DNA of 64,000 bases from contig JACQRC010000089.1 of assembly GCA_016206665.1 (NCBI GenBank), positions 8,393 through 72,392 on the forward strand, read 5' to 3'. The stretch is from Candidatus Omnitrophota bacterium. GTDB lineage: Bacteria > Omnitrophota > Gorgyraeia > Aquiviventales > JACQRC01. Under the pieces are notes generated by a model, which saw nothing but the letters and a program-made list of their open reading frames with translations, was not told where the DNA came from and did no database searches. Positions 1 through 64,000 of this stretch are shown piece after piece. How positions within the stretch are numbered: the first letter of the stretch is position 1; the number at the start of each line of letters is the position of its first letter. A program made the position numbers and the translations under genes.

Positions 1-210
1 CAGCTATTAGCCGCCTTCGGCGTGCCGCAGGACGCGCGCGGGCTCGCCGCCGCAGATGCGCTTCACCGGACCGCGGTGCCGGGCGTCTTCGTCGCCGGAG
101 ACATGCGCCGCGGCCAGTCGCTCGTCGTCTGGGCCATCCGGGAAGGACGCGAAGCCGCGCACGCCATCGACTGTTTCCTCATGGGCCGCTCCGCCTTGCC
201 GACCGGCTGA
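1..210 (+). CDS. gltD: glutamate synthase small (beta) subunit, C-terminal fragment; 5' end lies outside the window
   Basis: Frame-1 translation from base 1 (..[33 protein letters not shown]..) matches the conserved C-terminal FAD/NAD(P)-binding end of GltD-type pyridine nucleotide-disulfide oxidoreductases. Stop at 208-210. Confidence 0.55.
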
Positions 211-332
211 CCATCCCGCCGGCGCCACCCGCCGTTCCGTTCCCTCGCTGTGACGTCATGCCGGCCCATCCCCACTCCCTTCCCCGCGGCCGGTGGGAGA
301 AATAAATTCACAACCCAGCCCGCCGCAGGCTC

Positions 333-341
333 TGGTATAAT
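333..341 (+). promoter_or_regulatory. extended -10 element TGGTATAAT upstream of msrA
   Basis: Exact TGnTATAAT at 333-341, ~110 bp upstream of the msrA start. A near-identical ctggtataatg box recurs at 3268-3276. Confidence 0.35.
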
Positions 342-453
342 GGCCGCGACCAGGAGGCCGTGGCGGTCATGCGCAGAGGTGGAGGAGGCAGGCCACACCG
401 CCGATGACTGCACCGGCATCAGCCTCCTGCCCGCCATTGTTCTCATGTGATGC

Positions 454-1086
454 ATGAAACGCCACCTCCTCCTCATCGCCATCGCCGGCCTGATGGCCGG
501 CTGTGCCAAGGCGCCCATGGCCACAGCGACACCTGCCACGCCCGTTGATGCCTCGAAACTGAAAACCGCCACCTTTGCGGGGGGCTGCTTCTGGTGCATG
601 GAGGGCCCCTTCGAGGCGCTCGCAGGCGTGGCCTCCGTCACCTCCGGCTACACCGGCGGCACCAAGCTCAACCCCACCTACATGGAGGTCTCCTCCGGCT
701 CCACCGGCCACGCCGAATCGATCCAGGTGGCCTACGATCCGACGAAGGTGACCTACCAGGAGCTCTTGGACACCTTCTGGCGGCAGATTGACCCCACCCA
801 GGTTGACGGCCAATTCGCCGACCACGGCCGCCAGTACCGCACCGCCATCTTCTACCATGACGAGGAGCAGCGCCGCCTCGCCGAAGCCTCGAAGCAGCAG
901 CTGGCCGCCTCCGGCAAGTTCGCGAAGCCCATCGTCACCGCAATCACCCCCGCCTCACAGTTCTATCCAGCCGAAGGCTACCACCAGGACTACTACAAGA
1001 AGAACCCCCTCCGCTACAAACTCTACAAGGTCGGCTCCGGCCGCGAAGGCTTCCTCAAGAAGACGTGGGGGACAGCAGGCCACTAA
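454..1086 (+). CDS. msrA: peptide methionine sulfoxide reductase MsrA, lipoprotein-type signal
   Basis: GCFWC active-site motif (FAGGCFWCMEG) and overall MsrA-like sequence. N-terminus has a signal peptide with lipobox LMAGC. Confidence 0.9.
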   Translation: MKRHLLLIAIAGLMAGCAKAPMATATPATPVDASKLKTATFAGGCFWCMEGPFEALAGVASVTSGYTGGTKLNPTYMEVSSGSTGHAESIQVAYDPTKVTYQELLDTFWRQIDPTQVDGQFADHGRQYRTAIFYHDEEQRRLAEASKQQLAASGKFAKPIVTAITPASQFYPAEGYHQDYYKKNPLRYKLYKVGSGREGFLKKTWGTAGH

Positions 1087-1320
1087 CGCACCCAGCACAA
1101 GGAGGTTCCCATGGCCAACCGTCCGCCTGCCTACAAGCCCCTTGTGGAGTAACTGGAACGTTGGTACCATGGTCTTCAACATGAACACGCCCATCGCTGG
1201 TTACTGCAACCCCGCTGACTCGTCCCCGCCCGTGACGCCGCGCTGATTCACTGGCCATCCGTTCGCGGCCAGCCGAGAGGCACCCCAGCATACCCGAGAC
1301 CAAGCGGGGCGAAGCTCGGC

Positions 1321-1349
1321 TTGACAATACAACTATTCAGTTGTATACT
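1321..1349 (+). promoter_or_regulatory. sigma70 promoter (TTGACA-N17-TATACT) with embedded palindromic operator ACAACT-attc-AGTTGT
   Basis: Perfect -35 at 1321-1326, 17-nt spacer, then TATACT -10. The 16-bp perfect inverted repeat 1329-1344 sits in the spacer, consistent with autoregulation by the downstream XRE HTH protein. Confidence 0.55.
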
Positions 1350-1375
1350 TATGGTGAGCTGAATGGCGTATCATT

Positions 1376-1693
1376 ATGAAATCTAGAAAATTAACACGGG
1401 TCCAGGATCACCTGCAAGAGAAGCTGCGCTCTCCCCAATTTCGAGAATCCTATGCGGTGGAGGTCTTTAAGGCGCAGATCGCCAGGGAAATCATCGAGGT
1501 CAGAATCAAAGAGGGATTGACGCAGGGGGAGCTGGCCCAGAAAATCGGCGTTACGCAGCAGGAGATTTCCAAGATTGAAAATGGCGAATTCCAGCAGATT
1601 AAGACCGTGATGAGAGTGTTGCTCGCCCTTCGGCATCGGACGACCGTCTGCTTGCCCGCCGAGGAAGTGCCTCTCGGGTCTCAGCGCGCTTGA
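1376..1693 (+). CDS. XRE-family helix-turn-helix transcriptional regulator (possible antitoxin-like)
   Basis: HTH_XRE signature (LTQGELAQKIGVTQQEISKIENGE). Confidence 0.7.
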   Translation: MKSRKLTRVQDHLQEKLRSPQFRESYAVEVFKAQIAREIIEVRIKEGLTQGELAQKIGVTQQEISKIENGEFQQIKTVMRVLLALRHRTTVCLPAEEVPLGSQRA

Positions 1694-1854
1694 TGGCCCG
1701 CGTCAAACAAGCCAAGCGCTCAGGCATTCCTCCCGCCGCCCTCGCCCGCTTCAAGGCCAAGGTGCTGAAGGGGCAGCCTGGCGACATTACCGCCAGTTCG
1801 ATGGAGGAATTGATTGCCAAGCTCCACCGCAAGAGCCGCCGCCGGCCAGCCTGA
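1693..1854 (+). CDS. small basic hypothetical protein (53 aa), possible partner of the XRE regulator
   Basis: ATG at 1693 overlaps the stop of the HTH gene (TGATG) and the ORF runs to TGA 1852-1854. Below the ORF-track length cutoff; no recognisable domain. Confidence 0.25.
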   Translation: MARVKQAKRSGIPPAALARFKAKVLKGQPGDITASSMEELIAKLHRKSRRRPA

Positions 1855-1949
1855 CCCTACCACCGCTAATTCCTGTTCCCCGCCCGCCGGATTTGCTACA
1901 ATAGGCTCTCCTTCCCCGGCTTCATTCAGCGCAAGGGAAAGCCACAGCA

Positions 1950-2105
1950 AGCAGACCACGGAGACACGGAAGCACGTGTCCGTGGTTCCGTGCACCTGGC
2001 CGTGGCGCGGCACTTCCGTGGTTCCGTGATTACCAAAGTACCTGGTACGCTTATTACCAAACACATCGCTAAATATGCTATAGTGTTTGGTAAACCAAAC
2101 ATCGC
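1950..2105 (+). promoter_or_regulatory. palindrome- and repeat-rich regulatory region upstream of the NTase gene pair
   Basis: CACGGA / TTCCGTG arms surround a central CACGTG at ~1957-1992. ccgtggttccgtg occurs twice (1978-1990 and 2015-2027) and ttaccaaa occurs twice. A perfect palindrome tgtttggtAAaccaaaca lies at 2084-2101, and a tatagt -10-like box at ~2071. Confidence 0.4.
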
Positions 2106-2107
2106 CT

Positions 2108-2416
2108 ATGGCCCACGTGATCAGAGCCGTCCTCCAAGAAGAATTAGCCAATTCCCGGCGGATGCAGCGCCGGTACGAACAGGCCCTGCGCAGGCTCGGC
2201 AAGGGCAGCCTGGTCAGGAAGCGCATCAGCGGCCATCCGTACTACTACCTGGCGCTGCGGGAAGGCAGGCGGGTGCGGTTCCAGTATCTGGGCAAGCTGT
2301 CGGCACAGGAACGTCAAGCGCGGCTGGCGCAGCATCGGCAGCGCGGGCAGTATCGGCGCCTCCTCCGGGAGGTCAAGCAGCAAATTCGCTTCCTGGAGCG
2401 GTCCCTGCGTGGCTAG
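2108..2416 (+). CDS. hypothetical basic protein, probable DNA-binding partner (antitoxin-like) of the downstream nucleotidyltransferase
   Basis: ORF with ATG at 2108 (the ORF track extends to a TTG at 2087). Arg-rich; its 3' end overlaps the downstream NTase start by 8 nt. Confidence 0.45.
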   Translation: MAHVIRAVLQEELANSRRMQRRYEQALRRLGKGSLVRKRISGHPYYYLALREGRRVRFQYLGKLSAQERQARLAQHRQRGQYRRLLREVKQQIRFLERSLRG

Positions 2417-3092
2417 CCAGCGCACGTTGTGCCAAGCGGTGCTCACGCGCCTGGCAAAGGCCGGTGTGCTGGAGGAGGTCGTGCTCATCGGGAGCTGGTG
2501 TCTGGAAGGCTACAAGAGCTACTTCGGCCGGCAGACACCGCTGACGGCGTTGCGGACGCGCGATATCGACTTTCTGGTGCCGCGACCAATGCGTATGCGA
2601 ACAGCGGTGGACGTGCCTGCCCTCCTGGACGATCTGGGCTTTATCCTGGACTTCCACCGGGGCGGGTACATCCGCCTCGTCCATCCGGAGCTAATTGTGG
2701 AGTTCCTCGTCCCAGAGCGGGGGCGGGGGACGGATCAGCCGGTGCGCTTACCCCAACTGAGCATCAACGCGCAATCCCTGCGCTTCTTGAATATGTTGGC
2801 GGAGCAGACGATCATGGCCACGCTGGAAGGGACCACGGTGCGCATGCCCCACCCGGCCGCCTTTGCGCTGCAGAAACTGCTCATCGCGCCGAGGCGTCAA
2901 GGCCATACGGGCAAGCAGGCCAAGGACGTGGAGGCAGCCATCGCGGTCCTGGAAGCCCTGCGCGCTCATGGAGAAACGGCCTCAGTGAGCCGGTGCTTTA
3001 CAGCACTGCCACGACGCTGGCAAACACACATTCGCCAGGCGCTCGGCGCGCGTCGCGAGCTGCGCGATTGGCTGGCGCTGCTGTCCAGTTAA
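2409..3092 (+). CDS. Pol-beta-superfamily nucleotidyltransferase, AbiEii/DUF1814-like (putative type IV TA toxin)
   Basis: GS-X10-DxD minimal NTase motif (LIGSWCLEGYKSYFGRQTPLTALRTRDIDFLV) near the N-terminus. ~227 aa; GTG start overlaps the upstream gene. Confidence 0.55.
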   Translation: MASQRTLCQAVLTRLAKAGVLEEVVLIGSWCLEGYKSYFGRQTPLTALRTRDIDFLVPRPMRMRTAVDVPALLDDLGFILDFHRGGYIRLVHPELIVEFLVPERGRGTDQPVRLPQLSINAQSLRFLNMLAEQTIMATLEGTTVRMPHPAAFALQKLLIAPRRQGHTGKQAKDVEAAIAVLEALRAHGETASVSRCFTALPRRWQTHIRQALGARRELRDWLALLSS

Positions 3093-3093
3093 C

Positions 3094-3252
3094 CACCGCG
3101 CCAAAGCCGCCGGAGCCGCCGTCATCTCCGAGCCCTCCGAGATGTTCTGGGGCGACCGGATGGCCTCCTTCAAAGACCCGGACGGCTACCTCTGGATGGT
3201 CGCCACCAACGTCGCTGACTTCGACCCCTCCAAAGTCCCGGCGGGGAAGTAA
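3094..3252 (+). pseudogene. orphan C-terminal fragment of a VOC/glyoxalase-family gene
   Basis: Frame-1 translation ..VISEPSEMFWGDRMASFKDPDGYLWMVATNVADFDPSKVPAGK* resembles the conserved C-terminal beta-strand region (DPDG-x-LWE) of glyoxalase/bleomycin-resistance proteins. There is no N-terminal part; it lies at the left boundary of the low-GC island. Confidence 0.4.
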
Positions 3253-3267
3253 AGGAGCGGCGGAATC

Positions 3268-3276
3268 TGGTATAAT
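3268..3276 (+). promoter_or_regulatory. extended -10 element TGGTATAAT upstream of the mod gene
   Basis: Exact TGnTATAAT. The surrounding tctggtataatg is shared with the msrA upstream box at 333-341. Confidence 0.3.
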
Positions 3277-3443
3277 GCGGCCAGCCTACCTGTTGGCATT
3301 ATCCATGCAGACCTGCTCGGAAAGACACACCACGGAAGCTCACGGCAACATGGAGAAATGAGAGCCAGTACCAATTTTATGTGTGTCAGCTTTTCGACAA
3401 TCAGCCGGTGGCTTAGCGGAAACACCAGACGGGAAAAGCAGTC

Positions 3444-5144
3444 ATGAGCGGATACGGCAGCTTGTCGAAAGAGCAGTTGATCGACAAAATCAAACGCTTA
3501 CAAAAACGTAAGAAATTTGGATTGGTTTGGGAGGACAAACTCGAAGATGTGGCAGAGCTTTGTAAGACAAAATTACCCGTGCTGGTCGATGAAAAAGGAG
3601 AGGAAATTTCGGATAGCGTGGCCGAGACAGCAAATGTGTTGATCGAAGGCGATAATTATCATGCACTCTCGGTTCTGAATTATACGCACAAGGGGAAAAT
3701 CGATTTCATTTATATAGACCCTCCTTACAACACTGGTGCAAAAGACTGGAAATATAACAACGCCTTTGTGGATGCTCAAGACCCCTACAGACATTCCAAG
3801 TGGCTATCCTTCATGGAGAAACGCCTCAAATTGGCAAAAAATCTTCTAAGGGATCAGGGAATTATATGTGTAACGATTGACGATTATGAAATGCCTCGTT
3901 TGTGGTCGCTTATGGATGAAATATATAACGAAAGTAATCATCTCGGAACCGTGGTTATAAGAAACAATCCGAAAGGAAGGAAAACGAAAAGGAAGGTATC
4001 GCTAATTCACGAATACGCCTTGTTTTACGGGCGAAGCGGTAATGCCAAGATTCAGAAATTAGAGGTCGCACCAGAGGACAAAACGCATAACTATGTGAAG
4101 GATAAGGACGACTCATGGTATCTGCCCGGCAACCTGAGAAAACAGGGAGTTGATAGTTTGGCCGTATCGCCTAAGACTGGGAGGTTGTCGGATAGATACT
4201 ACCCCATATATTACGATCCCAAGACGGGCAAGGTGAGTACCACCAAGAGTAAGCAATCAATAAAGATTTTGCCCATAGATAAGGACGGACAAAAAAGAAT
4301 ATGGCGTAGAGCCAAGCAAGTCATCGATGAGATGTTTGAGAGGGGTGATGTGTGGTATCAGAAAACCAAGTACGGCAATCAAATATTTTATAAATTTAGA
4401 GGCGGATTAGATGGCGAACCGCCAGAAAGCATTTGGTATGAGTCGAAATTTTCAGCAAGCGAACACGGGACACAAATACTCGACACAATTTTGGGAGTGC
4501 GAGAAACATTTCAGTATCCGAAATCCCCATACGCTGTTATGGAATGTATAAAAGTTGCTACCGCAAGCAGGGACGCGATCATACTGGATTTCTTCGCCGG
4601 TTCCGGCACTACCGGCCACGCAGCCTTAGAGTTAAATAGTGAAGATAATGGAAATCGCCAGTTCATTCTTTGCACAAATAATGAGAATGGCATTTGCAGG
4701 AACGTATGCTATCCCCGCATCAGGAAAGTCATGGCTGGATATACAGACTCAAAAAAGAAAAAAATAAATGGTTTAGGTGGAAATCTCAAATATTTTAAAA
4801 CGGATTTTGTTGAAGCCGAGCCAACTGATAAGAACAAAAAGAAATTAACGGTACAAGCGACTGAAATGCTTTGCTTGAAGGAGGGGGCGTTTAGAACAGT
4901 TGTTAACAAAAAATCTTTCAAAATTTTCAAGAATGCGAACCATTACGTGGGAATCATTTTTGACCACACAGCCATCCCCGATTTCAAGCAAGCGATCGAA
5001 AAGCTACAAGGCAAATTTAGCGTATACGTGTTCTCTCTTGGTGATGATGCTTTTGATGAGGAATTCGAGGATGTAAAACAAAAAGTGAAACTCTCGCCTA
5101 TTCCTGACGCGATCTTGAGAGTCTATCGAAGAATCTTCAAATGA
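3444..5144 (+). CDS. mod: Type III restriction-modification system, DNA methyltransferase (Mod) subunit, N6-adenine, beta class
   Basis: DPPY motif IV (IYIDPPYNTG) precedes the AdoMet motif I (LDFFAGSGTTGHAA), i.e. the beta-class order typical of Type III Mod. Low-GC codon usage; stop overlaps the res start (ATGA). Confidence 0.85.
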   Translation: MSGYGSLSKEQLIDKIKRLQKRKKFGLVWEDKLEDVAELCKTKLPVLVDEKGEEISDSVAETANVLIEGDNYHALSVLNYTHKGKIDFIYIDPPYNTGAKDWKYNNAFVDAQDPYRHSKWLSFMEKRLKLAKNLLRDQGIICVTIDDYEMPRLWSLMDEIYNESNHLGTVVIRNNPKGRKTKRKVSLIHEYALFYGRSGNAKIQKLEVAPEDKTHNYVKDKDDSWYLPGNLRKQGVDSLAVSPKTGRLSDRYYPIYYDPKTGKVSTTKSKQSIKILPIDKDGQKRIWRRAKQVIDEMFERGDVWYQKTKYGNQIFYKFRGGLDGEPPESIWYESKFSASEHGTQILDTILGVRETFQYPKSPYAVMECIKVATASRDAIILDFFAGSGTTGHAALELNSEDNGNRQFILCTNNENGICRNVCYPRIRKVMAGYTDSKKKKINGLGGNLKYFKTDFVEAEPTDKNKKKLTVQATEMLCLKEGAFRTVVNKKSFKIFKNANHYVGIIFDHTAIPDFKQAIEKLQGKFSVYVFSLGDDAFDEEFEDVKQKVKLSPIPDAILRVYRRIFK

Positions 5145-7360
5145 TGCTTCTGAAAGATTACCAGAACAACGCCATTAAGGAATTGCTCGGAAAAGCCAAA
5201 AAGCTTATTACCTACGGCGACGCGAAACGCATGGTTTTTAAAGCCCCCACCGCATCAGGTAAGACAATCATGATGGCCGAGTTCTTAAAGCAGTTATGCG
5301 AAGACAGGGAAGTTCTCGCTTCGTTTTCGCTTATCTGGACGGCCCCAAGGCAACTGCACATCCAGAGCAAGGACAAGCTGGAACAGTATTACGAGACAAG
5401 CCGCGCCCTTAGGTGTTCCCTCTTTGAGGAATTGGATGACAAACGGATTGACGAAGGCGAAATCCTCTTTTTCAACTGGGAGAGCATCAACAAGAACGAC
5501 AACATTTACATCCGCGAAAACGAGCAGGACAACAATCTGTCAAATGTTATAAGCCGGACGAAGGAGGAAGGCCGGATAATCGTTCTCGTCATTGACGAGA
5601 GCCATCACCATGCTACGAGCGAAATATCGCAAAACTTAATCCGCGACATTGACCCGAAGCTGACCATTGAAGTATCAGCTACCCCTGCGATGGAAAGCCC
5701 GGATGAGATTGTCTCCGTTCAGCTTGAGGATGTTAAGGCGGAGGCAATGATCAAGAAAGCTGTTATATTAAATCCGGACTTTGAAAATGTTCTCAGGGAC
5801 AGAAAAATTCAGAGTCAGTTAAGCAAGCAGTCCGAGGAGTTAGTTATTGAAACTGCTCTTAAGAAGCGAGATGCCCTTAAAGAAGCCTACAAGAAAGAGA
5901 GAGTAGGCGTCAATCCGCTCATTCTTATCCAGCTGCCGGACAGGAAAACGTCGCTTGAAGATGTGATTAAGGACAAAGTTATCGCAGTCCTCAAGAACAA
6001 GCACAAGATCACAGCTGAAAGTGGAAAGCTGGCAATCCATCTGGCGGAGCATAAAGAGAATCTTGACGACATTTCTGATCCCTACAACGAAGTAGAAGTT
6101 TTGATATTTAAACAAGCCCTTGCCTTGGGCTGGGATTGCCCCAGGGCTCATATCTTGGTTCTTTTCCGAGACTGGCAGAGCTTTGAGTTTTCGATCCAGA
6201 CAATAGGACGGATCATGCGTATGCCAGAACCTGATCATGGTCATTACGACACTGAAATCTTGAATTACGGATATGTATTTACCAACATCGAAAGTATAGA
6301 AATCCAAGAAGACTTGGCCAGAGATTACATCACGATTCACGCTTCGAAGCGTGGACGTGAATATTCACCTCTGTCGCTGCTTTCTTGCCACTCCAAGCGG
6401 TATCGCGAGAAAACTCGTTTGGCACCAATTTTTATCAAAGTTTTTCTGCAGGAAACTGCTGCCTACAGTCTGAGCCAGAGAATAAGGAAAAAAGCGAAGG
6501 GATTAAGCGCAAGATTTATTTCTGATTATAAGGCCGAGAATGTTGATGCATTAGCTGGCGCAAGCATAATCGGCGACAGGGCCATTAGAGTAACTGGCTG
6601 GGATTTACAAAAGTATTTTGATTACTTCATACGAAAGAGCCTCGCGCCGTTCTACGCCGAAGACAGGTCTATAGGCAGACTAAAAGAGGCCATTTACGAA
6701 TTTTTTGAGCAGGTCATGGGGATGCGCTATGAGGTTGTTCAAGAAGAGATTGTTCAAACGGTTTTAAGCGAAGGAAACCTCGTGCATTTTATTAATGTGA
6801 TCGACCAAGCTAAGGACAAATACATTGACTACATTTCAAGGCGGGAAAAAGAGCTTGAATTTGACCAGGGATGGGAAGTGCCAGAAACCATTGGTTTCAA
6901 CGCTCGCTACGCTATCGAAGATCGAAAAAAGTCCATCATGCACCCCTTTTTTAAGAGTGAGTATTCGGGTGTCGAAGCCGCATTTATGACTTTTTTAGAT
7001 GAACAGGACAAGGTAGTCTGGTGGTTCAAGAACGAAGCCAAGAATCCGGCTTATTTTGCTGTTCTCTACGAGGAAGATGGCGACAAAAGACCATTTTACG
7101 TTGATTTTATTGTCCAATTGAAAGATGGATTGATTGGGCTTTTCGATACGAAGGCCGGTCTGACCCAAAAAGTAGCTGGCCCGAAAGTCAATGGGCTTCG
7201 GACATATGTTGGGGAACAGAACAAAAAGGGCAAGAGGCTATTTGGCGGGATCGTTACCAATACCGATGGTCGGAATTACGCCGGGCGATGGGTTTACTTC
7301 AATAGGGAAGGAAAGGAATTATCCGGCAGCCTGGATAATTGGGAGACTTTGGCTTTTTAG
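5141..7360 (+). CDS. res: Type III restriction enzyme Res subunit (SF2 DEAD/DEAH helicase-nuclease)
   Basis: Walker A APTASGKT, DEAH-like box VIDESHHH and helicase motif layout. Translationally coupled to mod; low GC. Confidence 0.75.
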   Translation: MMLLKDYQNNAIKELLGKAKKLITYGDAKRMVFKAPTASGKTIMMAEFLKQLCEDREVLASFSLIWTAPRQLHIQSKDKLEQYYETSRALRCSLFEELDDKRIDEGEILFFNWESINKNDNIYIRENEQDNNLSNVISRTKEEGRIIVLVIDESHHHATSEISQNLIRDIDPKLTIEVSATPAMESPDEIVSVQLEDVKAEAMIKKAVILNPDFENVLRDRKIQSQLSKQSEELVIETALKKRDALKEAYKKERVGVNPLILIQLPDRKTSLEDVIKDKVIAVLKNKHKITAESGKLAIHLAEHKENLDDISDPYNEVEVLIFKQALALGWDCPRAHILVLFRDWQSFEFSIQTIGRIMRMPEPDHGHYDTEILNYGYVFTNIESIEIQEDLARDYITIHASKRGREYSPLSLLSCHSKRYREKTRLAPIFIKVFLQETAAYSLSQRIRKKAKGLSARFISDYKAENVDALAGASIIGDRAIRVTGWDLQKYFDYFIRKSLAPFYAEDRSIGRLKEAIYEFFEQVMGMRYEVVQEEIVQTVLSEGNLVHFINVIDQAKDKYIDYISRREKELEFDQGWEVPETIGFNARYAIEDRKKSIMHPFFKSEYSGVEAAFMTFLDEQDKVVWWFKNEAKNPAYFAVLYEEDGDKRPFYVDFIVQLKDGLIGLFDTKAGLTQKVAGPKVNGLRTYVGEQNKKGKRLFGGIVTNTDGRNYAGRWVYFNREGKELSGSLDNWETLAF

Positions 7361-7462
7361 CGAGCAAAGAGAGGGCCCAAAAGCACCGAGTACTTCGATG
7401 CCCTGCTGAACTATGTATCATGCCCACACACTTGGTATTGTGTTTACCGAATTAAAATTGGC

Positions 7463-8620
7463 ATGACCCAATTTTCGGGTACTCTACTGGCAAGCGGCGT
7501 TGTAGCCGCAGCGACGACGGCCACCCTACAGTTCCGCAGCGTTAGATGGGAACGACGGAAAGAATTTCTCGAGCACCAGCTGCGGTTGTATGGTCCCGCC
7601 TACGCCCTAATAGCACAGAATCGCGATGCTTTTGAACGAATCAAGAGCATTCATGTGCAGGGTGAGAAGCGCTTGAGTGGTGTAATCGGGGCAGAGAAAG
7701 ACATTGATGCAACGATAGCGGTGGCAAACGAACACATCAGACGAATCGTCTTGAGTAATAATGAAATCCTTGAGGACATGCTTAAGAAGAATCTACACTT
7801 CATCGATCCGGATGACATCCAGCTTGTAACGCAATTTTTCCATGATATGGCCAATTTAAAGGTGGAGACCTCAGCAGACGTGGGAACAAAGTTACCACTT
7901 CTAATGGCGCTGGATCTTCCCAATATATCATTTATGCGGCCCGGCCTTATTGAGTGCTTTGAGCAAAGATTTAGGCAGAAACAGGTTCAGTTTCGAGAAA
8001 TGCTAGGGAGCAGCAAGAGGCATCAACGGGATTTGCCAACGAACAAAAGACCGCTTTGCGCTGTTGGTTTACCTCCACGCATCTGGCGGACGTTTGCTAT
8101 ACCTGTCTTGACCGGCTTGATGGTGGCGCTCTTCTGGCATTTCTTTGAAGTGGTAAAACCGTGGAAGATAACATTATTCTTACCCTATGCGTATGAATAT
8201 GCCTATAGAGGAGCCACCAACACTACAGGCAATCAAAGCAGAGAAATCCTGCCCGTCGTCCCCATCCGCGTGCGTCTTACTGACAAAGCGAGTGGGTTTG
8301 TGTTTGCCGTTCACAATGATAACATTCGGAGTCTCCACGGAGTCTCGTTACATCTGCAACTACCGCCGGGTGTTGAGGTGACTGATCCAGGACCATTCAG
8401 AGCGTTTTGGCCAAACGAGGAATACTTTTTCTCTTTTGGGGACGCGGTGTTGAATCACGGAGTTTTCTATGCGACTGAGGTGCGTAATACTGCAGGCGAA
8501 CTGAAGGGTTCGATTCAACTAAAATTCAGCCAGCCAAGAGAGTACGAGATAATAGCCACTGTGAGCGGAGAAGACATGCTTCCGGCAGAGAAGAAAATCA
8601 AAATTGTCGTAGTACCCTAG
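7463..8620 (+). CDS. hypothetical membrane-associated protein (385 aa) of unknown function in the defence island
   Basis: Long low-GC ORF. N-terminal hydrophobic segment and an internal TM (AIPVLTGLMVALFWHFF); no recognisable catalytic motifs. Confidence 0.45.
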   Translation: MTQFSGTLLASGVVAAATTATLQFRSVRWERRKEFLEHQLRLYGPAYALIAQNRDAFERIKSIHVQGEKRLSGVIGAEKDIDATIAVANEHIRRIVLSNNEILEDMLKKNLHFIDPDDIQLVTQFFHDMANLKVETSADVGTKLPLLMALDLPNISFMRPGLIECFEQRFRQKQVQFREMLGSSKRHQRDLPTNKRPLCAVGLPPRIWRTFAIPVLTGLMVALFWHFFEVVKPWKITLFLPYAYEYAYRGATNTTGNQSREILPVVPIRVRLTDKASGFVFAVHNDNIRSLHGVSLHLQLPPGVEVTDPGPFRAFWPNEEYFFSFGDAVLNHGVFYATEVRNTAGELKGSIQLKFSQPREYEIIATVSGEDMLPAEKKIKIVVVP

Positions 8621-8666
8621 ACGCTTTACGCTATCCATAATGCCCGAAGCGGTTATTGACAGAATT

Positions 8667-8712
8667 GGCCAGGTTGAACCTCAGCGGAACGTGGCCCGAG
8701 TGAATTAAGTAT
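8667..8712 (+). repeat. 46-bp repeat, copy 1 (hairpin-forming), left of the 8733-9200 gene
   Basis: ggccaggttgaacctcagcggaacgtggcccgagtgaattaagtat matches 9190-9235 at 43 of 46 positions. It contains an imperfect stem ggccaggtt / aacgtggcc. Confidence 0.7.
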
Positions 8713-8732
8713 CTGTCCATGGAGTTGCAGTC

Positions 8733-9200
8733 ATGGATGCAAAGATTGTTGTGAAAATTTTAGGTCTTACCATAACTTCGGCTGGCGTCGTTCTGAGCCT
8801 GCTCAATCTGAAGGGTTTTCTCAAGTACCCAGAGCGCCTAAATTTTGCGCATTTGGCGCTCGAAACGAGCGAAGGCATTCCGCTTTCGCATCCTGGAGCT
8901 AAGTCCTTTATGAGTCGCTTCCCGCCACCTCCAACAGACAGCAAGGGTACGTTCACTCACTTCGTAAAAAATGCAATACAATTTACTGGTGGCGGGACCC
9001 CATTGTCAGGCACTGTTAAATACATGTATCCTGATGGAAGGCGGACTGCTGCGGTCGCAACATTTGAAGACGTAAAGCGCTGGGCCGCAGAATCACGTTA
9101 TCCGTGGCTTGCCTGGTGGCTGACAGTCGTAGGACTTCTCATCACTAGTGCAGGTGTCTTTTGGGACTGGCGGACAGCAGATCCCACCGGGCCAGGTTGA
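8733..9200 (+). CDS. hypothetical two-TM membrane protein (155 aa)
   Basis: Hydrophobic helices at the N-terminus (KILGLTITSAGVVLSLL) and C-terminus (WLAWWLTVVGLLITSAGVFW). Low GC; its stop codon lies inside repeat copy 2. Confidence 0.4.
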   Translation: MDAKIVVKILGLTITSAGVVLSLLNLKGFLKYPERLNFAHLALETSEGIPLSHPGAKSFMSRFPPPPTDSKGTFTHFVKNAIQFTGGGTPLSGTVKYMYPDGRRTAAVATFEDVKRWAAESRYPWLAWWLTVVGLLITSAGVFWDWRTADPTGPG

Positions 9201-9235
9201 ACCTCCGCGGAACGTGGCCCGATTGAATTAAATAT
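9190..9235 (+). repeat. 46-bp repeat, copy 2, right of the 8733-9200 gene
   Basis: ggccaggttgaacctccgcggaacgtggcccgattgaattaaatat is a direct repeat of 8667-8712. Confidence 0.7.
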
Positions 9236-9276
9236 TGCGGCCCTCAAATCGTTTATTACTTTGGGTAATATTTTGC

Positions 9277-9305
9277 TTGACAAACATCCGGCCGGTTCGT
9301 ATAGT
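9277..9305 (+). promoter_or_regulatory. consensus sigma70 promoter TTGACA-N17-TATAGT driving the non-coding region upstream of the RT module
   Basis: Perfect -35 at 9277-9282, exact 17-nt spacer, TATAGT -10 at 9300-9305. The nearest ORF start is ~450 nt downstream. Confidence 0.6.
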
Positions 9306-9311
9306 GCTTCT

Positions 9312-9758
9312 GGTGGATCCGATGGGACCATCGGACGTTCGATCTTTGATAGCTGCTACCTCCTTTTACTTTTAGCGAGGCGCGGTACCAAGAGTCGCTG
9401 AGAAGCGGCTGACCAGCCTGCCCCATGAAGACACCGTCATCCAGGACAGCCAATAGTGCGGTTGTCAAGGAAGGCGGGGTCTGTACGAAGGAGCTGGCGC
9501 TGGGTTAGTGTTCGGGCATGTGGTAAGCCAGAGAATTAAGGTGACCTGAGGCCAGACCCACGTAGCAGAACACTGGAAGACCCGGAACCTGTTCCAGTTG
9601 GGCAAGCCTACCCGTGCGGGTAGGAAATGACGTAGGCAGGGGTTCCAGGATGTTTTGGAAGAAGACGGGATCGCTTCCCCTTCCCCGCGGTGCGCGCCGA
9701 GCTTATGCAGGGGTTCCGGGTGCGCAACCCGGCTAGCTGCAGAGGAGGTGATGAAACA
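9312..9758 (+). ncRNA. candidate structured non-coding RNA (retron msr-msd-like or other RT-associated ncRNA); boundaries approximate
   Basis: It lies between the strong promoter and the first plausible RBS/ATG (GGAGGTG..ATG at 9759), with no convincing ORF. Multiple perfect hairpins are present: ccgatgg-ga-ccatcgg (9320-9335), cctacccg-tgc-gggtagg (~9607-9625), ccgggt-gcgca-acccgg (~9714-9730) and actggaa..ttccagt (~9572-9598). ggggttccRgg is a direct repeat. Confidence 0.35.
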
Positions 9759-10004
9759 ATGAGTAAGTGGCAGCTTATTTCAAAGGTCCTGGAGTTGATC
9801 TCGAAGTTAGAAGAGATCATCACCAGCGAGGGGAAGCGAAATTCTGAAGCGTCTGAGCTTCAGGAGTGCAGGGGCGACCTCAGGACTCTGCTAAAAAAAC
9901 TGCGGAGCCCCGGCGAGTCGGTCAACCCGAACGAAGTTCTACTGCTGTCATATAAAGCCGTAGAACACATAGCCTCCTGGCTCGAAGGAAAAGAAGAGAA
10001 GTAG
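9759..10004 (+). CDS. small hypothetical helical protein (81 aa)
   Basis: AGGAGGTGA RBS 6-7 nt upstream of ATG 9759. Predicted charged/coiled-coil protein. May instead be part of the ncRNA. Confidence 0.35.
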   Translation: MSKWQLISKVLELISKLEEIITSEGKRNSEASELQECRGDLRTLLKKLRSPGESVNPNEVLLLSYKAVEHIASWLEGKEEK

Positions 10005-10116
10005 AAACGATCAGACGCGGAAGACCCGTCTTTACTTCCAACAATAAAGTTTCTCCTGCCATTTTTCCTTCCTTACAATACACCAAGAACCTAAAAAGCG
10101 AACAAGGACGAACATC

Positions 10117-10410
10117 ATGAACGTCGGTGAAGCAATAAAAACGCTGCGGGTGAGGCGGCAGATAACTCAAAAGTTCCTGGCAGAACGATGCGGGATTACG
10201 CAAGGCTTCCTATCCCTTGTTGAAAGAGGAGACAGGGAGCCAGGGTTTGACTTAGTTGAGAAGATATCAGAAACGCTAGGCGTCCCACCACAGCTTATAC
10301 TCCTGCTTGCTTGTGAGAAATACACGCGGGGCAAACGCTACTCAAAACCTTTAAGGAAGATTGCTTTGACTCTAGACGAGCTACTTCACGCCTATTCCGC
10401 CGCTTGCTAA
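10117..10410 (+). CDS. XRE-family HTH DNA-binding protein, translationally coupled to the reverse transcriptase
   Basis: HTH_XRE signature (ITQKFLAERCGITQGFLSLVERGDREP). Stop TAA overlaps the RT start codon (TAATG). Confidence 0.7.
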   Translation: MNVGEAIKTLRVRRQITQKFLAERCGITQGFLSLVERGDREPGFDLVEKISETLGVPPQLILLLACEKYTRGKRYSKPLRKIALTLDELLHAYSAAC

Positions 10411-11333
10411 TGCATCCTCATCGAGCAGGGTCCACCATTTTATCGCCTGAAGAATTCGGGCGAGTTTTGGGCTACGAGCCAGCCTTCCTCCAGGACATGG
10501 TTAAGAATATCGAAAAAAACTACAGCCCCTATTTGGATAGAACAGGAAAGAAGCCACGCTGGATTGCCAGACCATCTGAAACTCTTAAGGGCGTCCAGCG
10601 TAAGATTCTCGATAACTTCCTGGAACTGGTCTCGTTGCCGAATTACGTCATTGGTGGAGTAAAGGGAAGGAAACACGCAGAACATCCAAAGTTACACGTA
10701 GGCCACCCTATCGTTGTGACGCTTGACGTCAAAGATTGCTACCCCAATATCACTTATAAGCAAGTTCTCGAGGTGTTCCGCGAGATCGGATTCTCCAAAG
10801 AAGTTGCGGTTTTGGCTACACGGCTGACAACGTACAGACGTCGGCTACCGTTGGGTGCTCCTAGTAGTACTCAGCTTGCCAATTTAATACTGAAACCAGC
10901 GGTGACGCGTGTCTGCGCCCTCGCAGAACAGGCAGGATTGGATGTTGCGAGTCAGTATATAGATGATCTGGCTTTCTCGGGAGATCAACTGCCTAACGAT
11001 TTCATCACTCTGGCGATCCGAGAATTCTCAAGACACATGATTAAGATTAACCGCAAGAAAATTCAAGTTATGCGTAGAGGCCATACACAACTTGTGACAA
11101 GAAGGCTGGTGAATGCTCGGGTCGCTCTGCCCACAAAGGAAAGACACAGAGTTAGGGCTGCACTTCACCAGCTCGGTAAGCTTGAAGCAAGTGATTCCTC
11201 ATATAGCAAGCAGTTCCTCAGTGTGCGTGGACGGATTCTCTCTTTAAGGAAATTACATCCACATCTTGGGCAACGTCTGATGGCGCAGCTCAACAGTCTG
11301 CAGAAGTCCACAACCAAGAAAACATCGCACTAA
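10410..11333 (+). CDS. retron-type reverse transcriptase (~307 aa, Ec86-like)
   Basis: RT motifs are present: 1-2 IVVTLDVKDCYPNI, 4 LPLGAPSSTQLANLIL, 5 YIDDLAFSG (YxDD). A retron-like C-terminal region is present (KKIQVM..QLVTRRLVN, corresponding to the VTG motif). The block order and many residues parallel the E. coli Ec86 retron RT. There is no maturase/X or endonuclease domain. Confidence 0.8.
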   Translation: MHPHRAGSTILSPEEFGRVLGYEPAFLQDMVKNIEKNYSPYLDRTGKKPRWIARPSETLKGVQRKILDNFLELVSLPNYVIGGVKGRKHAEHPKLHVGHPIVVTLDVKDCYPNITYKQVLEVFREIGFSKEVAVLATRLTTYRRRLPLGAPSSTQLANLILKPAVTRVCALAEQAGLDVASQYIDDLAFSGDQLPNDFITLAIREFSRHMIKINRKKIQVMRRGHTQLVTRRLVNARVALPTKERHRVRAALHQLGKLEASDSSYSKQFLSVRGRILSLRKLHPHLGQRLMAQLNSLQKSTTKKTSH

Positions 11334-11554
11334 TCTGCACTAGTGCCTTCCCGCGCGATAATAGGCCAAAAGAAACCGTACGGTGCTCCAGGGGGGCTGA
11401 CTATCCGTGAAAGCGCAGCGTTGCCAATGACCGCCAAAGTTATAGCCCAGAGAAAATTCGGATCGGCGCTATCATCTTGAATTCGAGGAATGCATCACCT
11501 AACTACAGGCCGAAATAATTTCCGTGTCCCTGAATTTTAAAGGGGGAAGTTTCA

Positions 11555-12202
11555 ATGGTAAAACTTTTCCTCGATATAGAAACCCTGCCCGCTGAAGAGT
11601 CCTTCAAAGCTGAAATTCAGAAGGGGATTCTTGCGCCGCGGGGTCCTAAAAAGAAGGCGGCAAAGGTCGCCGCGGCGCCAGCGACACCTAAGGAACTGGA
11701 AGAGCAATTGCGACAAACGGCCCTCAGCGGGGACTTTGGGCGAATTCTCTGTATTGGATACTGTAAAGAACCTCCTGCGGGGAGTTCTGCTGAGATACTG
11801 CAGGGTGGCGAGCGCGAGATATTGGAAAAGTTTTGGGTGATTGCGAGAGATGTCGATCTTTTTATTGGGCACAACGTTATGGAGTTCGATTTAAGGTTCA
11901 TCTACAAAAGGTCGATCATTCACAAAGTGAGGCCGACGAAAAACGATTTGAGCTTCGCACGATATCGCAGCCAACCAATCTACGACATCATGCGAGAGTG
12001 GGAAAAGTGGGACGTACAGACGTACACCTCTCTTGACAGAATGGCCAAAGTTTTGGGATTGGAGACTTCAAAGAAGGGACTGTCTGGAGACAAGGTTTAC
12101 GACGCTTTCCTGGCTGGGAAACTTAATGAGATCTACGAATATTGCAAGGCGGATGTTGAGCTGACGAGGCAGATTTATAAGCGAATGAATTTCGAGATCT
12201 AG
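11555..12202 (+). CDS. predicted 3'-5' exonuclease related to the exonuclease domain of family-B DNA polymerases (DEDD/RNase H-like fold)
   Basis: N-terminal LFLDIETLP (Exo I DxE). A C-terminal YCKADVELT (Exo III YxxxD) is present. Length ~215 aa, typical of stand-alone PolB-like exonucleases; low GC like the RT. Confidence 0.65.
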   Translation: MVKLFLDIETLPAEESFKAEIQKGILAPRGPKKKAAKVAAAPATPKELEEQLRQTALSGDFGRILCIGYCKEPPAGSSAEILQGGEREILEKFWVIARDVDLFIGHNVMEFDLRFIYKRSIIHKVRPTKNDLSFARYRSQPIYDIMREWEKWDVQTYTSLDRMAKVLGLETSKKGLSGDKVYDAFLAGKLNEIYEYCKADVELTRQIYKRMNFEI

Positions 12203-12382
12203 TAAAGGTACCAGCTTCCTCCGTGCCAGGTTAACCGAAGCATAGCTGATGAGCACAAAACTAATTGACCCAGACAAAATCCAGATCGGCGACGTGGTGT
12301 TGGTGGCCACGCGGAATCGGATTACGGAGTGGGTGCAACGGAAGCTGGGGTTTGGGGATCGGAGGGCCGTTGAGGACGACAC

Positions 12383-12417
12383 TTGACATGCATAAAAACT
12401 CATGCTATCTTATGCAT
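12383..12417 (+). promoter_or_regulatory. sigma70-like promoter (TTGACA-N17-TATCTT) overlapped by the inverted repeat ATGCATAA-N14-TTATGCAT (operator) for vapBC
   Basis: -35 at 12383-12388, -10 at 12406-12411. Palindromic arms lie at 12388-12395 and 12410-12417. Confidence 0.5.
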
Positions 12418-12430
12418 TGGAGGTGACCCC

Positions 12431-12631
12431 ATGCGGACGACCCTGGACATCAACGCGCGGTTGCTGCGGGACGCCATGCGGCGCGCCCGCCTCAAGACGA
12501 AGACCGAGACGGTGGAGCGCGGGCTGGAGGAGCTCATCAATACCGAGCGGCGCCGGCGGCTGATCCGAGCCCGGGGCGCGGGTTACGGATTGACCTTCGA
12601 GGACTTCCTGCGTTCCCGCCGGGATGAGTAG
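12431..12631 (+). CDS. vapB: type II antitoxin, VapB-like
   Basis: Small Arg-rich protein immediately upstream of, and overlapping by 8 nt, a PIN-domain gene. ATG at 12431 follows the GGAGGTGA RBS. Confidence 0.7.
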   Translation: MRTTLDINARLLRDAMRRARLKTKTETVERGLEELINTERRRRLIRARGAGYGLTFEDFLRSRRDE

Positions 12632-13028
12632 ACAGCTCGTCCTCGCGGACACCTCGGTCTGGGTGGCGCACCTGACCGGGCGTCACACAGCGGTGACGAA
12701 CGCCCTGCAAGAGCTCCTGTCCGCACACCGCGTGGCCGTCAATGCCGTGATTCGGCTCGAGCTGTTGACCGGCGCCCGGGACGAGGCCCAGTACGCCGAA
12801 CTCGATGACGCCCTGGGCGGCTTGCACGCGGTGGAGCTGACGGAGGCCGTCTGGCGCCAGGCCGAGCGGCTGCGGTTCGACTTGCGACGGCGCGGGCGGT
12901 TGATTCCCGCCCTGGATGTGCTCATCGCCTCCTGCGCGATGGCGTATGATTGCGCCGTGCTGCATGCCGACCGCCACTTCGACTTCATCGCGCGCAGCGC
13001 TCCACTGACGATTCATCAGCCCGCCTAA
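12624..13028 (+). CDS. vapC: type II toxin VapC (PIN-domain ribonuclease)
   Basis: PIN-domain acidic residues (LADTSVW.., ..LELLTGA.., ..PALDVLIAS..) and size ~134 aa. Confidence 0.8.
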   Translation: MSRQLVLADTSVWVAHLTGRHTAVTNALQELLSAHRVAVNAVIRLELLTGARDEAQYAELDDALGGLHAVELTEAVWRQAERLRFDLRRRGRLIPALDVLIASCAMAYDCAVLHADRHFDFIARSAPLTIHQPA

Positions 13029-13306
13029 GTGCTTGCCGTGGAAGCCGTACCAGGTTCCAGGGGGACAGGTTATCAGTCAAAGTACCAGGGCACTTGGTGC
13101 CAGGGTGAGGAGACCGGCGCATGGGAAAATCCTTGCCTTCAGCTTTGGCCGGCCTATAATATCATTACCCTTCCGTACGAAGCGATCTTATCGTGGAGAT
13201 GTTACCCGCGGCAGGGGCGAGACCTGGAGGGTGTGGCAGGCAGGTCGCCGGCGGGTAGCTACATCGTCCACGATCCTACCAGGCCCACTTTCATGTTATA
13301 CTTAGC

Positions 13307-13564
13307 GTGAGTGAACCGTACGACCCTACGGCCTTTCAGGAGATCATCTGTACCGGCCACGCCCGTGAACGCATGGAGAAGCGCGGCGTCAGCCGGGACG
13401 ATGTGGAGACGACACTGCAGCGTCCCGATGTCATCTTGCCGGTCATGCCGGATGGGACGAGAGAATTGCGCCGGCGTATCGGGCGGCGAGTGCATTATGT
13501 CGTCATCGCCCTGAAGCGCCAGCAGGCTATCTTGATTACCACGGGGTGGAGCCGAGAACCATGA
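13307..13564 (+). CDS. DUF4258-family protein (putative toxin of a TA pair)
   Basis: CTGHARERMEKRGVSRDDVE motif characteristic of DUF4258. Overlaps the downstream partner gene. Confidence 0.5.
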   Translation: MSEPYDPTAFQEIICTGHARERMEKRGVSRDDVETTLQRPDVILPVMPDGTRELRRRIGRRVHYVVIALKRQQAILITTGWSREP

Positions 13565-13857
13565 AACCGAGCAAATTTGCCGAGCATCCCACCGTCAAGC
13601 TGGTGACCTATGACCCGGTGGCCCACGCCGCCTACTTCCTGTTCGAGGACCGGCCGGTGGCCGAGACCAAAAAGTTTAACGCCTATATCTCGTTAGATTT
13701 GGATGAGGCCGGCCGGTTGATCGGCATCGAGGTGCTGCACCTGAATGGTTCCAAGCTGCATGAGGTGGAGGAGGCTCTTCAAGAGGTCGCGCGAATGTTT
13801 CGGCGGCCCGAAGTTACCCACATTCACCTCGACGCCCTGCAGGAAGCTTTTCAGTAA
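13546..13857 (+). CDS. DUF2283-family protein (putative antitoxin partner)
   Basis: VTYDPVAHAAYFLF..DLDEAGRLIGIEVL pattern typical of DUF2283. This pairing with DUF4258 is common. Confidence 0.5.
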   Translation: MEPRTMKPSKFAEHPTVKLVTYDPVAHAAYFLFEDRPVAETKKFNAYISLDLDEAGRLIGIEVLHLNGSKLHEVEEALQEVARMFRRPEVTHIHLDALQEAFQ

Positions 13858-13941
13858 ACACGGTACGCCTACCATCTCTCCTACGAAACAGCGCAAGGTC
13901 AATTGATGTGCCATAAAAATACCAGCCACCTCGGTACCAGG

Positions 13942-14535
13942 ATGAGGCTGCCGATGCTACGGCGCTGGGTGCAGGTGGGCGCGGGTCTGGTCTGTTGTCA
14001 CGCGATACTGTCAGGAGGTGAGATGATGGGCACGGCGCACGCGAGTGAGACGGAGAAGGCCAAGGTGGCGGTCGGGCAGACCGCGCCCGAGTTTACGCTC
14101 TTGGATCAAGCCGGCCAGCCCCAGCGGTTGGCCGACTACCGGGGGCAGTGGGTGCTGGTCTACTTTTATCCCAAGGATGATACGCCCGGCTGCACGAAGG
14201 AGGCCTGCGGTCTCCGGGATCGCTTCGCGGAGTTCAAGAAGCTCAAGGCGGTCGTGTTAGGGGTGAGCGCGGATTCGGTGGAGAGCCACAAGAAGTTTGC
14301 CGACAAGTTCACGCTGCCGTTTCCCCTGCTCGCCGACACCCAGAAGCAGGTCGTGCAGGCCTACGGGGTGTGGGGGCAGAAGTCGTTCATGGGCAAGACG
14401 TACCTGGGGATCAGCCGCAGCTCATTTCTCATCGATCCGCAGGGGAAGATCGCGAAAATCTATCCGAAGGTCAAGCCCGAAGAGCACACGGCGGAGATCC
14501 TGCAGGATTTGGCGCAGCTCGGCGCGCGCGGCTGA
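13942..14535 (+). CDS. bcp: thiol peroxidase Bcp (peroxiredoxin Q family) with N-terminal signal/extension
   Basis: Peroxidatic motif FYPKDDTPGCTKEAC and AhpC/TSA fold. The start could also be ATG 13903. Confidence 0.8.
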   Translation: MRLPMLRRWVQVGAGLVCCHAILSGGEMMGTAHASETEKAKVAVGQTAPEFTLLDQAGQPQRLADYRGQWVLVYFYPKDDTPGCTKEACGLRDRFAEFKKLKAVVLGVSADSVESHKKFADKFTLPFPLLADTQKQVVQAYGVWGQKSFMGKTYLGISRSSFLIDPQGKIAKIYPKVKPEEHTAEILQDLAQLGARG

Positions 14536-14539
14536 TGCG

Positions 14540-15433
14540 ATGCAGGTGACGGTGCGCGTGACGGCGCGATCGAGACGGCCGGGTATCGTCCAACAGGGCG
14601 ATGGCAGCCTCCACGTCCGAGTGACGGCGCCGGCGGAGGGCGGGCGGGCGAATGCGGCGGTCATCGCAGCGCTGGCGCGCCACTTCGGCGTGCCGAAGCA
14701 GGCGGTCGCCATCGTGCGCGGCCACACGAACCGGCAAAAAGTGGTGGAGATTGCGCGGGAAGGAGTGACGATGCGAAACAAGCCATGGAGGGTGGTGGCC
14801 ATCGTGGCCATGGCCGGCTGGCTGGTGGCCGGTCAGGCCTTGGCGGCGACGACGAAGGATAAAGAGGGGCTGTTGGCGCTGGGCGCGAAGGCGCCGGGGT
14901 TTGCGTTGCAGGATGTGGTGACGCTTCGGGAATGGTCACTGAAGGACTGGGCCGACAAGGAAGTTCTCGTCGTCATGTTTATTTGTCGCCATTGTCCGTA
15001 TGTGCAGCGAGTCAAGGGCGGGTTAGCGCAGTTGGGCAGGGATTATGCCGACAAAGATGTGGGGATTGCGGCGATTAGCAGCAATGATCCGAAGGCGATC
15101 CCAGAGGATAGCCCGGGGAAGTTAAAGGGGATGGCGCTGGAAGAGGGGTTTGTGTTTCCGTTGCTGTTCGATGAGACCCAGAAGGTTGCGGCGGCCTACA
15201 CGGCGCTGTGCACGCCGGATATCTTCGTCTTCGATGCGCAGCGGCGGCTGGTCTACCGTGGCCAGTTCGACGATGCCCGGCCGGGCAACCGCTCACCGGT
15301 GACCGGCCAAGACGTCCGCGCCGCCATCGAGGCGGTCCTGGCGGGCCAGCCCGTTTCCTCCAATCAGCGCCCCAGCGTCGGCTGCGGGATTAAGTGGCAA
15401 CCCGGCCGCGAGCCGGCATACACCCGACGATAA
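14540..15433 (+). CDS. DUF167 (YggU-like) domain fused in frame to a membrane/secreted thioredoxin-like (TlpA/redoxin, CxxC) domain
   Basis: The N-terminal 76 aa match DUF167 (VRVTA..DGSLHVRVTAPAEGGRANAAVIAALARHFGVPK..VRGHTNRQKVVEI). The same frame then continues without a stop into MRNKPWRVVAIVAMAGWLVAG (signal/TM) and a redoxin domain with FICRHCPY. An alternative internal start at ATG 14779 is preceded by GGAAGGAG. Confidence 0.5.
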   Translation: MQVTVRVTARSRRPGIVQQGDGSLHVRVTAPAEGGRANAAVIAALARHFGVPKQAVAIVRGHTNRQKVVEIAREGVTMRNKPWRVVAIVAMAGWLVAGQALAATTKDKEGLLALGAKAPGFALQDVVTLREWSLKDWADKEVLVVMFICRHCPYVQRVKGGLAQLGRDYADKDVGIAAISSNDPKAIPEDSPGKLKGMALEEGFVFPLLFDETQKVAAAYTALCTPDIFVFDAQRRLVYRGQFDDARPGNRSPVTGQDVRAAIEAVLAGQPVSSNQRPSVGCGIKWQPGREPAYTRR

Positions 15434-15636
15434 GATCGGGTGAGGCTCGTCCACCGAGGTTGTGATTACCATCGTCTTCGTCTGCTCCAACAGTCAATCT
15501 GTTGCGACTTTTCAACATCTGCTCTCCACTCTAAGCCTACCCAGCGAGGCTCCCCCGTTGCCATCCAGTCGTAAGTAACAGATAACAGCATATAAATAAA
15601 CAGGTTATAGATTTCGGGCTCTTCCAAGCCAGAGAG

Positions 15637-15655
15637 TTGGCATGCCATCTGCTTC
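15637..15655 (+). promoter_or_regulatory. candidate sigma54 (-24/-12) promoter TTGGCAT-N5-CTGCT upstream of the EPS operon
   Basis: GG (15639-15640) and GC (15651-15652) are separated by exactly 10 nt. It lies in an AT-rich intergenic region 55 bp upstream of the MerR-like HTH gene. rpoN and an NtrC-type activator are encoded in the same locus. Confidence 0.4.
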
Positions 15656-15710
15656 TATGTCTGTCATAGACAGTCCAAGTCGAACTTATCTATTAGGAGG
15701 CGTTAGACAG

Positions 15711-15893
15711 ATGGTACCAGGCCGGTTGAGCATCACCGAGGTGGCGAGGCAGCTCAGCGTGACGACGAAGACCATCACGCGCTGGGAGAAGGCCGGTAAG
15801 ATCAAGTCGGCCAAGCGGGATTATCGCGGCTGGCGCGTCTATTCGCCGGAAGAGGTCCAGACGATCAAGAGTCTGGTGGAAACGGTCTATTAA
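15711..15893 (+). CDS. MerR/excisionase-family HTH DNA-binding protein
   Basis: LSITEVARQLSVTTKTITRWEKAGKI..RDYRGWRVYSPEEV matches the MerR/Xis-type HTH_17 pattern. The ORF-track start at 15642 (TTG) is probably too far upstream. Confidence 0.55.
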   Translation: MVPGRLSITEVARQLSVTTKTITRWEKAGKIKSAKRDYRGWRVYSPEEVQTIKSLVETVY

Positions 15894-15900
15894 GGTAGGG

Positions 15901-16896
15901 ATGGCCATGCGACGGACGCAGGGGAGGATTCGGATGATGAGCGAGTGCCGGAAGTCCGGGAGCTGCAGGACCCTCTGGTTCGTGCTCGTGGTGGCGGTGG
16001 TGGGGATGGGCGTGGCCCAACCGGGATGGGCCGACGAGACGACCGCGCCGGCATCGGCCTCGGCCCAGCCGCAGGCGCCCACGCAGGCTGTCTCGGAGCC
16101 CTCCACCGGTCAGGCCATCCCGGCCACCTCCGGAGAGATCATCGGCTACCAACCGATCCCCAATAGCGTCCTCGCAGGCATCGCCGCCTCGAATGCGGCC
16201 GCCGTGGCCTCGCCCGCCGCCCAGGAAGGCCAGGCCGCCGCCACCCGGACGAGGGTGCCCACCGACTTTCCGCCGCCGCCCACGACGTACGACCCCATGA
16301 CCTGGTTCGTCGGCCAGGGGCCTTACACGTTGGGCCGGGATGACGTCATCCGCATCCAGGTGCGCAACCAGCCGGACTTTAGCGGCGACTTCATCATCGA
16401 TCCCGAGGGCAGCATCCAGTACAACTACCTCAGCGATATCAAGGTCCTGGGGATGACGAAGACGGAGGTGGAGCAACTGCTCACGCAGCGGCTCGAGCAG
16501 TACATCCGCGCGCCGCAGGTGAGCGTCGTCATCCTGCAGTACAACTCCAAGGCCGTCTACGTCGTAGGCGAGGTGGCCCGGCCCGGCAAGTACATCATGC
16601 GGGGCGATGTGATCAAGCTGCGGGAGGCGATCGTGGCGTCGGGGCTGCCCACGCGCACGGCGGCCCTGGGCCGGACCCACGTCGTCAAGCCTGACCTGGA
16701 CCATCCGCGGATCCGGAAGATCAATTTGAAAAAGATCCTCTATAAAGGCCGGCTCAAGGACGACATCGACCTCTATCCGGGCGAAATCGTCGTCGTCCCC
16801 TCGACCGTGCTGGCTTCCATCAACAACTTCCTCAGCCAACTGCTCAACCCCTTCACCCGCGCCACGGCCGCCGCCGCCGTGGGCGCCGCGCTCTAA
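15901..16896 (+). CDS. polysaccharide export outer-membrane protein (Wza/EpsA family)
   Basis: Signal peptide, then the Poly_export motif (YTLGRDDVIRIQV..) and an SLBB-like repeat (VYVVGEVARPGKY). Confidence 0.75.
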   Translation: MAMRRTQGRIRMMSECRKSGSCRTLWFVLVVAVVGMGVAQPGWADETTAPASASAQPQAPTQAVSEPSTGQAIPATSGEIIGYQPIPNSVLAGIAASNAAAVASPAAQEGQAAATRTRVPTDFPPPPTTYDPMTWFVGQGPYTLGRDDVIRIQVRNQPDFSGDFIIDPEGSIQYNYLSDIKVLGMTKTEVEQLLTQRLEQYIRAPQVSVVILQYNSKAVYVVGEVARPGKYIMRGDVIKLREAIVASGLPTRTAALGRTHVVKPDLDHPRIRKINLKKILYKGRLKDDIDLYPGEIVVVPSTVLASINNFLSQLLNPFTRATAAAAVGAAL

Positions 16897-16898
16897 CC

Positions 16899-18419
16899 AT
16901 GGATACGACGACCGAGCGACGCATTGGCTGGCAGGACTACCTGACGGTCATCCTGCGCCGCCGCTGGTTTTTCGCGATTCCGTGCCTGCTCGTCATCGTC
17001 ATCACCCTGCTCGTGGGGATGTGCATGCCCCGCATCTACCGGGCGGAGACGGTGCTGCTGGTGCAGGAGCCCAACGTCATCAACCCGCTCATCCAGGGGC
17101 TGGCGGTCTCCACGCCGGTGAGCGAACGGCTGCGCACGCTGCGCGAGGAGATCCTGGGTTGGACGAGCCTGAGCCGGCTGGTCAATGAGCTGAAGCTCGC
17201 CCGGCGCATCAACAACCCCGTGGGCTTCGAGCGGCTCATCAAGGAGCTGCAGCAGCAGGTCGAGGTGAGGATGCGCGGACGGGAGCTGTTGGTCATTAGC
17301 TACGAGCACCAGAATCCCAAGTTGGCTCAGCAACTCGTTAGCACCATCTCGTCGATCGTCATCGACCGCAACACCAAGGCCCAGACGGCCGAGGCCGGCA
17401 CGGCGATCAGTTTCATCGAAGGCGAGATGGGCGTCTACCAGAAGAAGCTGGAAGACTCCGAGGCGGCCCTCCGGCAGTTCAAGGAGCTCTATGAGATGCA
17501 GATGCCGGTGGCGACGGAGCTCAATCGGCAGATCATCAACTTGGAGGTGAGCCTCGCGGCGTTGCTGGTGGAAAACACCGAGCAGCATCCGCGCGTCGTC
17601 GAGACCCGCCACCGCATCGCGGACCTCAAGGCGAAGCGCAACGAGGAAATCAAGCGCGTCATCAGCCAGGCGATCAGCCAAGGCCAGGACCCGGCGGTCT
17701 ACCGGGATTTCATCCAGGCGATCGACCAGCCGGTGGATGAGGCCGACGTCCAGACCCCTGCCGTCTTGGCCGCGAAGGAGGCCTATCAGGCCTGGGTCAA
17801 GCGGCTCGATTCCCCGATCGCGACCCCTCCAGCATCGCCGGCGCCCACGGTCCAGCTGGTGACCACGCCGTCGAGCGCCGCAGCCACCGCCCCATCCTTC
17901 GAGCTGGTGGGCGGCAGCGCTGCGTCGGTGACCCTGGCGCCGCGTCAGGAGCAGGAGTTGGCGCGCCTCACCCGCGATTACGAGATCAGCAACCGCACCT
18001 ATCAGCACCTGCAGGAGCGGCTGGAGCGCGCGAAGATCACCCAGCGGCTCGGCGAGTCCGACGAGGGCGTCAAGTTCAAGGTCCTCGAGCCGGCACGGGT
18101 GCCGCTGCGGCCCGTCAAGCCGAACCTGCTCAAGATGTTCTTATTCGGGCTGATGCTGGGCCTGTGTCTGGGGGCGGGGGTGGCCTTTGCCGCGGAATAT
18201 CTCGACCAATCGTTCCAGTCGGCGGAAGAGGTGAGCCACAGCCTGGAACTGCCGGTCCTCGGCTCGATTTCGCCCATCGTGACGCCGGACGACATCGCGC
18301 AGCGCCGGCAGCGGCTGAAGGCCCGGCTCAACCCCAAGCGCTGGCGGGACGTGGCGCTGGAGCGCTGCAAGCCGGTGGCCGCCACCGTGGACCGGCTGCT
18401 GGCCAAGTGGAACCTGTGA
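16899..18419 (+). CDS. polysaccharide chain-length determinant protein (Wzz/GumC-like; PEP-CTERM-locus type)
   Basis: N-terminal TM plus Wzz domain (YLTVILRRRWFFAIPCLLVIV), long coiled-coil periplasmic region and C-terminal TM. Confidence 0.7.
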   Translation: MDTTTERRIGWQDYLTVILRRRWFFAIPCLLVIVITLLVGMCMPRIYRAETVLLVQEPNVINPLIQGLAVSTPVSERLRTLREEILGWTSLSRLVNELKLARRINNPVGFERLIKELQQQVEVRMRGRELLVISYEHQNPKLAQQLVSTISSIVIDRNTKAQTAEAGTAISFIEGEMGVYQKKLEDSEAALRQFKELYEMQMPVATELNRQIINLEVSLAALLVENTEQHPRVVETRHRIADLKAKRNEEIKRVISQAISQGQDPAVYRDFIQAIDQPVDEADVQTPAVLAAKEAYQAWVKRLDSPIATPPASPAPTVQLVTTPSSAAATAPSFELVGGSAASVTLAPRQEQELARLTRDYEISNRTYQHLQERLERAKITQRLGESDEGVKFKVLEPARVPLRPVKPNLLKMFLFGLMLGLCLGAGVAFAAEYLDQSFQSAEEVSHSLELPVLGSISPIVTPDDIAQRRQRLKARLNPKRWRDVALERCKPVAATVDRLLAKWNL

Positions 18420-18430
18420 GCTGAGCCGCC

Positions 18431-19258
18431 ATGTACGAAGCCTTCTTCGGCCTGCGTGAAAAACCCTTCAACATGACACCGGACCCCCGGTATTTCTACC
18501 CCTCCATCAAGCACGTCGAGGCGCTCAATCACATGGCCTATGCCGTGGAGCAGCGGCGGGGCTTCGTGGTGCTGACGGGGGAGATCGGCTCCGGCAAGAC
18601 GACGGTGTCGCGGGTGCTCTTGTCCCGGTTGAAGGCCCCCATCAAGACGGCCGTGATTCGCAACACGCACTTGACCGCCAAGGATCTCATCAGCCGCACC
18701 CTCGACGAGTTCGAGGTGGCCTACACCCCGGGCACCAAGACGCAGCTGTTGGACCAGCTCAACGCCTATCTCATCGACCAGCTGCGCGCCGGGGCGAACG
18801 TGGTGCTGCTGGTGGATGAAGCGCAAAACCTCTCGCCCCGCCTGCTCGAAGAGATCCGCATGCTCTCCAACCTGGAAACCGACCAGGAGAAACTCATCCA
18901 GATCGTGCTGATGGGCCAGCCGGAGCTGAAGGGCAAGCTCTGGCTGCGGTCCCTGACCCAATTTCGGCAGCGCGTCACCGTCTATTACCACCTGACGCCG
19001 CTCGATGTCGAGGAGACGGCGGCCTACATCCACCACCGGCTGCGCGTGGCAGGCGCCAACGGCTCCCCGGCGTTCACCGACACGGCCTGCCGCGGCGTCT
19101 TCGAACACTCCCACGGCATCCCGCGCCTGATCAACGCGCTCTGCGATCATGCGCTGCTCACGGGGTACGTGAATGAGTCGAAGATCATCGACCAGGACGT
19201 CATTGACGAAGTCGCGACGGAATTGCCTTCATTAACCGAAGCGCCCGTCGCGAGTTAG
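18431..19258 (+). CDS. ExeA/GspA-like AAA ATPase (PEP-CTERM/exosortase-system-associated ATPase)
   Basis: Starts MYEAFFGLREKPFNMTPDPRYFY and has Walker A GEIGSGKTT. This N-terminus is characteristic of the ATPase found in exosortase EPS loci. Confidence 0.7.
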   Translation: MYEAFFGLREKPFNMTPDPRYFYPSIKHVEALNHMAYAVEQRRGFVVLTGEIGSGKTTVSRVLLSRLKAPIKTAVIRNTHLTAKDLISRTLDEFEVAYTPGTKTQLLDQLNAYLIDQLRAGANVVLLVDEAQNLSPRLLEEIRMLSNLETDQEKLIQIVLMGQPELKGKLWLRSLTQFRQRVTVYYHLTPLDVEETAAYIHHRLRVAGANGSPAFTDTACRGVFEHSHGIPRLINALCDHALLTGYVNESKIIDQDVIDEVATELPSLTEAPVAS

Positions 19259-19276
19259 GGAGGAATCTAAGGAGCC

Positions 19277-20164
19277 ATGAGCAAGATCACGAAGGCCCTG
19301 GAAAAGGCGGCGCGCGAGCGGCTGCAGCGCGAGCAGGAGCACCCCACCGTCTCGCCCGTGGTCACCCAGGTGTCGCTGGCCATCGCCGAGGCGGAGGGAA
19401 TCGCGTCGGCCGGCCAGGTGACCATCGACCCGCACATCGTCGCCGCCACCGACGCCAGCTCCCCGATTGCGGAGCAGTATCGCATTCTGCGCACGAACCT
19501 CCAGTCGCTGCGGCTGCGGTCCGGGCCGAAGGTGGTGGTGGTGACGAGCGCGATGCATAGCGAGGGCAAGACCGTCACCGCCGTCAACCTCGCCCTGACG
19601 CTCGCCCGGCAGGAGGGCTTGCGCGTCGTGCTGGTGGATGCGGACCTGCGCAAGGGGTCGGTCCATCAATGGCTGGGGTTGGGCGAGCGGACGACGGGGC
19701 TGGCCACGGTGCTGGCCAATGGGGGCCTCCTGAACGGCGCGCTCGTGCGGCTGGAGACACCGCCGCTCGCCGCGCTGTTAGCAGGGCCCAAACCGGAGCA
19801 TCCGGCGGAGCTGCTGCAATCGGCCGCCATGCCGCGCCTGCTGGCCGCATTGAAGACCCAGTTCGACGTCATCGTGGTCGATGCGCCGCCGGTGCTGCCG
19901 GTGGCCGACCCGAGCATCCTGGGCGCGTACGCCGATGGTGTGCTCCTGGTCGTCAAGGCCGGCGTCACGCAGCGCCGCGTCGTCCAACAGGCCAAAGCGC
20001 TGCTGCAACAGGCGAAGGTGCCGCTGTTGGGCTGCGTGCTGACGAATGTGGCGTTCGACCCGACCGGGCTCTACCGATACTACCGTTACTACCGCGACGG
20101 CCACGCACCCGCCGCGGCAGCGAACGGCAACGCCGCCCCAGCCGCCGAATCCGCAGCCGCCTGA
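19277..20164 (+). CDS. BY-kinase (CpsD/CapB-family tyrosine-protein kinase) of the split Wzz/kinase pair
   Basis: Walker A SEGKTVTAVNLA, VLVDADLRKG Walker A'. C-terminal tyrosine cluster YRYYRYYRDGH. Confidence 0.75.
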   Translation: MSKITKALEKAARERLQREQEHPTVSPVVTQVSLAIAEAEGIASAGQVTIDPHIVAATDASSPIAEQYRILRTNLQSLRLRSGPKVVVVTSAMHSEGKTVTAVNLALTLARQEGLRVVLVDADLRKGSVHQWLGLGERTTGLATVLANGGLLNGALVRLETPPLAALLAGPKPEHPAELLQSAAMPRLLAALKTQFDVIVVDAPPVLPVADPSILGAYADGVLLVVKAGVTQRRVVQQAKALLQQAKVPLLGCVLTNVAFDPTGLYRYYRYYRDGHAPAAAANGNAAPAAESAAA

Positions 20165-20208
20165 TCGCCGTGTCGCTCTGCTCCTCCATGCCATCCCGGA
20201 GGTAAGCC

Positions 20209-21360
20209 GTGGCCGTCCTCGTCGTTGACGCGCATTTTAAGCAGGCCCTCGTGGTCACGCGCAGCCTCGGCCGCCGCGGCGTCGCCGTCGACCTGGTGGC
20301 CCACTCGGCGTACGCGCCCGCCTTTGCCTCCAAGTACTGCCGCCGGGCCTTTCAGTCCCCTGTGCGCAAGGACCAAGACGCCTTCGTTGAGTTCCTGCTC
20401 AGCCTCGTCAAGCGGGAGCGGTACGACTTCATCCTCACCTGTGAGGATGACTCGACGCGATTGCTCTCCGAGGCGCGCAGCCGCTTTGAGCCCTACACGC
20501 AGGTGCCGCTGCCGCCCCATGACGTCGTGCAGCTGACGCTGGACAAGGCCCGGATGACCCAGTTTGCTGCGGCGCACGGCATCCCGGTCCCGCGCACCCA
20601 CTATGCGCGCACGTTCGAGGAGATTGAACGGGCGGCCCAGGAGATTGGCCGTTGGCCGGTGGTCTTGAAGTACCCGGTCGGCTATGGCTCGCGGGGAGTG
20701 AAGCCGTGCCACTCGCGGCAGGCGCTGCGGCAGCACTATGATGCGTGCCTGCAGCGGTTCGCGCCATCCACCAGCTCCTGGCTGGTGCAGGAGTGCATCG
20801 GCGGCGACAATTACGGCAACCACCACTTGTGCCGCCACGGCAGCACCCTCGTTTCGACGCAGGCGAGGCTGCTCAAGACGTTTCCGGTGGCGGGCGGCAA
20901 CACGGCCAAGGCGGTCACCGTCTCTGAGCCTGACATGGAGCAGAGTTCCCGCAAGCTCCTCGCAGCGCTGGGCTGGCATGGTGTGGCCTGTTTAGGTTTT
21001 CGCTATGACCCTGTGAGCCGGCGGTTCGTCTTCCTCGATGTCAATCCGCGTTTCGGGGGGTCGCTGTTCCTGCACGTCCTGGGAGGGGTTGATTTCCCCT
21101 ATCTCCTGCATTGCATAGTGACCGGTCGGGAGGTGTCGGTGAACGGCCGCTTTCGCACAGGGGTTTTGTACCACTCCATCTTTGAGGAGAATCTCCAGCG
21201 GGCCGTGCTGCATCCGCGCTATTTCCTGGGATACTTGTGGGACTGCCTCGACCCGCGTGTGCGTACCGAAATTGCCTGGTCCGATCTCGGCCCCATACCC
21301 AACCAGGTGCGGCAGGCGCTGTGGCGCCTCCAACGGCGGAAAGAAACGGTGGCTGCATGA
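20209..21360 (+). CDS. ATP-grasp domain enzyme (carboxylate-amine ligase-like)
   Basis: ATP-grasp fold signatures (PVPRT.., WPVVLKYPVGYGSRGV). GTG start with a GGAGG RBS. Confidence 0.55.
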   Translation: MAVLVVDAHFKQALVVTRSLGRRGVAVDLVAHSAYAPAFASKYCRRAFQSPVRKDQDAFVEFLLSLVKRERYDFILTCEDDSTRLLSEARSRFEPYTQVPLPPHDVVQLTLDKARMTQFAAAHGIPVPRTHYARTFEEIERAAQEIGRWPVVLKYPVGYGSRGVKPCHSRQALRQHYDACLQRFAPSTSSWLVQECIGGDNYGNHHLCRHGSTLVSTQARLLKTFPVAGGNTAKAVTVSEPDMEQSSRKLLAALGWHGVACLGFRYDPVSRRFVFLDVNPRFGGSLFLHVLGGVDFPYLLHCIVTGREVSVNGRFRTGVLYHSIFEENLQRAVLHPRYFLGYLWDCLDPRVRTEIAWSDLGPIPNQVRQALWRLQRRKETVAA

Positions 21361-22805
21361 AGAACCTGAAATCGGCGACCCTCTCCGGCATCGCGTGGGT
21401 CTTGGTGGCGAGCGGCAGCCAGAAGGTGCTCGGCATCGCGACGACGATTGTTCTCGCCCGGTTGCTGAGCCCCGGCGACTTCGGCCTGTTTGCGCTGGCG
21501 TTCGTCCTCATCGACGGCTTCGGCCTCTTCAAGAGCCTTGGCGTCGATTTGGCCCTGATCCGGCAGCAGGAGCGGGTCGACGAGGCCGCCGATACCGCGT
21601 TCTGTCTCTTGCCGTTCATCGGCCTGTCCTTGTCGGCGCTGCTGTATGTCGCCGCGCCGTGGGCCGCGGTGCTGCTGCGCCATCCCGAGGTGGCGCCGCT
21701 CGTCCGGGCGCTCTCCGCCATCTTCGTCTTCTCGTGTCTGGCCCAAGTGCCGAACATCCTCATGCAGAAGCGGCTGTGGTTCTGGAAGCGCGGCCTCGCC
21801 GAGACCGTGGCGACAATCAGCTATGCGGCCGCCGCGATCGGCCTGGCCGTCGCCGGGTGCGGGGTCTGGAGTCTGGTCTATGCCTATCTGCTGAAAACGG
21901 CCGTCCATTTGGCGATGGTCTGGAGCTTTGCCGGCTGGCGGCCACGCTTGCAGTTCCGCTGGGAGCTGGCCGTGCAGATGTTGCGGTACGGCAAGTACAT
22001 CCTGGGCGGCAGTTTGCTGATGTTTGTGAAGAACAATGTCGACAACGTGATCGTGGGCGCGCTGTTGGGCACCACGGCCTTGGGCTATTACGCCCTCGCC
22101 TTCAATCTCTCAACCTTCACCTCGGCGCACGTCACGGGCCGGATGTTCGGCGTCCTCTTTCCGGCGTTTTCCCAGCTGCAGGATGATGATGCGGCGCTCT
22201 GCCGGGCCTTTCTCAAGGCCCTCAAGCTCATCGCCTTGATCTCCGTGCCGTTCGGCCTGGCGCTGGTCGTCCTGGCCCCGATGGTGCTGCAGACCATCTA
22301 TGGATCGCAGTGGCTGGCGGCGAGCGAGGTCCTGCGTTTGCTGGCGGTCGGCGGCATGCTGAAGGCCTTGGGCGGCAGCCAAAGTCCCGTCTTGCTCGCC
22401 AAGGGCCGCGCCCGGGTCGACTTCTGGGTCAACGTGGCCCACGTGGGCAGCTTTTTGGTATTCATCGTGCCGCTGACCCGCCTCTGGGGTCTGCGTGGCG
22501 CGGGGTATGTCGTCTTGCTCTCCGGGGGCGTCTCCTTCCTCGTCGGCATGTGGCGGGTCCGGCGGGTGCTGCCCGTCTCCTGGAGCGCCATCGCCACGGC
22601 GATGCGGCCGGCCCTCATCGGGTCGGTCCTGATGTTAGCGGTCTTTGAGGGCTTGACGCTGTGGCGGCAAGGGTTCACCGCCTGGCCATCGACGCTGTCG
22701 ATCCCGGGTTTTCTGACGATGGCGGCGGTCTCGGTCATCGCGTATGTGGGCGTGGTCGTGCTGATCGACCGCGAGATCCGGTTGGAAGTCCAGAGGATCG
22801 TCTGA
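21357..22805 (+). CDS. wzx: polysaccharide flippase (Wzx/MOP superfamily)
   Basis: ~12 predicted TMs and the N-terminal pattern SGIAWVLVASGSQKVLGIATTIVLARLL typical of Wzx flippases. ATGA overlap with the upstream gene. Confidence 0.7.
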   Translation: MKNLKSATLSGIAWVLVASGSQKVLGIATTIVLARLLSPGDFGLFALAFVLIDGFGLFKSLGVDLALIRQQERVDEAADTAFCLLPFIGLSLSALLYVAAPWAAVLLRHPEVAPLVRALSAIFVFSCLAQVPNILMQKRLWFWKRGLAETVATISYAAAAIGLAVAGCGVWSLVYAYLLKTAVHLAMVWSFAGWRPRLQFRWELAVQMLRYGKYILGGSLLMFVKNNVDNVIVGALLGTTALGYYALAFNLSTFTSAHVTGRMFGVLFPAFSQLQDDDAALCRAFLKALKLIALISVPFGLALVVLAPMVLQTIYGSQWLAASEVLRLLAVGGMLKALGGSQSPVLLAKGRARVDFWVNVAHVGSFLVFIVPLTRLWGLRGAGYVVLLSGGVSFLVGMWRVRRVLPVSWSAIATAMRPALIGSVLMLAVFEGLTLWRQGFTAWPSTLSIPGFLTMAAVSVIAYVGVVVLIDREIRLEVQRIV

Positions 22806-23722
22806 TGATGCGAGCGGCTGCCTGGTACCAACAGCAGTGGGACGCAGGGATCCGGCTCCAGCCGGAGCGGGACCTGGTCACGAATTTCCTGGATGAATTG
22901 GAGGCCTATTCGCGGCTGCCGCGGGCGGAGGTCGAAGCGCTCTTTTACCACGGCACCGAAGCCTTTGCCCAGGAATGGGAGCAGAAGTATAAAACCGACC
23001 CCCAGGCCCGGGTCAAGTTCTATGACGAGGCGCTGACGCACATCTTCTTTGTCATGCACAACAGCGCCCTGCGGACCCACTTGAGCAGCCCCTTGCTCTA
23101 TGTGTACGCCGCCGAGTGGGCCAGGCAATCGGGGGCGCGTCGCTATCTCGACTACGGCTCCGGCACCGGCTCTGGCGCCATCTTTTTCGCGCGCTCCAGC
23201 GTCGAGACGACCCTGGCCGACATCTCGAGCCGGATGCTGGACTTCGCGCGGTGGCGGCTGGAGCGGCGGGGGCTGGCCGCAAGCTACCTAGACGTCAAGA
23301 TGACGTCGTTGCCGCGCAACCACTACGACTTCATCACCTGCTTTCATGTGCTGCAGCACGTCGAGGACCCCATCGCGACCCTGCGCCAATTGCGCGAGGC
23401 GCTGACGGACGGGGGGATCCTCATCGTGAATGGGGCCTTGCGCAAGGATCCGGACCGACCCATGCAACCGGATCATGGCGGGGCACGGACGACGCGCCAC
23501 TACCGGTCGGTCGGGTTTCAAATCCTTTGGGAGCGGAACCGCGCGATGCGGCATCTGTCAAACACTAATCCGATCGCCCTGCAGAGGGTCGAGCGGCCGG
23601 CGGTCGTCAACGGCGCGTACCTGGCGTTTGATTCGCTGTTGGCCTCACCCGTGGGCGCGCTGACGGCTGCGGCGGCCCGCGCGGTCCGCGGACGGAAAGC
23701 CCGCACCGAGGTGGCGGCATGA
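22805..23722 (+). CDS. class I SAM-dependent methyltransferase
   Basis: Motif I YLDYGSGTGSGAIFFA, then acidic motif II and TCFHVLQHV post-I. Confidence 0.65.
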   Translation: MMRAAAWYQQQWDAGIRLQPERDLVTNFLDELEAYSRLPRAEVEALFYHGTEAFAQEWEQKYKTDPQARVKFYDEALTHIFFVMHNSALRTHLSSPLLYVYAAEWARQSGARRYLDYGSGTGSGAIFFARSSVETTLADISSRMLDFARWRLERRGLAASYLDVKMTSLPRNHYDFITCFHVLQHVEDPIATLRQLREALTDGGILIVNGALRKDPDRPMQPDHGGARTTRHYRSVGFQILWERNRAMRHLSNTNPIALQRVERPAVVNGAYLAFDSLLASPVGALTAAAARAVRGRKARTEVAA

Positions 23723-25422
23723 GCGCGACGACGGCCACCGCACATCCACGCTTCCTCGCCATCGGGCTTGACGGAGCCACCTGGACCATCCTGCGCCCCC
23801 TCATGGAGCAGGGACTCCTGCCGCATTTGCAACGGCTGGTCTCGGAGGGAGCGTCGGGGGAGTTACTCTCCACGGTGCCGGCCCACTCGGGGCCGGCTTG
23901 GACGACCTTCATGACCGGGGTCAACCCGGGCAAACACGGCGTCTTCGGTTTCACGACACGGCTGTTTAACGGGAAGGTCGGCAGCCGTCCGACCAGCTCC
24001 CGCGACATCCAAGCGCCCACCATCTTTCAGCTCCTCGGGGAGGCGGGCCAGGTCGTGGGTTCGGTCAACCTGCCCATGACCTACCCGCCGTTTCCCGTGA
24101 ACGGTTTTCTCATCTCCGATGACATGCTCCGACCGCCGCGTGGCGGGGAGTTCACCTATCCGACGGACGTCTTAGCCCGCATCGGCCTCGACCCGGCGTC
24201 CTACAACGAAGGCGGCGTCCGCACCGAGCGGCACGACGGCCGTGATGAGGCCCTCATCGAGGACTCCTTGCGCCGCATCGAGATCCGCGTGCAGGTCACC
24301 CTGCGGCTCATGGCCTCCTACGACTGGCGCTATCTTGTCGTGGTCTTTACCGAAACGGACCGGGTGCAGCACCTCTTGTGGCATGTGCTCGACCCCGCGC
24401 ATCCGCGGTATGAGGAGGCGCTGGTCCAGCGCCTGCGGCCGCGGCTGCTCGAGGTCTATCGCGCGGCGGACCGGGCGATCGGGGCGTTGGCGGCTCAGGC
24501 GGGGCCGTCGTCGGTCGTGACCGTGGTCTCGGACCACGGCTTCGGCCCCCAGAAGGCGCACCTCCTGGTCAACCACGTGCTGGCCCAGTCGGGGCTGCTC
24601 GCCTTCGCCCCTACGCCGGTCCTGCCGTGGCCGTACCGAGTGCGGGGTTTTCTCCACCGCCATGTGGCGCCGTATCGGTGGCTGAAGCGCGGGCGGCAGA
24701 TGGTAAACCACAACCGGCAACAACGCAAACCCGTCAAGCGGTACATCGGCTTCAACGCCACCCAGGAGGTGGCCAGCCGGATCGACTGGTCCCGTTCGTA
24801 CATTTACTCCTTCACGGAAGCCAGCGCAGGGGTCCACGTCAACTTGAAGGGTCGCGAGCCGCACGGGGTCGTCGAGCAGGGCGACCACTACGACCAGGTG
24901 CGCCGACAGGCGATTGCCGCGCTCTCACAGGTGCGCGATCCGCAAACGGGTGAGGTCGTGCCGATCAGCTGGCATCCCAAAGAGGCCTTCTACCACGGGC
25001 CGTGCACCGAGCACGCGCCCGACATCCTGTGCGTCAACGAGTCCGATTACAAGCCGAACAGTCAGATCGCGGAGAACCGACAGGAACTCTATCTGCCGAC
25101 GGTCTACACGACTGGCTGGCACCGGGCGGAGGGCATCGTCGTCCTCGCCGGGCCGGGCATCCGACGCGGGGTCGTGTTGGCCCCGTCATCGATCGCCGAC
25201 CTGGCACCGACCACATTACATTACCTCGGCTGTCCGGTCCCCGCCCATATGGATGGCCGCGTCCTCGAAGCGGCCCTGGAGCCGTCCTGGCTGGCGACGC
25301 ACCCGATTCAGCGAGGCCAGGCGGTCATCAAGGCACAGACCGCCGCGGCAGCCGAGGTCTACTCCCCCGAGGAGATGGCGAAGATCGAGCAGCGACTCGG
25401 GGATTTGGGCTATCTGGAGTAG
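23719..25422 (+). CDS. alkaline-phosphatase-superfamily enzyme (type I phosphodiesterase / nucleotide pyrophosphatase family)
   Basis: N-terminal FLAIGLDGATW metal-binding motif and overall AP-like layout. Confidence 0.6.
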   Translation: MSATTATAHPRFLAIGLDGATWTILRPLMEQGLLPHLQRLVSEGASGELLSTVPAHSGPAWTTFMTGVNPGKHGVFGFTTRLFNGKVGSRPTSSRDIQAPTIFQLLGEAGQVVGSVNLPMTYPPFPVNGFLISDDMLRPPRGGEFTYPTDVLARIGLDPASYNEGGVRTERHDGRDEALIEDSLRRIEIRVQVTLRLMASYDWRYLVVVFTETDRVQHLLWHVLDPAHPRYEEALVQRLRPRLLEVYRAADRAIGALAAQAGPSSVVTVVSDHGFGPQKAHLLVNHVLAQSGLLAFAPTPVLPWPYRVRGFLHRHVAPYRWLKRGRQMVNHNRQQRKPVKRYIGFNATQEVASRIDWSRSYIYSFTEASAGVHVNLKGREPHGVVEQGDHYDQVRRQAIAALSQVRDPQTGEVVPISWHPKEAFYHGPCTEHAPDILCVNESDYKPNSQIAENRQELYLPTVYTTGWHRAEGIVVLAGPGIRRGVVLAPSSIADLAPTTLHYLGCPVPAHMDGRVLEAALEPSWLATHPIQRGQAVIKAQTAAAAEVYSPEEMAKIEQRLGDLGYLE

Positions 25423-25424
25423 CG

Positions 25425-26804
25425 ATGAGACGACCGTCACGCGTCCTGGTCATTGGGTTGGATTGTCTGACGCCGCAGCTGGTCTTCGACCAGTGGCGTG
25501 GCGAGTTGCCCCATCTCAGCCGGCTGATGGCGCGGGGGCTGTGGGGTCGGCTCAAGACGACCGTTCCGCCGATTACGGTCCCGGCCTGGATGTCGATGAT
25601 GACGGGCCGCGACCCGGGGGAGCTGGGCTTCTATGGCTTTCGCAACCGGGCCGACCACTCCTATCACAAGCTGGCTTACGCCACCTCAGCCCTGGTGCAG
25701 GAGCCGACGGTGTGGGACCTCTTGTCGCGCGCGGGCAAGCACGTGGTCATCTTGGGCGTGCCGCAGACCTACCCGCCCAAGCCGGTGAACGGCTGCCTGG
25801 TGAGCTGTTTCCTCACGCCGGATACGAACGCCCAGTACACCTATCCCGCGGAGCTCAAGGAGGAGATTCGCGCCGTGGTCGGCGATTACGTGCTGGACGT
25901 CCACGACTTCCGCACCGACGACAAGCAACGGATCCTCGACCAGATCTACGACATGACCGCCAAGCGCTTCCGGCTGGCCCGGCACCTGATGCAAACGAAG
26001 CCGTGGGACTTTTTCATGGTGCATGAGATCGGCATCGACCGCATCCACCACGGCTTCTGGAAGTACATGGATGCCACCCATCCCAAGCACGAGCCGGGCA
26101 ATCCGTACCAGGATGCGATCCTGCGCTACTACCAGTTTGTGGACCAACAGGTGGGCGAGCTCATCGCCCTCTCCGGCGACGAGACGGCCGTCCTGATCGT
26201 CTCCGACCATGGAGCGAAGCGGATGCTGGGCGGTATTTGCTTCAACGACTGGCTCATCCGCCAGGGCTATCTCCGCCTGAAGACGATGCCGAGTCAGCCC
26301 ACACCCCTCGAGAAGCTGGAGGTGGATTGGACGAAAACGCGCGTCTGGGGGGCGGGGGGTTATTACGGCAGGGTCTTCCTCAACGTGAAAGGCCGCGAGC
26401 CGCAGGGCCTCATCGAGCCGTCGGAGTCCGAGGCCTTCCGGGACCGGTTGATCCGCGAGATCGAGGCCATTCCCGATCATGCAGGGCGGCGGCTGGCGAC
26501 GCATGTCTACAAGCCGGAGCAGATTTACCGTGCGTGCCGGGGAGTGGCACCCGACCTCATCATCTACTTTGACGATCTGGAATGGCGGTCGGTCGGCTCC
26601 GTGGGATACGACTCGCTCTACACGTTCGACAACGATACCGGTCCCGATGACGCCAACCACGCCCAGCATGGAATCTGCGTGATGCGGGATAGTGACCGGC
26701 AGGGCTGCCGGGAGAATCTAACCATCTACGACATCGCTCCAACGATCTTGGACCTGTTTGGCCTGCCGATTCCGGCAGCGATGCAGGGCCGGGTCATTGC
26801 TTAG
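25425..26804 (+). CDS. alkaline-phosphatase-superfamily enzyme, paralog of the upstream gene
   Basis: VLVIGLDCLTP.. N-terminal motif and HGFWKYMD.. region. Shares its block layout with 23719-25422. Confidence 0.6.
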   Translation: MRRPSRVLVIGLDCLTPQLVFDQWRGELPHLSRLMARGLWGRLKTTVPPITVPAWMSMMTGRDPGELGFYGFRNRADHSYHKLAYATSALVQEPTVWDLLSRAGKHVVILGVPQTYPPKPVNGCLVSCFLTPDTNAQYTYPAELKEEIRAVVGDYVLDVHDFRTDDKQRILDQIYDMTAKRFRLARHLMQTKPWDFFMVHEIGIDRIHHGFWKYMDATHPKHEPGNPYQDAILRYYQFVDQQVGELIALSGDETAVLIVSDHGAKRMLGGICFNDWLIRQGYLRLKTMPSQPTPLEKLEVDWTKTRVWGAGGYYGRVFLNVKGREPQGLIEPSESEAFRDRLIREIEAIPDHAGRRLATHVYKPEQIYRACRGVAPDLIIYFDDLEWRSVGSVGYDSLYTFDNDTGPDDANHAQHGICVMRDSDRQGCRENLTIYDIAPTILDLFGLPIPAAMQGRVIA

Positions 26805-26821
26805 AGGTTAAGGAGGCTGCC

Positions 26822-27379
26822 ATGCGCAACGGTAACGGTGGAGTGACCCTCTGGTTCACGGGACTGCCATGTTCGGGGAAGACCACCATCGCCCAACTCG
26901 TCAGGACGGAACTCCAACAACGAGGGACAGCGGTGGAACTCCTCGACGGGGATGAAATCCGCAAGCATTTCAGCGCCGGGGTGGGCTTCAGCAAAGAGGA
27001 CCGCAGCAACCACCTCAAGCGCGTGGCGTATCTGTGCCACCTGCTCACGAAGCACGGCGTGGTGGTCTTGGCGTCGTTCGTCTCGCCCTACCGGGAGAAC
27101 CGCGACTACGCGCGGCAATTGATCGGCGAGCGGTTTGAGGAGGTCTTCGTGGACACTCCGCTCGAGGAGTGCATTCGGCGGGATGTGAAAGGCATGTACA
27201 AAAAGGCCCTCGCAGGCGAGCTCAAGGAGTTTACCGGGATCTCCGACCCGTACGAGCCGCCGCTCCAGCCGGAACTGGTGATTCGGACCGTGGGCGACAC
27301 CGTTCCGGAGAGCGCCGCGAAGGTCCTGAGGCTGTTGGAGCAGGTGCGGGCCCCGTCAACGCCAGTGGTCGTGGCATAA
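26822..27379 (+). CDS. cysC: adenylyl-sulfate (APS) kinase
   Basis: P-loop LWFTGLPCSGKTT, plus SFVSPYRENRD and PYEPP motifs of CysC. Confidence 0.85.
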   Translation: MRNGNGGVTLWFTGLPCSGKTTIAQLVRTELQQRGTAVELLDGDEIRKHFSAGVGFSKEDRSNHLKRVAYLCHLLTKHGVVVLASFVSPYRENRDYARQLIGERFEEVFVDTPLEECIRRDVKGMYKKALAGELKEFTGISDPYEPPLQPELVIRTVGDTVPESAAKVLRLLEQVRAPSTPVVVA

Positions 27380-27392
27380 GGACAGCCGAGCG

Positions 27393-28598
27393 ATGACGCA
27401 GGTGCGGGAGTTCGTCGAAGAGCCACGGCCGTTCACGGAGGCGGATTATGTGCGGCTGCGTGAGCGGTATACGGCGCAGCTCCTATCCATTGATGGGGTG
27501 CGGGCCGTCTACGAGTACGGCAACACCCACTACCATCCTGGCATCTCCGACATCGACCTCATTGCCGTCACCGAGGAGCGGCTGAGCCGCCGCGCCGCGC
27601 GGGAACTCACCATCTATCCCCTCGACGATCCGGCGGCGGTGGTGATGCGGGGGTGGGCCAACCCATGTTCCGTGGAGCTGTTTCAGCAGCCACTGCTGGC
27701 CCCGTATTGGGAGGGATCGTTGCGGCATCGGGGTGGAGCCGTCATTGCGCAGACACCCTTGGCGCCTGAGGTCGCGGCCTATGCGCATCTCATTACCGTG
27801 GTGGACCGTTGCTATCAGGCCGTCATCGGATTGATGCAGCGTTTCGTCAGCCATCGTTGGTACGTGGTAGCTACGCTGAGTCATTTGCGGGCCATCTCGC
27901 ACAACGTCCAGGTGTACGAGCGCTTCACTGGGACACCCTTGTCCGGAGCATCGAAACTCGGCGAGGCCGTTGCCGATCTGCGCCGAACGTGGTTCACAAG
28001 CGGACCGCAGCGCTATCAACGGATGGTCACCCTGGTGTCCGAGGGGTTGCGTGTAGGGCAGCGGCTCAGTCACGGGCTCGAGCAGGTATTGACGGCCCGG
28101 GGCTGGACGCGACCCTGGATCCCGCCCGAGGTGACCTTGCGTACGGATGACGGCTGGACCATGGCCTTCGGCGGGCGCACCGCAGATTGGGCAGGGCTGG
28201 CACCGACCAGCCACGGCCACCGACCGGCGTTGCCGTTGCCGCCACTCGCGTTGCGACAGCTGTACTTTATCTATCGCCATGCGCCGGATCTGTTAGGGCC
28301 AAGCCTGGTCCGCCAGTTGCGCACCCATGCGGTTCACGACGCTGCCTGGGAGTTCCAGGGTCGGTATCGAGCGGTGCTCCTGGACTACCTGTCCTTGCAG
28401 CAACAGCGGCAGCAGTACCTGCGGCGTCATCGCTTGCCAGGAAGACCGTGTCCCGGTGCGTGGTGGCACCGGCTCGAGCGGCGCGCCGTCCCGACCGTCC
28501 AACGGGCGCAGCGCTGGCTGCAGGCGCGGTGGGCCGAGCGGTCCCGGTTCGTGAAGTGGCCGCGGCGTTCCGCGCCGCAGCCGGCGCTGCGGGGGTAG
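27393..28598 (+). CDS. hypothetical protein with nucleotidyltransferase-like N-terminal motif
   Basis: YGNTHYHPGISDIDLIAV resembles a G(S)-x-D-x-D NTase signature; the rest is unknown. Co-oriented and tightly linked to cysC. Confidence 0.35.
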   Translation: MTQVREFVEEPRPFTEADYVRLRERYTAQLLSIDGVRAVYEYGNTHYHPGISDIDLIAVTEERLSRRAARELTIYPLDDPAAVVMRGWANPCSVELFQQPLLAPYWEGSLRHRGGAVIAQTPLAPEVAAYAHLITVVDRCYQAVIGLMQRFVSHRWYVVATLSHLRAISHNVQVYERFTGTPLSGASKLGEAVADLRRTWFTSGPQRYQRMVTLVSEGLRVGQRLSHGLEQVLTARGWTRPWIPPEVTLRTDDGWTMAFGGRTADWAGLAPTSHGHRPALPLPPLALRQLYFIYRHAPDLLGPSLVRQLRTHAVHDAAWEFQGRYRAVLLDYLSLQQQRQQYLRRHRLPGRPCPGAWWHRLERRAVPTVQRAQRWLQARWAERSRFVKWPRRSAPQPALRG

Positions 28599-28604
28599 GA
28601 GCCG

Positions 28605-29561
28605 ATGACAGCCACACCGATGGTGAGTGTCGTCCTGCCAACGTACAACCGGACGCAGTGGCTGGGCGAGGCCATCGAGAGCGTCCTCGCCCAGACGCTG
28701 GCCGACTGGGAGCTGGTCATCGTGGACGACGGCTCGGCGCCGGCCACGGCTGATACGGTCCGACCCCATCTGTCGGATGCGCGCATCCATTATGTCTGGA
28801 AGCCGCACGCGGGGGTGGCGGCGGCGCGCAACGCCGGGCTACGACTCACCCGCGGCTCGTATGCGGCCTTTCTGGACGATGACGACTGTTTCTTGCCTGA
28901 CAAGCTGGCCCGGCAAGTGGCCTGGATGGAGGAGCATCGGGACGTCGGCCTGGTCTACAACCAGATCTACGTGGTGGATGAACCGATGAACCAGTCTCGC
29001 CTCCTGCCACGGCGGTCGGCCCGCACCTTCCTGGAGCTGTTTTGTGAGAACGCGATTCAAGTGGCCTCGGTCTTGGTGAGGCGCACCTGTCTCGAGGCCG
29101 TCGGCGGCTTTGACGAGTCGCTCATTGGGAGCGAGGACTACGACCTGTGGTTGCGCATCGCGCAGCGGTTCCCTATCGAGTACTTGCCACGGCCGCTGGC
29201 CATCTACCGCAAACATGGTCAGAACAAATCCAACAACTTAGTGCAGCAGCGGCTCAACGCTTTGGCGATCGTCGGCCGGTACCGCGTGCACCAGGTCCCG
29301 GGCCTCACCCGGGCGGTCAAGCGCCGCCGCCTGGCGACGATCCATTATCGGTTAGCCCGCACCTACCGGGCGCAGCGAGAGTATTGGCGCACGGCGCAGC
29401 ATTTCTGGCGCGCGGCTCGACTCGATCCGGCCATTGGCACCGTCATTGAGGGGACGTCCGTGCGCGGCAGGACCTGGCTCAAGCAATGGCTCAAACCGTA
29501 TGGCGGGATTGTCTATGGCGTGGCGCAATGGGTGCGTCACGGGGCAGGAGGTCGTCGATGA
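28605..29561 (+). CDS. glycosyltransferase family 2
   Basis: VSVVLPTYNR..VIVVDDGS..FLDDDD (DxD) GT-A signatures. Confidence 0.8.
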   Translation: MTATPMVSVVLPTYNRTQWLGEAIESVLAQTLADWELVIVDDGSAPATADTVRPHLSDARIHYVWKPHAGVAAARNAGLRLTRGSYAAFLDDDDCFLPDKLARQVAWMEEHRDVGLVYNQIYVVDEPMNQSRLLPRRSARTFLELFCENAIQVASVLVRRTCLEAVGGFDESLIGSEDYDLWLRIAQRFPIEYLPRPLAIYRKHGQNKSNNLVQQRLNALAIVGRYRVHQVPGLTRAVKRRRLATIHYRLARTYRAQREYWRTAQHFWRAARLDPAIGTVIEGTSVRGRTWLKQWLKPYGGIVYGVAQWVRHGAGGRR

Positions 29562-30517
29562 GCGCTCGACAGCAACCCAACGTGACCGTTGTGGTGGTGC
29601 CCAGGGAACGGTTCAGTTTAACGCGCGCCTGCGTCGAACGACTGTATACGCACACGCCGGAGCCCTTCCAACTGTTGGTCGTAGACGCCAACGCACCGCG
29701 TCCCATCGCCCGCTGGCTCCGACAGTGGGAGGCGAGCCATGCGAACTGTCGGGTGATTCGGTCGGAGCGGTTCCTCTATCCCTACGAGGCGAAGAACCTG
29801 GTCCTGCCGCACCTGGCGACGCCGTGGGTCGCCTTTCTGGACAGCGATGTGTTGGTCGGGCCGCAGTGGCTGACCTGGTTACGGCGAGCCGCTGACGAGA
29901 CCGGAGCGCGGGTGGTGCATCCGCTCTATTTCGTCGAGCAGGAGGACGAGATCCGCATTCACATGACGGACGGCAAGTTCCGCGCGGTGCAGCGCAACGG
30001 CCAGTCGCTCGTGCATCCGGTCATGGGCCATGTGGCCCAGCGCGTTGAAGCAGCGCAGGGATTGCAGCGGCAGGACAGCGATTTTCTGGAGTTCCACGGT
30101 TTCTTCATCCACCAGGAGGTGCTCCGCCGGGTCGGCCCCTTTGAGCCCTTCACGCTGGGCGAGGATGTCAATTTCTCTTTCCGCCTGCGGGACCTCCGGG
30201 AGCGGATCGTCTTTGAGCCGCGCTCGGTCATCACCTATGTGGCGGGCCCACCGTTTGAGCGCGCCGATCTGCCCTATTTCCGATTTCGGTGGGACCTGGA
30301 ACAGGGGAAGGCCTCGGTCGAACGGTTACGCGAGCGTTGGCCGCTGCCTGAGGAATATTGCCGGGGCAAACTCTCCTGGGCGACCTATCACCACAGCCGC
30401 GCGGTGCCCTGGTTTAGTCTGGTCAAGCGCTGGCGGCGCTGGTTGGGGCAAGCGCAGTCAGCGTTGGTGGCCCAGCTGCGCCGGATGGTCCCGGTGCTTC
30501 GGTCGGCCGGCAGGTAA
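29558..30517 (+). CDS. GT-A-fold glycosyltransferase-like protein (divergent GT2)
   Basis: VTVVVVPRERF..LLVVDANAP..FLDSDV layout resembles a GT2 with a DxD. ATGA overlap with the upstream GT2. Confidence 0.5.
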   Translation: MSARQQPNVTVVVVPRERFSLTRACVERLYTHTPEPFQLLVVDANAPRPIARWLRQWEASHANCRVIRSERFLYPYEAKNLVLPHLATPWVAFLDSDVLVGPQWLTWLRRAADETGARVVHPLYFVEQEDEIRIHMTDGKFRAVQRNGQSLVHPVMGHVAQRVEAAQGLQRQDSDFLEFHGFFIHQEVLRRVGPFEPFTLGEDVNFSFRLRDLRERIVFEPRSVITYVAGPPFERADLPYFRFRWDLEQGKASVERLRERWPLPEEYCRGKLSWATYHHSRAVPWFSLVKRWRRWLGQAQSALVAQLRRMVPVLRSAGR

Positions 30518-30523
30518 GAGGAG

Positions 30524-31525
30524 ATGATGACGCAACTCACGCAGAGGCCATCACCGCTTGGCATGACGCCGAAGGTGAGCGTGGTCGTCCCGACCTACAA
30601 CCGCGCCCACCTGATCCCTGAGGCGTTGGAGAGCATCTGGGCGCAGACGTATCGGGATCTCGAGGTGATCGTCGTCGACGACGGCTCAACCGACGACACC
30701 CGCGAGATCCTGCGACCGTGGTGGCCGCGCCTGCGCTACATCTACCAGCCCAATCAGGGCTGTGCTGCGGCGCGCAACCGGGGCATCTCGCTGGCCCGCG
30801 GGACGTACGTGGCCTTCCTCGATTCGGATGACCGGTGGTTGCCGGACAAGCTCGCCCAACAGGTGGCGTGGCTGGAGGCGCACTCGAAGGCCGGGCTGGT
30901 CTACAGCCGGCTGTGGCGTTACGTGTTGGGCCGGGACGCGGAGCGCGAAATCTGCCCCCGGGAGCTGCCGGCGACGTTTCTGGACGTGCTGCGCGGCTCC
31001 GGCTTCATCCCCACCTCGACTGTCATGGTGCGGCGGCGGTGCTTGGAGGCGGTGGGTCTCTTCGACGTGTCGCTTCCCGTGGCGGAGGATTGGGACCTGT
31101 GGTTGCGCATCGCGAGGCGGTATCCGATCGCCGCGCTGCCTGCGGTGCTGGCCGAGCATCGCGAGCATGCGACCAACATCACGAAGGATCTGGCGAAGGT
31201 CTATGAGGGCTATTGGCGGTTCTACGCGAAGGCCGTCCGGCTCTACGCGACCGCCGCCGGCGCCGAGACCGCGCGGTTCCGTGACCGCGCCATTTCGTTC
31301 CGCTATCTGTTAGGGACGACGTATCTCAAGCGCGGCCAGATGCGCGAGGCGGTCAGGCAGATCGCCGGCGCCCTGCAGGCCCGGTGGTCGATCGGCACCT
31401 ATTTCGCCCGGCAACGGTCTTGGGTCACGACGCTGGCCTGTCTCCTGAAGCCGTACGGGGCCTTGACGGTGAGCCTCTTGGGTGCGCTGGGGTCATTGGT
31501 GATTCCCAGTTGGAGGTCCCGATGA
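30524..31525 (+). CDS. glycosyltransferase family 2 (paralog of 28605-29561)
   Basis: VSVVVPTYNR..VIVVDDGSTD..FLDSDD. The C-terminal EDWDLWLRIARRYPI block is shared with the paralog. Confidence 0.8.
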   Translation: MMTQLTQRPSPLGMTPKVSVVVPTYNRAHLIPEALESIWAQTYRDLEVIVVDDGSTDDTREILRPWWPRLRYIYQPNQGCAAARNRGISLARGTYVAFLDSDDRWLPDKLAQQVAWLEAHSKAGLVYSRLWRYVLGRDAEREICPRELPATFLDVLRGSGFIPTSTVMVRRRCLEAVGLFDVSLPVAEDWDLWLRIARRYPIAALPAVLAEHREHATNITKDLAKVYEGYWRFYAKAVRLYATAAGAETARFRDRAISFRYLLGTTYLKRGQMREAVRQIAGALQARWSIGTYFARQRSWVTTLACLLKPYGALTVSLLGALGSLVIPSWRSR

Positions 31526-32721
31526 TTCCCGTGCGTGTCCTCATCGCGGAATCCGGCAGCGGCTACGGCGGCAGCGCGCGCTACCTCGCCGACCTGGTGC
31601 AGCGGCTGGATCGTCGGCGGTTCGCCATCCGCGTCGTGGCGGCGGGCGAGGGCCCGTTCATTCGCCGCATCCAGGCGCAGGGGATTCCGGTGACGCTCAA
31701 GCCCCAGTGGCGATTCGTGGGATCGATGGAGGCTGCGGCCTCGTTGGTCCGGCGCAGCCTAGCGTGGTGGAACACTGCGATCGGCGGGGCGGCGCAGCTC
31801 GCACTCCTCGTGCCGGCGATCGCGGTATGGCTGCAGCGCCGCCGCATCCAGGTCGTGCATCTCAATAACGAACTGTGGTCGCATCTGCCGTTGCTGCTGG
31901 CCGCCCGCTGGGCGGGCTGCCGCACCCTCTGCCACCTCCACGGCTGGCGTCCCCTCACGCGGGCCGAGCGTTGGGCCAGCCGGTATGTGGACCAGTTCAT
32001 CGCCGTGACGCACGCCGGCGCCAGGTTTTACCGCGGGCAGCTCGGCGGTCGGGAGGTGGCGGCCATTCCGAATGGCCTCGTCCTCAACGGCGCCCGGCAC
32101 CGCGACGATGCGGACCGCGCCCGGTTGCGCGCCGCGCTCGGCGTGGAGGAAGAGGCGGTGCTCGTTGCTGCCATCGGCAGGCTCATTCCGCTCAAAGGCT
32201 GGCCGGTCTTCCTGCAGGCCCTGGCGAAGGCCCGACAACGGCAGCCGCAGCTCCGCGGCGTGGTCGTGGGCCACGACCCCTCCGCCGACCGGTCGTATGA
32301 CCGTCACCTGCAGCGCTTGGCTGCGGAACTGGGCCTCGCGTCGCACGTGTGCTTTCTGCCGTGGCAGGACGAGGTCGCGCCGATCTATGCGGCCAGCGAT
32401 CTGGTGGTCCAACCGTCGGTGCGGCCGGAGGCTTTCGGCTTCGTGACCCTTGAAGCCATGGCGGCGGGCAAACCCGTCGTGGCGAGTCGGCTGGGCGGCC
32501 TGGTCGACCTGGTGGCCGACCAGGAGACGGGACTGCTCGTGGCGCCGGGTGACGTGGCCGAGCTGGCCGGCGCGCTGGGCCTGCTCGCCGGGGACCGGAC
32601 GCTGATGGCGACGCTGGGCCACAACGCCCAGCGCCGGGCGCGGGACGTCTTTACCATGGAGCAGAACGTGACCGCCGTCACCGCGCTCTACGAACGGCTC
32701 GCGCCACAGGATGCGCCATGA
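31522..32721 (+). CDS. glycosyltransferase family 4 (GT-B)
   Basis: EAFGFVTLEAMAAGKPVVASRLGGLVDLV (E-x7-E region) typical of GT4. GGAGG RBS and ATGA overlap. Confidence 0.8.
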   Translation: MIPVRVLIAESGSGYGGSARYLADLVQRLDRRRFAIRVVAAGEGPFIRRIQAQGIPVTLKPQWRFVGSMEAAASLVRRSLAWWNTAIGGAAQLALLVPAIAVWLQRRRIQVVHLNNELWSHLPLLLAARWAGCRTLCHLHGWRPLTRAERWASRYVDQFIAVTHAGARFYRGQLGGREVAAIPNGLVLNGARHRDDADRARLRAALGVEEEAVLVAAIGRLIPLKGWPVFLQALAKARQRQPQLRGVVVGHDPSADRSYDRHLQRLAAELGLASHVCFLPWQDEVAPIYAASDLVVQPSVRPEAFGFVTLEAMAAGKPVVASRLGGLVDLVADQETGLLVAPGDVAELAGALGLLAGDRTLMATLGHNAQRRARDVFTMEQNVTAVTALYERLAPQDAP

Positions 32722-34160
32722 CGCCAACCCAGGGACCGGCCCTCGCGACAGGGATCGACCGGCGGATTTGGTGGATGATCATGGCGATCGGCCTCTTCGC
32801 CGTGCTGATCATGAGAGAGGTCGCCCTGCCGTCCTCGGTGATGGCCGTGTTCGGCGGACTCGCCCTCCTGGGCCTCTTCATGGTCGGTGTACAGCAGCCG
32901 GAACTGCCCTTGTACGCGCTCATCGCGTATTTGCCGTTCAGCCGAATCCTCGTGGGCGACTTCGGCACGTACGCGACCGCCTTCAATCTCACCAACATCT
33001 TGATCCTCTGGACGCTGGTGGCCCACGCCTTCCGGCAGGCCGGACGCGGGCAGCCGCTGTTTCAGGGCACGCCGCTCAATCGCGTCATCCTGCTCTTTTC
33101 GGCGTTGGGAACGATCTCTTTGCTCATTGCCGGCTGGAGCTACGGCTCCTGGTACGCCTGGGAGTATCTGATTCCCTTGAAGCGATGGCTCACACCGATG
33201 TTCCTCTACTTCTTGACGCTCTGGGTGGTGCGCGATGTCCGCGCCATCAAGACGGTTGCGGCCCTCATCATGGTGGTGGTCACCGTCGTTGCCCTCATGG
33301 CCATCCGGGATTACGCGTCCGTGGCCAACAGCAGCTTCGAAGATTCCCGTGTGGGCGGCATCGCGGAGCACTCCAACACCCTCGGGGCCTTCTTCGTCTA
33401 CTACATGTTCCTCCTGCTCGGCTTCTTCCTGGCCTATCCGTCCAAACTCAAGGCCTGGTGGCTGCTCATTCCCTTCGCCCTCTGTTTCCGCGGGATCATG
33501 GTGACCTTTTCTCGCGGCGCCTACCTCGCCTGTGCGGTAGGGGCCCTGGCTGCCTGCTGGTTCCGCAGCAAGATCCTGTTCGTGGTCGCCGTGGCGGTTG
33601 GGCTGTTCGCCTTGGCCAATCCGGTGGTCTTGCCCGCCGGGATCCGGTACCGGCTGGGGCAGACTGTGCAGGGCGGCGAGTACGCCCTGCAACAGGACGA
33701 TCTCGCGCAGAACCTGGAGTCGAGCGCCGCCTCGCGGATCGTCATCTGGCGGGGGGCGTGGCAGATGATTCGGGAGCATCCCTGGCGGGGGGTGGGCTAC
33801 GGGGCTTTTCCCCGCTTCATCCCGCACTACACCGTGGGCCGTATCGGTGAGATGGACGCTCACAACAGCTATCTCTTGATCGCGGCCGAGATGGGCCTCC
33901 CGACGCTGGCGGTGTTCCTCCTCGTCCTCGTCATGGTCTGGCACTACACCTGCTGGTTGTATCGCCATGCCCAGGACCCGGCGCTGCGCGCGATCGCCCT
34001 GGGATTCCTCGCCGGCTTGGCGGGATTGGTGGTGGCGAACCTCTTTGGCTCACGGATGGATGCGCAGGAGGTCACCGGCTATTTCTGGGTGCTCTGCGGG
34101 CTCGTCATGCGTGGCGTGCTGATGGAACGGCAGGCCAGGCGGGAGGCGAGACGCGCATGA
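32718..34160 (+). CDS. O-antigen ligase / Wzy-type polysaccharide polymerase family membrane protein
   Basis: ~10-12 TMs with a large periplasmic loop carrying the Wzy_C-like pattern (FSRGAYLA..NSYLLIAAEMGL). Confidence 0.65.
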   Translation: MTPTQGPALATGIDRRIWWMIMAIGLFAVLIMREVALPSSVMAVFGGLALLGLFMVGVQQPELPLYALIAYLPFSRILVGDFGTYATAFNLTNILILWTLVAHAFRQAGRGQPLFQGTPLNRVILLFSALGTISLLIAGWSYGSWYAWEYLIPLKRWLTPMFLYFLTLWVVRDVRAIKTVAALIMVVVTVVALMAIRDYASVANSSFEDSRVGGIAEHSNTLGAFFVYYMFLLLGFFLAYPSKLKAWWLLIPFALCFRGIMVTFSRGAYLACAVGALAACWFRSKILFVVAVAVGLFALANPVVLPAGIRYRLGQTVQGGEYALQQDDLAQNLESSAASRIVIWRGAWQMIREHPWRGVGYGAFPRFIPHYTVGRIGEMDAHNSYLLIAAEMGLPTLAVFLLVLVMVWHYTCWLYRHAQDPALRAIALGFLAGLAGLVVANLFGSRMDAQEVTGYFWVLCGLVMRGVLMERQARREARRA

Positions 34161-36514
34161 CCCCTGCGCCCCAGGCCACCCCGGCGGTCCTTGGAGTCGT
34201 GGTGTCGCAGTTTCCCGAGCTCCATGAGACCTTCATCACCCGCGAACTGGCGGCGCTGCGCGACGCGGGAGTGGTCCTCCGGATCTATTCCCTCAAGCGC
34301 TGCCGTGACCGCTTCATCCACGCGGAGGCCCAAACGCTTCTCTCGTGCACCGTCTATCTCCCGTGGGACCAGGTCCGGGTGTGGTGGCGCGCCGCGGTGG
34401 AGCTCGCGCGGCATCCCTGGCAGGCCGCGACCACCCTCGGCTGGACGCTCAGACATCACGCCTGGCCACCGAGGACGGTCGCCAAGGCCCTCGTCGTCTG
34501 GGTCCAGGCCATGGCGCTGGCGCGCCAGATGCGCCGCGACGGGGTGGCGCGTCTGCACGCCCACTGGGCGACGATGCCGGCGACCGCCGCCGCGATTGCG
34601 GCGCGGTGGCTGAGGCTGAGCTGGAGTTTCACCGCCCATGCGTGGGACCTCTTCGTGCCGAATCCATCGCTGGCTGCCAAGGTGCGGCTGGCGGACCGGG
34701 TCTTGACGTGCACCGCGTACAACCGCGCCCATCTCGCGCGGATCTGCCCGGACGCGCAGGACAAGATGCTCCTGAACTATCACGGCGTGGATCTCGCGCG
34801 CTTCACACGCGCACCCGCGGCAGCGTCGGCCGGCGCGCCCCTGCTGCTGTCCATCGGCCGTCTCGTCGAGACGAAGGGGTTTGACACGCTCTTGGAGGCG
34901 TACCATCGGCTGCGCCGGCGTGGCGTAGCGTTCCGCGCGGTCATCATCGGCGAAGGGCCTGGGCACCGGCGCCTGCAGCGGCAGATCGAGGCGTTCGGCC
35001 TCGCGGACAGCGTCGAGCTGCGGCCCGTCGCGGGTCAGGAAGCGCTGCGTCAATGGTACGCCGACGCCTTCGCCTTCGTCCTGCCCTGCGCGGTCGCGCG
35101 CAATGGCGACCGCGATGGGATTCCCAATGTCATCCTCGAGGCGATGGCGATGGGCAAGCCCGTCATCTCGACGACCATCTCGGGTGTGCCGGAAGCCGTC
35201 CAAGACCAGCACACGGGGCTCCTGGTGCCGCCCGCCCGGCCGGACCTGTTGGCCGATGTGCTGGCGTGGCTGCTCGAGCGGCCGCAACTTGCGCAGGTCA
35301 TGGGACAGGAGGGGCGGCGGTGGGTCGAGCGGCACTTCGATGATCGCATCCATGCGCAGCGCCTGGTCACGCACATGAAGGCGTTGTGCGAGCCACGCCC
35401 CCGGAAGGTCATGTACCTCATCTGGTCGCTCGAGGTGGGCGGGGCGGAGCGGGTGGTGGTCTCTCTGGCTCAAGGTTTGGATCGGCGTCGGTTTACCCCG
35501 TTAGTGGTCTGCCTGAATCAGGCGGGTCGGCTCGCGGAGCTCCTCCGGCGGCAGGGCGTCGAGGTGGTGGCGCTCCATAAGCGACCGGGGATCGATCTGG
35601 TCCTGCTCTGGCGGCTGACGCGACTGATGCGCCGCACCCGCCCCGCCATCGTGCACACCCACCTGTGGGGGGCGAACTTCTGGGGACGATGGGCGGCGCG
35701 GCTCGCGGCCGTCCCCATCATCATCGCGCACGAACACGGGATGCAGCCCTGGCGGGGTCGCCTGCACTTCCGGCTGGACCGGTGGCTTGCCGGCGTGACG
35801 CGCCGGGTGCTGTTCGTCTCCCGCGAAGTGCTGGCCGGCTATGTCGAGCGCATCGGCATCGCTCCGGCGCGCTGCACACTGGTCCCGAATGGTGTGGCCT
35901 GTGAGGGGCTGCCCGACGATCGGGCGCGGCTCCGGCAACAATTGGGGTGGGGGGCCGACGACCGCGTGATTATCAACGTGGGCCGCCTGTCACCCGAGAA
36001 GGGCCACGCGGACCTGTTGGAGGCCTTCGCCATGATCGTGCAGCACGTCCGGCGGGCCCGCCTCATCCTGGTGGGTGATGGCCCGCAGCGTCCTGCCCTG
36101 GAGCGGTTGCAGGAGCGCCTGCACCTGAATGGTGAAGTCACGTATGCGCGGACCCAGGAGGACGTCACGCGGTGGCTGGCGGCGGCGGATGTCTATGTCC
36201 AGCCGTCGCGGCGTGAGGGATTGCCGCTGGCGGTGTTAGAGGCGATGGCGACGGGACTGCCCGTCATCGCGACGCGCGTGGGCGACGTCGAGCGGCTGAT
36301 CACCGACGGCCACGACGGGTATCTCGTGCCGGCGGGGGATCCGTATGTGCTGGCGACCAAACTGTTGGCGGTCCTTCGCGAGCCCGACGGCCACCGCGCC
36401 ATGGCGGCGCAGGCCCAGCGGCTGGTGCGGTCCCGGTATTCGAGCGACCACATGCTGCGGGCCGTCGTGGCCATCTATGAGGAGGAACTGGCGCGATGGG
36501 GTGGGCCGCGGTGA
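34157..36514 (+). CDS. tandem GT4-GT4 fusion glycosyltransferase (785 aa)
   Basis: There are two complete GT4 modules, each with its own EAMAxGxPV(I/V) motif: EAMAMGKPVISTTISGVPEAV at ~aa 335 and EAMATGLPVIATRVGDVERLI at ~aa 715. Confidence 0.7.
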   Translation: MTPAPQATPAVLGVVVSQFPELHETFITRELAALRDAGVVLRIYSLKRCRDRFIHAEAQTLLSCTVYLPWDQVRVWWRAAVELARHPWQAATTLGWTLRHHAWPPRTVAKALVVWVQAMALARQMRRDGVARLHAHWATMPATAAAIAARWLRLSWSFTAHAWDLFVPNPSLAAKVRLADRVLTCTAYNRAHLARICPDAQDKMLLNYHGVDLARFTRAPAAASAGAPLLLSIGRLVETKGFDTLLEAYHRLRRRGVAFRAVIIGEGPGHRRLQRQIEAFGLADSVELRPVAGQEALRQWYADAFAFVLPCAVARNGDRDGIPNVILEAMAMGKPVISTTISGVPEAVQDQHTGLLVPPARPDLLADVLAWLLERPQLAQVMGQEGRRWVERHFDDRIHAQRLVTHMKALCEPRPRKVMYLIWSLEVGGAERVVVSLAQGLDRRRFTPLVVCLNQAGRLAELLRRQGVEVVALHKRPGIDLVLLWRLTRLMRRTRPAIVHTHLWGANFWGRWAARLAAVPIIIAHEHGMQPWRGRLHFRLDRWLAGVTRRVLFVSREVLAGYVERIGIAPARCTLVPNGVACEGLPDDRARLRQQLGWGADDRVIINVGRLSPEKGHADLLEAFAMIVQHVRRARLILVGDGPQRPALERLQERLHLNGEVTYARTQEDVTRWLAAADVYVQPSRREGLPLAVLEAMATGLPVIATRVGDVERLITDGHDGYLVPAGDPYVLATKLLAVLREPDGHRAMAAQAQRLVRSRYSSDHMLRAVVAIYEEELARWGGPR

Positions 36515-37914
36515 GCCGTTTAGCGCAACGTCGGCGTCTCGCCATCGTCATCGCCGTGGTCGTGGTGGCCGCGACGGCCGCCTGGGCCGACGCGCGCTAT
36601 CCCTGGGTGTGGGCGTATCTCGGCGACCAACTGCAGCCGCGGGCCACCGCCACGCCGGCCGGTCCGATCCATGTGATGTTTACGTTCGCCGATCACTTTG
36701 AACCGCATGAGCAGGCGACGATGGACCGGTGGCTTCAGGACTACCCCACCGTCGCCCGCCGCCACCGGGACGCGGACGGCCGCCATCCGCAGCATACCTG
36801 GTTCTGGTACTTCGGCCACTCGGATGAGGCGGAGTCCCGGCGGTTTCTGCGGTCGCTGGCGCAGTTGACCTACGCAGGCTTCGGCGAGGTGGAGCTGCAT
36901 CTGCATCATCGGGGGGACAACGAGCAAACCTTCCTCGACAAAATGGCCCGCATGCTCCGGCTCTCGCAGGAGGCCGGGGCGATGATCACGGCAGAGCCAC
37001 GCCCACGCACCGCCTTCGGATTCATCCACGGATTGTGGGCGCTGGACAATTCGCGCCATGGCGAGGCGTGCGGCGTCAACAACGAGCTCATCCTCCTCAA
37101 GCGGTTGGGCTGTTATGCGGACTTCACCCACCCCTCGTGGGGTCCCATGCATCCGCGGATGGTCAACCGGCTGTACTACGCGACCGACGATCCGCAGCGC
37201 CCCAAGTCCTATGACACCGGCACCGTGCTGCGGGTCGGCAAACCTGCGGCCGGGGACCTGCTCATCTTTGAAGGCCCCAGCGTCGTGCGGTGGCAAGGGT
37301 GGCGGCCGGTCTATGACCATGGCGATGTGACCATGGTGGACCTGGCCACGCCCGAGCGCATCGATGCGTGGATCCGAACCGGCATCCACGTCCCGGGCCG
37401 GCCGGCGTGGCTCTTCGTCAAAGTCTTCACGCATGGCGCCGTGGCGCGCGACCACGACGCGGTGTTGGGGGCATGGGCCGACCGGCTCTTTGCCTACCTG
37501 GAGGAGCATTACAACGACGGCCGGCGCTATGTCCTACATTACGTCACTGCGCGGGAAGCCTACAACATTGCCAAGGCCGCCGAAGCGGGGCAGACCGGCG
37601 ATCCGAACGGCTATCGTGATTTTCTGGTGCCGCCCTATGTCAACCGCTTCCTGACGGCCTCGGTGCCTTACGAGGTGCTGGCGATGGATGGGACGACGAC
37701 CGTGGTGAAATTTCTGGCCGCTTCGGACCAACCGGTTCAGGTGCAGCTGCATGCCGACCGGGTGGCCGTGACGGGCGGGGCGGTCGTTACCGCCGCCGAG
37801 CGCTCCGCCGCACGCGGCGGGACGGCCCTCACGCTGACGCTGCAGGGCGAGGGCATCGTGACCTTCAGCGCCGAACCGCGCTCCATCGCGAGCGGGGAGG
37901 CGCCCCATGGCTGA
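36496..37914 (+). CDS. hypothetical exported/membrane-anchored protein, possibly hydrolase or deacetylase-like
   Basis: N-terminal signal anchor and His-rich segments (ADHFEPHE, ELHLHHRGDN). No confident family assignment. Confidence 0.35.
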   Translation: MGWAAVSRLAQRRRLAIVIAVVVVAATAAWADARYPWVWAYLGDQLQPRATATPAGPIHVMFTFADHFEPHEQATMDRWLQDYPTVARRHRDADGRHPQHTWFWYFGHSDEAESRRFLRSLAQLTYAGFGEVELHLHHRGDNEQTFLDKMARMLRLSQEAGAMITAEPRPRTAFGFIHGLWALDNSRHGEACGVNNELILLKRLGCYADFTHPSWGPMHPRMVNRLYYATDDPQRPKSYDTGTVLRVGKPAAGDLLIFEGPSVVRWQGWRPVYDHGDVTMVDLATPERIDAWIRTGIHVPGRPAWLFVKVFTHGAVARDHDAVLGAWADRLFAYLEEHYNDGRRYVLHYVTAREAYNIAKAAEAGQTGDPNGYRDFLVPPYVNRFLTASVPYEVLAMDGTTTVVKFLAASDQPVQVQLHADRVAVTGGAVVTAAERSAARGGTALTLTLQGEGIVTFSAEPRSIASGEAPHG

Positions 37915-39046
37915 GAGGCCCTGCACGGTGGCCTACATCATCGATGACCTCGGCCTGGGCGGCGCCCAGCGGCAGCTCGTCGAGCTCATCAAGGTCCTGC
38001 CCCGCGAGCGGTATACCGCGCATGTCATCAGTTTGTCGATGGAACAGGTCGCTTATGCGCCGGCGCTGCGCGCCGCGCGGGTTCCGCTGACGCTGATCGC
38101 GCACCGGGGCGCGTGGTCGTGGGGGACGCTGGTGGCGGTCTACCGCGCGCTGCGGCAGATGCGCCCGACCATCGTGCATACCTGGCTCTTCACCGCCGGG
38201 CTGTACGGCCGGGTGGCGGCGTGGCTGGGCCGGGTGCCGGTCATCCTCTGCGCCATCCGCAGCGTGGAGGACGACAAACCCCGCCATTACGTGGCGGTCG
38301 ACCGCGTCCTGCGCCACGTCACCCAGGCCTTCACCGTGAATGCCCGCGCCATCGGCGAGGTCTTGGCACGACGGGAGCGCGTTCCTGCGGAGCGCATTGT
38401 GACCATTTACAACGGGGTCGACCTGCAGGCATTCCAACCCTCGCCGGATGGGGCCATCCGGCGCCGGCTGGGCCTCCAGAGCGAGAACCCCCTCGTGGGC
38501 ATCGTCGGCCGGCTCGCCCCGGTCAAGGATCACGAGACCTTTCTTCAGGCCGTCGCGCGCATCGCCGCGACGCTGCCGTCGGCGCGGTTCCTCGTCGTGG
38601 GCGATGGGCCTCGGCAGGCGGCGCTGCAGGCGCTGGCCCAGACGCTGGGCCTCGCCGACCGGCTCTGGTTTTGGCCGAGTCAGTCGCGGGTCGCCGACAT
38701 CCTGGCGGCGTTGGATGTGGTCGTCGTCAGTTCGCGCTATGAAGGTTGCAGCAATGTCATCCTGGAGGCGATGGCGATGGGCAAGCCGGTCGTGGCCACC
38801 GCCGTCGGCGGCAATCCCGAATTGGTGCTCGCCGGCGCAACCGGCGAACTGGTGCCCCCGCAAGACCCCAGCAGTTTGGCCGACCGCGTGGTGCAGTTAC
38901 TGAGCCATCCGCAGCGCGCCCGCGCCATGGGGGCGGCGGCTCGCCAGCGCATCACCGCCCGATTCGGCCTCGACCAGATGGTGGCTCAGATGACGGCGTG
39001 GTACGACACCGTCGTGGCAGCGCAAGAAGCGAGGAGCGGACGATGA
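37907..39046 (+). CDS. glycosyltransferase family 4
   Basis: EAMAMGKPVVATAVGGNPELV GT4 signature and N-terminal GT4-like domain (IIDDLGLGGAQR). Confidence 0.8.
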   Translation: MAERPCTVAYIIDDLGLGGAQRQLVELIKVLPRERYTAHVISLSMEQVAYAPALRAARVPLTLIAHRGAWSWGTLVAVYRALRQMRPTIVHTWLFTAGLYGRVAAWLGRVPVILCAIRSVEDDKPRHYVAVDRVLRHVTQAFTVNARAIGEVLARRERVPAERIVTIYNGVDLQAFQPSPDGAIRRRLGLQSENPLVGIVGRLAPVKDHETFLQAVARIAATLPSARFLVVGDGPRQAALQALAQTLGLADRLWFWPSQSRVADILAALDVVVVSSRYEGCSNVILEAMAMGKPVVATAVGGNPELVLAGATGELVPPQDPSSLADRVVQLLSHPQRARAMGAAARQRITARFGLDQMVAQMTAWYDTVVAAQEARSGR

Positions 39047-41322
39047 TGAAACAGGTGATGATGCGGTACGGGATCACCCTCCTGATCGGCGTCGCCATCG
39101 GTTCGTGGCTAGCCGAACCGAAGCGGGGGGACGTCGTGGCGCCGTCGCACCCAGCGGTCGCGCGGTCCGGCGGCTCCGAGGCGCCGGCGGCGGTCAAGAC
39201 GCCCCAGGGCGCGCTGTTCCTCGCCGACTTCGAGACGGACCGTGATCTGGAGGCGTGGGAGCGTCGCGACGTCGAGGCCAGCCGGGTCTCCGAACATGCG
39301 ACCCACGGCACCTTCGCGGCCAAGGTCACCTTCCAGGAGGGCCAAGCGCCGGCCTTCATGCTGGAGGATCTGTTCGACCGTCAGCCGGCGCTCCGGGACT
39401 GGCGCGGCTATGCGACGCTGCGGTTCGACCTCTACAACGTGCAGTCGAACCAACAGCGTCTCATCCTCAAGATCAAGGACCGCGATGGCCGCGCGTACAG
39501 CGAAGACCTGTATGTCAACGGCAACAGCGCGGAACCGGTGTCGATCCGTCTCGACGACCTCCAGGCGTACGTGAACGTCGGCCACATTGCCCAGTTCAAC
39601 CTGTTCCGCTGGAAGCCGCGCGGCGTGGGAACCTTCTACCTGGATGCTGTCCGCCTCGAGCCGGCCGGACGAAGTACCGCGGCTCCGGTACCGGCGCCCG
39701 TCGTCGCAGCAGCACCGCGCGTGGCATCAGGCGGTCCGTGGCAGATCGCCTGGACCTCAGGGACCACCAAGGTGCTGCGCGATCCGGCAGCCTTCCAGGG
39801 CCACACGACGAACCCGGTGCAGCTCTTCCTGGCCCGCCAGGAATATGAGAGCGCCCAACTGGTCCTCATTGGTGGAGCGGAGTCGGCGCACGTCACTGTC
39901 GCGGTCGGTCCGCTGACCCATACCGACGGCCACACGGCCTGGCCGTCTGACACCGTGGAGGTGCGTCGGGTCGACTATGTGCGCACGCGGCCGCCCTATT
40001 ATCCGGTGACCCACGTCGGCGAGTGGCCCGATCCGCTGCCGCTGGCCGGCGCCGTGGATGTGCCGGCCAATCAGGTGCAGCCGGTCTGGCTCACGATCTA
40101 CGCTCCCGCGGCGCTGCCGGCCGGTCGCTATGAGGGGACCATCACGCTCACCGACGACCACGGCCGCCGCGAGCAGGTCGCCCTGCAGGTCACGGTCTGG
40201 GACTTTACCCTGCCGCGCACATCGCACCTCAAGACGGCATTTGACTTCTACCGCTCGCGTCTGATCCAAGCGTACCGCGAGTTCGTGCCCGGCGGAGCCG
40301 CATGGGAAGGTCGTCTCGACGAGCTGCAGCGTCGGTACCTGGTGGAGATGCTCCGCTACCGCCTCAGCCCCGTCTGGGGGGCGGATCCCGCCCGGACGTC
40401 GTTTGCCGCCGACGTGCAGAACTATCTGCAGGAGGGCCTGACGGTCTTCGGCGTGGGCAGCCGCGGCGGCAGCAACGGCAACAACTGGCCCAAGGATCCT
40501 GCAGGCCTCGCGCAGGTGATGACGTGGTACGGCCAGGCGGCGTCGGCGTTGCGACGCCAGCAACTGCTGGACCGGAGCTACATCTACACCTACGACGAGC
40601 CCAAGCCGGGCAACCCGCACGTCGCCGAGGTCATGGCGGCGATCCACCAGGTCGATCCAGGGCTCAAGAATCTCCTGGTGATGCACGAGGCCCCGGACCC
40701 CGCGGTGTACGCCGACTGGCTCAAGGACGCCGACATCCTCTGCATCCGCCTGGCGGCGCTCAGCCCGGAGCTCGCGCAGCGGTATCGTTCACTGGGCAAG
40801 GAGCTGTGGATGTACGTCTCTTCGCCCAGCCACCCGGTGCCAGCACTCGTCATCGATTACCCCGCGATCGCGGCGCGGATTTTACCCTGGATGGCGTGGA
40901 AGTATCAGGCGACGGGGCTGCTCTACTGGTGCGTCAACTTCTGGCAGGGCGATCCCTGGCAGAACCCCGCCAGTTTCAAGGAGGACCAAAACGGCAACGG
41001 CTTTCTCTTTTATCCCACGGCGGACGGGCCGGTGCCCTCCATTCGGTCGGCCGCCCTGCGTGATGGCATGGAAGATTACGAGTATCTCTATTTGTTGAGC
41101 CAGTTGGTGGCCCAGGCCAAGGCCGACGGCCGTCACGAGCCGGCCCTCGTGGCCGAGGCCGAGCGGCTGACCGCCATCGATCCTGCGCTGCTGGAATCGG
41201 CCCGGAGCTACACGAAGGATGCCGACGTGCTGCTGGCTCAGCGCCAGGCGATCGCGGCGATGATCGTGAAATTCCAGCCACCGTCCGCCGCCGCACCAGC
41301 TCCGACGACCCCAGGCGCCTGA
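39043..41322 (+). CDS. large secreted/membrane-anchored hypothetical protein (~759 aa), possibly glycoside-hydrolase-like
   Basis: ATG at 39043 (ATGA overlap with the upstream GT4) and an N-terminal TM (ITLLIGVAIGSW). The ORF-track start at 38746 is probably too far upstream. No confident motif; such proteins are common in EPS loci. Confidence 0.4.
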   Translation: MMKQVMMRYGITLLIGVAIGSWLAEPKRGDVVAPSHPAVARSGGSEAPAAVKTPQGALFLADFETDRDLEAWERRDVEASRVSEHATHGTFAAKVTFQEGQAPAFMLEDLFDRQPALRDWRGYATLRFDLYNVQSNQQRLILKIKDRDGRAYSEDLYVNGNSAEPVSIRLDDLQAYVNVGHIAQFNLFRWKPRGVGTFYLDAVRLEPAGRSTAAPVPAPVVAAAPRVASGGPWQIAWTSGTTKVLRDPAAFQGHTTNPVQLFLARQEYESAQLVLIGGAESAHVTVAVGPLTHTDGHTAWPSDTVEVRRVDYVRTRPPYYPVTHVGEWPDPLPLAGAVDVPANQVQPVWLTIYAPAALPAGRYEGTITLTDDHGRREQVALQVTVWDFTLPRTSHLKTAFDFYRSRLIQAYREFVPGGAAWEGRLDELQRRYLVEMLRYRLSPVWGADPARTSFAADVQNYLQEGLTVFGVGSRGGSNGNNWPKDPAGLAQVMTWYGQAASALRRQQLLDRSYIYTYDEPKPGNPHVAEVMAAIHQVDPGLKNLLVMHEAPDPAVYADWLKDADILCIRLAALSPELAQRYRSLGKELWMYVSSPSHPVPALVIDYPAIAARILPWMAWKYQATGLLYWCVNFWQGDPWQNPASFKEDQNGNGFLFYPTADGPVPSIRSAALRDGMEDYEYLYLLSQLVAQAKADGRHEPALVAEAERLTAIDPALLESARSYTKDADVLLAQRQAIAAMIVKFQPPSAAAPAPTTPGA

Positions 41323-42107
41323 TGCGTATCGTTGCCTTGACCTTCCATGACATTGTCGCCGACGACCGGCCGCCCACCGCCAGCGAGGCCTTCTATCGGC
41401 TGACGGCGGAGGAGTTTGAACGGCTGCTCACCCAGTTGCGCAAGTTGGGATATCAGGCCGTCAGTTCCCGGACCTTCCGCGCCTGGCAAGGGGGGCAGAC
41501 CGCGCTGCCGGAGCGGAGCGTCGTGCTCACGTTTGATGACGGCTATGCCAGCCACTTCGAGGTGGTCGTGCCCTTGCTGCTGCGCTACCGGTTGACCGGC
41601 ACCTTCTTCGTGCCGGTCGCGCGCATCGGCCAGCCGGGCTACATGACCTGGGACCAGTTGCGGCGGCTGGTCTTCCTCGGGATGGAGATTGGTTCGCACG
41701 GCGTGACGCACCGGCCGCTGACGCAGCTCTCACGCGCCGAATTGGCGGAGGAACTGGGCGAGTCAAAACGCCGGCTGGAGGAGGAGCTGGGCATTCCCGT
41801 GCGGGCCCTGGCCGCGCCCGGCGGTTGTTGGAATCGCCGCATGGCCGGGGCAGTCCACGCGGCCGGTTACGAGGCCGCGTGGGTGTCGACGATCGGGACC
41901 AACGGCGCCGAGACGCAGCCGCTCGCGCTGCGACGCGTCGTGGCGCGGCAGCCCTTTTCGGCGCAGCGGCTCGTGGCGATGGTCGAAGGTTGGCAGCCCG
42001 CCTTCTGGTGGGCGGCGAACCAGCAGTTGCTGATTCGGTTGTTAAAGCGCCTCTTGGGCGTGTATGGGTATGAGCAGTTGAAACGGCGACTCGTGCCGAC
42101 GGCCTAG
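41322..42107 (+). CDS. polysaccharide deacetylase (carbohydrate esterase family 4)
   Basis: TFDDGY motif 1, plus His motifs (EIGSHGVTH) of NodB-type deacetylases. Confidence 0.8.
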   Translation: MRIVALTFHDIVADDRPPTASEAFYRLTAEEFERLLTQLRKLGYQAVSSRTFRAWQGGQTALPERSVVLTFDDGYASHFEVVVPLLLRYRLTGTFFVPVARIGQPGYMTWDQLRRLVFLGMEIGSHGVTHRPLTQLSRAELAEELGESKRRLEEELGIPVRALAAPGGCWNRRMAGAVHAAGYEAAWVSTIGTNGAETQPLALRRVVARQPFSAQRLVAMVEGWQPAFWWAANQQLLIRLLKRLLGVYGYEQLKRRLVPTA

Positions 42108-42109
42108 CC

Positions 42110-43246
42110 ATGACGACCCTGATCATCCTCTGCGGGGTTTCCCTGAGTGTCCTGCTCTACATCTATGCGGGCTATCCCATCGTGGTCTGGGTCTTGGCGC
42201 GGCTGTTCGGCCGGGAGCCGCGGCGTCGAGGCATCCTGCCGATGGTTTCGCTGCTGATTCCCGCTTACAACGAGGAGGCCCACATCGAGGCCAAGCTGCG
42301 CAACAGCCTGCGGCTCGATTACCCGCGCGACCGGCTGGAGATCGTCGTCGCCAGCGATGGTTCCACCGACCGCACCAATGACCTCGTCCGCCGGTTTCGC
42401 GGTCAGCGGGTGCGGCTCGTGGCGATGCGCCGACATGCGGGCAAGTCGGCGCTGGTCAACCTAACGCTGCCACGGCTGCGGGGCGAGGTCGTGGCCTTTT
42501 CGGATGTCTCGAGCGAACTGGAACGCGATGCGCTGCGCCGGCTCGTGCGGAGCTTTGCGGATCGCCGCGTCGGCTGCGTCTCCGGGCTGTATCGGCTGGG
42601 CCACACCGGCGACCTGCGTTCGCAGGGCGAAGGGCTCTACTGGCGCTACGAGACATTCATCAAGCGTCAGGAGAGCCGTCTCCATTCCATCCTGGGAGCC
42701 CACGGGGCCTTCTACGCGATTCGCCGGCCGCTCTTTCAGCCGCTCGACGACGCGGCGATCAATGACGACTATCTGATCCCCATGCGCATCGTGGCTCAGG
42801 GCTACCGGGCCGTGTACGAACCGCGCGCGGTAGCCTGGGAGCGTGAGCAGACGTCCGTGCGCGGCGAGTTTGCCCGCCGCCGGCGTATTGCGGTCGGCAA
42901 CTGCCAGCAGATCGTCACCCTGCGCCACCTGCTCCATCCCCGCCACGGCTGGCCGGCCTTTCTGTTTTTCTCGCACAAGGTGCTGCGCACCGCGGCCCCA
43001 CTCTTCATGTTGGCATTGGCGGTGTCGAGTCTGCAGGTGCCGACCCCATGGGCCGCGGTGTTAGTGGGCCTCCAAGCGCTGTTCTATGGCAGCGCCGTGG
43101 TCGGCTACCTCTGTCAGCGCCGGGGCCGGATGGTCAAGTGGCTCTCGCCGCCCCTGTACTTCTGTTTGGGCAATCTCGCCATGTTGGCCGGTCTCCTGAA
43201 GTACTCCTTCGACCGCCGACGACTCGTCTGGGAGCGCGCCCGGTAA
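42110..43246 (+). CDS. membrane glycosyltransferase family 2 (processive-type, PgaC/CESA-like)
   Basis: N-terminal TM, LIPAYNEE..VVASDGSTD..DxD and C-terminal TMs. The QxxRW region is degraded or absent. Confidence 0.65.
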   Translation: MTTLIILCGVSLSVLLYIYAGYPIVVWVLARLFGREPRRRGILPMVSLLIPAYNEEAHIEAKLRNSLRLDYPRDRLEIVVASDGSTDRTNDLVRRFRGQRVRLVAMRRHAGKSALVNLTLPRLRGEVVAFSDVSSELERDALRRLVRSFADRRVGCVSGLYRLGHTGDLRSQGEGLYWRYETFIKRQESRLHSILGAHGAFYAIRRPLFQPLDDAAINDDYLIPMRIVAQGYRAVYEPRAVAWEREQTSVRGEFARRRRIAVGNCQQIVTLRHLLHPRHGWPAFLFFSHKVLRTAAPLFMLALAVSSLQVPTPWAAVLVGLQALFYGSAVVGYLCQRRGRMVKWLSPPLYFCLGNLAMLAGLLKYSFDRRRLVWERAR

Positions 43247-43446
43247 CGAGGAAGGCCGGACGCGGCGCCCGTCTCGTTGTTGCATTCCTGCCCCCATCTG
43301 GGCACCATCTTGTCGGAGTTCTGCAACAAGGTGGTGTAGGGCAGGGGCGCTGGCCGTTCTCTGGGATTTAGACTGAGGCGATGAGGGCAGAACCCTATGT
43401 ATTCAAATAGGTTACTACAGAGAAATAGAATTCGTGTTGAGCCGAG

Positions 43447-43465
43447 TTGGCACAGAACGTGCTGA
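43447..43465 (+). promoter_or_regulatory. sigma54 promoter TTGGCAC-N5-GTGCT upstream of the PEP-CTERM gene
   Basis: GG at 43449-43450 and GC at 43461-43462 with a 10-nt gap. The first seven bases are a perfect TTGGCAC. It is nearly identical to 46293-46311. Confidence 0.6.
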
Positions 43466-43494
43466 ATACTTTAGGTAAGCCTTGTATTCTTTAA

Positions 43495-44385
43495 TTGGCG
43501 AAGACGAAGTTGTCTCTATACATTAACAAGTCAACAGAAGTTAGGAGTCACCAGCTGAGCGACAGGGTGAAAGGTCTGAGAATCGGACGGACGGTCAGCG
43601 CTTGGCTGCTGTCGATTGCGGTCGCCCCCATGGCGCATGCGTCGATTTTGGACCTGACCAGCGCCGGTTCATCCGGCTTCATCAACGGAGCGTTTTACCA
43701 GCAAATCGATCCCCAAGCGACCGGCACCGGCGCCATCAACTCGTTTGTCGAGATCGGCGATGCCACTCCAAGGACCGGCACGGTCGTCCACGCCTACAAC
43801 ACGACCGTCAACATGACGCTGGACAACGGTGCCAGCGACGTCTTCAACCACGCAATCATGATCACGGATGTGCCGCGGGTGACGATTGACGGCATCCAGT
43901 ATCGAGAGTTCTTGCTGGACATCAACCAGAATGCGAGTGACAATCCGTCCCTGCTCTCCCTCGATGAGATTCAGATTTTTCTCTCCGGCACGGCGAACCA
44001 GAGTGTCGAAACCTTCACCGGCGGGATTCTCGACCTGACCGATGCCAGCCTCGTCTATCGGCTCGATGCGGGCAGCGACAGCTGGATCAAGATGAACTAC
44101 ACCTTGAACCACGGCAGCGGCTCGGGCGACATGTTCGCCTACATTCCCGAAACCCTGTTCGCCAACGTCTACACGGGATCAAACAAGTTCGTCTATCTCT
44201 ACTCGCGCTTTGGCGAGAACCACGTCAACAATGACGGGTTCGAGGAATGGGCGGTGCGGGAAGGCGGCGGCCCAGAGCCGGGTCCCGACGCTGGTCCCAC
44301 CATTCCCGAGCCCACATCGCTGTTCCTGATGGGCACGGGACTCTTGAGCTGGTTGGGGGCCCGTCGCTTGCGCCTGGTGGCGTAG
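43495..44385 (+). CDS. PEP-CTERM sorting-domain protein (exosortase substrate)
   Basis: Signal peptide, then a C-terminal PEP-CTERM sorting domain: TIPEPTSLFLMGTGLLSWLGARRLR (PEP, TM, basic tail). Confidence 0.8.
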   Translation: MAKTKLSLYINKSTEVRSHQLSDRVKGLRIGRTVSAWLLSIAVAPMAHASILDLTSAGSSGFINGAFYQQIDPQATGTGAINSFVEIGDATPRTGTVVHAYNTTVNMTLDNGASDVFNHAIMITDVPRVTIDGIQYREFLLDINQNASDNPSLLSLDEIQIFLSGTANQSVETFTGGILDLTDASLVYRLDAGSDSWIKMNYTLNHGSGSGDMFAYIPETLFANVYTGSNKFVYLYSRFGENHVNNDGFEEWAVREGGGPEPGPDAGPTIPEPTSLFLMGTGLLSWLGARRLRLVA

Positions 44386-44505
44386 GGTGCGGCATGGCGA
44401 TCGGGTTGGCCCTGATGACGATGGTGCTGACCGCCTGGTGCCTCGTGCACTGTCATCGGTACGATCATTAACACTGACATCAACGGAGTAGCTTAGGAAA
44501 ACGAG

Positions 44506-45210
44506 ATGAGTGTCTTCATTGCGCGATTGTTAGGTGCTCCACCGGAAATGCTCTTGGAGCTCGGCCGTTTCTGGTCGCTGCGCTGGGGGCAACAGGACGT
44601 GCCGTCCTATGCCGTCTGGTGGCGGCTCGTCTTGAAACGGGCGGTGGATTTCACGGGTGCGCTGGTCCTGGTGGTCCTGCTGAGCCCGGCCCTGGCAGCG
44701 ATCGCCCTGGCCATTACACTCGATTCCGCCGGCCCGATCCTCTTTACCCAGGAGCGGGTGGGGCTCTTCGGCCGCGTCTTTCGCATCTATAAATTCCGCA
44801 CGATGGTGGCCAACGCCGAAGTCCTCACCGGTCCGGTGTGGGCGGCCCGCGAGGGTGATCCACGGGTCACACGTGTGGGTCGGTTCCTGCGCCGCACGCA
44901 CCTCGATGAGTTGCTGCAGCTCCTGAATGTCCTCAAGGGGGACATGAGCCTGGTTGGCCCGCGACCCGAACGGCCCTGCTTCGTCACCGGCTTGCAACGA
45001 GAGGTCGCCGGCTATGACCATCGGCTCTACGTCCGGCCAGGCATCACCGGGCTGGCCCAGATTCATTACCGCTACGACCAAACGGTCTCCGACGTGCGGA
45101 AAAAACTGCGGTTCGACCTGCTCTATGTCAAGCGGATGTGTCTGATGTTGGACGCCCGGATCCTGGTGTGGACGATGGCAGTGGTCCTGACCGGGCGAGG
45201 CATCAAGTAA
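44506..45210 (+). CDS. bacterial sugar transferase (undecaprenyl-phosphate glycosyl-1-phosphate transferase, EpsB/WbaP C-terminal-domain type)
   Basis: [47 protein letters not shown] signatures of the Bac_transf family. Confidence 0.8.
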
Positions 45211-45286
45211 CGGCTTTCAGAAGAGCGTGGTGCAGCATGCTTGCGGGGCGCGTGATCGTCGCAAGCCACATCAAGGAGGCAAGGCA

Positions 45287-45970
45287 ATGAGACGATGGAT
45301 GGCAGTGCTTGGCGTCGGTCTGGCGGCGGCCGTGGCCGTAGCCTCTCCGGCGTGGGCCGTTCCGACCATTGACGGGTCGGCCACCACCTTTGCGGGTGAG
45401 TGGGATGGGTTTATCCTGCAGGCCTTCGACCCGGACGAGGTGGCCATTCCGGATGGCTACGACTTCTCGGAGCTCCGGATCATCCAGGAGGCCAGCGGCG
45501 GGGCGAGTGACGGGTTGTATGTCCTGTTCGATTTGCACGGGGTGCCCACCTTCACCTCACTGGACCCCATCTTCCCCTTCGACCCCGTCACGTACTCGAT
45601 CGGGATGGATTTCGATGGGGATGGGCTATTCACGAGCGCGGTCGACCGGAGCATCGTCTACACGTCGAGCGGGGTGCTGGTCTTCGATGGCACCGGTACA
45701 CCCATCGTCGGCGCTCCCGGTTCGGCGCTGGGATCGGTGGTCGAATTGTACATCCCGAAGAGCATGCTGGCCGGTGGGGCCTTGCCGGTGAGCGGCACGT
45801 TCGGCATGTTTGCCTCGCTGGACAATGGTGGTGCGCCGCCGGACGATTTCATTCCGGACTTCGATCTGGTGCATCCTATTCCTGAGCCTGGCAGCGCGCT
45901 GCTGTTTGGGTTCGGGCTGATGGGCGCTTTCTTACGCCGCCAGCGGCGTTACCCGTCCACGGTCGCCTAA
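45287..45970 (+). CDS. PEP-CTERM sorting-domain protein
   Basis: AGGAGG RBS, then signal peptide. C-terminal PIPEPGSALLFGFGLMGAFLRRQRR. Confidence 0.8.
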   Translation: MRRWMAVLGVGLAAAVAVASPAWAVPTIDGSATTFAGEWDGFILQAFDPDEVAIPDGYDFSELRIIQEASGGASDGLYVLFDLHGVPTFTSLDPIFPFDPVTYSIGMDFDGDGLFTSAVDRSIVYTSSGVLVFDGTGTPIVGAPGSALGSVVELYIPKSMLAGGALPVSGTFGMFASLDNGGAPPDDFIPDFDLVHPIPEPGSALLFGFGLMGAFLRRQRRYPSTVA

Positions 45971-46056
45971 CACCCATAGGGACTCCACACGGCCTCCACG
46001 CGCCGGAGGCCGCTGGGGTGGTGAGATGCATACAGCCAGTCCATTGTCTCAGACGA

Positions 46057-46086
46057 CAGCCCTCCCCAGTGGGAGGGCTGTTTGCT
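46057..46086 (+). terminator. rho-independent terminator
   Basis: GC-rich 10-bp stem cagccctccc / gggagggctg with a cagt loop, followed by TTTGCT. Confidence 0.5.
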
Positions 46087-46292
46087 AAATTGACCGATAG
46101 CAGTTGTCTTAAGTCAACAGATTGTCTTGAACCATCAGCAATTTGGTGAAAAGCCACAACACTTCTCCAGACCAGATGGTTTGCTGGGCGTCTATGCGGA
46201 GAGCATCGCACGCAGCCAGGGCGGCAGGTTCATAGAGGAGATGAATGAAAAAGTGAACGCTGGGCGGAGAAATTCCTCATTATGGCGGAAAC

Positions 46293-46311
46293 TTGGTACA
46301 GAACCTGCTTT
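46293..46311 (+). promoter_or_regulatory. sigma54 promoter TTGGTAC-N5-CTGCT upstream of the third PEP-CTERM gene
   Basis: GG at 46295-46296 and GC at 46307-46308, 10-nt gap. cTTGGTACAGAACCTGCTtt versus gTTGGCACAGAACGTGCTga at 43447: 16 of 18 identical. Confidence 0.55.
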
Positions 46312-46354
46312 AACTACAGGTCAGCATGGCTGGCCGATGGCTCAAGGAGGCCCC

Positions 46355-46687
46355 ATGAAAGAGGGCTGGATGGCGCAGGGGAAGTTGCTCGTGTTAGGAG
46401 TTACCTGCCTGTTCGCAGCGACCGGTTGCGGCAGTAGTGGCGGTGGGCTGTCTGGTTTGTTGGGCTCGGGCGGATCTTTCGCAGGCTTGTTTGACGGTGG
46501 CAATAGCGGTGGCGGTGACCAACCATCTCCCATCGTGGTCGACTCTGTGCCTAACCCCGAACCGATAGGCATCAGCCCACTCGCTACGGTGTCCAACCCT
46601 GAACCGGCGAGCGCAGCGCTCTTCGGCGGTGGCTTGGCTGGCATGGCGTGGTGGCGGCGGCGGCGAAAGGCCGGCAAGCGCGCCTGA
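46355..46687 (+). CDS. small glycine-rich PEP-CTERM protein with lipoprotein-type signal
   Basis: GGAGG RBS. LFAATGCGSS lipobox; C-terminal SNPEPASAALFGGGLAGMAWWRRRRK. Confidence 0.75.
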   Translation: MKEGWMAQGKLLVLGVTCLFAATGCGSSGGGLSGLLGSGGSFAGLFDGGNSGGGDQPSPIVVDSVPNPEPIGISPLATVSNPEPASAALFGGGLAGMAWWRRRRKAGKRA

Positions 46688-46743
46688 CGCCTCGTTAGCG
46701 TTCGTTCCGCCCGCACACAACTGAAGCAGGAGGGGGCTCGTCC

Positions 46744-48471
46744 ATGCGAACCTTGTGGCAGGCGGCACAACAGACCGTCAAACTGCTCGGCCCACACCGC
46801 AAACTGTGGCTGCCGTTTCTCTTGGTAGCCATGGTCGAAGTGGGCGGTCTGTTGCTGCTCTGGCTGGCCCCCCAACCTCCCTTTACCCGCCTGCTCGCCC
46901 CGCCCATCCGTTTCTTCTTCGGTGACCGCATCCTCCATTACCCCTGGCATCTGTGGTTCCTCTACCATGCCATGAAACACACCCATATGGCCGCCTCGCT
47001 CCTGGTCGGTGCCTTCATGACCGGCATCGCCTGCGTCATGGTAGGGCAGTCGCATGCCGATCAGCCGTTGTCGCTGCGCGCCGCCCTGGCGAGCCGGCAG
47101 GTGCGCTACGGGACGGTCGTGCTGCTGTGGCTGCTCCTCTGGGGCATGGGGCGCGGCGCAATGACGGCGGTGACGCGGTACGCGCCGTCGAGCCAGTGGG
47201 CGCTGTGGTTGGGCGTGGGGCTGACGGTGCTGATCCAGACCCTATTCATCTACGCCATTCCCGCCGCGGTCTATGACCGCGTGAACTGGTGGCGGGCCCT
47301 GGGACGGAGCGTCCGGGAAACATGCCGCGATCCCCTGGCGGCCCTCGTCGTGGTCGGCGTGCCAAGCGCGGCCATGATCGGCTTCATCAGTTTTGCCCCG
47401 CCCGCCCGCGTCTCCCAGTGGATGTTGCAGACGGCGCCGGAGGTGGCGATTCCGCTCATTGCGGCACGGCTGCTCGTGTGGCTCGTCGCGGATGTCGTGG
47501 CCACGGTCGGTGCGGCCCATCTCTGGTGGATCCATCGGGCGGCACAGCAGCCGGCGGCCGCCGCGGTCCGGACCGTCGGCCGGCTCACGCGCCCCGCACC
47601 CATCGTCCCGCCCATCGCGGCGCTGCCGCTGATACTGACGCTGCTGACCGCGAACGGCTGCAGCGCTACCTACAACGGCGAGCGGTTGTTTTGGAAGGCG
47701 CAGCAGTTCAGCGCCCCCATCGGCAAGGATCCCAGCAAGGCCACCGCTGCGCAATTCGCGCAAGCCGTGACACTCCATGAAGCCGTCATCCGCGCGGCCC
47801 AGGGAACCAGCTGGGCGGCGCGGGCCCAGTTTGCCATCGGCTCGCTCCAGGCGCTGCAACAACATTATCCCCAGGCGCGGGAGGCGTACGCACTGGTCGT
47901 GCAGAATTACCCCCAGCATCCCGATTACGCGTTGAGCGCGCGGCTCGCAGCCGCCAGGACCTACGAGGCGGAGCAGTTGTGGGAGGAGGCGGCCAAGATG
48001 TATTACGAACTGGCCGACTACCATCCGTGGAGCCGGGTGGGGCTTGAGGCTCTCATCTACGTCGCGGCCCACTATGAGCGCGACGGCAAGCGCGAGCAGG
48101 CCGAGCACATCTACGAACGGGCCGTGCGCCACTACCTCAAGCGGCTCGCCGAAGCGCCCAGCCGCGAATTGGCCTCCCAAATTCGTGTCTACCTCTCCAT
48201 GGCGTACCAACGGTTGGAGAAGTGGGAGGAGGCAGCCAAGACTCTGGAAGAATTGGCCCAACAGTCCGTGGGTATTAACCGACCGCTCGTGCTCCTGACC
48301 CTGGCGTCGCTCTATCAGACAAAGATCCATCATCCACAACAGGCGGCGGGCATCTACCTGAAACTGAGCGAAGAGTTTCCGGACCATCCCTTAGCCCAGA
48401 CCGCCAAGACGCAACTCGAACGTCTGGATGCACCGGCGGCGCCGACCGCCGCACCAGCCCGCGCCCAGTGA
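46744..48471 (+). CDS. polytopic membrane domain fused to a C-terminal TPR-repeat domain (exosortase-locus accessory protein)
   Basis: ~8 predicted TMs in the first ~290 aa. An internal lipobox-like LTANGCS is followed by TPR-like repeats (AREAYALVVQNYPQHPDYALSARLAAARTYEAEQ..). Stop overlaps the exosortase start. Confidence 0.5.
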   Translation: MRTLWQAAQQTVKLLGPHRKLWLPFLLVAMVEVGGLLLLWLAPQPPFTRLLAPPIRFFFGDRILHYPWHLWFLYHAMKHTHMAASLLVGAFMTGIACVMVGQSHADQPLSLRAALASRQVRYGTVVLLWLLLWGMGRGAMTAVTRYAPSSQWALWLGVGLTVLIQTLFIYAIPAAVYDRVNWWRALGRSVRETCRDPLAALVVVGVPSAAMIGFISFAPPARVSQWMLQTAPEVAIPLIAARLLVWLVADVVATVGAAHLWWIHRAAQQPAAAAVRTVGRLTRPAPIVPPIAALPLILTLLTANGCSATYNGERLFWKAQQFSAPIGKDPSKATAAQFAQAVTLHEAVIRAAQGTSWAARAQFAIGSLQALQQHYPQAREAYALVVQNYPQHPDYALSARLAAARTYEAEQLWEEAAKMYYELADYHPWSRVGLEALIYVAAHYERDGKREQAEHIYERAVRHYLKRLAEAPSRELASQIRVYLSMAYQRLEKWEEAAKTLEELAQQSVGINRPLVLLTLASLYQTKIHHPQQAAGIYLKLSEEFPDHPLAQTAKTQLERLDAPAAPTAAPARAQ

Positions 48472-49331
48472 TGCCCACCCTGCGCCGTCCGCTTCCACGA
48501 GCCCTCCTGCGTGGACTACCGTTTCTGCTGCTGTGGCTGCCCCTCTTCTGGCCCACGTGGCGCTGGATGGCGGAGCGCTTTGCCGCGCACGATTCGTTCT
48601 ATTCTCACGGCTGGTTGGTGCCTCTGGCCAGCGCGTGGCTCGTCTGGCAGCGTCGGCAGATCCTGCAGCGCCTGCCGCAAAGACCGAGCGCAGCCGGCTT
48701 GGGATTGTTAATCCCGGCGCTGGCCATCCATGTGCTGGCCAGCTGGTGGCAGGTGGGCTTCGCATCGGGGTTGGCGATGGTGGCGGCGCTCTGGGGCCTG
48801 GTCTGGACGCTGTGGGGCGGACGGGTCATATGGGCGCTGCGGTTTCCCCTGCTCTTTTTACTGTTCATGGTGCCCCTGCCAGGCGTCCTGCTCATCGCGA
48901 CCAGCTTCAGAATGAAACTCGTCGCAGCCACGCTGGCGACGCACGCCCTGCGTCTGCTGGGATTATCTGCGGTCCAGGCCGGCTCGACGATTCACCTGCC
49001 GGGCGTCTCGGTCATCGTCGATGACACCTGCAGCGGCCTGCGTTCCCTCATCAGCCTTGGCGCGCTGGCGATCCTCTGGACATCGTGGATGCCGGCGAAG
49101 TCGCGGACCTGGCAGAAGGTTGCGGTCTGCGCCGCCTCGATGCCGATCGCTCTCGTGGCGAATATGGTCCGGATCCTCGTCCTCGTGCTGCTGGCGGCCA
49201 TCTATGGACCCGAGGCGGCGGAGGGCTTTATCCACTACGGCTCCGGCATCGTTGTCTTTGGTCTCTCGGTCATCCTCCTCATGTGGTTGAGCCGGCGGCT
49301 GGCGCCGTCATCCTATGCCGTCACCGGCTAA
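48468..49331 (+). CDS. exosortase (XrtA/EpsH family transpeptidase)
   Basis: 8-TM protein with the conserved exosortase Cys (DDTCSGLRSL) and Arg (NMVRI) motifs. Confidence 0.8.
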   Translation: MMPTLRRPLPRALLRGLPFLLLWLPLFWPTWRWMAERFAAHDSFYSHGWLVPLASAWLVWQRRQILQRLPQRPSAAGLGLLIPALAIHVLASWWQVGFASGLAMVAALWGLVWTLWGGRVIWALRFPLLFLLFMVPLPGVLLIATSFRMKLVAATLATHALRLLGLSAVQAGSTIHLPGVSVIVDDTCSGLRSLISLGALAILWTSWMPAKSRTWQKVAVCAASMPIALVANMVRILVLVLLAAIYGPEAAEGFIHYGSGIVVFGLSVILLMWLSRRLAPSSYAVTG

Positions 49332-49341
49332 GGGGGCAGCG

Positions 49342-49959
49342 ATGGTCAGCTGGCACACCCGGCTCAGGCAGCCACCGAGCGTGGCGTGGCTGTGCCTCGG
49401 GCTCGCTACATGGCTGGTGTGGGCCAGGCCGATGACGACCCACAGCACCGGCCGGGCCACTCCGGTGCCAGCCACCATTGGTGCGTGGGTGGGCATCTCG
49501 ATACCGGCGGACCAGCGCGTCATCGAGATCCTGGAAACGGATGACGTCGACCTCCTGGAGTACCGCCATGGTGCCGAGGCACCGGTGTGGCTCGCGCGGG
49601 TGGCAGGCTTCGGGAATCGGGCGGCGTTCCATCCGCCGGAGCTCTGTTATATCGGCAGCCATTACGAGGTGCTGGAGCGCGGGACGATGACGGTGCGGGT
49701 TGGGGGAGCGCCCCGTCGGCTGATGCGGCTGGTGCTCGGCCAGGACCACAAGCGGTTTGAGGCGTGGTACTGGTTTACCGCCAACGGTCGCGTCACCGAG
49801 AATTACTATCGGCAGCAGCTCTGGCTGCTCCTCGATGCCATGCGCGGCCGGCCGCTCGCCGGCACCCTCGTGCGGATTTCCACGCCACTCGACGATGCCG
49901 GACGCAGCCGGGAGCGATTGCTGACCTTCGCCCAGGCGCTGGCCGCCCCCGCACCCTGA
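49342..49959 (+). CDS. EpsI-family exosortase-associated protein
   Basis: Small N-terminally anchored protein immediately downstream of the exosortase, with the typical architecture. GGGGG RBS before ATG 49342; an alternative start lies at 49315. Confidence 0.5.
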   Translation: MVSWHTRLRQPPSVAWLCLGLATWLVWARPMTTHSTGRATPVPATIGAWVGISIPADQRVIEILETDDVDLLEYRHGAEAPVWLARVAGFGNRAAFHPPELCYIGSHYEVLERGTMTVRVGGAPRRLMRLVLGQDHKRFEAWYWFTANGRVTENYYRQQLWLLLDAMRGRPLAGTLVRISTPLDDAGRSRERLLTFAQALAAPAP

Positions 49960-49997
49960 CATGAGCAGCGCAAAGTTGTTACCAGCCAAATTTCCGC

Positions 49998-50026
49998 TTG
50001 ACACCCCTCCAGAGGCATTGTATGGT
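49998..50026 (+). promoter_or_regulatory. sigma70 promoter TTGACA-N17-TATGGT upstream of the sensor kinase
   Basis: Perfect -35 at 49998-50003, 17-nt spacer, then the -10 at 50021-50026. Confidence 0.5.
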
Positions 50027-50098
50027 GGTACTCCCTTTTCTTACCGTCCTATCATACCGCGTCGTTCACGAGCACCAGTCGTCCGTCATCGGCAGCCC

Positions 50099-51178
50099 AT
50101 GGAGCGCAACGGCATCGAATCCTGGGAGTCGTGTTTACAGGTATTGCCCTGCGGAGCCCTGGTGGTCGACCAGAACGGCATCGTCGAGGCGGCCAACCCC
50201 GCCGCGCTGACCATGCTCTCGGTCGACGCTGGCCGGCTGCTGCACCAGCCGCTCCTCACGGCCATCCCAGCCTGGCGGACGACACCGCTCGCCGAGCAGT
50301 GGTCCGACGGGATCGCGCCGCACACCGCCAACGGCGCCGTCGAACAGATCGAGGTACAGGTCCCCCAAGACCGGTGGGTGCAGGTGTGCGTCAGCCGGAT
50401 CCCGAACGGCACCCCACCGCAGCGACTCCTGCTCGTGCTCACCGACATCACCGACCTCGTCAAACTCCGTCAGCGGCTGCGATGGACGGAATACCAGGCC
50501 TCCATCGGCAAACTCGCCCGCGGCATTGCCCACGAACTCAACAATCCCCTCGATGGGGTGCTGCGGTACACCCACCTCTCGCTCGAGCAGTTGCGGGAGG
50601 ACGAACCGGTCCGGGAATATCTGGTCCATATCAAAGAAGGGCTGGACCGGATGGTGCGGGCGGTGCGGGCCTTCCTCGAGTTTGCCCGCCAGGCCACGAG
50701 TCCCATCAGCCGGGCCGTCAACCTCAACCGCCTCATTGACGATGCCCTCCTGCTCGTCCAGCATCGGGCCAAGTTCCTGCAGATTCGGGTGATGAAACAG
50801 TTGGACGAACAGCTGCCCGAGGTACCCGACGGCGGATTGCAGCACGCGCTCGTCAACCTCATCAAGAATGCCTTTGATGCCATGCCGCGGGGAGGCACGC
50901 TGACCGTCGCGACCCGCCAGGCCGACGGGGTCGTGGAGGTCGAGGTGGCCGATACCGGCTGCGGCATTGCGGAGGAGGTGCGTCCCCGTCTGTTTGAACC
51001 GTTCTTTTCCACCAAACCGATTCATCAGGGCAACGGCCTCGGTCTCATCATCGCCAAGGAATCTGTGGAGCGGTCCGGCGGCACGCTGAGCTTCACGAGC
51101 CGGGTCGGCATCGGCACGACCTTCACGGTGCGCATTCCACTCGCTGCGCAGGAGATCTACCCGAATGGAACCCCGTAG
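50099..51178 (+). CDS. cytoplasmic PAS-domain sensor histidine kinase
   Basis: H-box LARGIAHELNNPL, then N, G1 (DTGCGI) and G2 (GNGLGL) boxes. No TM. An upstream extension to 49961 is possible but runs over the promoter. Confidence 0.75.
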   Translation: MERNGIESWESCLQVLPCGALVVDQNGIVEAANPAALTMLSVDAGRLLHQPLLTAIPAWRTTPLAEQWSDGIAPHTANGAVEQIEVQVPQDRWVQVCVSRIPNGTPPQRLLLVLTDITDLVKLRQRLRWTEYQASIGKLARGIAHELNNPLDGVLRYTHLSLEQLREDEPVREYLVHIKEGLDRMVRAVRAFLEFARQATSPISRAVNLNRLIDDALLLVQHRAKFLQIRVMKQLDEQLPEVPDGGLQHALVNLIKNAFDAMPRGGTLTVATRQADGVVEVEVADTGCGIAEEVRPRLFEPFFSTKPIHQGNGLGLIIAKESVERSGGTLSFTSRVGIGTTFTVRIPLAAQEIYPNGTP

Positions 51179-52556
51179 CCGGATATTGATGGTCGATGAC
51201 GATCCCTTGATCCGGGGGTCCCTCTATGAGCTGTTGCGGCGCCGCCACTTCGACGTCGAGACGGCCGCCGACGGGACCGAGGCCTTAGAGCGCCTCAAGC
51301 AGAAATCCTTCCGGTTGGTGATCACCGACCTGCGGATGCCGGCCATCGATGGGATGAGCCTCCTGGCGCACATCCGCAGCGAATATCCCGACGTGAGCGT
51401 CGTCCTCATCACCGGTTTTGGGACGATCGCGTCGGCTGTGGAGGCGATCCGGCAGGGGGCCTTCGATTATTTAACCAAGCCGGTCCAACCCGAGGAGCTC
51501 GAGGCCACCATTCAGCGCGCCATCGACGCGCCCGGCTCATCCACCGATGAGGATCCGTTCAGCGGCGTCATCGGTCAGCATCCGAGCATCCAGGCGATCT
51601 GTGAGGTGGTGCGGTCGCTCGCCATCAGTCCGGCGACCGTGCTGTTGGAAGGGGAGAGCGGTACGGGCAAGCGGGTCATCGCGTACGCCATTCACCGCGC
51701 CGACCCCAAGCGCAAAACGCAACCGTTCATTGAGGTGAGTTGCGGGGCGTTGCCGGAGACCCTGTTGGAGAGCGAGCTGTTTGGGCATGTGCGCGGGGCC
51801 TTTACCGGGGCGATCCGCGACAAGCAAGGGCGGTTTGAGCTGGCCGGCGGCGGGACCATCCTGCTCGACGAAATCGATACCCTGTCGCCCGCGCTGCAGG
51901 TGAAGCTCCTGCGGGTCCTGCAGGAGCGGGTCTTTGAGCGGGTGGGGGACACGCGTACGCTCAAGGTGGATGTGCGAGTGATTGCCGCGACCAACCGTCC
52001 CCTGGCGGAGTTGGTGCGGGAGGGCAAGTTTCGTGAAGACCTCTACTACCGTGTCAACGTCATTGCGCTGCGCCTGCCCGCGTTGCGCGAGCGGCAGAGC
52101 GACTTGCCGCTGCTCATCGACCACTTCATCAAGCGCAGCGCGCACGCGATGAGCAAGACGATTACCGGCATCGATGAGGCGGCGCTGGCGGTCCTGCTGC
52201 GCTACCCCTGGCCGGGGAATATCCGGGAACTCGAGAACGTGGTCGAGCGCGCGGTGGTGCTGTCGCGCCGGACACGTTTGGGGGTGGAGGACCTGCCGGA
52301 CCCCGTGCGGGCCTCCGCCGCCACCACCACAGCATCGGCAGAGCCGGGGTCTCCCGCGCCGACCGCGGCGTCGGAGACCGGTCAGCCCACAGAGCTGAAG
52401 GCGGCGCTCAAGATACCGGAGCGCGAACTCATTTTGAAGGTCCTGGCGGAGGTGCGCTGGAACCGGTCGGAAGCCGCGCAGCGGTTAGGCATCCACCGTT
52501 CGACCCTCTACCACAAGATGCGCCAACTGGATATTGACACGTCGTTATCATCGTAG
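51165..52556 (+). CDS. sigma54-dependent response regulator (NtrC family; REC, AAA+, Fis-HTH)
   Basis: REC Asp (LVITDLRMP), Walker A GESGTGKR and the sigma54-interaction GAFTGA motif. ESELFGH motif. C-terminal HTH (RSEAAQRLGIHRSTLYHKM). Confidence 0.85.
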   Translation: MEPRSRILMVDDDPLIRGSLYELLRRRHFDVETAADGTEALERLKQKSFRLVITDLRMPAIDGMSLLAHIRSEYPDVSVVLITGFGTIASAVEAIRQGAFDYLTKPVQPEELEATIQRAIDAPGSSTDEDPFSGVIGQHPSIQAICEVVRSLAISPATVLLEGESGTGKRVIAYAIHRADPKRKTQPFIEVSCGALPETLLESELFGHVRGAFTGAIRDKQGRFELAGGGTILLDEIDTLSPALQVKLLRVLQERVFERVGDTRTLKVDVRVIAATNRPLAELVREGKFREDLYYRVNVIALRLPALRERQSDLPLLIDHFIKRSAHAMSKTITGIDEAALAVLLRYPWPGNIRELENVVERAVVLSRRTRLGVEDLPDPVRASAATTTASAEPGSPAPTAASETGQPTELKAALKIPERELILKVLAEVRWNRSEAAQRLGIHRSTLYHKMRQLDIDTSLSS

Positions 52557-52589
52557 CGCGCGTGCGCACGCGCCTCTACTGCACATCTC

Positions 52590-53666
52590 ATGCCTCATCC
52601 TGAGATCCTTATGGGCAGTTCTGACACCGACGGGCGACCGCAACTCTTAGCCTTGGTCGAGGCGGCCCGCTGGCAGCGGCTGCAGGGCCACTTTGCCAAC
52701 GTGTTAGGCGTGGGGCTGCGCACCGTCAATCCCTCCCGCGAGTTGCTCGTTGAGCCCAGCTGGCCCACCCCGCTACAGGACGCGACGGCACTCCACCTGC
52801 TCCAGGTCGGCGAGGAAGTGGAGCGGCTCGTCTCCGGCGCGGAGCCGCCGCGCGATCCACTGACCATCACGACCCCGCTGGGGCTGTCCTACACCGCCGT
52901 GCCCATCCGGGTCATTCCCGAGCAGATGCTCGCGTACTGGATCATCGGACCGGCGATGGTGGGCGCGCGCCCCACCGCCGCGGAGTTGGCCGAGCGCGCG
53001 GCCAGCCTCAACCTCGACGCCCACCGCCTCTGGCCGCTCCTGCTGACCCTCAAGCCATACACCTTTGCGGGATTCCAATCCGTCATCCACCTGATCGGCG
53101 AAGTGAGCGATTCGTTGGTGCAGCTCGCCTACCAGGCCAAGTGGCTGCCGACCGTCTTGCCGACGACGAGCCGCGTGAATCAAGCGATCCTCGCCTATTA
53201 CGTCGAGCGGATTTTTCATTCCCTGTTAGGGGCCGCCACCCTGGCGACGCAGGCCGAGGGCGGGTCCGTGATGGCGTACGATCAGGCGCGGGACGGCTTT
53301 CGCATCAGCGTCGCCCAGGGCCTGCCCGAGGAGATCATCAAGTCGACCCTGGTGAAACGGGGGCAGGGTATTGCGGGGTTGGTGGCGCAAGGGCAGAGGA
53401 TGGTCATCATCGATGAGGAGCACGCCGATCCGCAGGTGCGCCCGCGGATGCACCGGCACGACCTGGTGTCTTCCTTGGTGGCTCCGGTGGTCCCCGAGGC
53501 CTCCACGACGCCCGTGGCGGTCTTGAGCCTGCGCACCGCCAACCGGGCGCGGCCGTTCACCCGCACCGATCTCGACGTGGTCCAGCACCTGTTAGCGCTG
53601 ACGGGGATGGCGTTGGGGAATGTGGGACCGATCTTTACCCGAGCGCCGTCGGCGTCGGGTTCGTGA
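52590..53666 (+). CDS. GAF-domain sensory protein
   Basis: C-terminal GAF-like fold (GIAGLVAQGQRMVIIDE..). Its 3' end overlaps the convergent rpoN 3' end. Confidence 0.45.
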   Translation: MPHPEILMGSSDTDGRPQLLALVEAARWQRLQGHFANVLGVGLRTVNPSRELLVEPSWPTPLQDATALHLLQVGEEVERLVSGAEPPRDPLTITTPLGLSYTAVPIRVIPEQMLAYWIIGPAMVGARPTAAELAERAASLNLDAHRLWPLLLTLKPYTFAGFQSVIHLIGEVSDSLVQLAYQAKWLPTVLPTTSRVNQAILAYYVERIFHSLLGAATLATQAEGGSVMAYDQARDGFRISVAQGLPEEIIKSTLVKRGQGIAGLVAQGQRMVIIDEEHADPQVRPRMHRHDLVSSLVAPVVPEASTTPVAVLSLRTANRARPFTRTDLDVVQHLLALTGMALGNVGPIFTRAPSASGS

Positions 53667-55164
53667 GGGGCGCCGCACCGACCGCGGGTGCCGACGCCTG
53701 GCCTACCTGAGCGGGTTCCTGCCGTTGCCTACCTGACCACACGGCCGCCCGGCGCCGCAGATGCGCTGGCAGCATCTTAAGGGCCGTGCGGTACTTGGCC
53801 ACCGTTCGTCTTGCCACCGCCATGCCCTGCTGTCGCAGCAACGTAGTCAGCGCCTCGTCACTGTACGGATGGCGGGGGTCTTCCTCCGCGAGGCAGGTAG
53901 CGATCGCGGCCTTGATGGAGGCATCCGAGAGTGAGGCGTGGGCCTCGGCTTGCGGCACACGGCTGGCAAAGAAGCGTTCCATGGGCAGGATGCCGAAGGG
54001 CGTGGCCATCAATTTGCCGGCGATCGCGCGGCCCACGGTGGACGGATGCCGGCCCACTCGCTGAGCGACCTCGGCTTGCGTGAGCGGTCGCAGGGCGGCA
54101 AACCCCTGCTCCAAAAACGCCCGCTGTTCCTCAATGAGGCAGCGGGCGATGGCGAGCAGGGTGGTGTGCCGTTGTTCAATCGCGCGCAGGAGCCAGATGG
54201 CCTGCCGCAGCCGTTCTTTGACGAAGAGCTTGGCGTCTACGGGGGCGCGGGGGTCGTGCAGCATCTGCCGGTAGGTCCGGCTCACCCGCAACCGGGGCAG
54301 CTCCTCGTCATAGAGCTCCACTTCATAGCCGTCCTCGACCTGACGGATGGCTAGATCCGGCACCCATGGGCGTTCCGCCGGCGCGCTGGTGGCGCGATAC
54401 GGTTTAGGGTTCAACTGGCGGATAAGATGACAGGCGGCCTCCATCTCCTCCAGCGAGCGACCGCTGCGGGCGGCGAGGTGCTTCAGGTCATGGCGCAGGA
54501 AGAGAGTCCAGTGCTCCCGCACGACGGCAGCCGCCAGACTGTCGGCCAGGCCCCGGTGGCGCAACTGGATGAGCAGGCATTCCTGGATGGTGCGCGCGCC
54601 GACGCCGGACGGTTCAAGGGTGTGCAGGATCTGAAGCAGGCGCTCGGCCTCGCCGAGCGGTATCTGAGCCTGGCGGGCGATCTCCTCCAGAGGGGCGGAC
54701 AGGTAGCCATCTTCATTGCACTGCTCGATGAGCAGCTCGCCCATCTGTCGCTCGGCCTCGCCGAGCGGCAGACACCCTAACTGAAGCCGCAGCAGTTCGT
54801 GGAGCGAGGGCGACGGCATCGGCTGAGCCTCCAGTCGCCCCTGTCTCGGATCCTCTGTCTGACGCTGCACGGGCGTGTCGTTGGCGGCCAAGGCTTCCAT
54901 GAGATTGTCATCAAGATCCCCAAACCGGTCCTCGTGCTCATCGCCGGCCGGCGTATCGCTGTGCGGATCCTCCACCGAGTCGGAGGTCAGCGTCGTCGAG
55001 GCTCCCTCCTCCATCTCTAACAGCGGATTTTCCTCGATTTGATGCTCGAGGAAGGCCTTCAAGTCCAGCAGGGGCAACTGGAGCACGTCGAGTGCCAGGC
55101 GTACGGATGGCGTGACCGTCAGACGCTGCAGTTGGCGAGTGGTTTGGACTGTGGATAGCTTCAT
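53635..55164 (-). CDS. rpoN: RNA polymerase sigma-54 factor RpoN
   Basis: N-terminal region I (MKLSTVQTTRQLQRLTVTPSVRLALDVLQLPLLDL), core-binding region and C-terminal RpoN box ARRTVAKYR. Confidence 0.9.
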   Translation of the reverse strand: MKLSTVQTTRQLQRLTVTPSVRLALDVLQLPLLDLKAFLEHQIEENPLLEMEEGASTTLTSDSVEDPHSDTPAGDEHEDRFGDLDDNLMEALAANDTPVQRQTEDPRQGRLEAQPMPSPSLHELLRLQLGCLPLGEAERQMGELLIEQCNEDGYLSAPLEEIARQAQIPLGEAERLLQILHTLEPSGVGARTIQECLLIQLRHRGLADSLAAAVVREHWTLFLRHDLKHLAARSGRSLEEMEAACHLIRQLNPKPYRATSAPAERPWVPDLAIRQVEDGYEVELYDEELPRLRVSRTYRQMLHDPRAPVDAKLFVKERLRQAIWLLRAIEQRHTTLLAIARCLIEEQRAFLEQGFAALRPLTQAEVAQRVGRHPSTVGRAIAGKLMATPFGILPMERFFASRVPQAEAHASLSDASIKAAIATCLAEEDPRHPYSDEALTTLLRQQGMAVARRTVAKYRTALKMLPAHLRRRAAVWSGRQRQEPAQVGQASAPAVGAAPLTNPTPTALG

Positions 55165-55428
55165 CGTGGGTAGGTGGAACGAAATTGTAGAGCAAGGTTA
55201 GCATAAATCGTGCCAAAGGTCAAGGGGTATCTGTGGTGACCGGCTGGTCGGCATCTGCACCAGGCTGCGCCGTTATGAGGTCTTTGGCGGCTACGGGCGT
55301 GTGGCTAGAACTTTTCATCAATGTTAAAAAAAGTTCTTGCGTTGCTTGGTCTGATCTGGTAGTGTTGGCACTGGCCTTATTTCCTGGCGGCATGGTGCCG
55401 CACGGGCCCCTGCAAAAGGAGGAGACCA

Positions 55429-55818
55429 ATGCAGCGAGGGTGGATTGTTGGTGTCATGCTGGCGCTGGTGGCTCTGCCATCGGTCGCCTTGGCGGCTGGT
55501 AAGCAGATGAGCGGTGGTGCCAAGTGCACCATATCGTTCACCAAGGAGTACACGGCGAGTCCGTGGACCAGCGAAGCCGAGTATGGCAAGCGTGCCTTCG
55601 GCAAGCTGGGCTTTGGAGCGAAGAATCTGCTCCTGGGCTGGACGGAGCTCTTCACCGAGCCGAAAGAGGCCATCGAGGGTGGCGGAAACTTCTTCGGCGG
55701 CCTCTGGCGCGGCCTCGTGAAAGGCGTCGGCGATGAGGTGGGAGGGGCGGTCCACATCGTGACCTTCCCGTTCACCGAGATCGACGTGCCGTTGCCGGAA
55801 GGCGGCGTGAGCTTCTAA
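55429..55818 (+). CDS. small secreted exosortase-system-associated protein (TIGR04073-like)
   Basis: Signal peptide plus the GKLGFGAKNLLLGWTELFTEP motif, reminiscent of the small XrtA-associated secreted family. Assignment is from memory. Confidence 0.4.
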   Translation: MQRGWIVGVMLALVALPSVALAAGKQMSGGAKCTISFTKEYTASPWTSEAEYGKRAFGKLGFGAKNLLLGWTELFTEPKEAIEGGGNFFGGLWRGLVKGVGDEVGGAVHIVTFPFTEIDVPLPEGGVSF

Positions 55819-55841
55819 GCTCCAGCCGTTGTTCATCTGAC

Positions 55842-55876
55842 AGGCCCCTGGGGGGAACCCCAGGGGCCTTTTTTTA
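55842..55876 (+). terminator. rho-independent terminator
   Basis: aggcccctgggg-gaa-ccccaggggcct 12-bp GC stem followed by TTTTTTTAT. Confidence 0.7.
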
Positions 55877-55877
55877 T

Positions 55878-55923
55878 ACACCGAAACACCGAAAGCTGCG
55901 AAACGGCTGCTTCCACCGAAAGC
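55878..55923. repeat. CACCGAAA triple direct repeat downstream of nuoN
   Basis: acaccgaaacaccgaaagc..ccaccgaaagc. The same heptamer (and its complement) clusters again at 61708-61785. Confidence 0.6.
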
Positions 55924-55933
55924 GCAGAACAGG

Positions 55934-57355
55934 TTAAAACCAAGATTGGATGGCGGTCGTGGCGAGGGCGAGGAAGGGACGCTGGAAGATGCCGACACCG
56001 AGGATGCCGGCGAGGCAGGCATAGAGTACGAAGCGGTAAGGCAGACCGACAGTGAGTTCGGTATCCTCCCGGGCGGGGCGCAGGTAGATCTGCTTGATGA
56101 CCAGCAGGTAGTAGTAGAGCGAGATGACGACATTGACCGCGCCGATGGCGGCCAGCCAGAAGAGCTGTCCCTGCACCGCCGAGAGGATGAGCAGAAACTT
56201 GCCGAAGAAACCCGCCAACGGGGGTACTCCCGCCAGGGACATGAGCGCCACAAACATCGCGGCGGCCAGGAAGGGTGAGCGCTGGGAGAGGCCGGCGTAG
56301 TCCTCGATCCGGTCGCTGCCGATGCGCTGCGAGACCGCCACGACCACCAGAAACGCCGCACCCGTCATCAGCAGATAGGCCAGCAGGTAGAAGAGCACCC
56401 CCGCCGTGCCCAGCACGCTGGCCGAGGAGAGCCCCATCAGCAGATACCCCACGTGGCCGATGGAGGAATACCCTAACAGGCGCTTGATGTTTTTCTGGGG
56501 CAGGGCGGCGAGGTTGCCATAGAGCATCGTGGCGCCGGACAGGGCGGCCAGCACCCACGTCCACTGGGCGTGGAGCGGCTGGAGCGTCGTCAGGAGCAGA
56601 CGGAGCAGCGCCGCAAAGCCGGCCGTCTTGGAGCCGACGGCGAGAAAGGCCGCAACCGGCGTGGGCGCGCCCTCGTACACATCCGGGACCCAAAGGTGAA
56701 ACGGCACCATCGCGATCTTGAAACCGAGACCGGAGAGAATCAGCAGCATCCCTAACAGCACGGCGGGCGTGGGCGGGTGGGTCATCAGGTGGAGGGTGAG
56801 CTCGTCGTAACGGGTGTGGCCGGTCTGGCTGTAGAGCATGGCGATGCCGTAGAGGACCGAGGCGGAGGCGACCGCGCCGAGGATGAGGTATTTCAGGCCG
56901 GCCTCGATCGACCGCGCGTCCGTGCGCACATAGGCGGTCATGACGTAGAGGGAGAAGGTGAGCAGTTCCAGCGAGACGAAGAGCAGCGTGAGGTCGGCGG
57001 TGGCCGTGAGCAGGCTCATGCCGGTCGCGGCGAGCACCAGGAGCAGGTACAGCTCGCCGCGCGGGCCGGGCAGGCGTCGCAGAAACTCGCGCGTCATCGT
57101 GACCACTAACAAAGAAGCTCCGAGAATGAGGCCCTTCATGTACCAGGCGAACCGGTCGAGGACGGCGAGGCCGTAGAAGCCGGTGCCGGAGGCCCCGCGC
57201 TGGTGCCACCACAGCGCGAGGATGAGCAGCAGCCCCACGGTGGTCACCGCGCCGAGGCGCTCCTGCTGTTCGCGTGACCAGACGAGGTCCAGCGCCAGGA
57301 CGATGAGCGCGAGCGCCGCGAGGGCCAGCTCGACCGCGAGGATGGGCCAGTTCAT
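55934..57355 (-). CDS. nuoN: NADH-quinone oxidoreductase subunit N
   Basis: 14-TM antiporter-like subunit (NuoN/ND2) with conserved Lys/Glu-rich TM pattern. Last gene of the nuoJKLMN order. Confidence 0.85.
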   Translation of the reverse strand: MNWPILAVELALAALALIVLALDLVWSREQQERLGAVTTVGLLLILALWWHQRGASGTGFYGLAVLDRFAWYMKGLILGASLLVVTMTREFLRRLPGPRGELYLLLVLAATGMSLLTATADLTLLFVSLELLTFSLYVMTAYVRTDARSIEAGLKYLILGAVASASVLYGIAMLYSQTGHTRYDELTLHLMTHPPTPAVLLGMLLILSGLGFKIAMVPFHLWVPDVYEGAPTPVAAFLAVGSKTAGFAALLRLLLTTLQPLHAQWTWVLAALSGATMLYGNLAALPQKNIKRLLGYSSIGHVGYLLMGLSSASVLGTAGVLFYLLAYLLMTGAAFLVVVAVSQRIGSDRIEDYAGLSQRSPFLAAAMFVALMSLAGVPPLAGFFGKFLLILSAVQGQLFWLAAIGAVNVVISLYYYLLVIKQIYLRPAREDTELTVGLPYRFVLYACLAGILGVGIFQRPFLALATTAIQSWF

Positions 57356-58869
57356 GGCAGCACGCCTCCGGCCAGCATGGTGGAGGCGCCGATCCGCTGG
57401 AGCAGCGCCCGGGAGCCGGTGTCGATGATCGGCAACAGGCCGTTCGGCCAGCAGCCCAGGATGAGCAGGGCCACGATGAGCGCCACGAAGGGCAGGCGTT
57501 GGAAGGGCGTCGTGGCGTCGCGCAGCTCATCCCAGCGCGACAGTGTTTCGCCGAAGAAGCCGCTGCGCACGAACCGCAGGAGATAGGTCGCGGTGATCAC
57601 GACCCCGAAGACCGCGGCCACCGTCTGCCACCGGTATTTTTCCCACGCGCCCACGAAGATCAACAGCTCCGCCACGAAATTGCCGAAGCCGGGCACGCCC
57701 GCCGAGGCCATCGCCATGAAGGAGACGGCGGTCGCGATGAAGGGCAGCTGCTTCGCCAGCCCGCCCCAGTCGGGCAGCATCCGCGTGTGCGCCTGGTCGT
57801 AAATGAAGCCGATGAGCGCGAAGGCGAGGGCCGTCATCCAGCCGTGGGCGACCATGAGATAGACCGCGCCGTTGAGGCCGATGATGTTGAGCGTCGAGAG
57901 GCCGAGCAGGACGTAGCCCATGTGGCTCGACGAGGAGTAGCCGATGATGAACTTGGCATCCTGCTGCGCCATGGCGACGAGGCCGCCGTAGATGATGTTC
58001 ATGATGCACACCGTCGCGACGAGTGGCAACCAGGCGGCCGCGCCCTCCGGCAGGAGCGAGATGGCGATGCGGATGATGGCATAGGAACCGAGTTTCATGA
58101 GGACCCCGGCGTGGAGCATGGAGACGGCGGAGGGGGCGGCGGCGTGGCCGATCGGGCTCCAGGAGTGGAAGGGCCACAACGGCGCGATCACGCCGAAGCC
58201 GATGAGCAGGAAGGGAAAGATCCAGCGCTGGAGCTCGGGCGGCAGCGGATGCAGCGCGAGGTGGTGTTCCAGCGCCGGCAGGCTGAAGGTCGAAATCCCC
58301 GAGCCGCCGTAGAGGACCAGCAGCCCCAAGAGCGCGAGGACGGCGCCGCTCGTCAGGTACAGCGTCAGCTTCATCGTCGCGTATTCTTTGGAGTAGGCGT
58401 TGCTGGCGTCGCTGCCCCAGATGCCGATGAGCGGGTACATCGGGATGACGGCCATCTCATAGAAGAGGTAGAAGAAGAAGAGGTCGAGCGAGGCGAAGAC
58501 GCCGAAGACGCCGGTGATCAGGGTGAGATAGAACAGGTAGTACTCCTTCACCCGCTCCTTGATCGAGTACGAGATGAGCACGCCGGTCCAGGCGCACAGC
58601 GCATGGAGCAGGAGCATGGCGACGGAGATGCCGTCCGCGCCGACATGGAAGGCGATGCCGACTTGGGGCACCCAGGGTATCTCGGTGACGAACTGGTAGC
58701 CGCCGGCCGCACGGTCGTAGGAGCCGACGAGTATGAGCGCCAGCGCCAGCGAGACGGTGGTTGCGGCGACGGCGATGCGGCGGACCCACGCCTCCTGGGT
58801 GCGCGGCACGAACAACAGCAGCGTCATGCCGAGGGCCGGGGCGCCGAGGATCCAGGAGACGAGGTTCAT
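57352..58869 (-). CDS. nuoM: NADH-quinone oxidoreductase subunit M
   Basis: NuoM/ND4 sequence. ATG (MNLVSWILG) at 58869 overlaps the nuoL stop (ATGA). The ORF track extends to 58950 but that upstream part is non-NuoM. Confidence 0.85.
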   Translation of the reverse strand: MNLVSWILGAPALGMTLLLFVPRTQEAWVRRIAVAATTVSLALALILVGSYDRAAGGYQFVTEIPWVPQVGIAFHVGADGISVAMLLLHALCAWTGVLISYSIKERVKEYYLFYLTLITGVFGVFASLDLFFFYLFYEMAVIPMYPLIGIWGSDASNAYSKEYATMKLTLYLTSGAVLALLGLLVLYGGSGISTFSLPALEHHLALHPLPPELQRWIFPFLLIGFGVIAPLWPFHSWSPIGHAAAPSAVSMLHAGVLMKLGSYAIIRIAISLLPEGAAAWLPLVATVCIMNIIYGGLVAMAQQDAKFIIGYSSSSHMGYVLLGLSTLNIIGLNGAVYLMVAHGWMTALAFALIGFIYDQAHTRMLPDWGGLAKQLPFIATAVSFMAMASAGVPGFGNFVAELLIFVGAWEKYRWQTVAAVFGVVITATYLLRFVRSGFFGETLSRWDELRDATTPFQRLPFVALIVALLILGCWPNGLLPIIDTGSRALLQRIGASTMLAGGVLP

Positions 58870-60758
58870 CGCAGCACGTTGACGTAGATGAGGGCGGTCA
58901 TGCCGAAGAGAAAGACGAGCACGTAGAACTGGACCCGGCCGGTCTGGCACAAGCGCAGGAGGCCGCCCGCCGTGCGCGTGACCCAGCCGGTGCCGTTGAC
59001 CAGGGTGCCGATGAGGATGAACCGCTCAAAGAGGCTGCACAACTTGGCTGCCGTCTGCTGGACGCGCAGGACCAACCAATCGTAGAAGGTGTCGAAGCCC
59101 AGCTTGTCGACGAGGGCTTGGTACACGGCCATGCCCCGCTGGATGAGTTGCTGCTCCGTCATGACCTGCCGGTAGTAGATCTGGTACGCCAGCCACAGCC
59201 CGGTGCTCATGGCGAGCACCGAGATCACGGCGACGATCTCATTGAACCCGACCTGGACGCCGTGCAGCTGGTGGAGGTACTCGGGGATGCCGAGATAACC
59301 GGCGATGATCGTGAACACCGCCAACACGACGAGCGGCACGGTCATGACGGGCGGTGATTCGTGGGCATGCCCGCCCCGGCCAGCGTGATTGGCGGGCCGG
59401 GGGAGATGGCTGCGCGGCTGGCCGAAGAAGACGACGAAACAGGCACGGCCCATGTAGAGGGCGGTGAGCCCTGCCGTGACGATGGCCACGATGCACAGCA
59501 GCCAATTCTGATGCCAGGCGAGGGCGAGGATCTCATCCTTGCTCCAGAAGCCGGACAGCCCCGGAAAGCCCGCGAGGGCCGCGGCACCGATCAAGAACGT
59601 CCCACCGGTGACCGGCATGGTCTTAAGCAGCCCGCCCATCTTCCAGATCTCCTGCTCGTGGAGGGCGTGGATGACGCTGCCTGCGCCGAGAAAGAGCAGG
59701 GCCTTGAAGCAGGCGTGGGTCGTGAGGTGGTACATCGCGGCGACCGGGCCGCCGAGGCCGGCGGCCATGACCATGTAGCCCAGCTGGCTCAGCGTCGAGT
59801 AGGCGAGGATCCGTTTGAGGTCATTCTGGACAAAGGCCATGCAGCCGGCGAGGAAGGCGGTGATGCCGCCCACCCAGGCCACGACGGAGAGCGCGATCGG
59901 TGCGGCGTCAAAGAGAAAGAAGACGCGGCACAGCAGGTACACGCCGGCCGCGACCATCGTGGCGGCGTGGATGAGGGCGGAGACCGGGGTGGGGCCTTCC
60001 ATGGCATCCGGCAGCCAGACGTGGAGCGGCATCTGCGCCGATTTGCCGAGGACGCCGCAAAAGATGAGCAGGGCCCCGATGTTCAGGAGGTTCTGTGGCA
60101 GGTAGCCGTGCTCGATGACATCCTTGAGGGCGGGCAGCGCAAAGGTGCGGTGCGCGCCGCCGAGCGGGTCGGAGACGGACCACAGCAGCAGGATCCCGAG
60201 CAGGAAGCCGAAGTCGGCGACGCGATTGACCATGAAGGCCTTCTTGCCGGCATCCGCCGCCGCGGGCCTCTGGTACCAGAAGCCGATCAAGAGATACGAC
60301 GCCAATCCCACCAGCTCCCACGATATGAACAGGGTGATCCAGTTGTCGGCCAGCACGATGCCGAGCATCGCGAAGGCGAAGAGCGAGAGACAGGCGAAGT
60401 AGCGCGGGTAGCCGGGATCGTCATGCATGTAGCCGGTCGAGTAGATGAAGATGGCGGAGCCGACGCCGGTCACGACGAGCAGCATTAGAATCGAGAGCGG
60501 GTCGAGCAGGATGCCGAGCGGCACTTCGAAACCGTCGAAGCGGATCCAGGAGAAGGCCTGCTGCAGCGGGAGCGCGGCCCCATGGAGACTGTGCCACCAC
60601 AACGTCACCGCGCAGAGGAAGGAGAGCAGCAGCGAGCCCACTGCCAGCGTCGCGGCGCGCCTCCGTCGCTGCAGGCCGACGAGGGTGATCATCAGGCACG
60701 CGGCGAGCGGCGCAAACCACGCTACCCAGGCGAGGGTGAGCAGGCGTCCGGCTACCAT
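58866..60758 (-). CDS. nuoL: NADH-quinone oxidoreductase subunit L
   Basis: NuoL/ND5 sequence, 630 aa including the C-terminal long-helix extension. Confidence 0.85.
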   Translation of the reverse strand: MVAGRLLTLAWVAWFAPLAACLMITLVGLQRRRRAATLAVGSLLLSFLCAVTLWWHSLHGAALPLQQAFSWIRFDGFEVPLGILLDPLSILMLLVVTGVGSAIFIYSTGYMHDDPGYPRYFACLSLFAFAMLGIVLADNWITLFISWELVGLASYLLIGFWYQRPAAADAGKKAFMVNRVADFGFLLGILLLWSVSDPLGGAHRTFALPALKDVIEHGYLPQNLLNIGALLIFCGVLGKSAQMPLHVWLPDAMEGPTPVSALIHAATMVAAGVYLLCRVFFLFDAAPIALSVVAWVGGITAFLAGCMAFVQNDLKRILAYSTLSQLGYMVMAAGLGGPVAAMYHLTTHACFKALLFLGAGSVIHALHEQEIWKMGGLLKTMPVTGGTFLIGAAALAGFPGLSGFWSKDEILALAWHQNWLLCIVAIVTAGLTALYMGRACFVVFFGQPRSHLPRPANHAGRGGHAHESPPVMTVPLVVLAVFTIIAGYLGIPEYLHQLHGVQVGFNEIVAVISVLAMSTGLWLAYQIYYRQVMTEQQLIQRGMAVYQALVDKLGFDTFYDWLVLRVQQTAAKLCSLFERFILIGTLVNGTGWVTRTAGGLLRLCQTGRVQFYVLVFLFGMTALIYVNVLR

Positions 60759-61054
60759 TTGAGCAGGCGCACCTCATCCGCGTTGAGCGTCTTGAGATGG
60801 CGCACGAGCAGGATCGCGATCGCCAGGCCCACGCTCACCTCGGCGGCGGCGACGGTCATGGAGAAGAAGACGAGGATCTGGCCATTGAGGTTGCCCAGAT
60901 AGCGGGAGGCGGCGACGAGGGCGAGATTGGCGGCATTGAAGAGGATCTCGATGGAGAGCAGGAGCAGGATCGCGTTGCGGCGCGTCACCATCCCGACGAA
61001 GCCGATGACGAAGAGCGCGGCGCTGGCGACGAGATAGTGGTGCAGGTTGATCAT
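60752..61054 (-). CDS. nuoK: NADH-quinone oxidoreductase subunit K
   Basis: 100-aa 3-TM protein matching NuoK/ND4L, including a conserved Glu (LSIEILFNAANL). Confidence 0.85.
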   Translation of the reverse strand: MINLHHYLVASAALFVIGFVGMVTRRNAILLLLSIEILFNAANLALVAASRYLGNLNGQILVFFSMTVAAAEVSVGLAIAILLVRHLKTLNADEVRLLKW

Positions 61055-61130
61055 GGTTCGACGCGCCCCGCCTTCGGCGTGGCTTGCTCACCATGACCCT
61101 GAGCGAGCCCGTACGGGCGAGTCGAATGGG

Positions 61131-61622
61131 TCACGTGTCGATCCGCCGCTTGGCGAGCACGACCGCGCCCACGATGGCGGCCAGGAGCAGCAGCGACGTC
61201 ACCTCAAAGGGAAGCAGATACTGGGTGAAGAGCAACCGCCCGATCGCCGTGATGGTCCCCGGCGTGTCGGGGGCGGGCGCGGCCGCCGTGAGCCGAAGGA
61301 TGGGCACCAGGACCGAGAGTAAGACCAATCCGGCGCCCACGCCGAGAACGAGCAGGGTGTGCTGCCGGGTGCGCGAGAGTTCCTGCTGGTTCAGGTTCAG
61401 GAGCATGATGACGAAGAGAAACAGCACGAGGATGGCCCCGGCGTAGAGCAGGACCTGCAGCGCGGCGACGAAGAAGGCGTGGAGCAGGACAAAGAGGGCG
61501 GCCACCGCGAACATGCTGACCAAGAGCGACAGCAGGCTGTAGATGGGCGAGCGCAGGGCCACCGCTCCGATGGCGGCGACGAGCATGACGGTGGTGAAGA
61601 GATAGAAAAAGCAGGCTTCCAC
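61131..61622 (-). CDS. nuoJ: NADH-quinone oxidoreductase subunit J
   Basis: NuoJ/ND6-like 5-TM protein. GTG start (MEACFFYLFTTVMLVAAIG) chosen; the ORF-track extension to 61829 crosses the repeat-rich intergenic region. Confidence 0.7.
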   Translation of the reverse strand: MEACFFYLFTTVMLVAAIGAVALRSPIYSLLSLLVSMFAVAALFVLLHAFFVAALQVLLYAGAILVLFLFVIMLLNLNQQELSRTRQHTLLVLGVGAGLVLLSVLVPILRLTAAAPAPDTPGTITAIGRLLFTQYLLPFEVTSLLLLAAIVGAVVLAKRRIDT

Positions 61623-61707
61623 GTGGGGTCCTGAGGTTGTGAAAAAAATCACAAAGTTGTGACTTCCAATTATAGAAAACATCTTGTTGATTGTCCACAT
61701 AAAACAG

Positions 61708-61785
61708 ACCACCGAAGCACCAAAACCCACCGAGCCACCGAATAGACCGGATTCGGTGTTTCGGTGCGCTTCGGTGTCTCGGTGG
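61708..61785. repeat. large imperfect inverted repeat built from CACCGAA / TTCGGTG heptamers in the nuoJ-peptidase divergent intergenic region
   Basis: Left arm ccaccgaagcaccaaaacccaccgagccaccgaa, right arm ttcggtgtttcggtgcgcttcggtgtctcggtgg. It shares its heptamers with 55878-55923. Confidence 0.6.
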
Positions 61786-61874
61786 TATGCTTTAGGTACC
61801 CCCCCACTGCTCCCTTGCCAGCTGCCCACGGCTGTGTTAAGCTATTGCACACTTCACCACGGAGTTTCCGACGC

Positions 61875-63014
61875 ATGCCATCAGCCGCCCAGAACGGCGA
61901 GGCGATGGTGCTCATCGCCGACAGTGAACGCGACGCCAACCTGTATTACGCCACCCGCTTTTTGGCTCCCGACCCTTTTATTTATGTGCAGATGGGGGGC
62001 CGGCGCATCCTGCTCATGAGCGACCTTGAGGTGGACCGGGCCAAGGCCCAGTCACGGGTCGATGAAGTCCTGTCGCTCTCCCAGCTCGGGCGGCAGGTGA
62101 AGGCGCGGACGCAGCAGGAGCCATCGGTGCTCGATCTCGTCGACCATCTCTTGCGTGAACGGCAGGTGAAGAGCCTCACCGTCCCCGCCACCTTCGGTGT
62201 CGAGTACGCCGACTATTTTCGGTCGAAGGGCTATACGCTCACGACCAAGCGGGAGCCGCTCTTCGAACAGCGCGCGGTCAAGGCCGAAGAGGAGATCCGC
62301 GCCATCGAGCAGACCCAGCGGGCCACCGAGCGGGCGGTGCAGGCGGCCATCGACATCATCCGGGAATCCGAGATCCGCGGCGAGGAGCTCACCATCGGCG
62401 GCAAACCGCTGACGGCGGAGCAGATTAAGAAGGTCATCAACCTCCATCTGATGCAGAACGAATGCGTGGCCCAGCATACGATCGTGGCCTGCGGGGTGCA
62501 GGCGGTCGACCCGCACAACGAAGGCTCGGGCGTCCTGAAAGCCCATCAGCCCATTGTCATGGATGTGTTTCCCCAGCACGCCCAGAGCCGGTACTACGCC
62601 GATATGACGCGCACCGTCGTCAAAGGGCGAGCCTCCGACAAGGTCAAGCGGATGCAGGCGGCGGTCCTCGAGGGCCAGGCGATCGCCTTCCAGGCGATCC
62701 GGGACGGCGCGGATGGCTCGCTGATTCATCAGGATATTCTGGACAGGTTCACGCGGCTCGGGTTTGAGACCGGCGAGATGGGCGGCCGCATGCAGGGTTT
62801 CTTTCACGGCACCGGCCACGGGTTGGGTCTCGAGGTCCACGAGCCGCCGCGGATCAGCCCGAAGCGGGACATCTTGAAGGCCGGCATGGTCGTCACCGTC
62901 GAGCCGGGGCTCTACTACCTTGACGCCGGCGGGCTGCGCATCGAGGACCTGGTGGTCGTCACCCAGAATGGCTGCCGCAATTTGACCCAGATGCCGAAGG
63001 TTCTTGAAGTCTAG
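61875..63014 (+). CDS. M24-family metallopeptidase (Xaa-Pro aminopeptidase / prolidase-like)
   Basis: Creatinase_N-like N-terminus and the metal-binding block FFHGTGHGLGLEVHE, VEPGLY. Confidence 0.8.
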   Translation: MPSAAQNGEAMVLIADSERDANLYYATRFLAPDPFIYVQMGGRRILLMSDLEVDRAKAQSRVDEVLSLSQLGRQVKARTQQEPSVLDLVDHLLRERQVKSLTVPATFGVEYADYFRSKGYTLTTKREPLFEQRAVKAEEEIRAIEQTQRATERAVQAAIDIIRESEIRGEELTIGGKPLTAEQIKKVINLHLMQNECVAQHTIVACGVQAVDPHNEGSGVLKAHQPIVMDVFPQHAQSRYYADMTRTVVKGRASDKVKRMQAAVLEGQAIAFQAIRDGADGSLIHQDILDRFTRLGFETGEMGGRMQGFFHGTGHGLGLEVHEPPRISPKRDILKAGMVVTVEPGLYYLDAGGLRIEDLVVVTQNGCRNLTQMPKVLEV

Positions 63015-63023
63015 GCCTTCGGC

Positions 63024-63356
63024 ATGATTCACGTCATCACCGATAAGGCCACACCGGAACAGATCAAGGACATGCTTCAGGAGTTAAAGAGCTACATCAA
63101 ACTGGCCGTGGATGTTCGTCGGCGCATGGTGGCCGGTGGTGGATCCCTGCATGCGGATTGCGAATCGGCGCTGCTGGAAACTGACAGCGCGCAGTCCGAT
63201 GTGTGGGGTGCGGACTGGCTGCCGGAGAGCCGGCGGGTCCGCTTTGAGTCGTTGATCAACATTCGGCCCAAGCAAGGCAATCGTTCTATGACCATTGCCG
63301 ATCCCGCGTTGCGGGAGAGCGTGGAAGCCATCGTGCGGGAGCGCTTACAGATCTAA
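63024..63356 (+). CDS. conserved hypothetical protein (110 aa)
   Basis: Compact ORF with good codon usage (MIHVITDKATPEQIKDMLQELKSYIKLAVDV..). No assignable domain. Confidence 0.45.
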   Translation: MIHVITDKATPEQIKDMLQELKSYIKLAVDVRRRMVAGGGSLHADCESALLETDSAQSDVWGADWLPESRRVRFESLINIRPKQGNRSMTIADPALRESVEAIVRERLQI

Positions 63357-63357
63357 G

Positions 63358-63687
63358 ATGGTTTCAGCCACGATTCGGGAACGGTACCTACGCGATCCTT
63401 GGCCCATCCGTCTGGGCGGTCTGGCCGCTGATCTGGCGCGCGTCGCTTCGTTTGCGGACGATCCCAGGGATCATACGGCAGTAGCTGACTTGCTGGAAGA
63501 GGGCAAGTATTTTGCCGAATGGTCAGCCCCAGACGCCCCTGTCGAGATTCAAGCGTCCTTGGCCGAAGTTCAGCGAGATCTGGCGATGTGGCGTCTGCGT
63601 TGGCTGGCAGGACGGCCGGTGCCGTCCATGCGGGAAGCCGCGCAGCGCTGGTCCGATGAGTTGTTGAAGCTGGCTGGATTCGTATGA
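63358..63687 (+). CDS. hypothetical protein (109 aa)
   Basis: ORF starting 2 nt after the previous stop, and its own stop overlaps the next start (ATGA). No recognisable motif. Confidence 0.4.
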   Translation: MVSATIRERYLRDPWPIRLGGLAADLARVASFADDPRDHTAVADLLEEGKYFAEWSAPDAPVEIQASLAEVQRDLAMWRLRWLAGRPVPSMREAAQRWSDELLKLAGFV

Positions 63688-64000
63688 CCACGAGCGTCGC
63701 ACCGACCAAAGTGACTCTCAGCCCCGAGCCCATCGTCAAGCTCGAGAACTACTTCCGCGAGCCGTACAACCTGTCGGTGGCGACGGCGAGGACGTGTTAC
63801 TCCTCGAAGATCATCTCGACGGCCGACGTCGCCAAAGATGAGCAGGCCATCGAGCAGCGGGACCGGATCGCGGAGAGCATCTACAAGGCCGGCCATCACA
63901 CGACCATTCAGCACCCCACCTTTCAATTCATCCTCGACAAAGTCTCGCGGCAGTTCATCTGGTCTTTTCTTCATGCACATCCATATTATAATTCGGAACA
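63684..64000 (+). CDS. ThyX-like flavin-dependent thymidylate synthase family protein, N-terminal part (3' end outside window)
   Basis: N-terminal layout resembles ThyX (CYSS..GHHTTIQHPTFQFILDKVSRQFIWSF.. versus the ThyX block ..HESVLEH..SRA..HQ..RHR). Truncated by the window end. Confidence 0.4.
   Translation, partial: MTTSVAPTKVTLSPEPIVKLENYFREPYNLSVATARTCYSSKIISTADVAKDEQAIEQRDRIAESIYKAGHHTTIQHPTFQFILDKVSRQFIWSFLHAHPYYNSE

Follow-up and report, generated by a model that had tools for sequence, protein, structure and literature searches.

What is transcribed from a strong promoter that is followed by about 450 nt without a gene? The question is raised by positions 9306-9758 of the window, the 64,000-nt stretch of DNA analysed here. 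An earlier note had read this interval as a hairpin-rich non-coding transcript in the place expected for msr-msd in a retron context, with a leader controlling the RT operon or another structured RNA as the alternative. The position does correspond to the template-RNA site of Type VI retrons; the interval itself most likely makes up two-thirds, the non-coding 5′ part, of the hybrid RNA of a Type VI retron, that is, the leader of an RNA that also contains the ORF starting at 9759.

Gene order and related loci

Three genes follow the interval.

9759..10004, + strand: SP, a small protein of 81 aa and putative toxic effector, encoded between the non-coding RNA and the HTH gene, its mRNA part of the structured RNA
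10117..10410, + strand: Cro/C1-type HTH protein (PADLOC HTH_VI, 2e-19, full profile; Pfam HTH_3, 1.7e-13)
10404..11333, + strand: retron reverse transcriptase (RT; PADLOC RT_VI, 8.1e-57; Pfam RVT_1), with its start inside the end of the HTH gene

The type was assigned with the classification of Mestre et al. (2020) and the PADLOC retron type VI models, the RT being placed by profile score. RT_VI was the best of the 37 PADLOC retron RT models (190.6 bits, full length), the runner-up being RT_III-A (1e-50), and matches of the RT to the NCBIfam retron RT models were below their cut-offs. The HTH and RT genes overlap by 7 nt; published Type VI retrons have this arrangement, SP-HTH-RT with an HTH/RT overlap. 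Judged by their sequences, the genes downstream make up a Type VI retron.

Relatives were located via the RT and by tblastn, and all comparisons below are over 15 loci, the window plus 14 related metagenomic loci (RT identity 42-54%). The whole layout of promoter, non-coding RNA, SP, HTH and RT is common to these loci, and the structured RNA is accompanied by a retron RT in all 15. No close relative was found in annotated plasmids (protein mode) or phages (DNA mode); a match in a Photobacterium plasmid was set aside, as it is without the HTH and SP layout. The flanking ORFs (385 aa and 155 aa upstream, and a 215-aa PolB-exo-like ORF downstream) have no homologues at the related loci and are therefore regarded as outside the retron system. 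Apart from SP and HTH, no effector gene is conserved across the related loci. Together with its 14 relatives, the locus represents a separate and divergent lineage, found in uncultured bacteria, of a kind of retron that is already known.

Promoter and candidate operator

9254..9270, + strand: palindrome TATTAC-N5-GTAATA, separated by 6 nt from the -35 box downstream; candidate HTH operator
9277..9305, + strand: sigma-70-type promoter, TTGACA (9277-9282), 17 nt and TATAGT (9300-9305), with 11 of 12 consensus matches

The textbook sigma70 promoter previously reported here is supported by the relatives as well as by the consensus, the positions of the -35 and -10 boxes being kept in 15 of 15 loci. 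From the promoter spacing, the transcript would be expected to start near 9311-9313. The exact palindrome pattern is present in nine loci and is aligned in 13 of the 15, and the two loci with the most divergent HTH proteins, L007 and L016, have a different palindrome, ATTTCTT..AAGAAAT, at the equivalent place. The retron's HTH protein may bind the palindrome at 9254-9270, and the conservation of this element at the promoter suggests HTH autoregulation.

Extent and coding capacity of the interval

As had been claimed, there is no ORF in 9306-9758, each + strand frame containing 4-10 stop codons. Mechanical ORFs of 40-77 aa are present in the interval on both strands and are not conserved, the indels of the relatives not being multiples of three. 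The conserved protein-coding gene that the earlier note had considered for this interval was not found; conservation here follows helices, not codons. All of the perfect hairpins reported before are present, five having been located (9318-9324/9329-9335 (7 bp), 9393-9399/9404-9410, 9445-9451/9460-9466, 9607-9613/9618-9624, and 9716-9721/9727-9732), as are both direct repeats: TAGCTGC at 9350-9356 and 9734-9740, and ggggttccRgg as TAGGCAGGGGTTCCAGG at 9633-9649 and TATGCAGGGGTTCCGGG at 9704-9720. The MFE of 9306-9775 is -201 kcal/mol, compared with -176 +/- 7 for shuffled sequences (z = -3.56), and none of 100 shuffles equalled it.

A search of the whole window against Rfam 15 at gathering thresholds gave no match, so the match to retron ncRNA models that had been proposed as a check was not obtained in the form of an Rfam msr family. 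A relaxed search of 9150-10150 (E up to 10) returned only a snoRNA and the leuA motif at E = 1.8-3, which were taken as chance. No tRNA or tmRNA was found, nor any terminator-like site on the + strand ahead of SP.

9312..10045, + strand: predicted hybrid-RNA transcript, the whole range spanned by covarying helices, both ends by analogy with Vpa2 and Sen3

The ends at 9312 and 10045 are those that would be expected by analogy with the RNA-seq-defined transcripts of Retron-Vpa2 and Retron-Sen3. The proposed non-coding transcript of about 450 nt is thus confirmed as a structured, ORF-free region, although the RNA is not confined to 9306-9758: pairing partners reach 10041, and since covarying partners lie past 9758 (9828-9839 and 10025-10041), it is probably not a separate transcript ending there. 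Read-through as a long 5′ UTR is the normal organisation of this class, and the alternative of a translation-controlling leader is therefore also partly right; the first ORF behind that leader is the toxin-like SP, where the RT operon had been suggested.

Covarying helices and two competing folds

RNAalifold and pair counts over the 15 loci gave 62 pairs in eight helices, 94.1% paired overall, with 47 of the pairs changed on both sides. Of 500 shuffles, none was as good, and slid controls were 34-49% paired. Helices misaligned by MAFFT were scored by cognate versus non-cognate duplex energy, using 5000 permutations that treat the sequences as unrelated; the count was 0/5000 in each case for the 5′ inverted repeat (P1a), IR5-IR3, H7, H8, and the pairing of the complement of direct repeat R1 with R2. 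The window is misaligned by MAFFT at H3/H4, and helices there were taken from its own fold. One set of helices (set A) joins the 5′ segment to the Shine-Dalgarno (SD) region and the first codons of SP.

[quoted passage not shown]
9341..9357, + strand: 5′ IR (GATCTTTGA plus AGCTGCT), partner of 9769-9788
9358..9365, + strand: anti-Shine-Dalgarno ACCUCCUU, pairing with GAGGAGGU at 9742-9749 in the MFE fold
9374..9389, + strand: H8 5′ arm, pairing with 9689-9703; forms in 15/15 loci with differing sequences
9389..9394, + strand: junction CAAGAG, with A9390 and G9392 invariant across the alignment
9393..9410, + strand: hairpin H2; 6/6 pairs changed on both sides
9689..9703, + strand: H8 3′ arm, partner of 9374-9389
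9716..9732, + strand: hairpin H9, adjoining R2; 3/5 pairs changed on both sides, from the window fold
9742..9749, + strand: SP Shine-Dalgarno region, GGAGG at 9744-9748
9769..9788, + strand: 3′ partner of the 5′ IR, in SP codons 4-10, from the inverted-repeat scan, fold and duplex table

The hairpin at 9318-9335 stops 5 nt ahead of GATCTTTGA, which the window and 11 loci carry in exact form. Mean duplex energies are -20.1 kcal/mol for cognate and -12.5 kcal/mol for non-cognate partners of the 5′ IR, and -18.9 and -11.7 kcal/mol, respectively, for H8. Together these form a composite covarying stem of 9341-9389 with 9689-9788, with the invariant G9392 in the junction after the 5′ arm. The a1/a2 repeats, which could not be located in the earlier reading, have counterparts here in so far as a1/a2-like arms exist and covary (9341-9357/9769-9788 and 9374-9389/9689-9703), together with the anti-SD/SD pairing, which comes from folding. 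Solely on account of its location immediately 3′ to the a1-like arm, G9392 is a candidate priming (branching) guanosine.

GGAGG or GGGGG is found 8-12 nt ahead of the start codon in all 15 loci, and nearly all of them have an element resembling CCUCC. Because both partners are conserved, the cognate test of the anti-SD/SD pairing does not discriminate (522/5000), and this pairing rests on folding only. The predicted unpaired probability of the SD is 0.10 in the window and 0.18 as the mean over the loci, against 0.35 for all bases. In the MFE fold, the ribosome-binding site and start region of SP are therefore predicted to be sequestered.

A second set of helices (set B) extends beyond the interval.

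9655..9669, + strand: IR5, 5′ arm bracketing the riboregulator and SP, pairing with 10025-10041 in 15/15 loci
9671..9682, + strand: H7 5′ arm, with its partner 9828-9839 inside the SP coding sequence; perfect 11-nt complement
9828..9839, + strand: H7 3′ arm (SP codons 24-27), partner of 9671-9682
10025..10041, + strand: IR3, 3′ arm of the bracketing IR, 21 nt after the SP stop codon

In IR5-IR3, five of the eight pairs have changed on both sides (cognate -17.8 vs -10.8 kcal/mol non-cognate), as have nine of the 12 pairs in H7 (-22.8 vs -12.8 kcal/mol). Set B is as well conserved as set A and crosses it, which points to either a two-fold switch or a large pseudoknot. The MFE structure for the RNA in the window (-294.4 kcal/mol) holds set A, and forcing set B gives -292.7 kcal/mol, a cost of 1.7 kcal/mol; the energy of A minus B averages -4.8 kcal/mol over the 15 loci. 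Fold A has the SD fully paired in 13 of 15 loci; in fold B it is partly open.

Variable domain and direct repeats

9416..9637, + strand: variable domain, with hairpins at 9429-9482, 9490-9595 (long, irregular; candidate msd) and 9607-9624, from the MFE structure
9636..9646, + strand: direct repeat R1, GCAGGGGTTCC, exact 11-nt repeat
9707..9717, + strand: direct repeat R2, second copy of GCAGGGGTTCC, inside the riboregulator and 71 nt beyond R1

The variable domain differs in both length and sequence among the relatives. By analogy with known retrons, its long variable hairpin part, at about 9490-9650, is likely to be the RT template.

R1 and R2 are identical over 11 nt and can be extended to as many as 17 nt with two mismatches. 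In 14 of the 15 loci there is an exact pair of repeats, 7 nt or longer, at a constant spacing of 62-78 nt from R1 to R2. The repeat sequence varies by sub-clade, with both copies changing in step (GCAGGGGTTCC, AGGGGCTA, ACAGGGCTCC, and TTTGAGGCT), and the R1-zone complement has its strongest pairing with the R2 zone that is cognate to it. No RNA complement of the repeat elsewhere in the transcript is conserved across the relatives. In the window, ACCCGGAACC (9580-9589) exactly complements R2 and was considered as an RNA-only partner; it is not conserved in the relatives and was therefore rejected as a general mechanism. The ensemble unpaired probabilities of the two repeats, 0.32 and 0.33, compare with 0.35 overall and indicate no loop preference; the R2 core (9711-9715) is located in an internal loop in the window's MFE fold.

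The small protein

SP has a strong SD, and its position and sequence are kept in the related loci (29-45% identity). Structure prediction from the single sequence gives three helices (pLDDT 86). A word-index search returned only SP itself and no close relative. The 15-sequence SP alignment was compared by hhalign with three cl2075 (Sen3-type) SPs rebuilt from Table S3; the resulting probability of 1.9% is insignificant and homology is therefore not claimed, despite the similar length and helical layout. The named Type VI SP clusters are cl2075, cl2760, cl3272, and cl3897, besides a heterogeneous 'Large' lineage, to which the SP in the window possibly belongs. Its toxicity is presumed from Vpa2 and Sen3.

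Proposed mechanism and alternative explanations

It is likely, in our view, that the hybrid RNA is both a template and a translational lock on SP, a lock that msDNA would open. A single transcript would begin at the promoter at 9277-9305, take in the structured region as well as the SP gene of 81 codons, and extend to the IR near 10041, the promoter probably carrying an operator through which the retron's own HTH protein would repress it. Within this RNA, 9341-9389 would zip with 9689-9788, hiding the SD and the first ten SP codons, so that the toxin-like SP would remain untranslated. The RT (10404-11333) would copy the variable hairpin domain into msDNA, and the DNA copy of R1, being complementary to R2 near the ribosome-binding site, would bind there and open the lock. 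SP would then be made and the infected cell killed or arrested. For the window locus, reverse transcription, HTH repression, and the trigger are proposed by analogy; lock opening by msDNA is the mechanism shown for Retron-Vpa2 by Zhang et al. (10.1101/2025.10.22.683967). Since Retron-Sen3 shows constitutive ssDNA and post-translational HTH-SP control, the derepression step may not apply here.

A further-reaching version, put forward tentatively and with less than even expectation that it is correct, is that the hybrid RNA is a two-state device in which the crossing helix sets compete and the retron cDNA acts as a trans-acting DNA riboregulator, with HTH controlling the unit at its operator. 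If so, the concerted change of R1 and R2 between sub-clades, with no conserved RNA complement, would add phylogenetic to genetic evidence that DNA-RNA pairing is the activating step in Type VI retrons, and the HTH operator next to the -35 box would be a transcriptional layer that the accessible parts of Zhang et al. and Garcia-Rodriguez et al. do not mention.

The mode of action of Retron-Sen3 is the explanation that competes most directly with a translational lock, and it is possible, if rather unlikely, that it applies here. ssDNA and SP would both be constitutive, HTH would neutralise SP post-translationally, a host signal such as RecBCD inhibition would activate the system, and the RNA would be a template and RT scaffold. 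This has been shown for a Type VI retron with matching landmarks by Garcia-Rodriguez et al. (10.64898/2026.04.27.721009), and it agrees with the SPs of this clade being about 80 aa, like that of Sen3, and with fold B leaving the SD partly open at a small energy cost. However, a purely post-translational scheme has no obvious role for an SD that the lowest-energy fold hides in 13 of 15 loci, or for direct repeats that co-evolve, and the SP here has no sequence similarity to Sen3-type SPs.

The other explanations give the RNA a different identity. A purely cis-acting leader or riboswitch-like element for SP (and HTH-RT), never reverse-transcribed while the RT uses another template, would account for the sequestered SD and AUG and the two competing folds, and msDNA has proved elusive in most Type VI retrons. 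It is nevertheless improbable: all 15 loci show the RNA in strict linkage with a retron RT, retron-like landmarks are present (terminal IR, short 5′ hairpins, and long variable hairpin), no known riboswitch family was matched, and the co-evolving repeats cannot pair as RNA, are without a conserved RNA complement, and are best explained by a cDNA copy. Slightly less probable again is a canonical msr-msd within 9306-9758, the primary reading of the earlier note, here taken to be closed by a1/a2 and to give abundant msDNA as an antitoxin. The retron RT downstream, the a1/a2-stem-like pairing of 9341-9389 with 9689-9749, and the invariant G9392 just inside the 5′ arm speak for it, but some covarying partners are located past 9758, both within the coding sequence of SP and after its stop codon, there is no Rfam msr match, and there is no conserved effector gene besides SP and HTH; Type VI retrons tested by others are either without detectable resting msDNA or do not use msDNA as an antitoxin. 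An independent sRNA, or a protein-coding gene overlooked in 9306-9758, could be argued from the strong promoter and the 40-77 aa mechanical ORFs on both strands, and is scarcely credible given the 4-10 stop codons in each + frame, the non-triplet indels among the relatives, conservation that tracks helices rather than codons, and the absence of a + strand terminator-like site before SP.

Type VI was the sole retron type without a known ncRNA until late 2025, its description as an anti-phage system dates from 2025-26, and the only dissected members, Vpa2 and Sen3, have mechanisms that are in conflict. The shared landmarks recur, with heavy covariation, in the divergent lineage described here, which speaks for the hybrid-RNA architecture being general to Type VI. 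The clade is a natural test set, in that its co-evolving repeats are relevant to the suggested opening of a toxin's translational lock by msDNA and its competing helix sets point to precise mutations. For annotation, a long "empty" leader ahead of a tiny ORF-HTH-RT cassette belongs to the retron.

Comparison with known systems

In a canonical msr-msd, such as that of Retron-Eco1/Ec86, the RNA is closed by a terminal IR, a long hairpin comes after short 5′ hairpins, and a conserved G lies just inside the 5′ arm. The RNA described here likewise adjoins a retron RT and has a predicted closing terminal IR, short 5′ hairpins before a long hairpin, and a conserved G as candidate priming site. It differs in that it runs into a protein-coding gene, with translation signals forming part of the closing stem, in having a second, crossing set of long-range helices, and in matching no Rfam msr family. 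By analogy with Vpa2, its msDNA would be expected to be an activator and not an antitoxin.

The resemblance to the Vpa2 hyRNA and the Sen3 ncRNA is one of features shared with those reported in the two papers. The Retron-Sen3/cl2075 ncRNA is described there as having a stem-loop that precedes the 5′ IR, the ribosome-binding site in the basal stem, and IR1-IR2 flanking SP (Garcia-Rodriguez et al., 10.64898/2026.04.27.721009). The hairpin at 9318-9335 is like this conserved upstream stem-loop, the variable domain is like the variable SL3/DSL region, a long internal stem-loop whose centre varies is present in both, and there is IR1-IR2-like pairing around SP, RNA structure within the SP coding sequence, and an SP of about 80 aa. 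On the other hand, the 5′ IR is 418 nt from the SP AUG (316-445 nt in the clade), whereas the reported element lies within about 280 nt; similarity between the SP profiles is insignificant; the SP-flanking IR covaries here, while no significant covariation is reported for it in cl2075; and the hosts are uncultured groundwater and sediment bacteria instead of Beta- and Gammaproteobacteria.

For Retron-Vpa2 of Vibrio parahaemolyticus, the report describes a hyRNA with three arms, a sequestered ribosome-binding site and AUG, a 3′ end that pairs back, and conserved 7-nt direct repeats, and defines the hyRNA class as one abundant transcript with an msr-msd region and the SP coding sequence, the repeats being in loops (Zhang et al., 10.1101/2025.10.22.683967). 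Relative to this description, the RNA in the window is longer (about 730 nt predicted, vs about 470 nt), the SP, with 81 aa and three helices, is unrelated in sequence to the published Vpa2 SP fragments, the repeat is 11 nt, or up to 17 nt with two mismatches, and the host is a Candidatus Omnitrophica MAG. The features in common are the order of promoter, structured ncRNA, SP, HTH, and RT; an SP coding sequence inside the structured RNA, with ribosome-binding site and start codon sequestered (here in silico); an IR after the SP stop codon that pairs back to the template domain (here 9655-9669/10025-10041); and a pair of direct repeats, one copy on the 3′ side of the template and the other in the riboregulator.

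Retron genes and genomic setting

The order of the genes in 9759-11333, encoding a small protein (SP), a helix-turn-helix protein (HTH) and a reverse transcriptase (RT), matches the Type VI retron layout, as summarised in the preprint by Garcia-Rodriguez et al. (10.64898/2026.04.27.721009). The retron context proposed in the earlier note was correctly placed.

Genes of the retron and its surroundings
3444-5144, Type III methyltransferase (PADLOC MTase_III, 6.8e-81)
5141-7360, Type III restriction/helicase subunit (PADLOC REase_III, 2.1e-16)
7463-8620 and 8733-9200, ORFs of 385 aa and 155 aa between the restriction-modification system and the retron promoter
9759-10004, SP, 81 aa, with GGAGG upstream at 9744-9748
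10117-10410, Cro/C1-type HTH (Pfam HTH_3; PADLOC HTH_VI, 2e-19)
10404-11333, RT, overlapping the HTH gene (PADLOC RT_VI, 8.1e-57, best among 37 retron RT models)
11555-12202, 215-aa ORF 3′ of the RT, PolB-related 3′-5′ exonuclease / RNase H-like superfamily (PF10108, 3.4e-16; PF13482, 1.1e-10)
12624-13028, PIN-domain protein (PF01850, 2.5e-13), on the right-hand border of the low-GC region

Matches of the RT to the NCBIfam retron RT models are all under the model cut-offs. In the RT clade Q-x-V-T-x-x-x-V-N is conserved (QLVTRRLVN, residues 229-237, in the window), with R or K in place of the G that is usual in a VTG motif of retron RTs (RT alignment A1). SP has no family match, is predicted to be a three-helix protein (pLDDT 86), and is on record only from one Candidatus Omnitrophica MAG.

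A low-GC island (about 3.3-12.3 kb; 43-54 % GC; flanks 59-68 %) holds the retron and, directly upstream of it, the Type III restriction-modification pair (3444-7360). Neither the 385-aa nor the 155-aa ORF has a Pfam or PADLOC match or a homologue in the related retron loci. Likewise, the 215-aa ORF was not found beside related retrons; as a nuclease adjoining a cDNA-producing system, it may be of interest despite this non-conservation. The PIN protein is probably a VapC-type toxin, with a possible antitoxin encoded by a short ORF (12383-12631) that ends where the PIN gene starts.

Database searches found 27 RT relatives, all metagenomic, the closest being 52-54 % identical. RT-alignment scans and single-protein look-ups provided 14 distinct loci with sufficient upstream DNA (15 counting the window), all 14 of which encode an HTH and an SP homologue that shares 29-45 % identity with the window SP. 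Conservation across these loci does not extend to the genes flanking the retron in the window, therefore the unit consists of promoter, RNA, SP, HTH, and RT. In two related loci (L075, 1136-3139; L076, 3041-4993), what follows the RT is a DUF2779 protein together with differing ORFs 199-251 aa long, which suggests that downstream cargo varies within this retron clade.

The promoted interval

The strongly promoted, ORF-less stretch reported in the earlier note (9306-9758) is real, and the hairpins and direct repeats listed there are present. The promoter (TTGACA, 9277-9282; 17 nt; TATAGT, 9300-9305) agrees with consensus at 11 out of 12 positions and is the sole strong promoter-like site found by the promoter scan within 8500-11000. 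Each + frame of the interval is interrupted by 4-10 stop codons, and the RNA of 9306-9775 has a minimum free energy (MFE) of -201 kcal/mol, against -176 ± 7 in dinucleotide shuffles (z = -3.56).

Ending 6 nt 5′ of the -35 box is a palindrome, TATTAC-N5-GTAATA (9254-9270), kept in 13 of the 15 loci; the two loci whose HTH diverges most have a different palindrome in the same place. It is probably an operator of the retron HTH, judging from this sequence pattern. No operator or palindrome is mentioned in the available part of the Sen3 preprint (10.64898/2026.04.27.721009); the Vpa2 preprint was covered only in part. In 13/15 loci, GATCTTTGA, or a variant with one mismatch, follows the -35 box by about 60 nt and precedes the SP start by 316-445 nt; it was not found at that position and orientation in more distant RT loci.

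Covariation of the RNA structure

RNAalifold was run on the 15-sequence alignment (A4), giving the following structures.

Helices predicted from the alignment
9318-9335, 5′ hairpin
9393-9410, H2, one of three further hairpins of the 5′ domain
9716-9732, hairpin adjoining the second direct repeat
9794-9821, hairpin within the SP coding sequence
9661-9668 + 10026-10033, long-range helix
9669-9680 + 9830-9841, long-range helix

The 62 pairs are 94.1 % standard, and 47 of them are altered on both sides (153 such cells). None of 500 shuffles matches any of these measures, and slid controls are 34-49 % paired. Because MAFFT set other long-range pairings out of register, these were scored by duplex energy, comparing cognate segments of one locus with segments combined across loci.

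Cognate versus non-cognate duplex energies (kcal/mol; each 0/5000 permutations)
9341-9357, 5′ inverted repeat, + initial SP codons: -20.1 versus -12.5
9655-9669 + 10025-10041, inverted repeats IR5 and IR3: -17.8 versus -10.8
9671-9682 + 9828-9839, H7: -22.8 versus -12.8
9374-9389 + 9689-9703, H8: -18.9 versus -11.7

Although these permutations ignore the relatedness of the sequences, sub-clades differ from one another in both arms of the helices, as in the H7 arm pairs GCUUCCCC/GGGGAAGC, GUUUGUUCGGUC/GACCGAGCAAAC, and GCUCUCCCU/AGGGAGAGC, and this is therefore covariation. Together, the data show a single conserved unit: its long structured leader is coupled by base pairing both to the SP coding region and to the 3′ flank of that gene, and the SP translation signals are masked in the predicted folding.

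Two crossing sets of helices

Alternative helix sets
Set A: 9341-9357 + 9769-9788; anti-SD 9358-9365 + SD 9742-9749; 9374-9389 + 9689-9703
Set B: 9655-9669 + 10025-10041; 9671-9682 + 9828-9839

These sets cross, therefore no nested fold contains both. In the window, the MFE fold of 9311-10050 (-294.4 kcal/mol) includes set A; forcing set B on the RNA raises the energy by 1.7 kcal/mol and leaves the SD and AUG in a loop closed by 9735-9740 + 9770-9775. The difference A minus B averages -4.8 kcal/mol over the 15 loci (range -14.5 to +3.8); fold A leaves no SD position unpaired in 13/15 of them, and in fold B the SD is partly open. This leaves two readings of the RNA, as a switch or as a large pseudoknot. 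The two copies of a 7-nt direct repeat, TAGCTGC (9350-9356 and 9734-9740), are alternative partners of GCAGCU at 9770-9775 (SP codons 4-6), the copy at 9350-9356 pairing with it in fold A and the SD-proximal copy in fold B; in L069, the counterpart of the SD-proximal copy and its target are altered together (GUUGC/GCAAC). Past the SP stop and overlapping IR3, a local hairpin (AGACG..CGUCU, then UUUACUU, 10013-10040), not called as a terminator in the consensus scan, could be a weak terminator or a processing site setting the 3′ end of the RNA.

Direct repeats and the proposed mechanism

Copies of GCAGGGGTTCC
9636-9646, R1, directly past the variable domain, with 8 nt separating it from IR5
9707-9717, R2, between H8 and the SD

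In 14 of the 15 loci, both places carry an exact repeat of 7 nt or more (spacing 62-78 nt), its sequence varying by sub-clade, and the complement of the R1 zone pairs best with the R2 zone of its own locus (0/5000 permutations). Same-orientation copies cannot pair as RNA, therefore this concerted change is best explained either by pairing of one copy with cDNA of the other or by a protein partner shared by both. The repeats show no preference for loops in the predicted folding, and comparison of the related loci found no conserved RNA complement in the 5′ domain. In the window, the 3′ strand of the long hairpin contains ACCCGGAACC (9580-9589), which is complementary to the second repeat (9712-9721) over 10 nt without mismatch; no relative has such a complement, so it appears specific to this locus.

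In Retron-Vpa2, according to Zhang et al. (10.1101/2025.10.22.683967), a 'hybrid RNA' of ~470 nt comprises msr-msd and the coding sequence for a small toxic protein; stem-loops hold the RBS and AUG, and the RNA folds back so that its 3′ end pairs with the template arm. The msDNA accumulates only once triggered and is required, even in trans, for derepression of SP translation; DNA-RNA pairing is proposed, through a conserved 7-nt direct repeat with copies in msd and the riboregulator. The concerted repeats described here fit that proposal, short of proof. By analogy, the RT would copy the variable hairpin domain, priming probably near the junction CAAGAG (9389-9394), which has two invariant positions, A9390 and G9392. 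Through the R1 complement that it carries, the msDNA would bind R2 and shift the RNA to an SP-translating form, and the SP made would arrest the cell.

The RNA is, with good confidence, a Type VI retron hybrid RNA. That the Vpa2-like derepression step operates is put at even chances, by analogy. Its main rival is a constitutive mode like that of Retron-Sen3, the cl2075 lineage, for which Garcia-Rodriguez et al. (10.64898/2026.04.27.721009) describe constitutive ssDNA and SP, with the HTH as a post-translational antitoxin.

Comparison with described Type VI retrons

This locus is a new, divergent member of an already described kind, and its value lies in comparative evidence and a lesson for annotation rather than a new principle; Rfam has no family for the structured RNA. 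The host lineage is new among described Type VI members, and the window SP has no significant profile similarity to Sen3-type SPs. The 5′ inverted repeat lies 418 nt from the AUG, compared with ~280 nt in cl2075, and the predicted RNA is ~730 nt, compared with ~470 nt in Vpa2.

Follow-up and report, generated by a model that had tools for sequence, protein, structure and literature searches.

A predicted stand-alone PolB-like DEDDy exonuclease at the end of a defense island, adjacent to a complete Type VI retron, in Candidatus Omnitrophota

A gene for a small predicted exonuclease lies directly after the reverse transcriptase (RT) gene of a retron in the window, the stretch of 64,000 nucleotides of Candidatus Omnitrophota DNA analyzed here, and its position raises the question of whether the nuclease belongs to the retron, contributes to defense in some other way, or is simply its neighbor. 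The exonuclease coding sequence occupies 11555..12202 on the (+) strand, the same strand as the RT gene, whose end at 11333 leaves a spacer of 221 nt (11334-11554) between the two, which agrees with the placement directly after the RT given in a preliminary description of the locus. That description went on to suggest nucleic acid processing coupled to reverse transcription, or a nuclease effector function, for the encoded protein.

The coding sequence starts with ATG and comprises 215 codons and a stop codon, and a Shine-Dalgarno-like AGGGGGA can be read from the sequence at 11541..11547 (+), 7 nt 5' of the ATG. The translated protein matches, over its full length, the Pfam families PF10108 DNA_pol_B_exo2 (E=3.4e-16, 60 bits, cut-off 24) and PF13482 RNase_H_2 (1.1e-10, 42.2 bits, cut-off 22), with weaker Pfam matches to PolB and PolA exonuclease domains, and it matches two PHROG families, PHROG 25228 and, at 1.4e-22, PHROG 403 ("DNA polymerase exonuclease subunit"). 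A search of 5.8 billion proteins returned 1177 homologues at E<=1e-3, and the best 120 of the 1177 are full length and 48-73% identical to the window protein, with the exception of one 100% identical protein, the source of which is named as a Candidatus Omnitrophica MAG. Hundreds of cellular proteins of the PF10108 family share 50-60% identity with it; the family corresponds to COG3298, [quoted passage not shown], and our literature search on PF10108/COG3298 found nothing beyond a superfamily classification (PMC3985635). Judged by its sequence, the window protein is an additional member of this known, uncharacterized family, with which it shares the DEDDy motifs, a size of about 200 amino acids and a stand-alone architecture.

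All three exonuclease motifs are intact in the window protein. Exo I (DxE) is represented by LFLDIETLP at 11564..11590 (+), residues 4-12, which contains the catalytic D7 and E9; Exo II (Nx3FD) is represented by FIGHNVMEFDLRF at 11861..11899 (+), with N107 and the catalytic D112; and Exo III (Yx3D) is represented by YCKADVELT at 12140..12166 (+), residues 196-204, in which Y196-x3-D200 constitutes the DEDDy signature. The first and third of these are the motifs quoted in the preliminary description, and both are present in the open reading frame 11555-12202 (+). Across 27 aligned homologues the catalytic residues D7, E9, N107, D112, Y196, and D200 are unchanged, and the invariant positions comprise D7, I8, E9, and T10 in Exo I, F103, G105, N107, F111, D112, and F115 in Exo II, and Y196, C197, D200, and V201 in Exo III; the invariance of the six catalytic residues therefore points to an intact DEDDy enzyme.

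The AlphaFold2 model of the protein is confident (pLDDT 88.7, pTM 0.87) and has a single part predicted to be disordered, a variable Lys/Ala/Pro-rich loop at residues ~25-45 located between Exo I and the core. When this model was compared with the PDB using Foldseek, the best fold matches were the exonuclease domains of Pol epsilon, archaeal PolB, HSV Pol and E. coli Pol II, and the top 47 PDB matches were all family-B polymerases (query TM-score ~0.6, probability 1.0), with Cas1:Cas2-DEDDh (8fyc) appearing as a weak structural match. A PDB sequence search found no solved structure of a close relative and gave a marginal match (E ~0.8), in which the Exo II stretch aligns to the exonuclease domain of E. 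coli Pol II. The window exonuclease has its RNase H-like fold and its Exo I, II, and III motifs in common with the proofreading domains of the family-B polymerases (E. coli Pol II, archaeal PolB, Pol epsilon, HSV Pol), but it is just 13-20% identical to them and has no polymerase, palm or thumb domain, and it would be in essence the proofreading domain of a family-B polymerase minus the polymerase. By reference to the DEDD superfamily, catalysis would be carried out by D7, E9, D112, and D200 together with Y196, with Tyr196 positioning the nucleophile, and the enzyme would remove nucleotides from free DNA 3' ends through two-metal-ion hydrolysis. The substrate, the polarity and the cellular role are ones that we infer. 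The identification of the protein as a stand-alone PolB-exo-like exonuclease of the DEDD group, more exactly DEDDy, with predicted 3'-5' activity was well founded, in that Pfam, the invariant catalytic residues and the modeled fold all agree.

The exonuclease gene is the last gene of a low-GC block of foreign composition at 3444..12431 (+), which is apparent in the composition profile and the GC3 table and in which all genes lie on the + strand. The block begins with a Type III restriction-modification (RM) system, recognized by Pfam and PADLOC and consisting of Mod at 3444-5144 (+) and Res at 5141-7360 (+), followed by two ORFs of unknown function at 7463-8620 and 8733-9200 (+), the retron, and finally the exonuclease. 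Its GC content is 42-52%, with GC3 of 0.47-0.65 in the genes and ~0.41-0.43 in two non-coding stretches; the host genes that flank the block have 62-69% GC and GC3 of 0.67-0.87, and the exonuclease gene itself has 48.5% GC and GC3 of 0.57. The VapBC pair that lies 3' of the exonuclease has the GC content of the host and its own promoter-like site. No tRNA gene was found within the window and no direct repeats were found flanking the low-GC block, so that the edges of the island are unmarked. The description of the gene as the distal end of a defense island is supported by this arrangement, in which it closes a low-GC block that contains the Type III RM system and the retron, and it is best read as a horizontally acquired terminal gene of the island, which would have arrived by horizontal transfer in that last position.

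The neighbor that precedes the exonuclease is a complete Type VI retron at 9277..11333 (+), which is outside the exonuclease unit and was delineated by PADLOC, alignment of the SP protein, a conserved RNA and a promoter scan. It comprises a near-consensus promoter-like site at 9277-9305 (scan score 11/12), a structured non-coding RNA (ncRNA) at ~9312-9758, the 81-amino-acid SP at 9759-10004, which can be aligned to its counterparts in 5 related loci, the HTH protein at 10117-10410 (PADLOC HTH_VI, 2e-19) and the RT at 10404-11333 (PADLOC RT_VI, 8e-57), all on the + strand. The non-coding region 5' of SP, of approximately 450 nt, is kept in five related loci, and its consensus fold contains 28 pairs with compensatory changes. 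There is a hairpin in the ncRNA at ~9316-9338, and in a long-range helix CCTCCTTTT (~9359-9368) pairs with the Shine-Dalgarno region of SP (~9741-9748), a pairing that resembles the hyRNA repression of SP translation published for Type VI retrons (10.1101/2025.10.22.683967). The published Type VI operon is ncRNA-SP-HTH-RT, which ends at the RT and has no exonuclease component (10.1101/2025.10.22.683967; 10.64898/2026.04.27.721009). The retron in the window carries every part of this architecture, as known from Retron-Vpa2, Retron-Sen3 and Retron-Eco12, whereas an exonuclease 3' of the RT is absent both from the published architecture and from the related loci.

The spacer between the RT and the exonuclease (11334..11554, +), for which an independent promoter had been suggested, contains no recognizable element. 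A sigma-70 consensus scan found no promoter-like site on the + strand of the spacer, and a consensus scan likewise found no intrinsic terminator on that strand, although either consensus may not suit this host. The possibility that the spacer is itself the retron ncRNA was considered and ruled out, because there is no Rfam match anywhere across 8500-13500 even at E<=10, because the fold of the spacer RNA is weaker than that of shuffled sequence (z=+2.6), and because the covarying ncRNA sits 5' of SP. A tblastn search with all of the genes found 3' of related RTs, and with the neighbors of the closest exonuclease homologue (locus L001), detected no gene remnant in the spacer, and blastn of the spacer matched the same genome alone, with no similarity to other loci.

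The exonuclease is read in the direction of the retron and no terminator was detected in the spacer that separates them, so that read-through co-transcription, and with it a functional tie, is possible. In such an arrangement the exonuclease would trim or turn over the single-stranded DNA of the Type VI retron and the SP toxin would be kept untranslated, and inhibition of the nuclease by a phage would allow msDNA to accumulate and defense to be triggered. This is in keeping with published Type VI retrons, in which msDNA is kept low by host nucleases and the triggers are inhibition of RecBCD or phage recombination proteins (10.1101/2025.10.22.683967; 10.64898/2026.04.27.721009), and given that dependence on host nuclease activity, the presence of a nuclease nearby is biologically suggestive. 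Against it is the spacing of the genes, in that the HTH and RT genes overlap and the retron genes are close-packed, whereas the exonuclease is separated from the RT by the 221-nt gap.

The link between RT and exonuclease was examined in both directions, beginning here with the retron. RT homologues at 41-55% identity were located on seven contigs, and SP-HTH-RT is conserved in 6 of the 7 loci, these being all of the loci whose contig extends 5' of the RT. The gene 3' of the RT varies among the seven loci: it is a 140-amino-acid protein of unknown function in L033, a 199-amino-acid protein followed by a DUF2779 protein in L034, a 406-amino-acid PDDEXK_1 nuclease whose gene overlaps the RT stop codon in L036 and L039, a 58-amino-acid remnant of that same PDDEXK_1 nuclease gene in L038, and a SNF2/PLD helicase in L040. 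The overlapping nuclease genes lend the coupled arrangement some support, but they are confined to one RT sub-lineage, with RTs 63-70% identical, on contigs that carry phage-like genes (terminase, ParB-methylase, integrase). An HMM of the exonuclease gave no match in any of the seven related retron loci even at E<=10. By eye, the motifs LDFET, YNxxFE and YCDLD can be picked out in the DUF2779 proteins that lie near related RTs; homology between these proteins and the exonuclease was considered, but hhalign assigns it a probability of 0.6% and it is not claimed.

In the other direction, the window RT, HTH and SP, together with an RT profile, served as queries against about 110 loci with exonuclease homologues (~30 cellular and ~80 viral), and none contained a retron RT, HTH or SP apart from the same genome (L005). 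One locus, L019, has a lone RVT_1 gene 5.8 kb from its exonuclease, and because of that distance and the weakness of its match to the retron-RT profile (1e-8) it is taken as unrelated. With the exonuclease missing from all seven retron loci and the retron RT from the exonuclease loci, the adjacency of the two genes is unique to the window among the loci sampled. These comparisons place the exonuclease outside the Type VI retron that it adjoins: the unit ncRNA-SP-HTH-RT is complete at 9277-11333 without it, a 221-nt gap intervenes, and there is no co-occurrence in either direction. The proposed coupling to reverse transcription is not upheld by these data, and we consider a nuclease dedicated to the retron improbable, the more so because the closest relatives of the exonuclease adjoin systems that are not RTs.

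The settings in which the wider family occurs are cellular and viral. Many of the cellular homologues at 43-60% identity are from sources that bear the names Patescibacteria, Berkelbacteria or Parcubacteria, and contigs of 0.4-1 Mb are among those that carry the cellular homologues. At 19 non-redundant cellular loci the neighbors within two genes are diverse, with no recurrent partner, and include DnaE, UvrD, YceG, a methyladenine glycosylase, glycosyltransferases and transporters; among 55 such neighbors, PADLOC recognized just two, a UvrD-type helicase and a protein that fits Type I restriction-enzyme models. The gene order SHMT-PNP-Ada-Cda-BCCP-BC-SIS-CTP_transf-exonuclease is conserved between two homologues at 57% identity, and one cellular homologue adjoins ExoVII, DinB, and dCTP deaminase. 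The co-occurrence search advocated in the preliminary description returned no enrichment near RTs, and across the family as a whole the gene is found mostly beside unrelated genes or phage modules.

The viral relatives (257 from IMG/VR, 165 from phage records of GenBank) are all 30-39% identical to the window protein, and they lie beside SSB and annealing proteins of the Sak4-like or Erf-like kind, as in the example of a Yersinia prophage with the order CIII-Erf-SSB-exonuclease. Judged by such neighbors, the phage members appear to serve recombination modules as their exonuclease. The window gene could by extension be a remnant of a phage module, either the exonuclease partner of an Erf or Sak4 annealing protein or the exonuclease subunit of a phage polymerase, and in favor of this are its matches to PHROG 403 and PHROG 25228 and the number of viral relatives beside annealing proteins and SSB. 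The exonucleases of the phage Erf/Sak4-SSB modules, which belong to these same two PHROG families, are homologous to the window protein over their full length and have its size and motifs, but they are flanked by SSB and annealing proteins; near the window exonuclease there are no genes for annealing proteins, for SSB, for a polymerase or an integrase, or for anything else of phage type, its neighbors being the retron RT and VapBC. The phage proteins are also more distant in sequence than the cellular relatives (50-73%), and the tree described below puts the window protein within the cellular clade. A phage origin of this kind is very improbable, and in the case of the retron, no relatives of its RT were found in viral contigs.

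In a neighbor-joining tree the window exonuclease groups with two homologues, P0002 (73% identity) and P0003 (60%), inside the cellular clade, while P0004 and P0072, from housekeeping settings, group further out. The P0002 gene (in L001, with 48% GC) is preceded by PDC-M50A and then a PDC-M50B/ThsB-like TIR gene and is followed by a C5 DNA methylase; the TIR protein is 56% identical to Bacillus ThsB, and a TAATG joins the TIR gene to the exonuclease gene, the stop codon of the former overlapping the start codon of the latter by 1 nt. In L121 (with 35% GC), 210 nt separate the P0003 gene from the preceding sequence for the C-terminal part of an MvaI/BcnI restriction endonuclease (Pfam 1.1e-12). 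In all three of these nearest-clade loci, therefore, the exonuclease is the next same-strand gene after a defense gene, a different one each time (retron RT, ThsB-like TIR, MvaI/BcnI), and an RM component is in or beside every one of them: Type III RM in the window, the C5 methylase in L001 and MvaI/BcnI in L121. The loci differ in host GC content, and the window has no sequence in common with the other two outside the coding sequence. Most PF10108 members lie among housekeeping genes, whereas the window copy and its two nearest relatives adjoin defense genes, and the gene neighborhoods suggest that a PolB-like exonuclease of housekeeping type was recruited on at least three occasions to sites directly after different defense genes. 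The idea of a defense context for the exonuclease is in part rescued by these three closest members, the window protein included, while no enrichment is seen in the remaining cellular loci. As the adjacency comprises three loci, of which two lie on very short contigs, and is arranged by a simple neighbor-joining tree, it is treated here as a lead and not as a result.

This lead invites the idea of a helper indifferent to the system that it accompanies, a portable 3'-5' exonuclease placed after unrelated defense systems (the Type VI retron, the Thoeris-like TIR, Type II and Type III RM). Such a helper might degrade DNA ends made or exposed in the course of defense, as a RecBCD-like clean-up activity where hosts may lack RecBCD. 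The regular position after a defense gene on the same strand in 3 of 3 nearest-clade members and the RM component at each locus are consistent with this, and the TAATG overlap with the TIR gene in L001 argues for operon membership over passive cargo. A more distant homologue on an Acidobacteria contig lies directly after an M78-UvrD-PD-(D/E)XK helicase-nuclease. On the other side, the sample is three loci, the remaining family shows no defense enrichment, and no family in PADLOC-DB v2 matched either the window exonuclease or its relative P0002; moreover, the partner systems have no chemistry in common, and a non-specific exonuclease has no obvious means of discriminating self from non-self. 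We regard both the portable helper and its clean-up function as doubtful. A bolder version, which we think unlikely, would have the window gene, P0002 and P0003 supply RecBCD-type DNA-end degradation as a system-agnostic helper that, beside the retron, acts as a guarded nuclease keeping ssDNA low, such that its inhibition by phage arms the SP toxin.

DEDD exonucleases are already tied to immunity in the form of CBASS Cap18 and of Cas2-DEDDh and the DnaQ-like prespacer trimmers. The window exonuclease has the superfamily, the 3'-5' chemistry (here predicted) and the location in a defense locus in common with them, but those enzymes are DEDDh proteins with defined partners, whereas the window protein is DEDDy, matches no PADLOC model and has relatives without a constant partner.

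Taken with the evidence above, the account that we think somewhat more probable than otherwise is that the window gene encodes a self-contained DNA 3'-end exonuclease, acquired horizontally and carried as cargo of the island, with no tie to the RT. A small sub-clade would have left the usual chromosomal housekeeping setting of the family, with its members now directly 3' of defense genes, and since these defense genes are unrelated to one another, the most likely role would be a general trimming or degradation of DNA 3' ends as island cargo. The exonuclease may in this capacity help to clear DNA ends made by the neighboring systems, and not the products of the RT specifically.

The main outcome of this analysis is a corrected record: annotation of the exonuclease as an accessory of the retron is unwarranted, and its neighbor is an ordinary Type VI retron with all of its parts. 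What is new is the defense adjacency of the nearest exonuclease clade, which is a small and testable lead. Recent reports have Type VI retrons sensing the state of a host nuclease, RecBCD (10.1101/2025.10.22.683967; 10.64898/2026.04.27.721009), and if the guarded-nuclease reading were true, this would be a retron that carries its own guarded nuclease. If a wider survey confirmed enrichment of the clade in defense islands, it would point to helper nucleases carried for hosts that lack RecBCD, and it would provide the first functional handle on PF10108/COG3298, a family that is widespread in Patescibacteria.

The segment immediately preceding the exonuclease, window 9277-11333, is a complete canonical Type VI retron, in which a promoter-like TTGACA-17-TATAGT element (9277-9305) is followed by a conserved structured ncRNA (approximately 9312-9758), SP (9759-10004), the HTH protein (10117-10410), and the RT (10404-11333). 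The Shine-Dalgarno region of SP (~9741-9748) is base-paired by the 5' segment CCTCCTTTT (~9359-9368), with compensatory changes in relatives, and this pairing resembles the published repression of SP translation by the Type VI retron hyRNA. The 3' part of the ncRNA/SP leader also contains a 17-nt direct repeat with a GCAGGGGTTCC core (9633-9649 and 9704-9720), and this motif is kept in L033, a contig encoding a related RT.

Two ORFs, window 7463-8620 (385 aa) and 8733-9200 (155 aa), separate the Type III RM system from the retron. Neither has a match in Pfam, PADLOC, NCBIfam, or PHROGs, and both by eye contain hydrophobic, membrane-like segments; they could represent an undescribed defence gene pair. 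The shorter ORF is flanked by a 46-nt direct repeat with 93% identity between copies (8667-8712 and 9190-9235), the second copy lying immediately upstream of the retron promoter. At the other end of the island, the low-GC tail downstream of the exonuclease (12203-12431), which probably contains the right edge, includes a 45-codon ORF that is called in the identical contig L005 from the same genome (L005 1070-1207), together with a strong promoter-like site (TTGACA-17-TATCTT with TG, 12383-12411) upstream of a VapB/VapC pair (12432-13028). Immediately to the left of the island, in DNA of host GC content (2087-3092), a PF12281 NTP_transf_8 nucleotidyltransferase gene (2409-3092) begins within a small ORF (2087-2416), and the two may form a toxin-antitoxin-like pair.

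Within a single sub-lineage of the related Type VI retrons, there is a 4-nt overlap between the RT stop codon and a gene encoding a 406-aa PDDEXK_1/Cas4-like nuclease (L036 1971-3191 and L039 3915-5135); L038 retains only a 58-aa remnant of this gene (1136-1312). The gene may encode a nuclease accessory to the retron, or may simply be an adjoining phage gene; phage-like genes also occur on these contigs, namely those for a ParB-methylase in L036 and L039, a terminase in L039, and an integrase in L038. DUF2779 proteins are encoded one to three genes downstream of related RTs in L034 (5204-6691) and L038 (2810-4294). Their N-terminal half is Cas4-like, and DEDD-like motifs (LDFET, YNATFE, and YCDLD) were spotted by eye in the C-terminal half; hhalign gave no significant match between these proteins and the exonuclease profile.

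In the Acidobacteria contig L010, an exonuclease homologue with 43% identity (7315-8409), whose ORF may include an N-terminal extension, is immediately 3' of the gene for a 1126-aa protein (3933-7313) in which an M78/IrrE peptidase is joined to a UvrD helicase and a PD-(D/E)XK nuclease. In phages, relatives of the exonuclease (viral contigs L041-L120; 30-39% identity), frequently labelled "DNA polymerase exonuclease subunit" in phage records, look like recombination-module exonucleases, because they are adjoined by SSB and Erf-like or Sak4-like annealing proteins; a Yersinia prophage (L124 4782-6693) has the gene order CIII-Erf-SSB-exonuclease. It is phage recombination modules that reportedly trigger Type VI retrons (10.1101/2025.10.22.683967; 10.64898/2026.04.27.721009).

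Follow-up and report, generated by a model that had tools for sequence, protein, structure and literature searches.

A predicted sigma-54 regulon with an embedded rpoN gene at an exosortase/PEP-CTERM polysaccharide locus of Candidatus Omnitrophica

The window analyzed here, a 64-kb stretch of DNA from a Candidatus Omnitrophica MAG, carries polysaccharide, PEP-CTERM and exosortase genes together with a convergent gene for sigma-54. The following genes and operons were annotated:

15711..15893, + strand: 60-aa MerR-type HTH protein, first in the polysaccharide operon (Pfam MerR_1, 42 bits)
15901..43246, + strand: polysaccharide export, assembly and modification operon, 22 genes (NCBIfam and Pfam scans, gap table)
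43567..45970, + strand: P1 operon (PEP-CTERM protein 1, priming sugar transferase, PEP-CTERM protein 2)
43567-44385, + strand: PEP-CTERM protein 1, P1 operon
44506-45210, + strand: priming sugar transferase, P1 operon
45287-45970, + strand: PEP-CTERM protein 2, P1 operon
46355..53666, + strand: P2 operon (profile scans; same gene order in relatives)
46355-46687, + strand: small PEP-CTERM protein heading the P2 operon
53635..55164, - strand: rpoN (sigma-54), convergent with the P2 operon (TIGR02395, RpoN box, synteny)

The polysaccharide operon extends from the gene for a Wza-like exporter through those for PCP, ATPase, Tyr kinase, Wzx, glycosyltransferases, APS kinase, a ligase-like protein, a GH123-like protein and a deacetylase to one for GT2, and has no intergenic gap above 44 bp. 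The order MerR-like, Wza, PCP, ATPase and Tyr kinase is kept in three related loci (L122-L124). The XrtA-system chain-length determinant passes its model (TIGR03007, 298.7 against a cut-off of 278.9), and the XrtA-system ATPase falls just under its own (TIGR03015, 313 against 324.5). The PEP-CTERM domains of the P1 operon proteins score 22-23 bits on TIGR02595 (cut-off 16). The priming transferase reaches 285 bits on TIGR03025, just under the cut-off of 295.55, in a match of the C-terminal transferase domain only (profile 253-443), and the Pfam domain Bac_transf was found on its orthologues.

The P2 operon encodes the small PEP-CTERM protein, a TPR protein (46744-48471; matches to YbgF, BamD and PorW models only), an exosortase, EpsI (86.6 bits, cut-off 42.8), a soluble PAS kinase, an NtrC-type activator and a PocR-GAF protein. 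The exosortase scores 181.9 bits on the XrtA model TIGR03109, below the cut-off of 208, and passes the generic model TIGR02602 (163.8 against 105.6). Gene order in this operon is identical in every related locus long enough, and the block of rpoN, PocR-GAF, activator, kinase, EpsI and exosortase genes recurs with all eight RpoN homologues sampled and in each metagenomic locus that extends far enough. Profile scans confirmed the genes named in a first-pass annotation, which had listed PEP-CTERM genes, an exosortase, a PAS kinase, a GAFTGA activator, a GAF sensor and RpoN.

The histidine kinase has a PAS-HisKA-HATPase architecture and was correctly described there as soluble, as it contains no hydrophobic segment (maximum Kyte-Doolittle 1.17). 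Its best model is AtoS (209 bits), below the equivalog cut-off of 646. The activator consists of receiver, AAA+ and HTH_8 domains, with GAFTGA at residue 211 and a Sigma54_activat domain of 221 bits; its best models are AtoC (450.6 bits) and NtrC (412.8 bits), whose cut-offs of 714 and 559 it does not reach. The third regulator combines PocR and GAF domains. No second activator gene occurs within the 64-kb window.

RpoN scores 377.2 bits on TIGR02395 (cut-off 277.4) and has the RpoN box ARRTVAKYR at residue 451. The convergent overlap with the GAF gene noted earlier is real in the window, where the 3' ends share 32 bp, in agreement with an independent gene call on L081, but it is not kept in relatives, which show gaps of 15-150 bp. 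Likewise, the locus does have an rpoN, but not an extra, locus-specific paralogue as 'its own rpoN' would imply: the gene is an orthologue found at the same position in eight of eight sampled homologues with 40-55% identity, those with names being Omnitrophica MAGs. This synteny suggests that it may be the sole sigma-54 gene of the lineage. The canonical lptB-rpoN-hpf-ptsN flanks are absent in the window and in eight relatives; rpoN stands alone, with a divergent gene for a 129-aa secreted protein on one side and the convergent PocR-GAF gene on the other.

Four -24/-12-type sequences on the plus strand were considered, the first three of which lie exactly where the first-pass annotation had placed sigma-54 elements (exact sequence check, motif counts):

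15637..15653, + strand: P0 sigma-54 -24/-12 element, TTGGCATGCCATCTGCT
43447..43463, + strand: P1 sigma-54 -24/-12 element, gTTGGCACAGAACGTGCTga / TTGGCACAGAACGTGCT
46293..46309, + strand: P2 sigma-54 -24/-12 element, cTTGGTACAGAACCTGCTtt / TTGGTACAGAACCTGCT
33939..33954, + strand: -24/-12-like match inside a gene, without dyad, AT-rich element or GTTAY upstream

At the locus, TGGCAC-N5-TTGCW-like cores with 10 bp between GG and GC stand 5' of genes, and the elements 5' of PEP-CTERM genes at 43447 and 46293 are kept in relatives. The pattern TGGYAY-N6-TGCW has seven matches in the 64-kb window against 0.73 expected from shuffles, and the stricter TTGGYAY-N6-TGCT has four against 0.06, but a loose consensus scan of the window allowing up to three mismatches found no enrichment (235 against 273 expected). 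What carries the sigma-54 signal is therefore not the raw consensus count but the specific motif, where it is placed and how it is conserved. The window matches at 3294, 33939 and 55082 look non-functional, and the one at 33939..33954 is probably a chance match or a silent binding site.

Conservation was assessed in 37 non-redundant related loci. Altogether these contain 47 motif matches against 4.2 expected, of which 43 are at promoters that correspond in position, by orthology or analogy, to the sites of the window: 20 lie 5' of rpoN, nine 5' of Bac_transf, eight 5' of the small gene heading the TPR-exosortase operon, three 5' of the MerR-like gene and three 5' of other small or PEP-CTERM genes. 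The remaining four fall within genes, close to the chance expectation. The P0 core is kept in L122, L123 and L124, at 73-78 bp 5' of the MerR-like gene; the P1 promoter has orthologues 5' of the Bac_transf gene in nine relatives; and the P2 core occurs as an identical 16-mer in L084 and L121, with TGGTAY as the reading in all P2-class promoters. The gap at 44386-44505 in the P1 operon has no sigma-54 motif. Orthologous promoters recur where the proteins of relatives share just 40-70% identity.

Upstream of the predicted activated promoters, we found inverted repeats and AT-rich elements:

15500..15517, + strand: P0 candidate UAS dyad, TGTTGCGACTTTTCAACA, matching TGTYB-N8-VRACA, 138 bp upstream of -24
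15575..15608, + strand: P0 AT-rich element, inverted repeat GTAAC...GTTAT, with GTTAY at -34
43311..43328, + strand: P1 candidate UAS dyad, TGTCGGAGTTCTGCAACA, matching the dyad pattern, 137 bp upstream of the -24 element
43411..43415, + strand: P1 GTTAC arm of the AT-rich element, at -37
46102..46161, + strand: P2 candidate enhancer, three 9/10 dyads at -192, -171 and -150 with 21-bp phasing

The dyad is an 18-bp TGTYG-N8-CRACA sequence present in one to three copies about 130-190 bp upstream, a suitable distance for activator sites (about 100-200 bp), and sometimes phased by 21 bp, so that the search for inverted repeats upstream of each promoter proposed in the first-pass annotation did return conserved ones. 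Five matches to the pattern occur in the window, two of which precede sigma-54 cores by exactly 137-138 bp; the P2 dyads of the window are 9/10 matches, none exact. Most P0, P1 and P2 promoters of the window and its relatives have an exact dyad or a 9/10 match at -129 to -171. For P0, the dyad is found between -129 and -140 in L122 and L124 and, as a 9/10 match, at -158 in L123; orthologous P1 promoters have them at -135 to -168. Several dyad pairs are spaced 21 bp, as at -162 and -141 of the L119 P1 promoter, and the -171/-150 pairing of P2 is also found in L101 and L121. No recognisable dyad was seen at three promoters of relatives (L113 P1, L105 P2 and L122 Px).

The AT-rich element has the form TAAC-N17-GTTA and lies about 35-60 bp upstream of the TGGYAY-N6-TGCT core. 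Of 23 activated promoters, 15 have GTTAY between -34 and -40; it is absent from all rpoN promoters and from P2 of the window. The 15637 element had been placed in an AT-rich leader, and the -80 to -25 region of P0 is 67% A+T, compared with 25-56% at rpoN promoters. The P0 element is a possible IHF-like bending site. Promoter conservation together with the upstream dyad and AT-rich element supports sigma-54 control of the locus, as the first-pass annotation had proposed.

The rpoN promoter shows a different organization. A fourth strict motif match, missed in the first-pass annotation, lies on the minus strand at 55216-55200, 35 bp upstream of rpoN, as part of a composite promoter:

55195..55223, - strand: composite rpoN promoter, TTGACC (-35), tt, TGGCACGATTTATGC, TAACCT (-10)

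Here the sigma-54 -24/-12 site is nested in the 17-bp spacer of a sigma-70-type promoter of the form TTG-N17-TGnTAnnnT, and its TGC doubles as the extended -10 TG. TGGCAY-N6-TGCT is present at the rpoN promoter in 23 of 23 loci. An alignment of 22 loci (A2) shows no variation in TGGCA, TGCT or the first T of TTG, and at least 90% conservation of TAnnnT. A sigma-70 scan called 15 of 21 rpoN promoters in a single common register, each with an extended -10 TG, compared with 4 of 23 activated promoters; the TAACCT -10 of the window promoter is weak and was not called. No exact dyad was found from -320 to +300 of 20 rpoN promoters. A nested sigma-54 site in every locus and the lack of an enhancer suggest that rpoN is autoregulated by occlusion: a sigma-54 holoenzyme waiting at the site as a closed complex would keep sigma-70 RNA polymerase out, so that the predicted sign is negative.

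Repression of overlapping sigma-70 promoters by sigma-54 is known (Bonocora 2015, PMC4591121; PMC6755734), as is, according to a citation in PMC4591121, occlusion of sigma-70 promoters (Zafar 2014); negative autoregulation is also described for the rpoN of R. leguminosarum, as cited in PMC3538637. In such systems an unactivated closed complex can repress a sigma-70 promoter that its site overlaps, and in some bacteria rpoN expression drops with rising sigma-54, for which the rpoN of the locus would be an analogue. Unlike the known cases, the site here fits exactly within the 17-bp spacer and has its TGC in common with the extended -10, a geometry kept in at least 20 diverged genomes. A less likely reading is that the rpoN site is an activated promoter for positive autoregulation, fired by the induced activator from solution or from a distance, with the sigma-70 promoter giving basal expression only. 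The rpoN core matches P0-P2 in quality, the activator gene lies about 3 kb from rpoN and is predicted to be self-induced, and the prxS-rpoN2 operon of Rhizobium etli and Mesorhizobium loti places an rpoN under sigma-54/NifA control (PMC3538637). As at the locus, the sigma-54 gene there serves promoters of the island in which it lies and itself stands behind a sigma-54 promoter, but rpoN2 has an enhancer and is an additional paralogue carried on the island, whereas the rpoN of the locus is an apparent orthologous copy with no enhancer seen. Against positive autoregulation, most activated promoters do have a dyad and an AT-rich or GTTAY element, while the 20 rpoN promoters have neither an exact dyad nor an AT-rich or GTTAY element from -320 to +300; moreover, the -35 TTG and TGnTAnnnT are as conserved as the sigma-54 bases, although a pure sigma-54 promoter would not need them.

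Taken with the proposed occlusion at rpoN, these features suggest a circuit. The 40-kb surface polysaccharide and protein-sorting locus is very probably switched on by sigma-54, and we consider it likely that it forms an enhancer-dependent, self-feeding regulon of P0, P1 and P2 with negatively autoregulated rpoN. A presumed cytoplasmic signal would be sensed by the soluble PAS kinase, perhaps jointly with the PocR-GAF protein, and the kinase would phosphorylate the GAFTGA activator. Bound at the dyads, the activator would remodel sigma-54 holoenzyme through bent intervening DNA; both its binding and the bending are predictions. P0 would then drive the 27-kb polysaccharide operon, P1 the PEP-CTERM protein and priming-transferase operon, and P2 the exosortase operon. 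Since the P2 operon includes the kinase, activator and PocR-GAF genes, a positive feedback loop would result, while rpoN would be transcribed from the sigma-70-type promoter whose spacer holds the enhancer-less sigma-54 site.

It is improbable that P0-P2, though genuine, are driven by an enhancer-binding protein encoded elsewhere, with the kinase and regulator of the locus controlling other targets. Dyad binding by the locus regulator is a prediction from co-occurrence, and NtrC-family regulators are numerous in bacteria (the homologue search gave hundreds). However, the regulator, kinase and PocR-GAF genes are inside the P2 operon in all loci examined, they co-occur with dyad-bearing promoters across proteins of 40-70% identity, and the window has no other activator gene.

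The PEP-CTERM genes of Proteobacteria are RpoN-dependent (PMC1569441, PMC9850573). Haft et al. (2006) described sigma-54 PEP-CTERM regulation only in Proteobacteria, the regulators of other phyla being yet to find (PMC1569441). The PrsK/PrsR/PrsT system resembles the locus in that exosortase genes are linked to a two-component kinase, a TPR protein and a response regulator dependent on sigma-54, and in the long non-coding stretches before PEP-CTERM genes, which contain both an activator motif and a -24/-12 motif (PMC1569441). The pepA gene of Aquincola tertiaricarbonis, RpoN1-dependent and linked to flocs and polysaccharide, likewise is a PEP-CTERM gene behind a TGGCAC...CTGCTT promoter (Xia et al. 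2023, PMC9850573), and its -12 element CTGCT is shared. That the locus is a plain member of the Prs system is nevertheless very hard to maintain, and the first-pass annotation rightly called its regulators akin to PrsK/PrsR yet distinct. The regulator scores 371.2 bits on TIGR02915 (PrsR; cut-off 502.6), less than on the AtoC and NtrC models. The kinase reaches 85.7 bits on TIGR02916 (PrsK; cut-off 300) over profile positions 534-679, the catalytic domain only, and has a PAS domain instead of the membrane domain of PrsK. The TPR protein has no PrsT (TIGR02917) match at E <= 1e-3. Where the Prs system has a 17-nt motif ending in TTTACA some 63 nt before the -24/-12 motif, the locus has its 18-bp dyad at about -140, and no TTTACA occurs within 100 bp upstream of the three cores. 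The block adds a PocR-GAF protein and rpoN, and the host phylum is Omnitrophota, not Proteobacteria. Control of Aquincola pepA was shown by experiment and uses PrsK/PrsR, whereas the evidence here is comparative and polysaccharide and exosortase operons, too, begin with this promoter type. The AtoS/AtoC and NtrB/NtrC systems share domain architecture with the locus proteins and provide their best-scoring models, but scores are under the equivalog cut-offs, and gene context and predicted DNA site are unlike.

Chance matches, or sites of an unrelated dimeric transcription factor, are least credible of all: the loose scan and the three non-functional-looking window matches would fit chance and the short dyad GCAC-N5-GTGC of some rpoN sites would fit such a factor, but the motif is enriched tenfold with orthologous placement, the same core stands in four promoter classes otherwise wholly different, and positions 6 and 12 of the rpoN site vary independently (dyad kept in 8 of 22 combinations against about 10 expected by chance, alignment A2), which argues against a palindrome-binding factor.

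The predicted regulation of this locus is a new, non-proteobacterial variation on the known principle of sigma-54 PEP-CTERM control. It offers a concrete candidate PEP-CTERM regulator for a non-proteobacterial phylum, resolved to cis-elements, and shows strict, phylum-wide linkage between an exosortase cassette and the gene for sigma-54. With a sigma-54 site lying inside a sigma-70 spacer, occlusion as a means of sigma-factor autoregulation is directly open to study in vitro. Members of the Omnitrophota have not been cultured; many are very small and they may depend on hosts, and a switch for their surface polysaccharide and protein coat would aid the interpretation of metatranscriptomes and of attachment. 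A further reading, less likely than not, is that Omnitrophota sigma-54 is essentially dedicated to the exosortase/PEP-CTERM/polysaccharide program. A single rpoN would then be tied by synteny to the kinase/activator/PocR-GAF/exosortase cassette, the cassette would amplify itself through P2, and the nested sigma-54 operator would keep the sigma-54 level constant. If so, this would be a compact bistable-plus-homeostatic switch described for no phylum, with PocR-GAF as a new third component.

One further element lies just 3' of the P0 -12 element:

15659..15675, + strand: palindrome G(A/T)CTGTC-ATA-GACAGTC

As RNA it folds no better than shuffles (z = -0.73). It is kept in four of four loci and is a possible operator for the MerR-like protein.

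As judged from sequence, the most interesting features of this locus are an apparent link between rpoN and the exosortase cassette across the phylum, and an rpoN promoter in which sigma-70 and sigma-54 elements seem to be nested. The gene content described in the first-pass annotation was confirmed by family scans. Headed by a gene for a 60-aa MerR-type protein (15711-15893), polysaccharide genes extend over 27 kb with gaps of at most 44 bp. This run encodes a Wza-like exporter, an XrtA-system chain-length determinant, an ATPase, a tyrosine kinase, a flippase and glycosyltransferases, as well as an APS kinase, a ligase-like protein, a GH123-like protein and a deacetylase. It is followed by PEP-CTERM protein 1, a priming sugar transferase and PEP-CTERM protein 2, and then, in order, by a 110-aa PEP-CTERM protein, a TPR protein, exosortase, EpsI, a PAS histidine kinase, an NtrC-type regulator and a protein with PocR and GAF domains (PocR-GAF). 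The kinase contains no hydrophobic segment, in line with its description as soluble, the GAFTGA motif of the enhancer-binding protein lies at residue 211 of the regulator, and RpoN carries the RpoN box. As had been noted, rpoN (minus strand) is convergent with the GAF gene; the two overlap by 32 bp, in agreement with an independent gene call on the metagenomic locus L081. At 22661-28598 and 39043-41322 (plus strand), the polysaccharide operon also holds two phosphodiesterase/sulfatase-superfamily proteins, a SAM methyltransferase and an ATP-grasp protein beside the APS kinase and GH123-like protein, a hint that the product may be sulfated or otherwise modified.

RpoN of the window is identical to a protein annotated from a Candidatus Omnitrophica MAG, while its closest other relatives share 40-55% identity and, where named, all belong to Omnitrophica. 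In all eight RpoN homologues inspected, rpoN is convergent with the genes for PocR-GAF, the regulator, PAS kinase, EpsI, exosortase and the TPR protein. The other flank varies by genome (VIT1, FKBP, GH3, DUF4340 or mraZ; in the window, a small secreted protein and then nuo). A metagenome search with the PocR-GAF alignment added 34 loci, and tblastn mapping recovered the same gene order in every one that reaches far enough. This shared synteny indicates that rpoN here is the orthologous copy of the lineage, kept beside the exosortase cassette. The usual context of rpoN is lptB-rpoN-hpf-ptsN, whereas rpoN of this locus stands elsewhere. Searching genome contigs with the regulator returned only generic NtrC-family genes from many phyla, at no more than 46% identity. 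In several relatives the exosortase operon is adjoined by a divergent cluster of PilZ, FeeM-type N-acyl amino acid synthase and ThiF genes (metagenomic loci L084, 19547-21407, and L120, 14325-15997, and the contig of P0003) that is absent from the window.

PocR-GAF (52590-53666, plus strand), kept in every locus, has no output domain. There is a weak match between its GAF profile and the GAF domain of PtsP (EI-Ntr; 3ci6, 3trc; E ~1e-3). Elsewhere, the PtsP family is associated with rpoN operons. A PDB search with the PocR-GAF profile found generic GAF structures only, giving no functional lead.

The three -24/-12 strings quoted by the first-pass annotation were found at 15637 (P0), 43447 (P1) and 46293 (P2). 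That such motifs exceed the background held for specific patterns and failed for a loose scan. Dinucleotide shuffles predict 0.73 matches to TGGYAY-N6-TGCW in the 64-kb window, where seven were counted, and 0.06 matches to the stricter TTGGYAY-N6-TGCT, of which there are four, whereas the consensus TGGCAC-N5-TTGCW, allowing up to three mismatches, is not enriched (235 versus 273 expected), so that the argument must rest on placement and conservation. The 37 non-redundant related loci, 374 kb in total, hold 47 motif matches where 4.2 are expected.

Placement of the 47 motif matches in related loci and their counterparts in the window
20 matches: upstream of rpoN; counterpart 55216-55200, minus strand
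9 matches: upstream of the priming transferase; counterpart P1, 43447
8 matches: upstream of the small first gene of the TPR-exosortase operon; counterpart P2, 46293
3 matches: upstream of the MerR-like gene heading Wza-PCP-ATPase-kinase; counterpart P0, 15637
3 matches: upstream of other small or PEP-CTERM genes; no counterpart
4 matches: intragenic, about the chance expectation

The 16-mer at P2, TGGTACAGAACCTGCT, is the same in the window, L084 and L121. In the alignment of rpoN promoter sites (A2) and its companion (A3), every P2-class core reads TGGTAY and every other class TGGCAY. The -12 region is CTGCT in most activated promoters, i.e. the P0-, P1- and P2-type sites of the window and its relatives, and (G/A)TGCT at rpoN promoters.

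Enhancer-like inverted repeats, which the first-pass annotation had suggested looking for, do occur upstream of P0, P1 and P2 in the form of an 18-bp dyad, TGTYG-N8-CRACA. The dyads at 15500 (-138 from the P0 core) and 43311 (-137 from P1) are two of only five pattern matches in 64 kb, and P2 of the window is preceded by three 9/10 versions at -192, -171 and -150. In relatives the dyads range from -129 to -171; three loci (L101, L119 and L121) carry pairs spaced by 21 bp, as dimers on one helix face would give. The interval from dyad to core includes a stretch rich in A+T (56-93%; the window's own P2, at 45%, is the exception), with an inverted repeat, (R)TAAC-N17-GTTA(Y), whose GTTAY arm falls at -34 to -40 in 15 of 23 activated promoters. 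This repeat appears to resemble an IHF-type bending site. Promoter conservation and architecture support, and extend, the interpretation that the locus would be under sigma-54 control.

Three extra matches to TGGYAY-N6-TGCW in the window were set aside as promoters, being without dyad, AT-rich element or GTTAY, and are probably chance or silent binding sites:
3294-3309, plus strand: upstream of the type III methylase
33939-33954, plus strand: within the ligase-like gene
55082-55097, minus strand: within rpoN

Directly 3' of the P0 -12 element, the palindrome GACTGTC-ATA-GACAGTC (15659-15675, plus strand) precedes the MerR-type gene and is kept in four of four loci (the window, L122, L123 and L124). 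An Rfam search of the entire window gave no match, and the P0 leader RNA folds no better than shuffles, which favours reading the palindrome as a DNA site over reading it as an RNA element. The product of the MerR-like first gene may use it as an operator, possibly for autoregulation. In L122 and L124, the MerR-like gene is preceded by an ECF sigma factor pair.

A fourth strict motif match, overlooked by the first-pass annotation, is located 35 bp upstream of the rpoN start codon:
55195-55223, minus strand: composite rpoN promoter, TTGACC-N17-TAACCT with extended -10 TG and a nested -24/-12 element

The nested element is present in all 23 loci, window included, that contain the rpoN 5' end, and the sigma-70 features in most. 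Among the 22 of these 23 sites aligned in A2, TGGCA, TGCT and the first T of the upstream TTG are invariant, and the second T of TTG is at least 90% conserved, as are the A and the last T of the downstream TAnnnT. The common form, TTGnnn-N2-TGGCAY-N5-RTGC-TATAGT, reads as a sigma-70-type promoter with an extended -10 TG, whose 17-bp spacer has the sigma-54 element nested within it. A standard sigma-70 scan passed 15 of 21 rpoN promoters, in one register and all with TG; of the 23 activated promoters, the only 4 that passed lacked the TG and used other registers. The TTGACC-N17-TAACCT of the window is a weaker version that the scan did not call, and the sigma-70 reading therefore rests on the relatives. 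No exact dyad, GTTAY arm at -34 to -40 or AT-rich stretch was found at the 20 rpoN promoters checked.

Given the synteny and the motifs, with the arrangement and conservation described above, we infer a circuit in which the regulator would be phosphorylated by the soluble PAS kinase, PocR-GAF perhaps serving as co-sensor. The regulator would bind the dyads and, across bent DNA, activate sigma-54 holoenzyme at P0, P1 and P2. Because the kinase, regulator and PocR-GAF would themselves be transcribed from P2, the circuit would be self-amplifying. At the rpoN site, sigma-54 holoenzyme without an enhancer would form a closed complex over the sigma-70 promoter and reduce rpoN transcription, providing homeostasis. 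Sigma-54 repression of overlapping sigma-70 promoters is documented (Zafar 2014, as cited in PMC4591121; PMC6755734), and negative autoregulation of rpoN in R. leguminosarum is reported, as cited in PMC3538637. Alternatively, the induced regulator could fire the rpoN site from solution, resulting in positive feedback, for which the NifA-driven prxS-rpoN2 is a precedent (PMC3538637).

Two other candidates at rpoN were rejected. The enriched AAATCAA...CCTAGC is not an rpoN enhancer but the divergent promoter of a neighbour gene in a subset of genomes: CCTAGC...AAATCAA recurs upstream of rpoN in L084, L085, L099, L101, L113, L115 and others, its opposite strand is a TTGATTT-N17-TAGGnT promoter, and in L099 and L115, where the neighbour was read, it is an FKBP-type gene. 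Positions 6 and 12 show no covariation in A2, which led us to reject a palindrome bound by a dimeric factor.

Known PEP-CTERM regulation offers a parallel. Haft et al. (PMC1569441) described, in Proteobacteria only, a system of PrsK, PrsR and PrsT in which PEP-CTERM genes are preceded by a -24/-12 element and an activator motif, with the regulators of other groups still to be found, and transcription of pepA depends on RpoN1, from TGGCAC/CTGCTT (Xia et al., PMC9850573). The locus was aptly called reminiscent of, and not identical to, PrsK/PrsR: its working is similar, but it is not a member, as the regulator, kinase and TPR protein all fail the family models. Its activator motif differs in sequence and distance, its kinase is soluble, it adds PocR-GAF and rpoN, and its phylum is Omnitrophota. 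Our literature search found no paper tying Omnitrophota to sigma-54, PEP-CTERM or exosortase regulation.

Elsewhere in the window, a defence island (3444-12202, plus strand) has a third-position GC of 0.47-0.57 versus 0.8-0.9 elsewhere and includes:
within 3444-12202, plus strand: type III restriction-modification pair (MTase_III, 270 bits; REase_III)
10117-10410 (HTH_VI) and 10404-11333 (RT_VI), plus strand: type VI retron pair
11555-12202, plus strand: PolB-like 3'-5' exonuclease

At 12383-13028 (plus strand), a VapC toxin gene (NF047959, 97.8 bits versus a cut-off of 80) is overlapped by the preceding 82-aa ORF, with which it probably forms a VapBC toxin-antitoxin pair.
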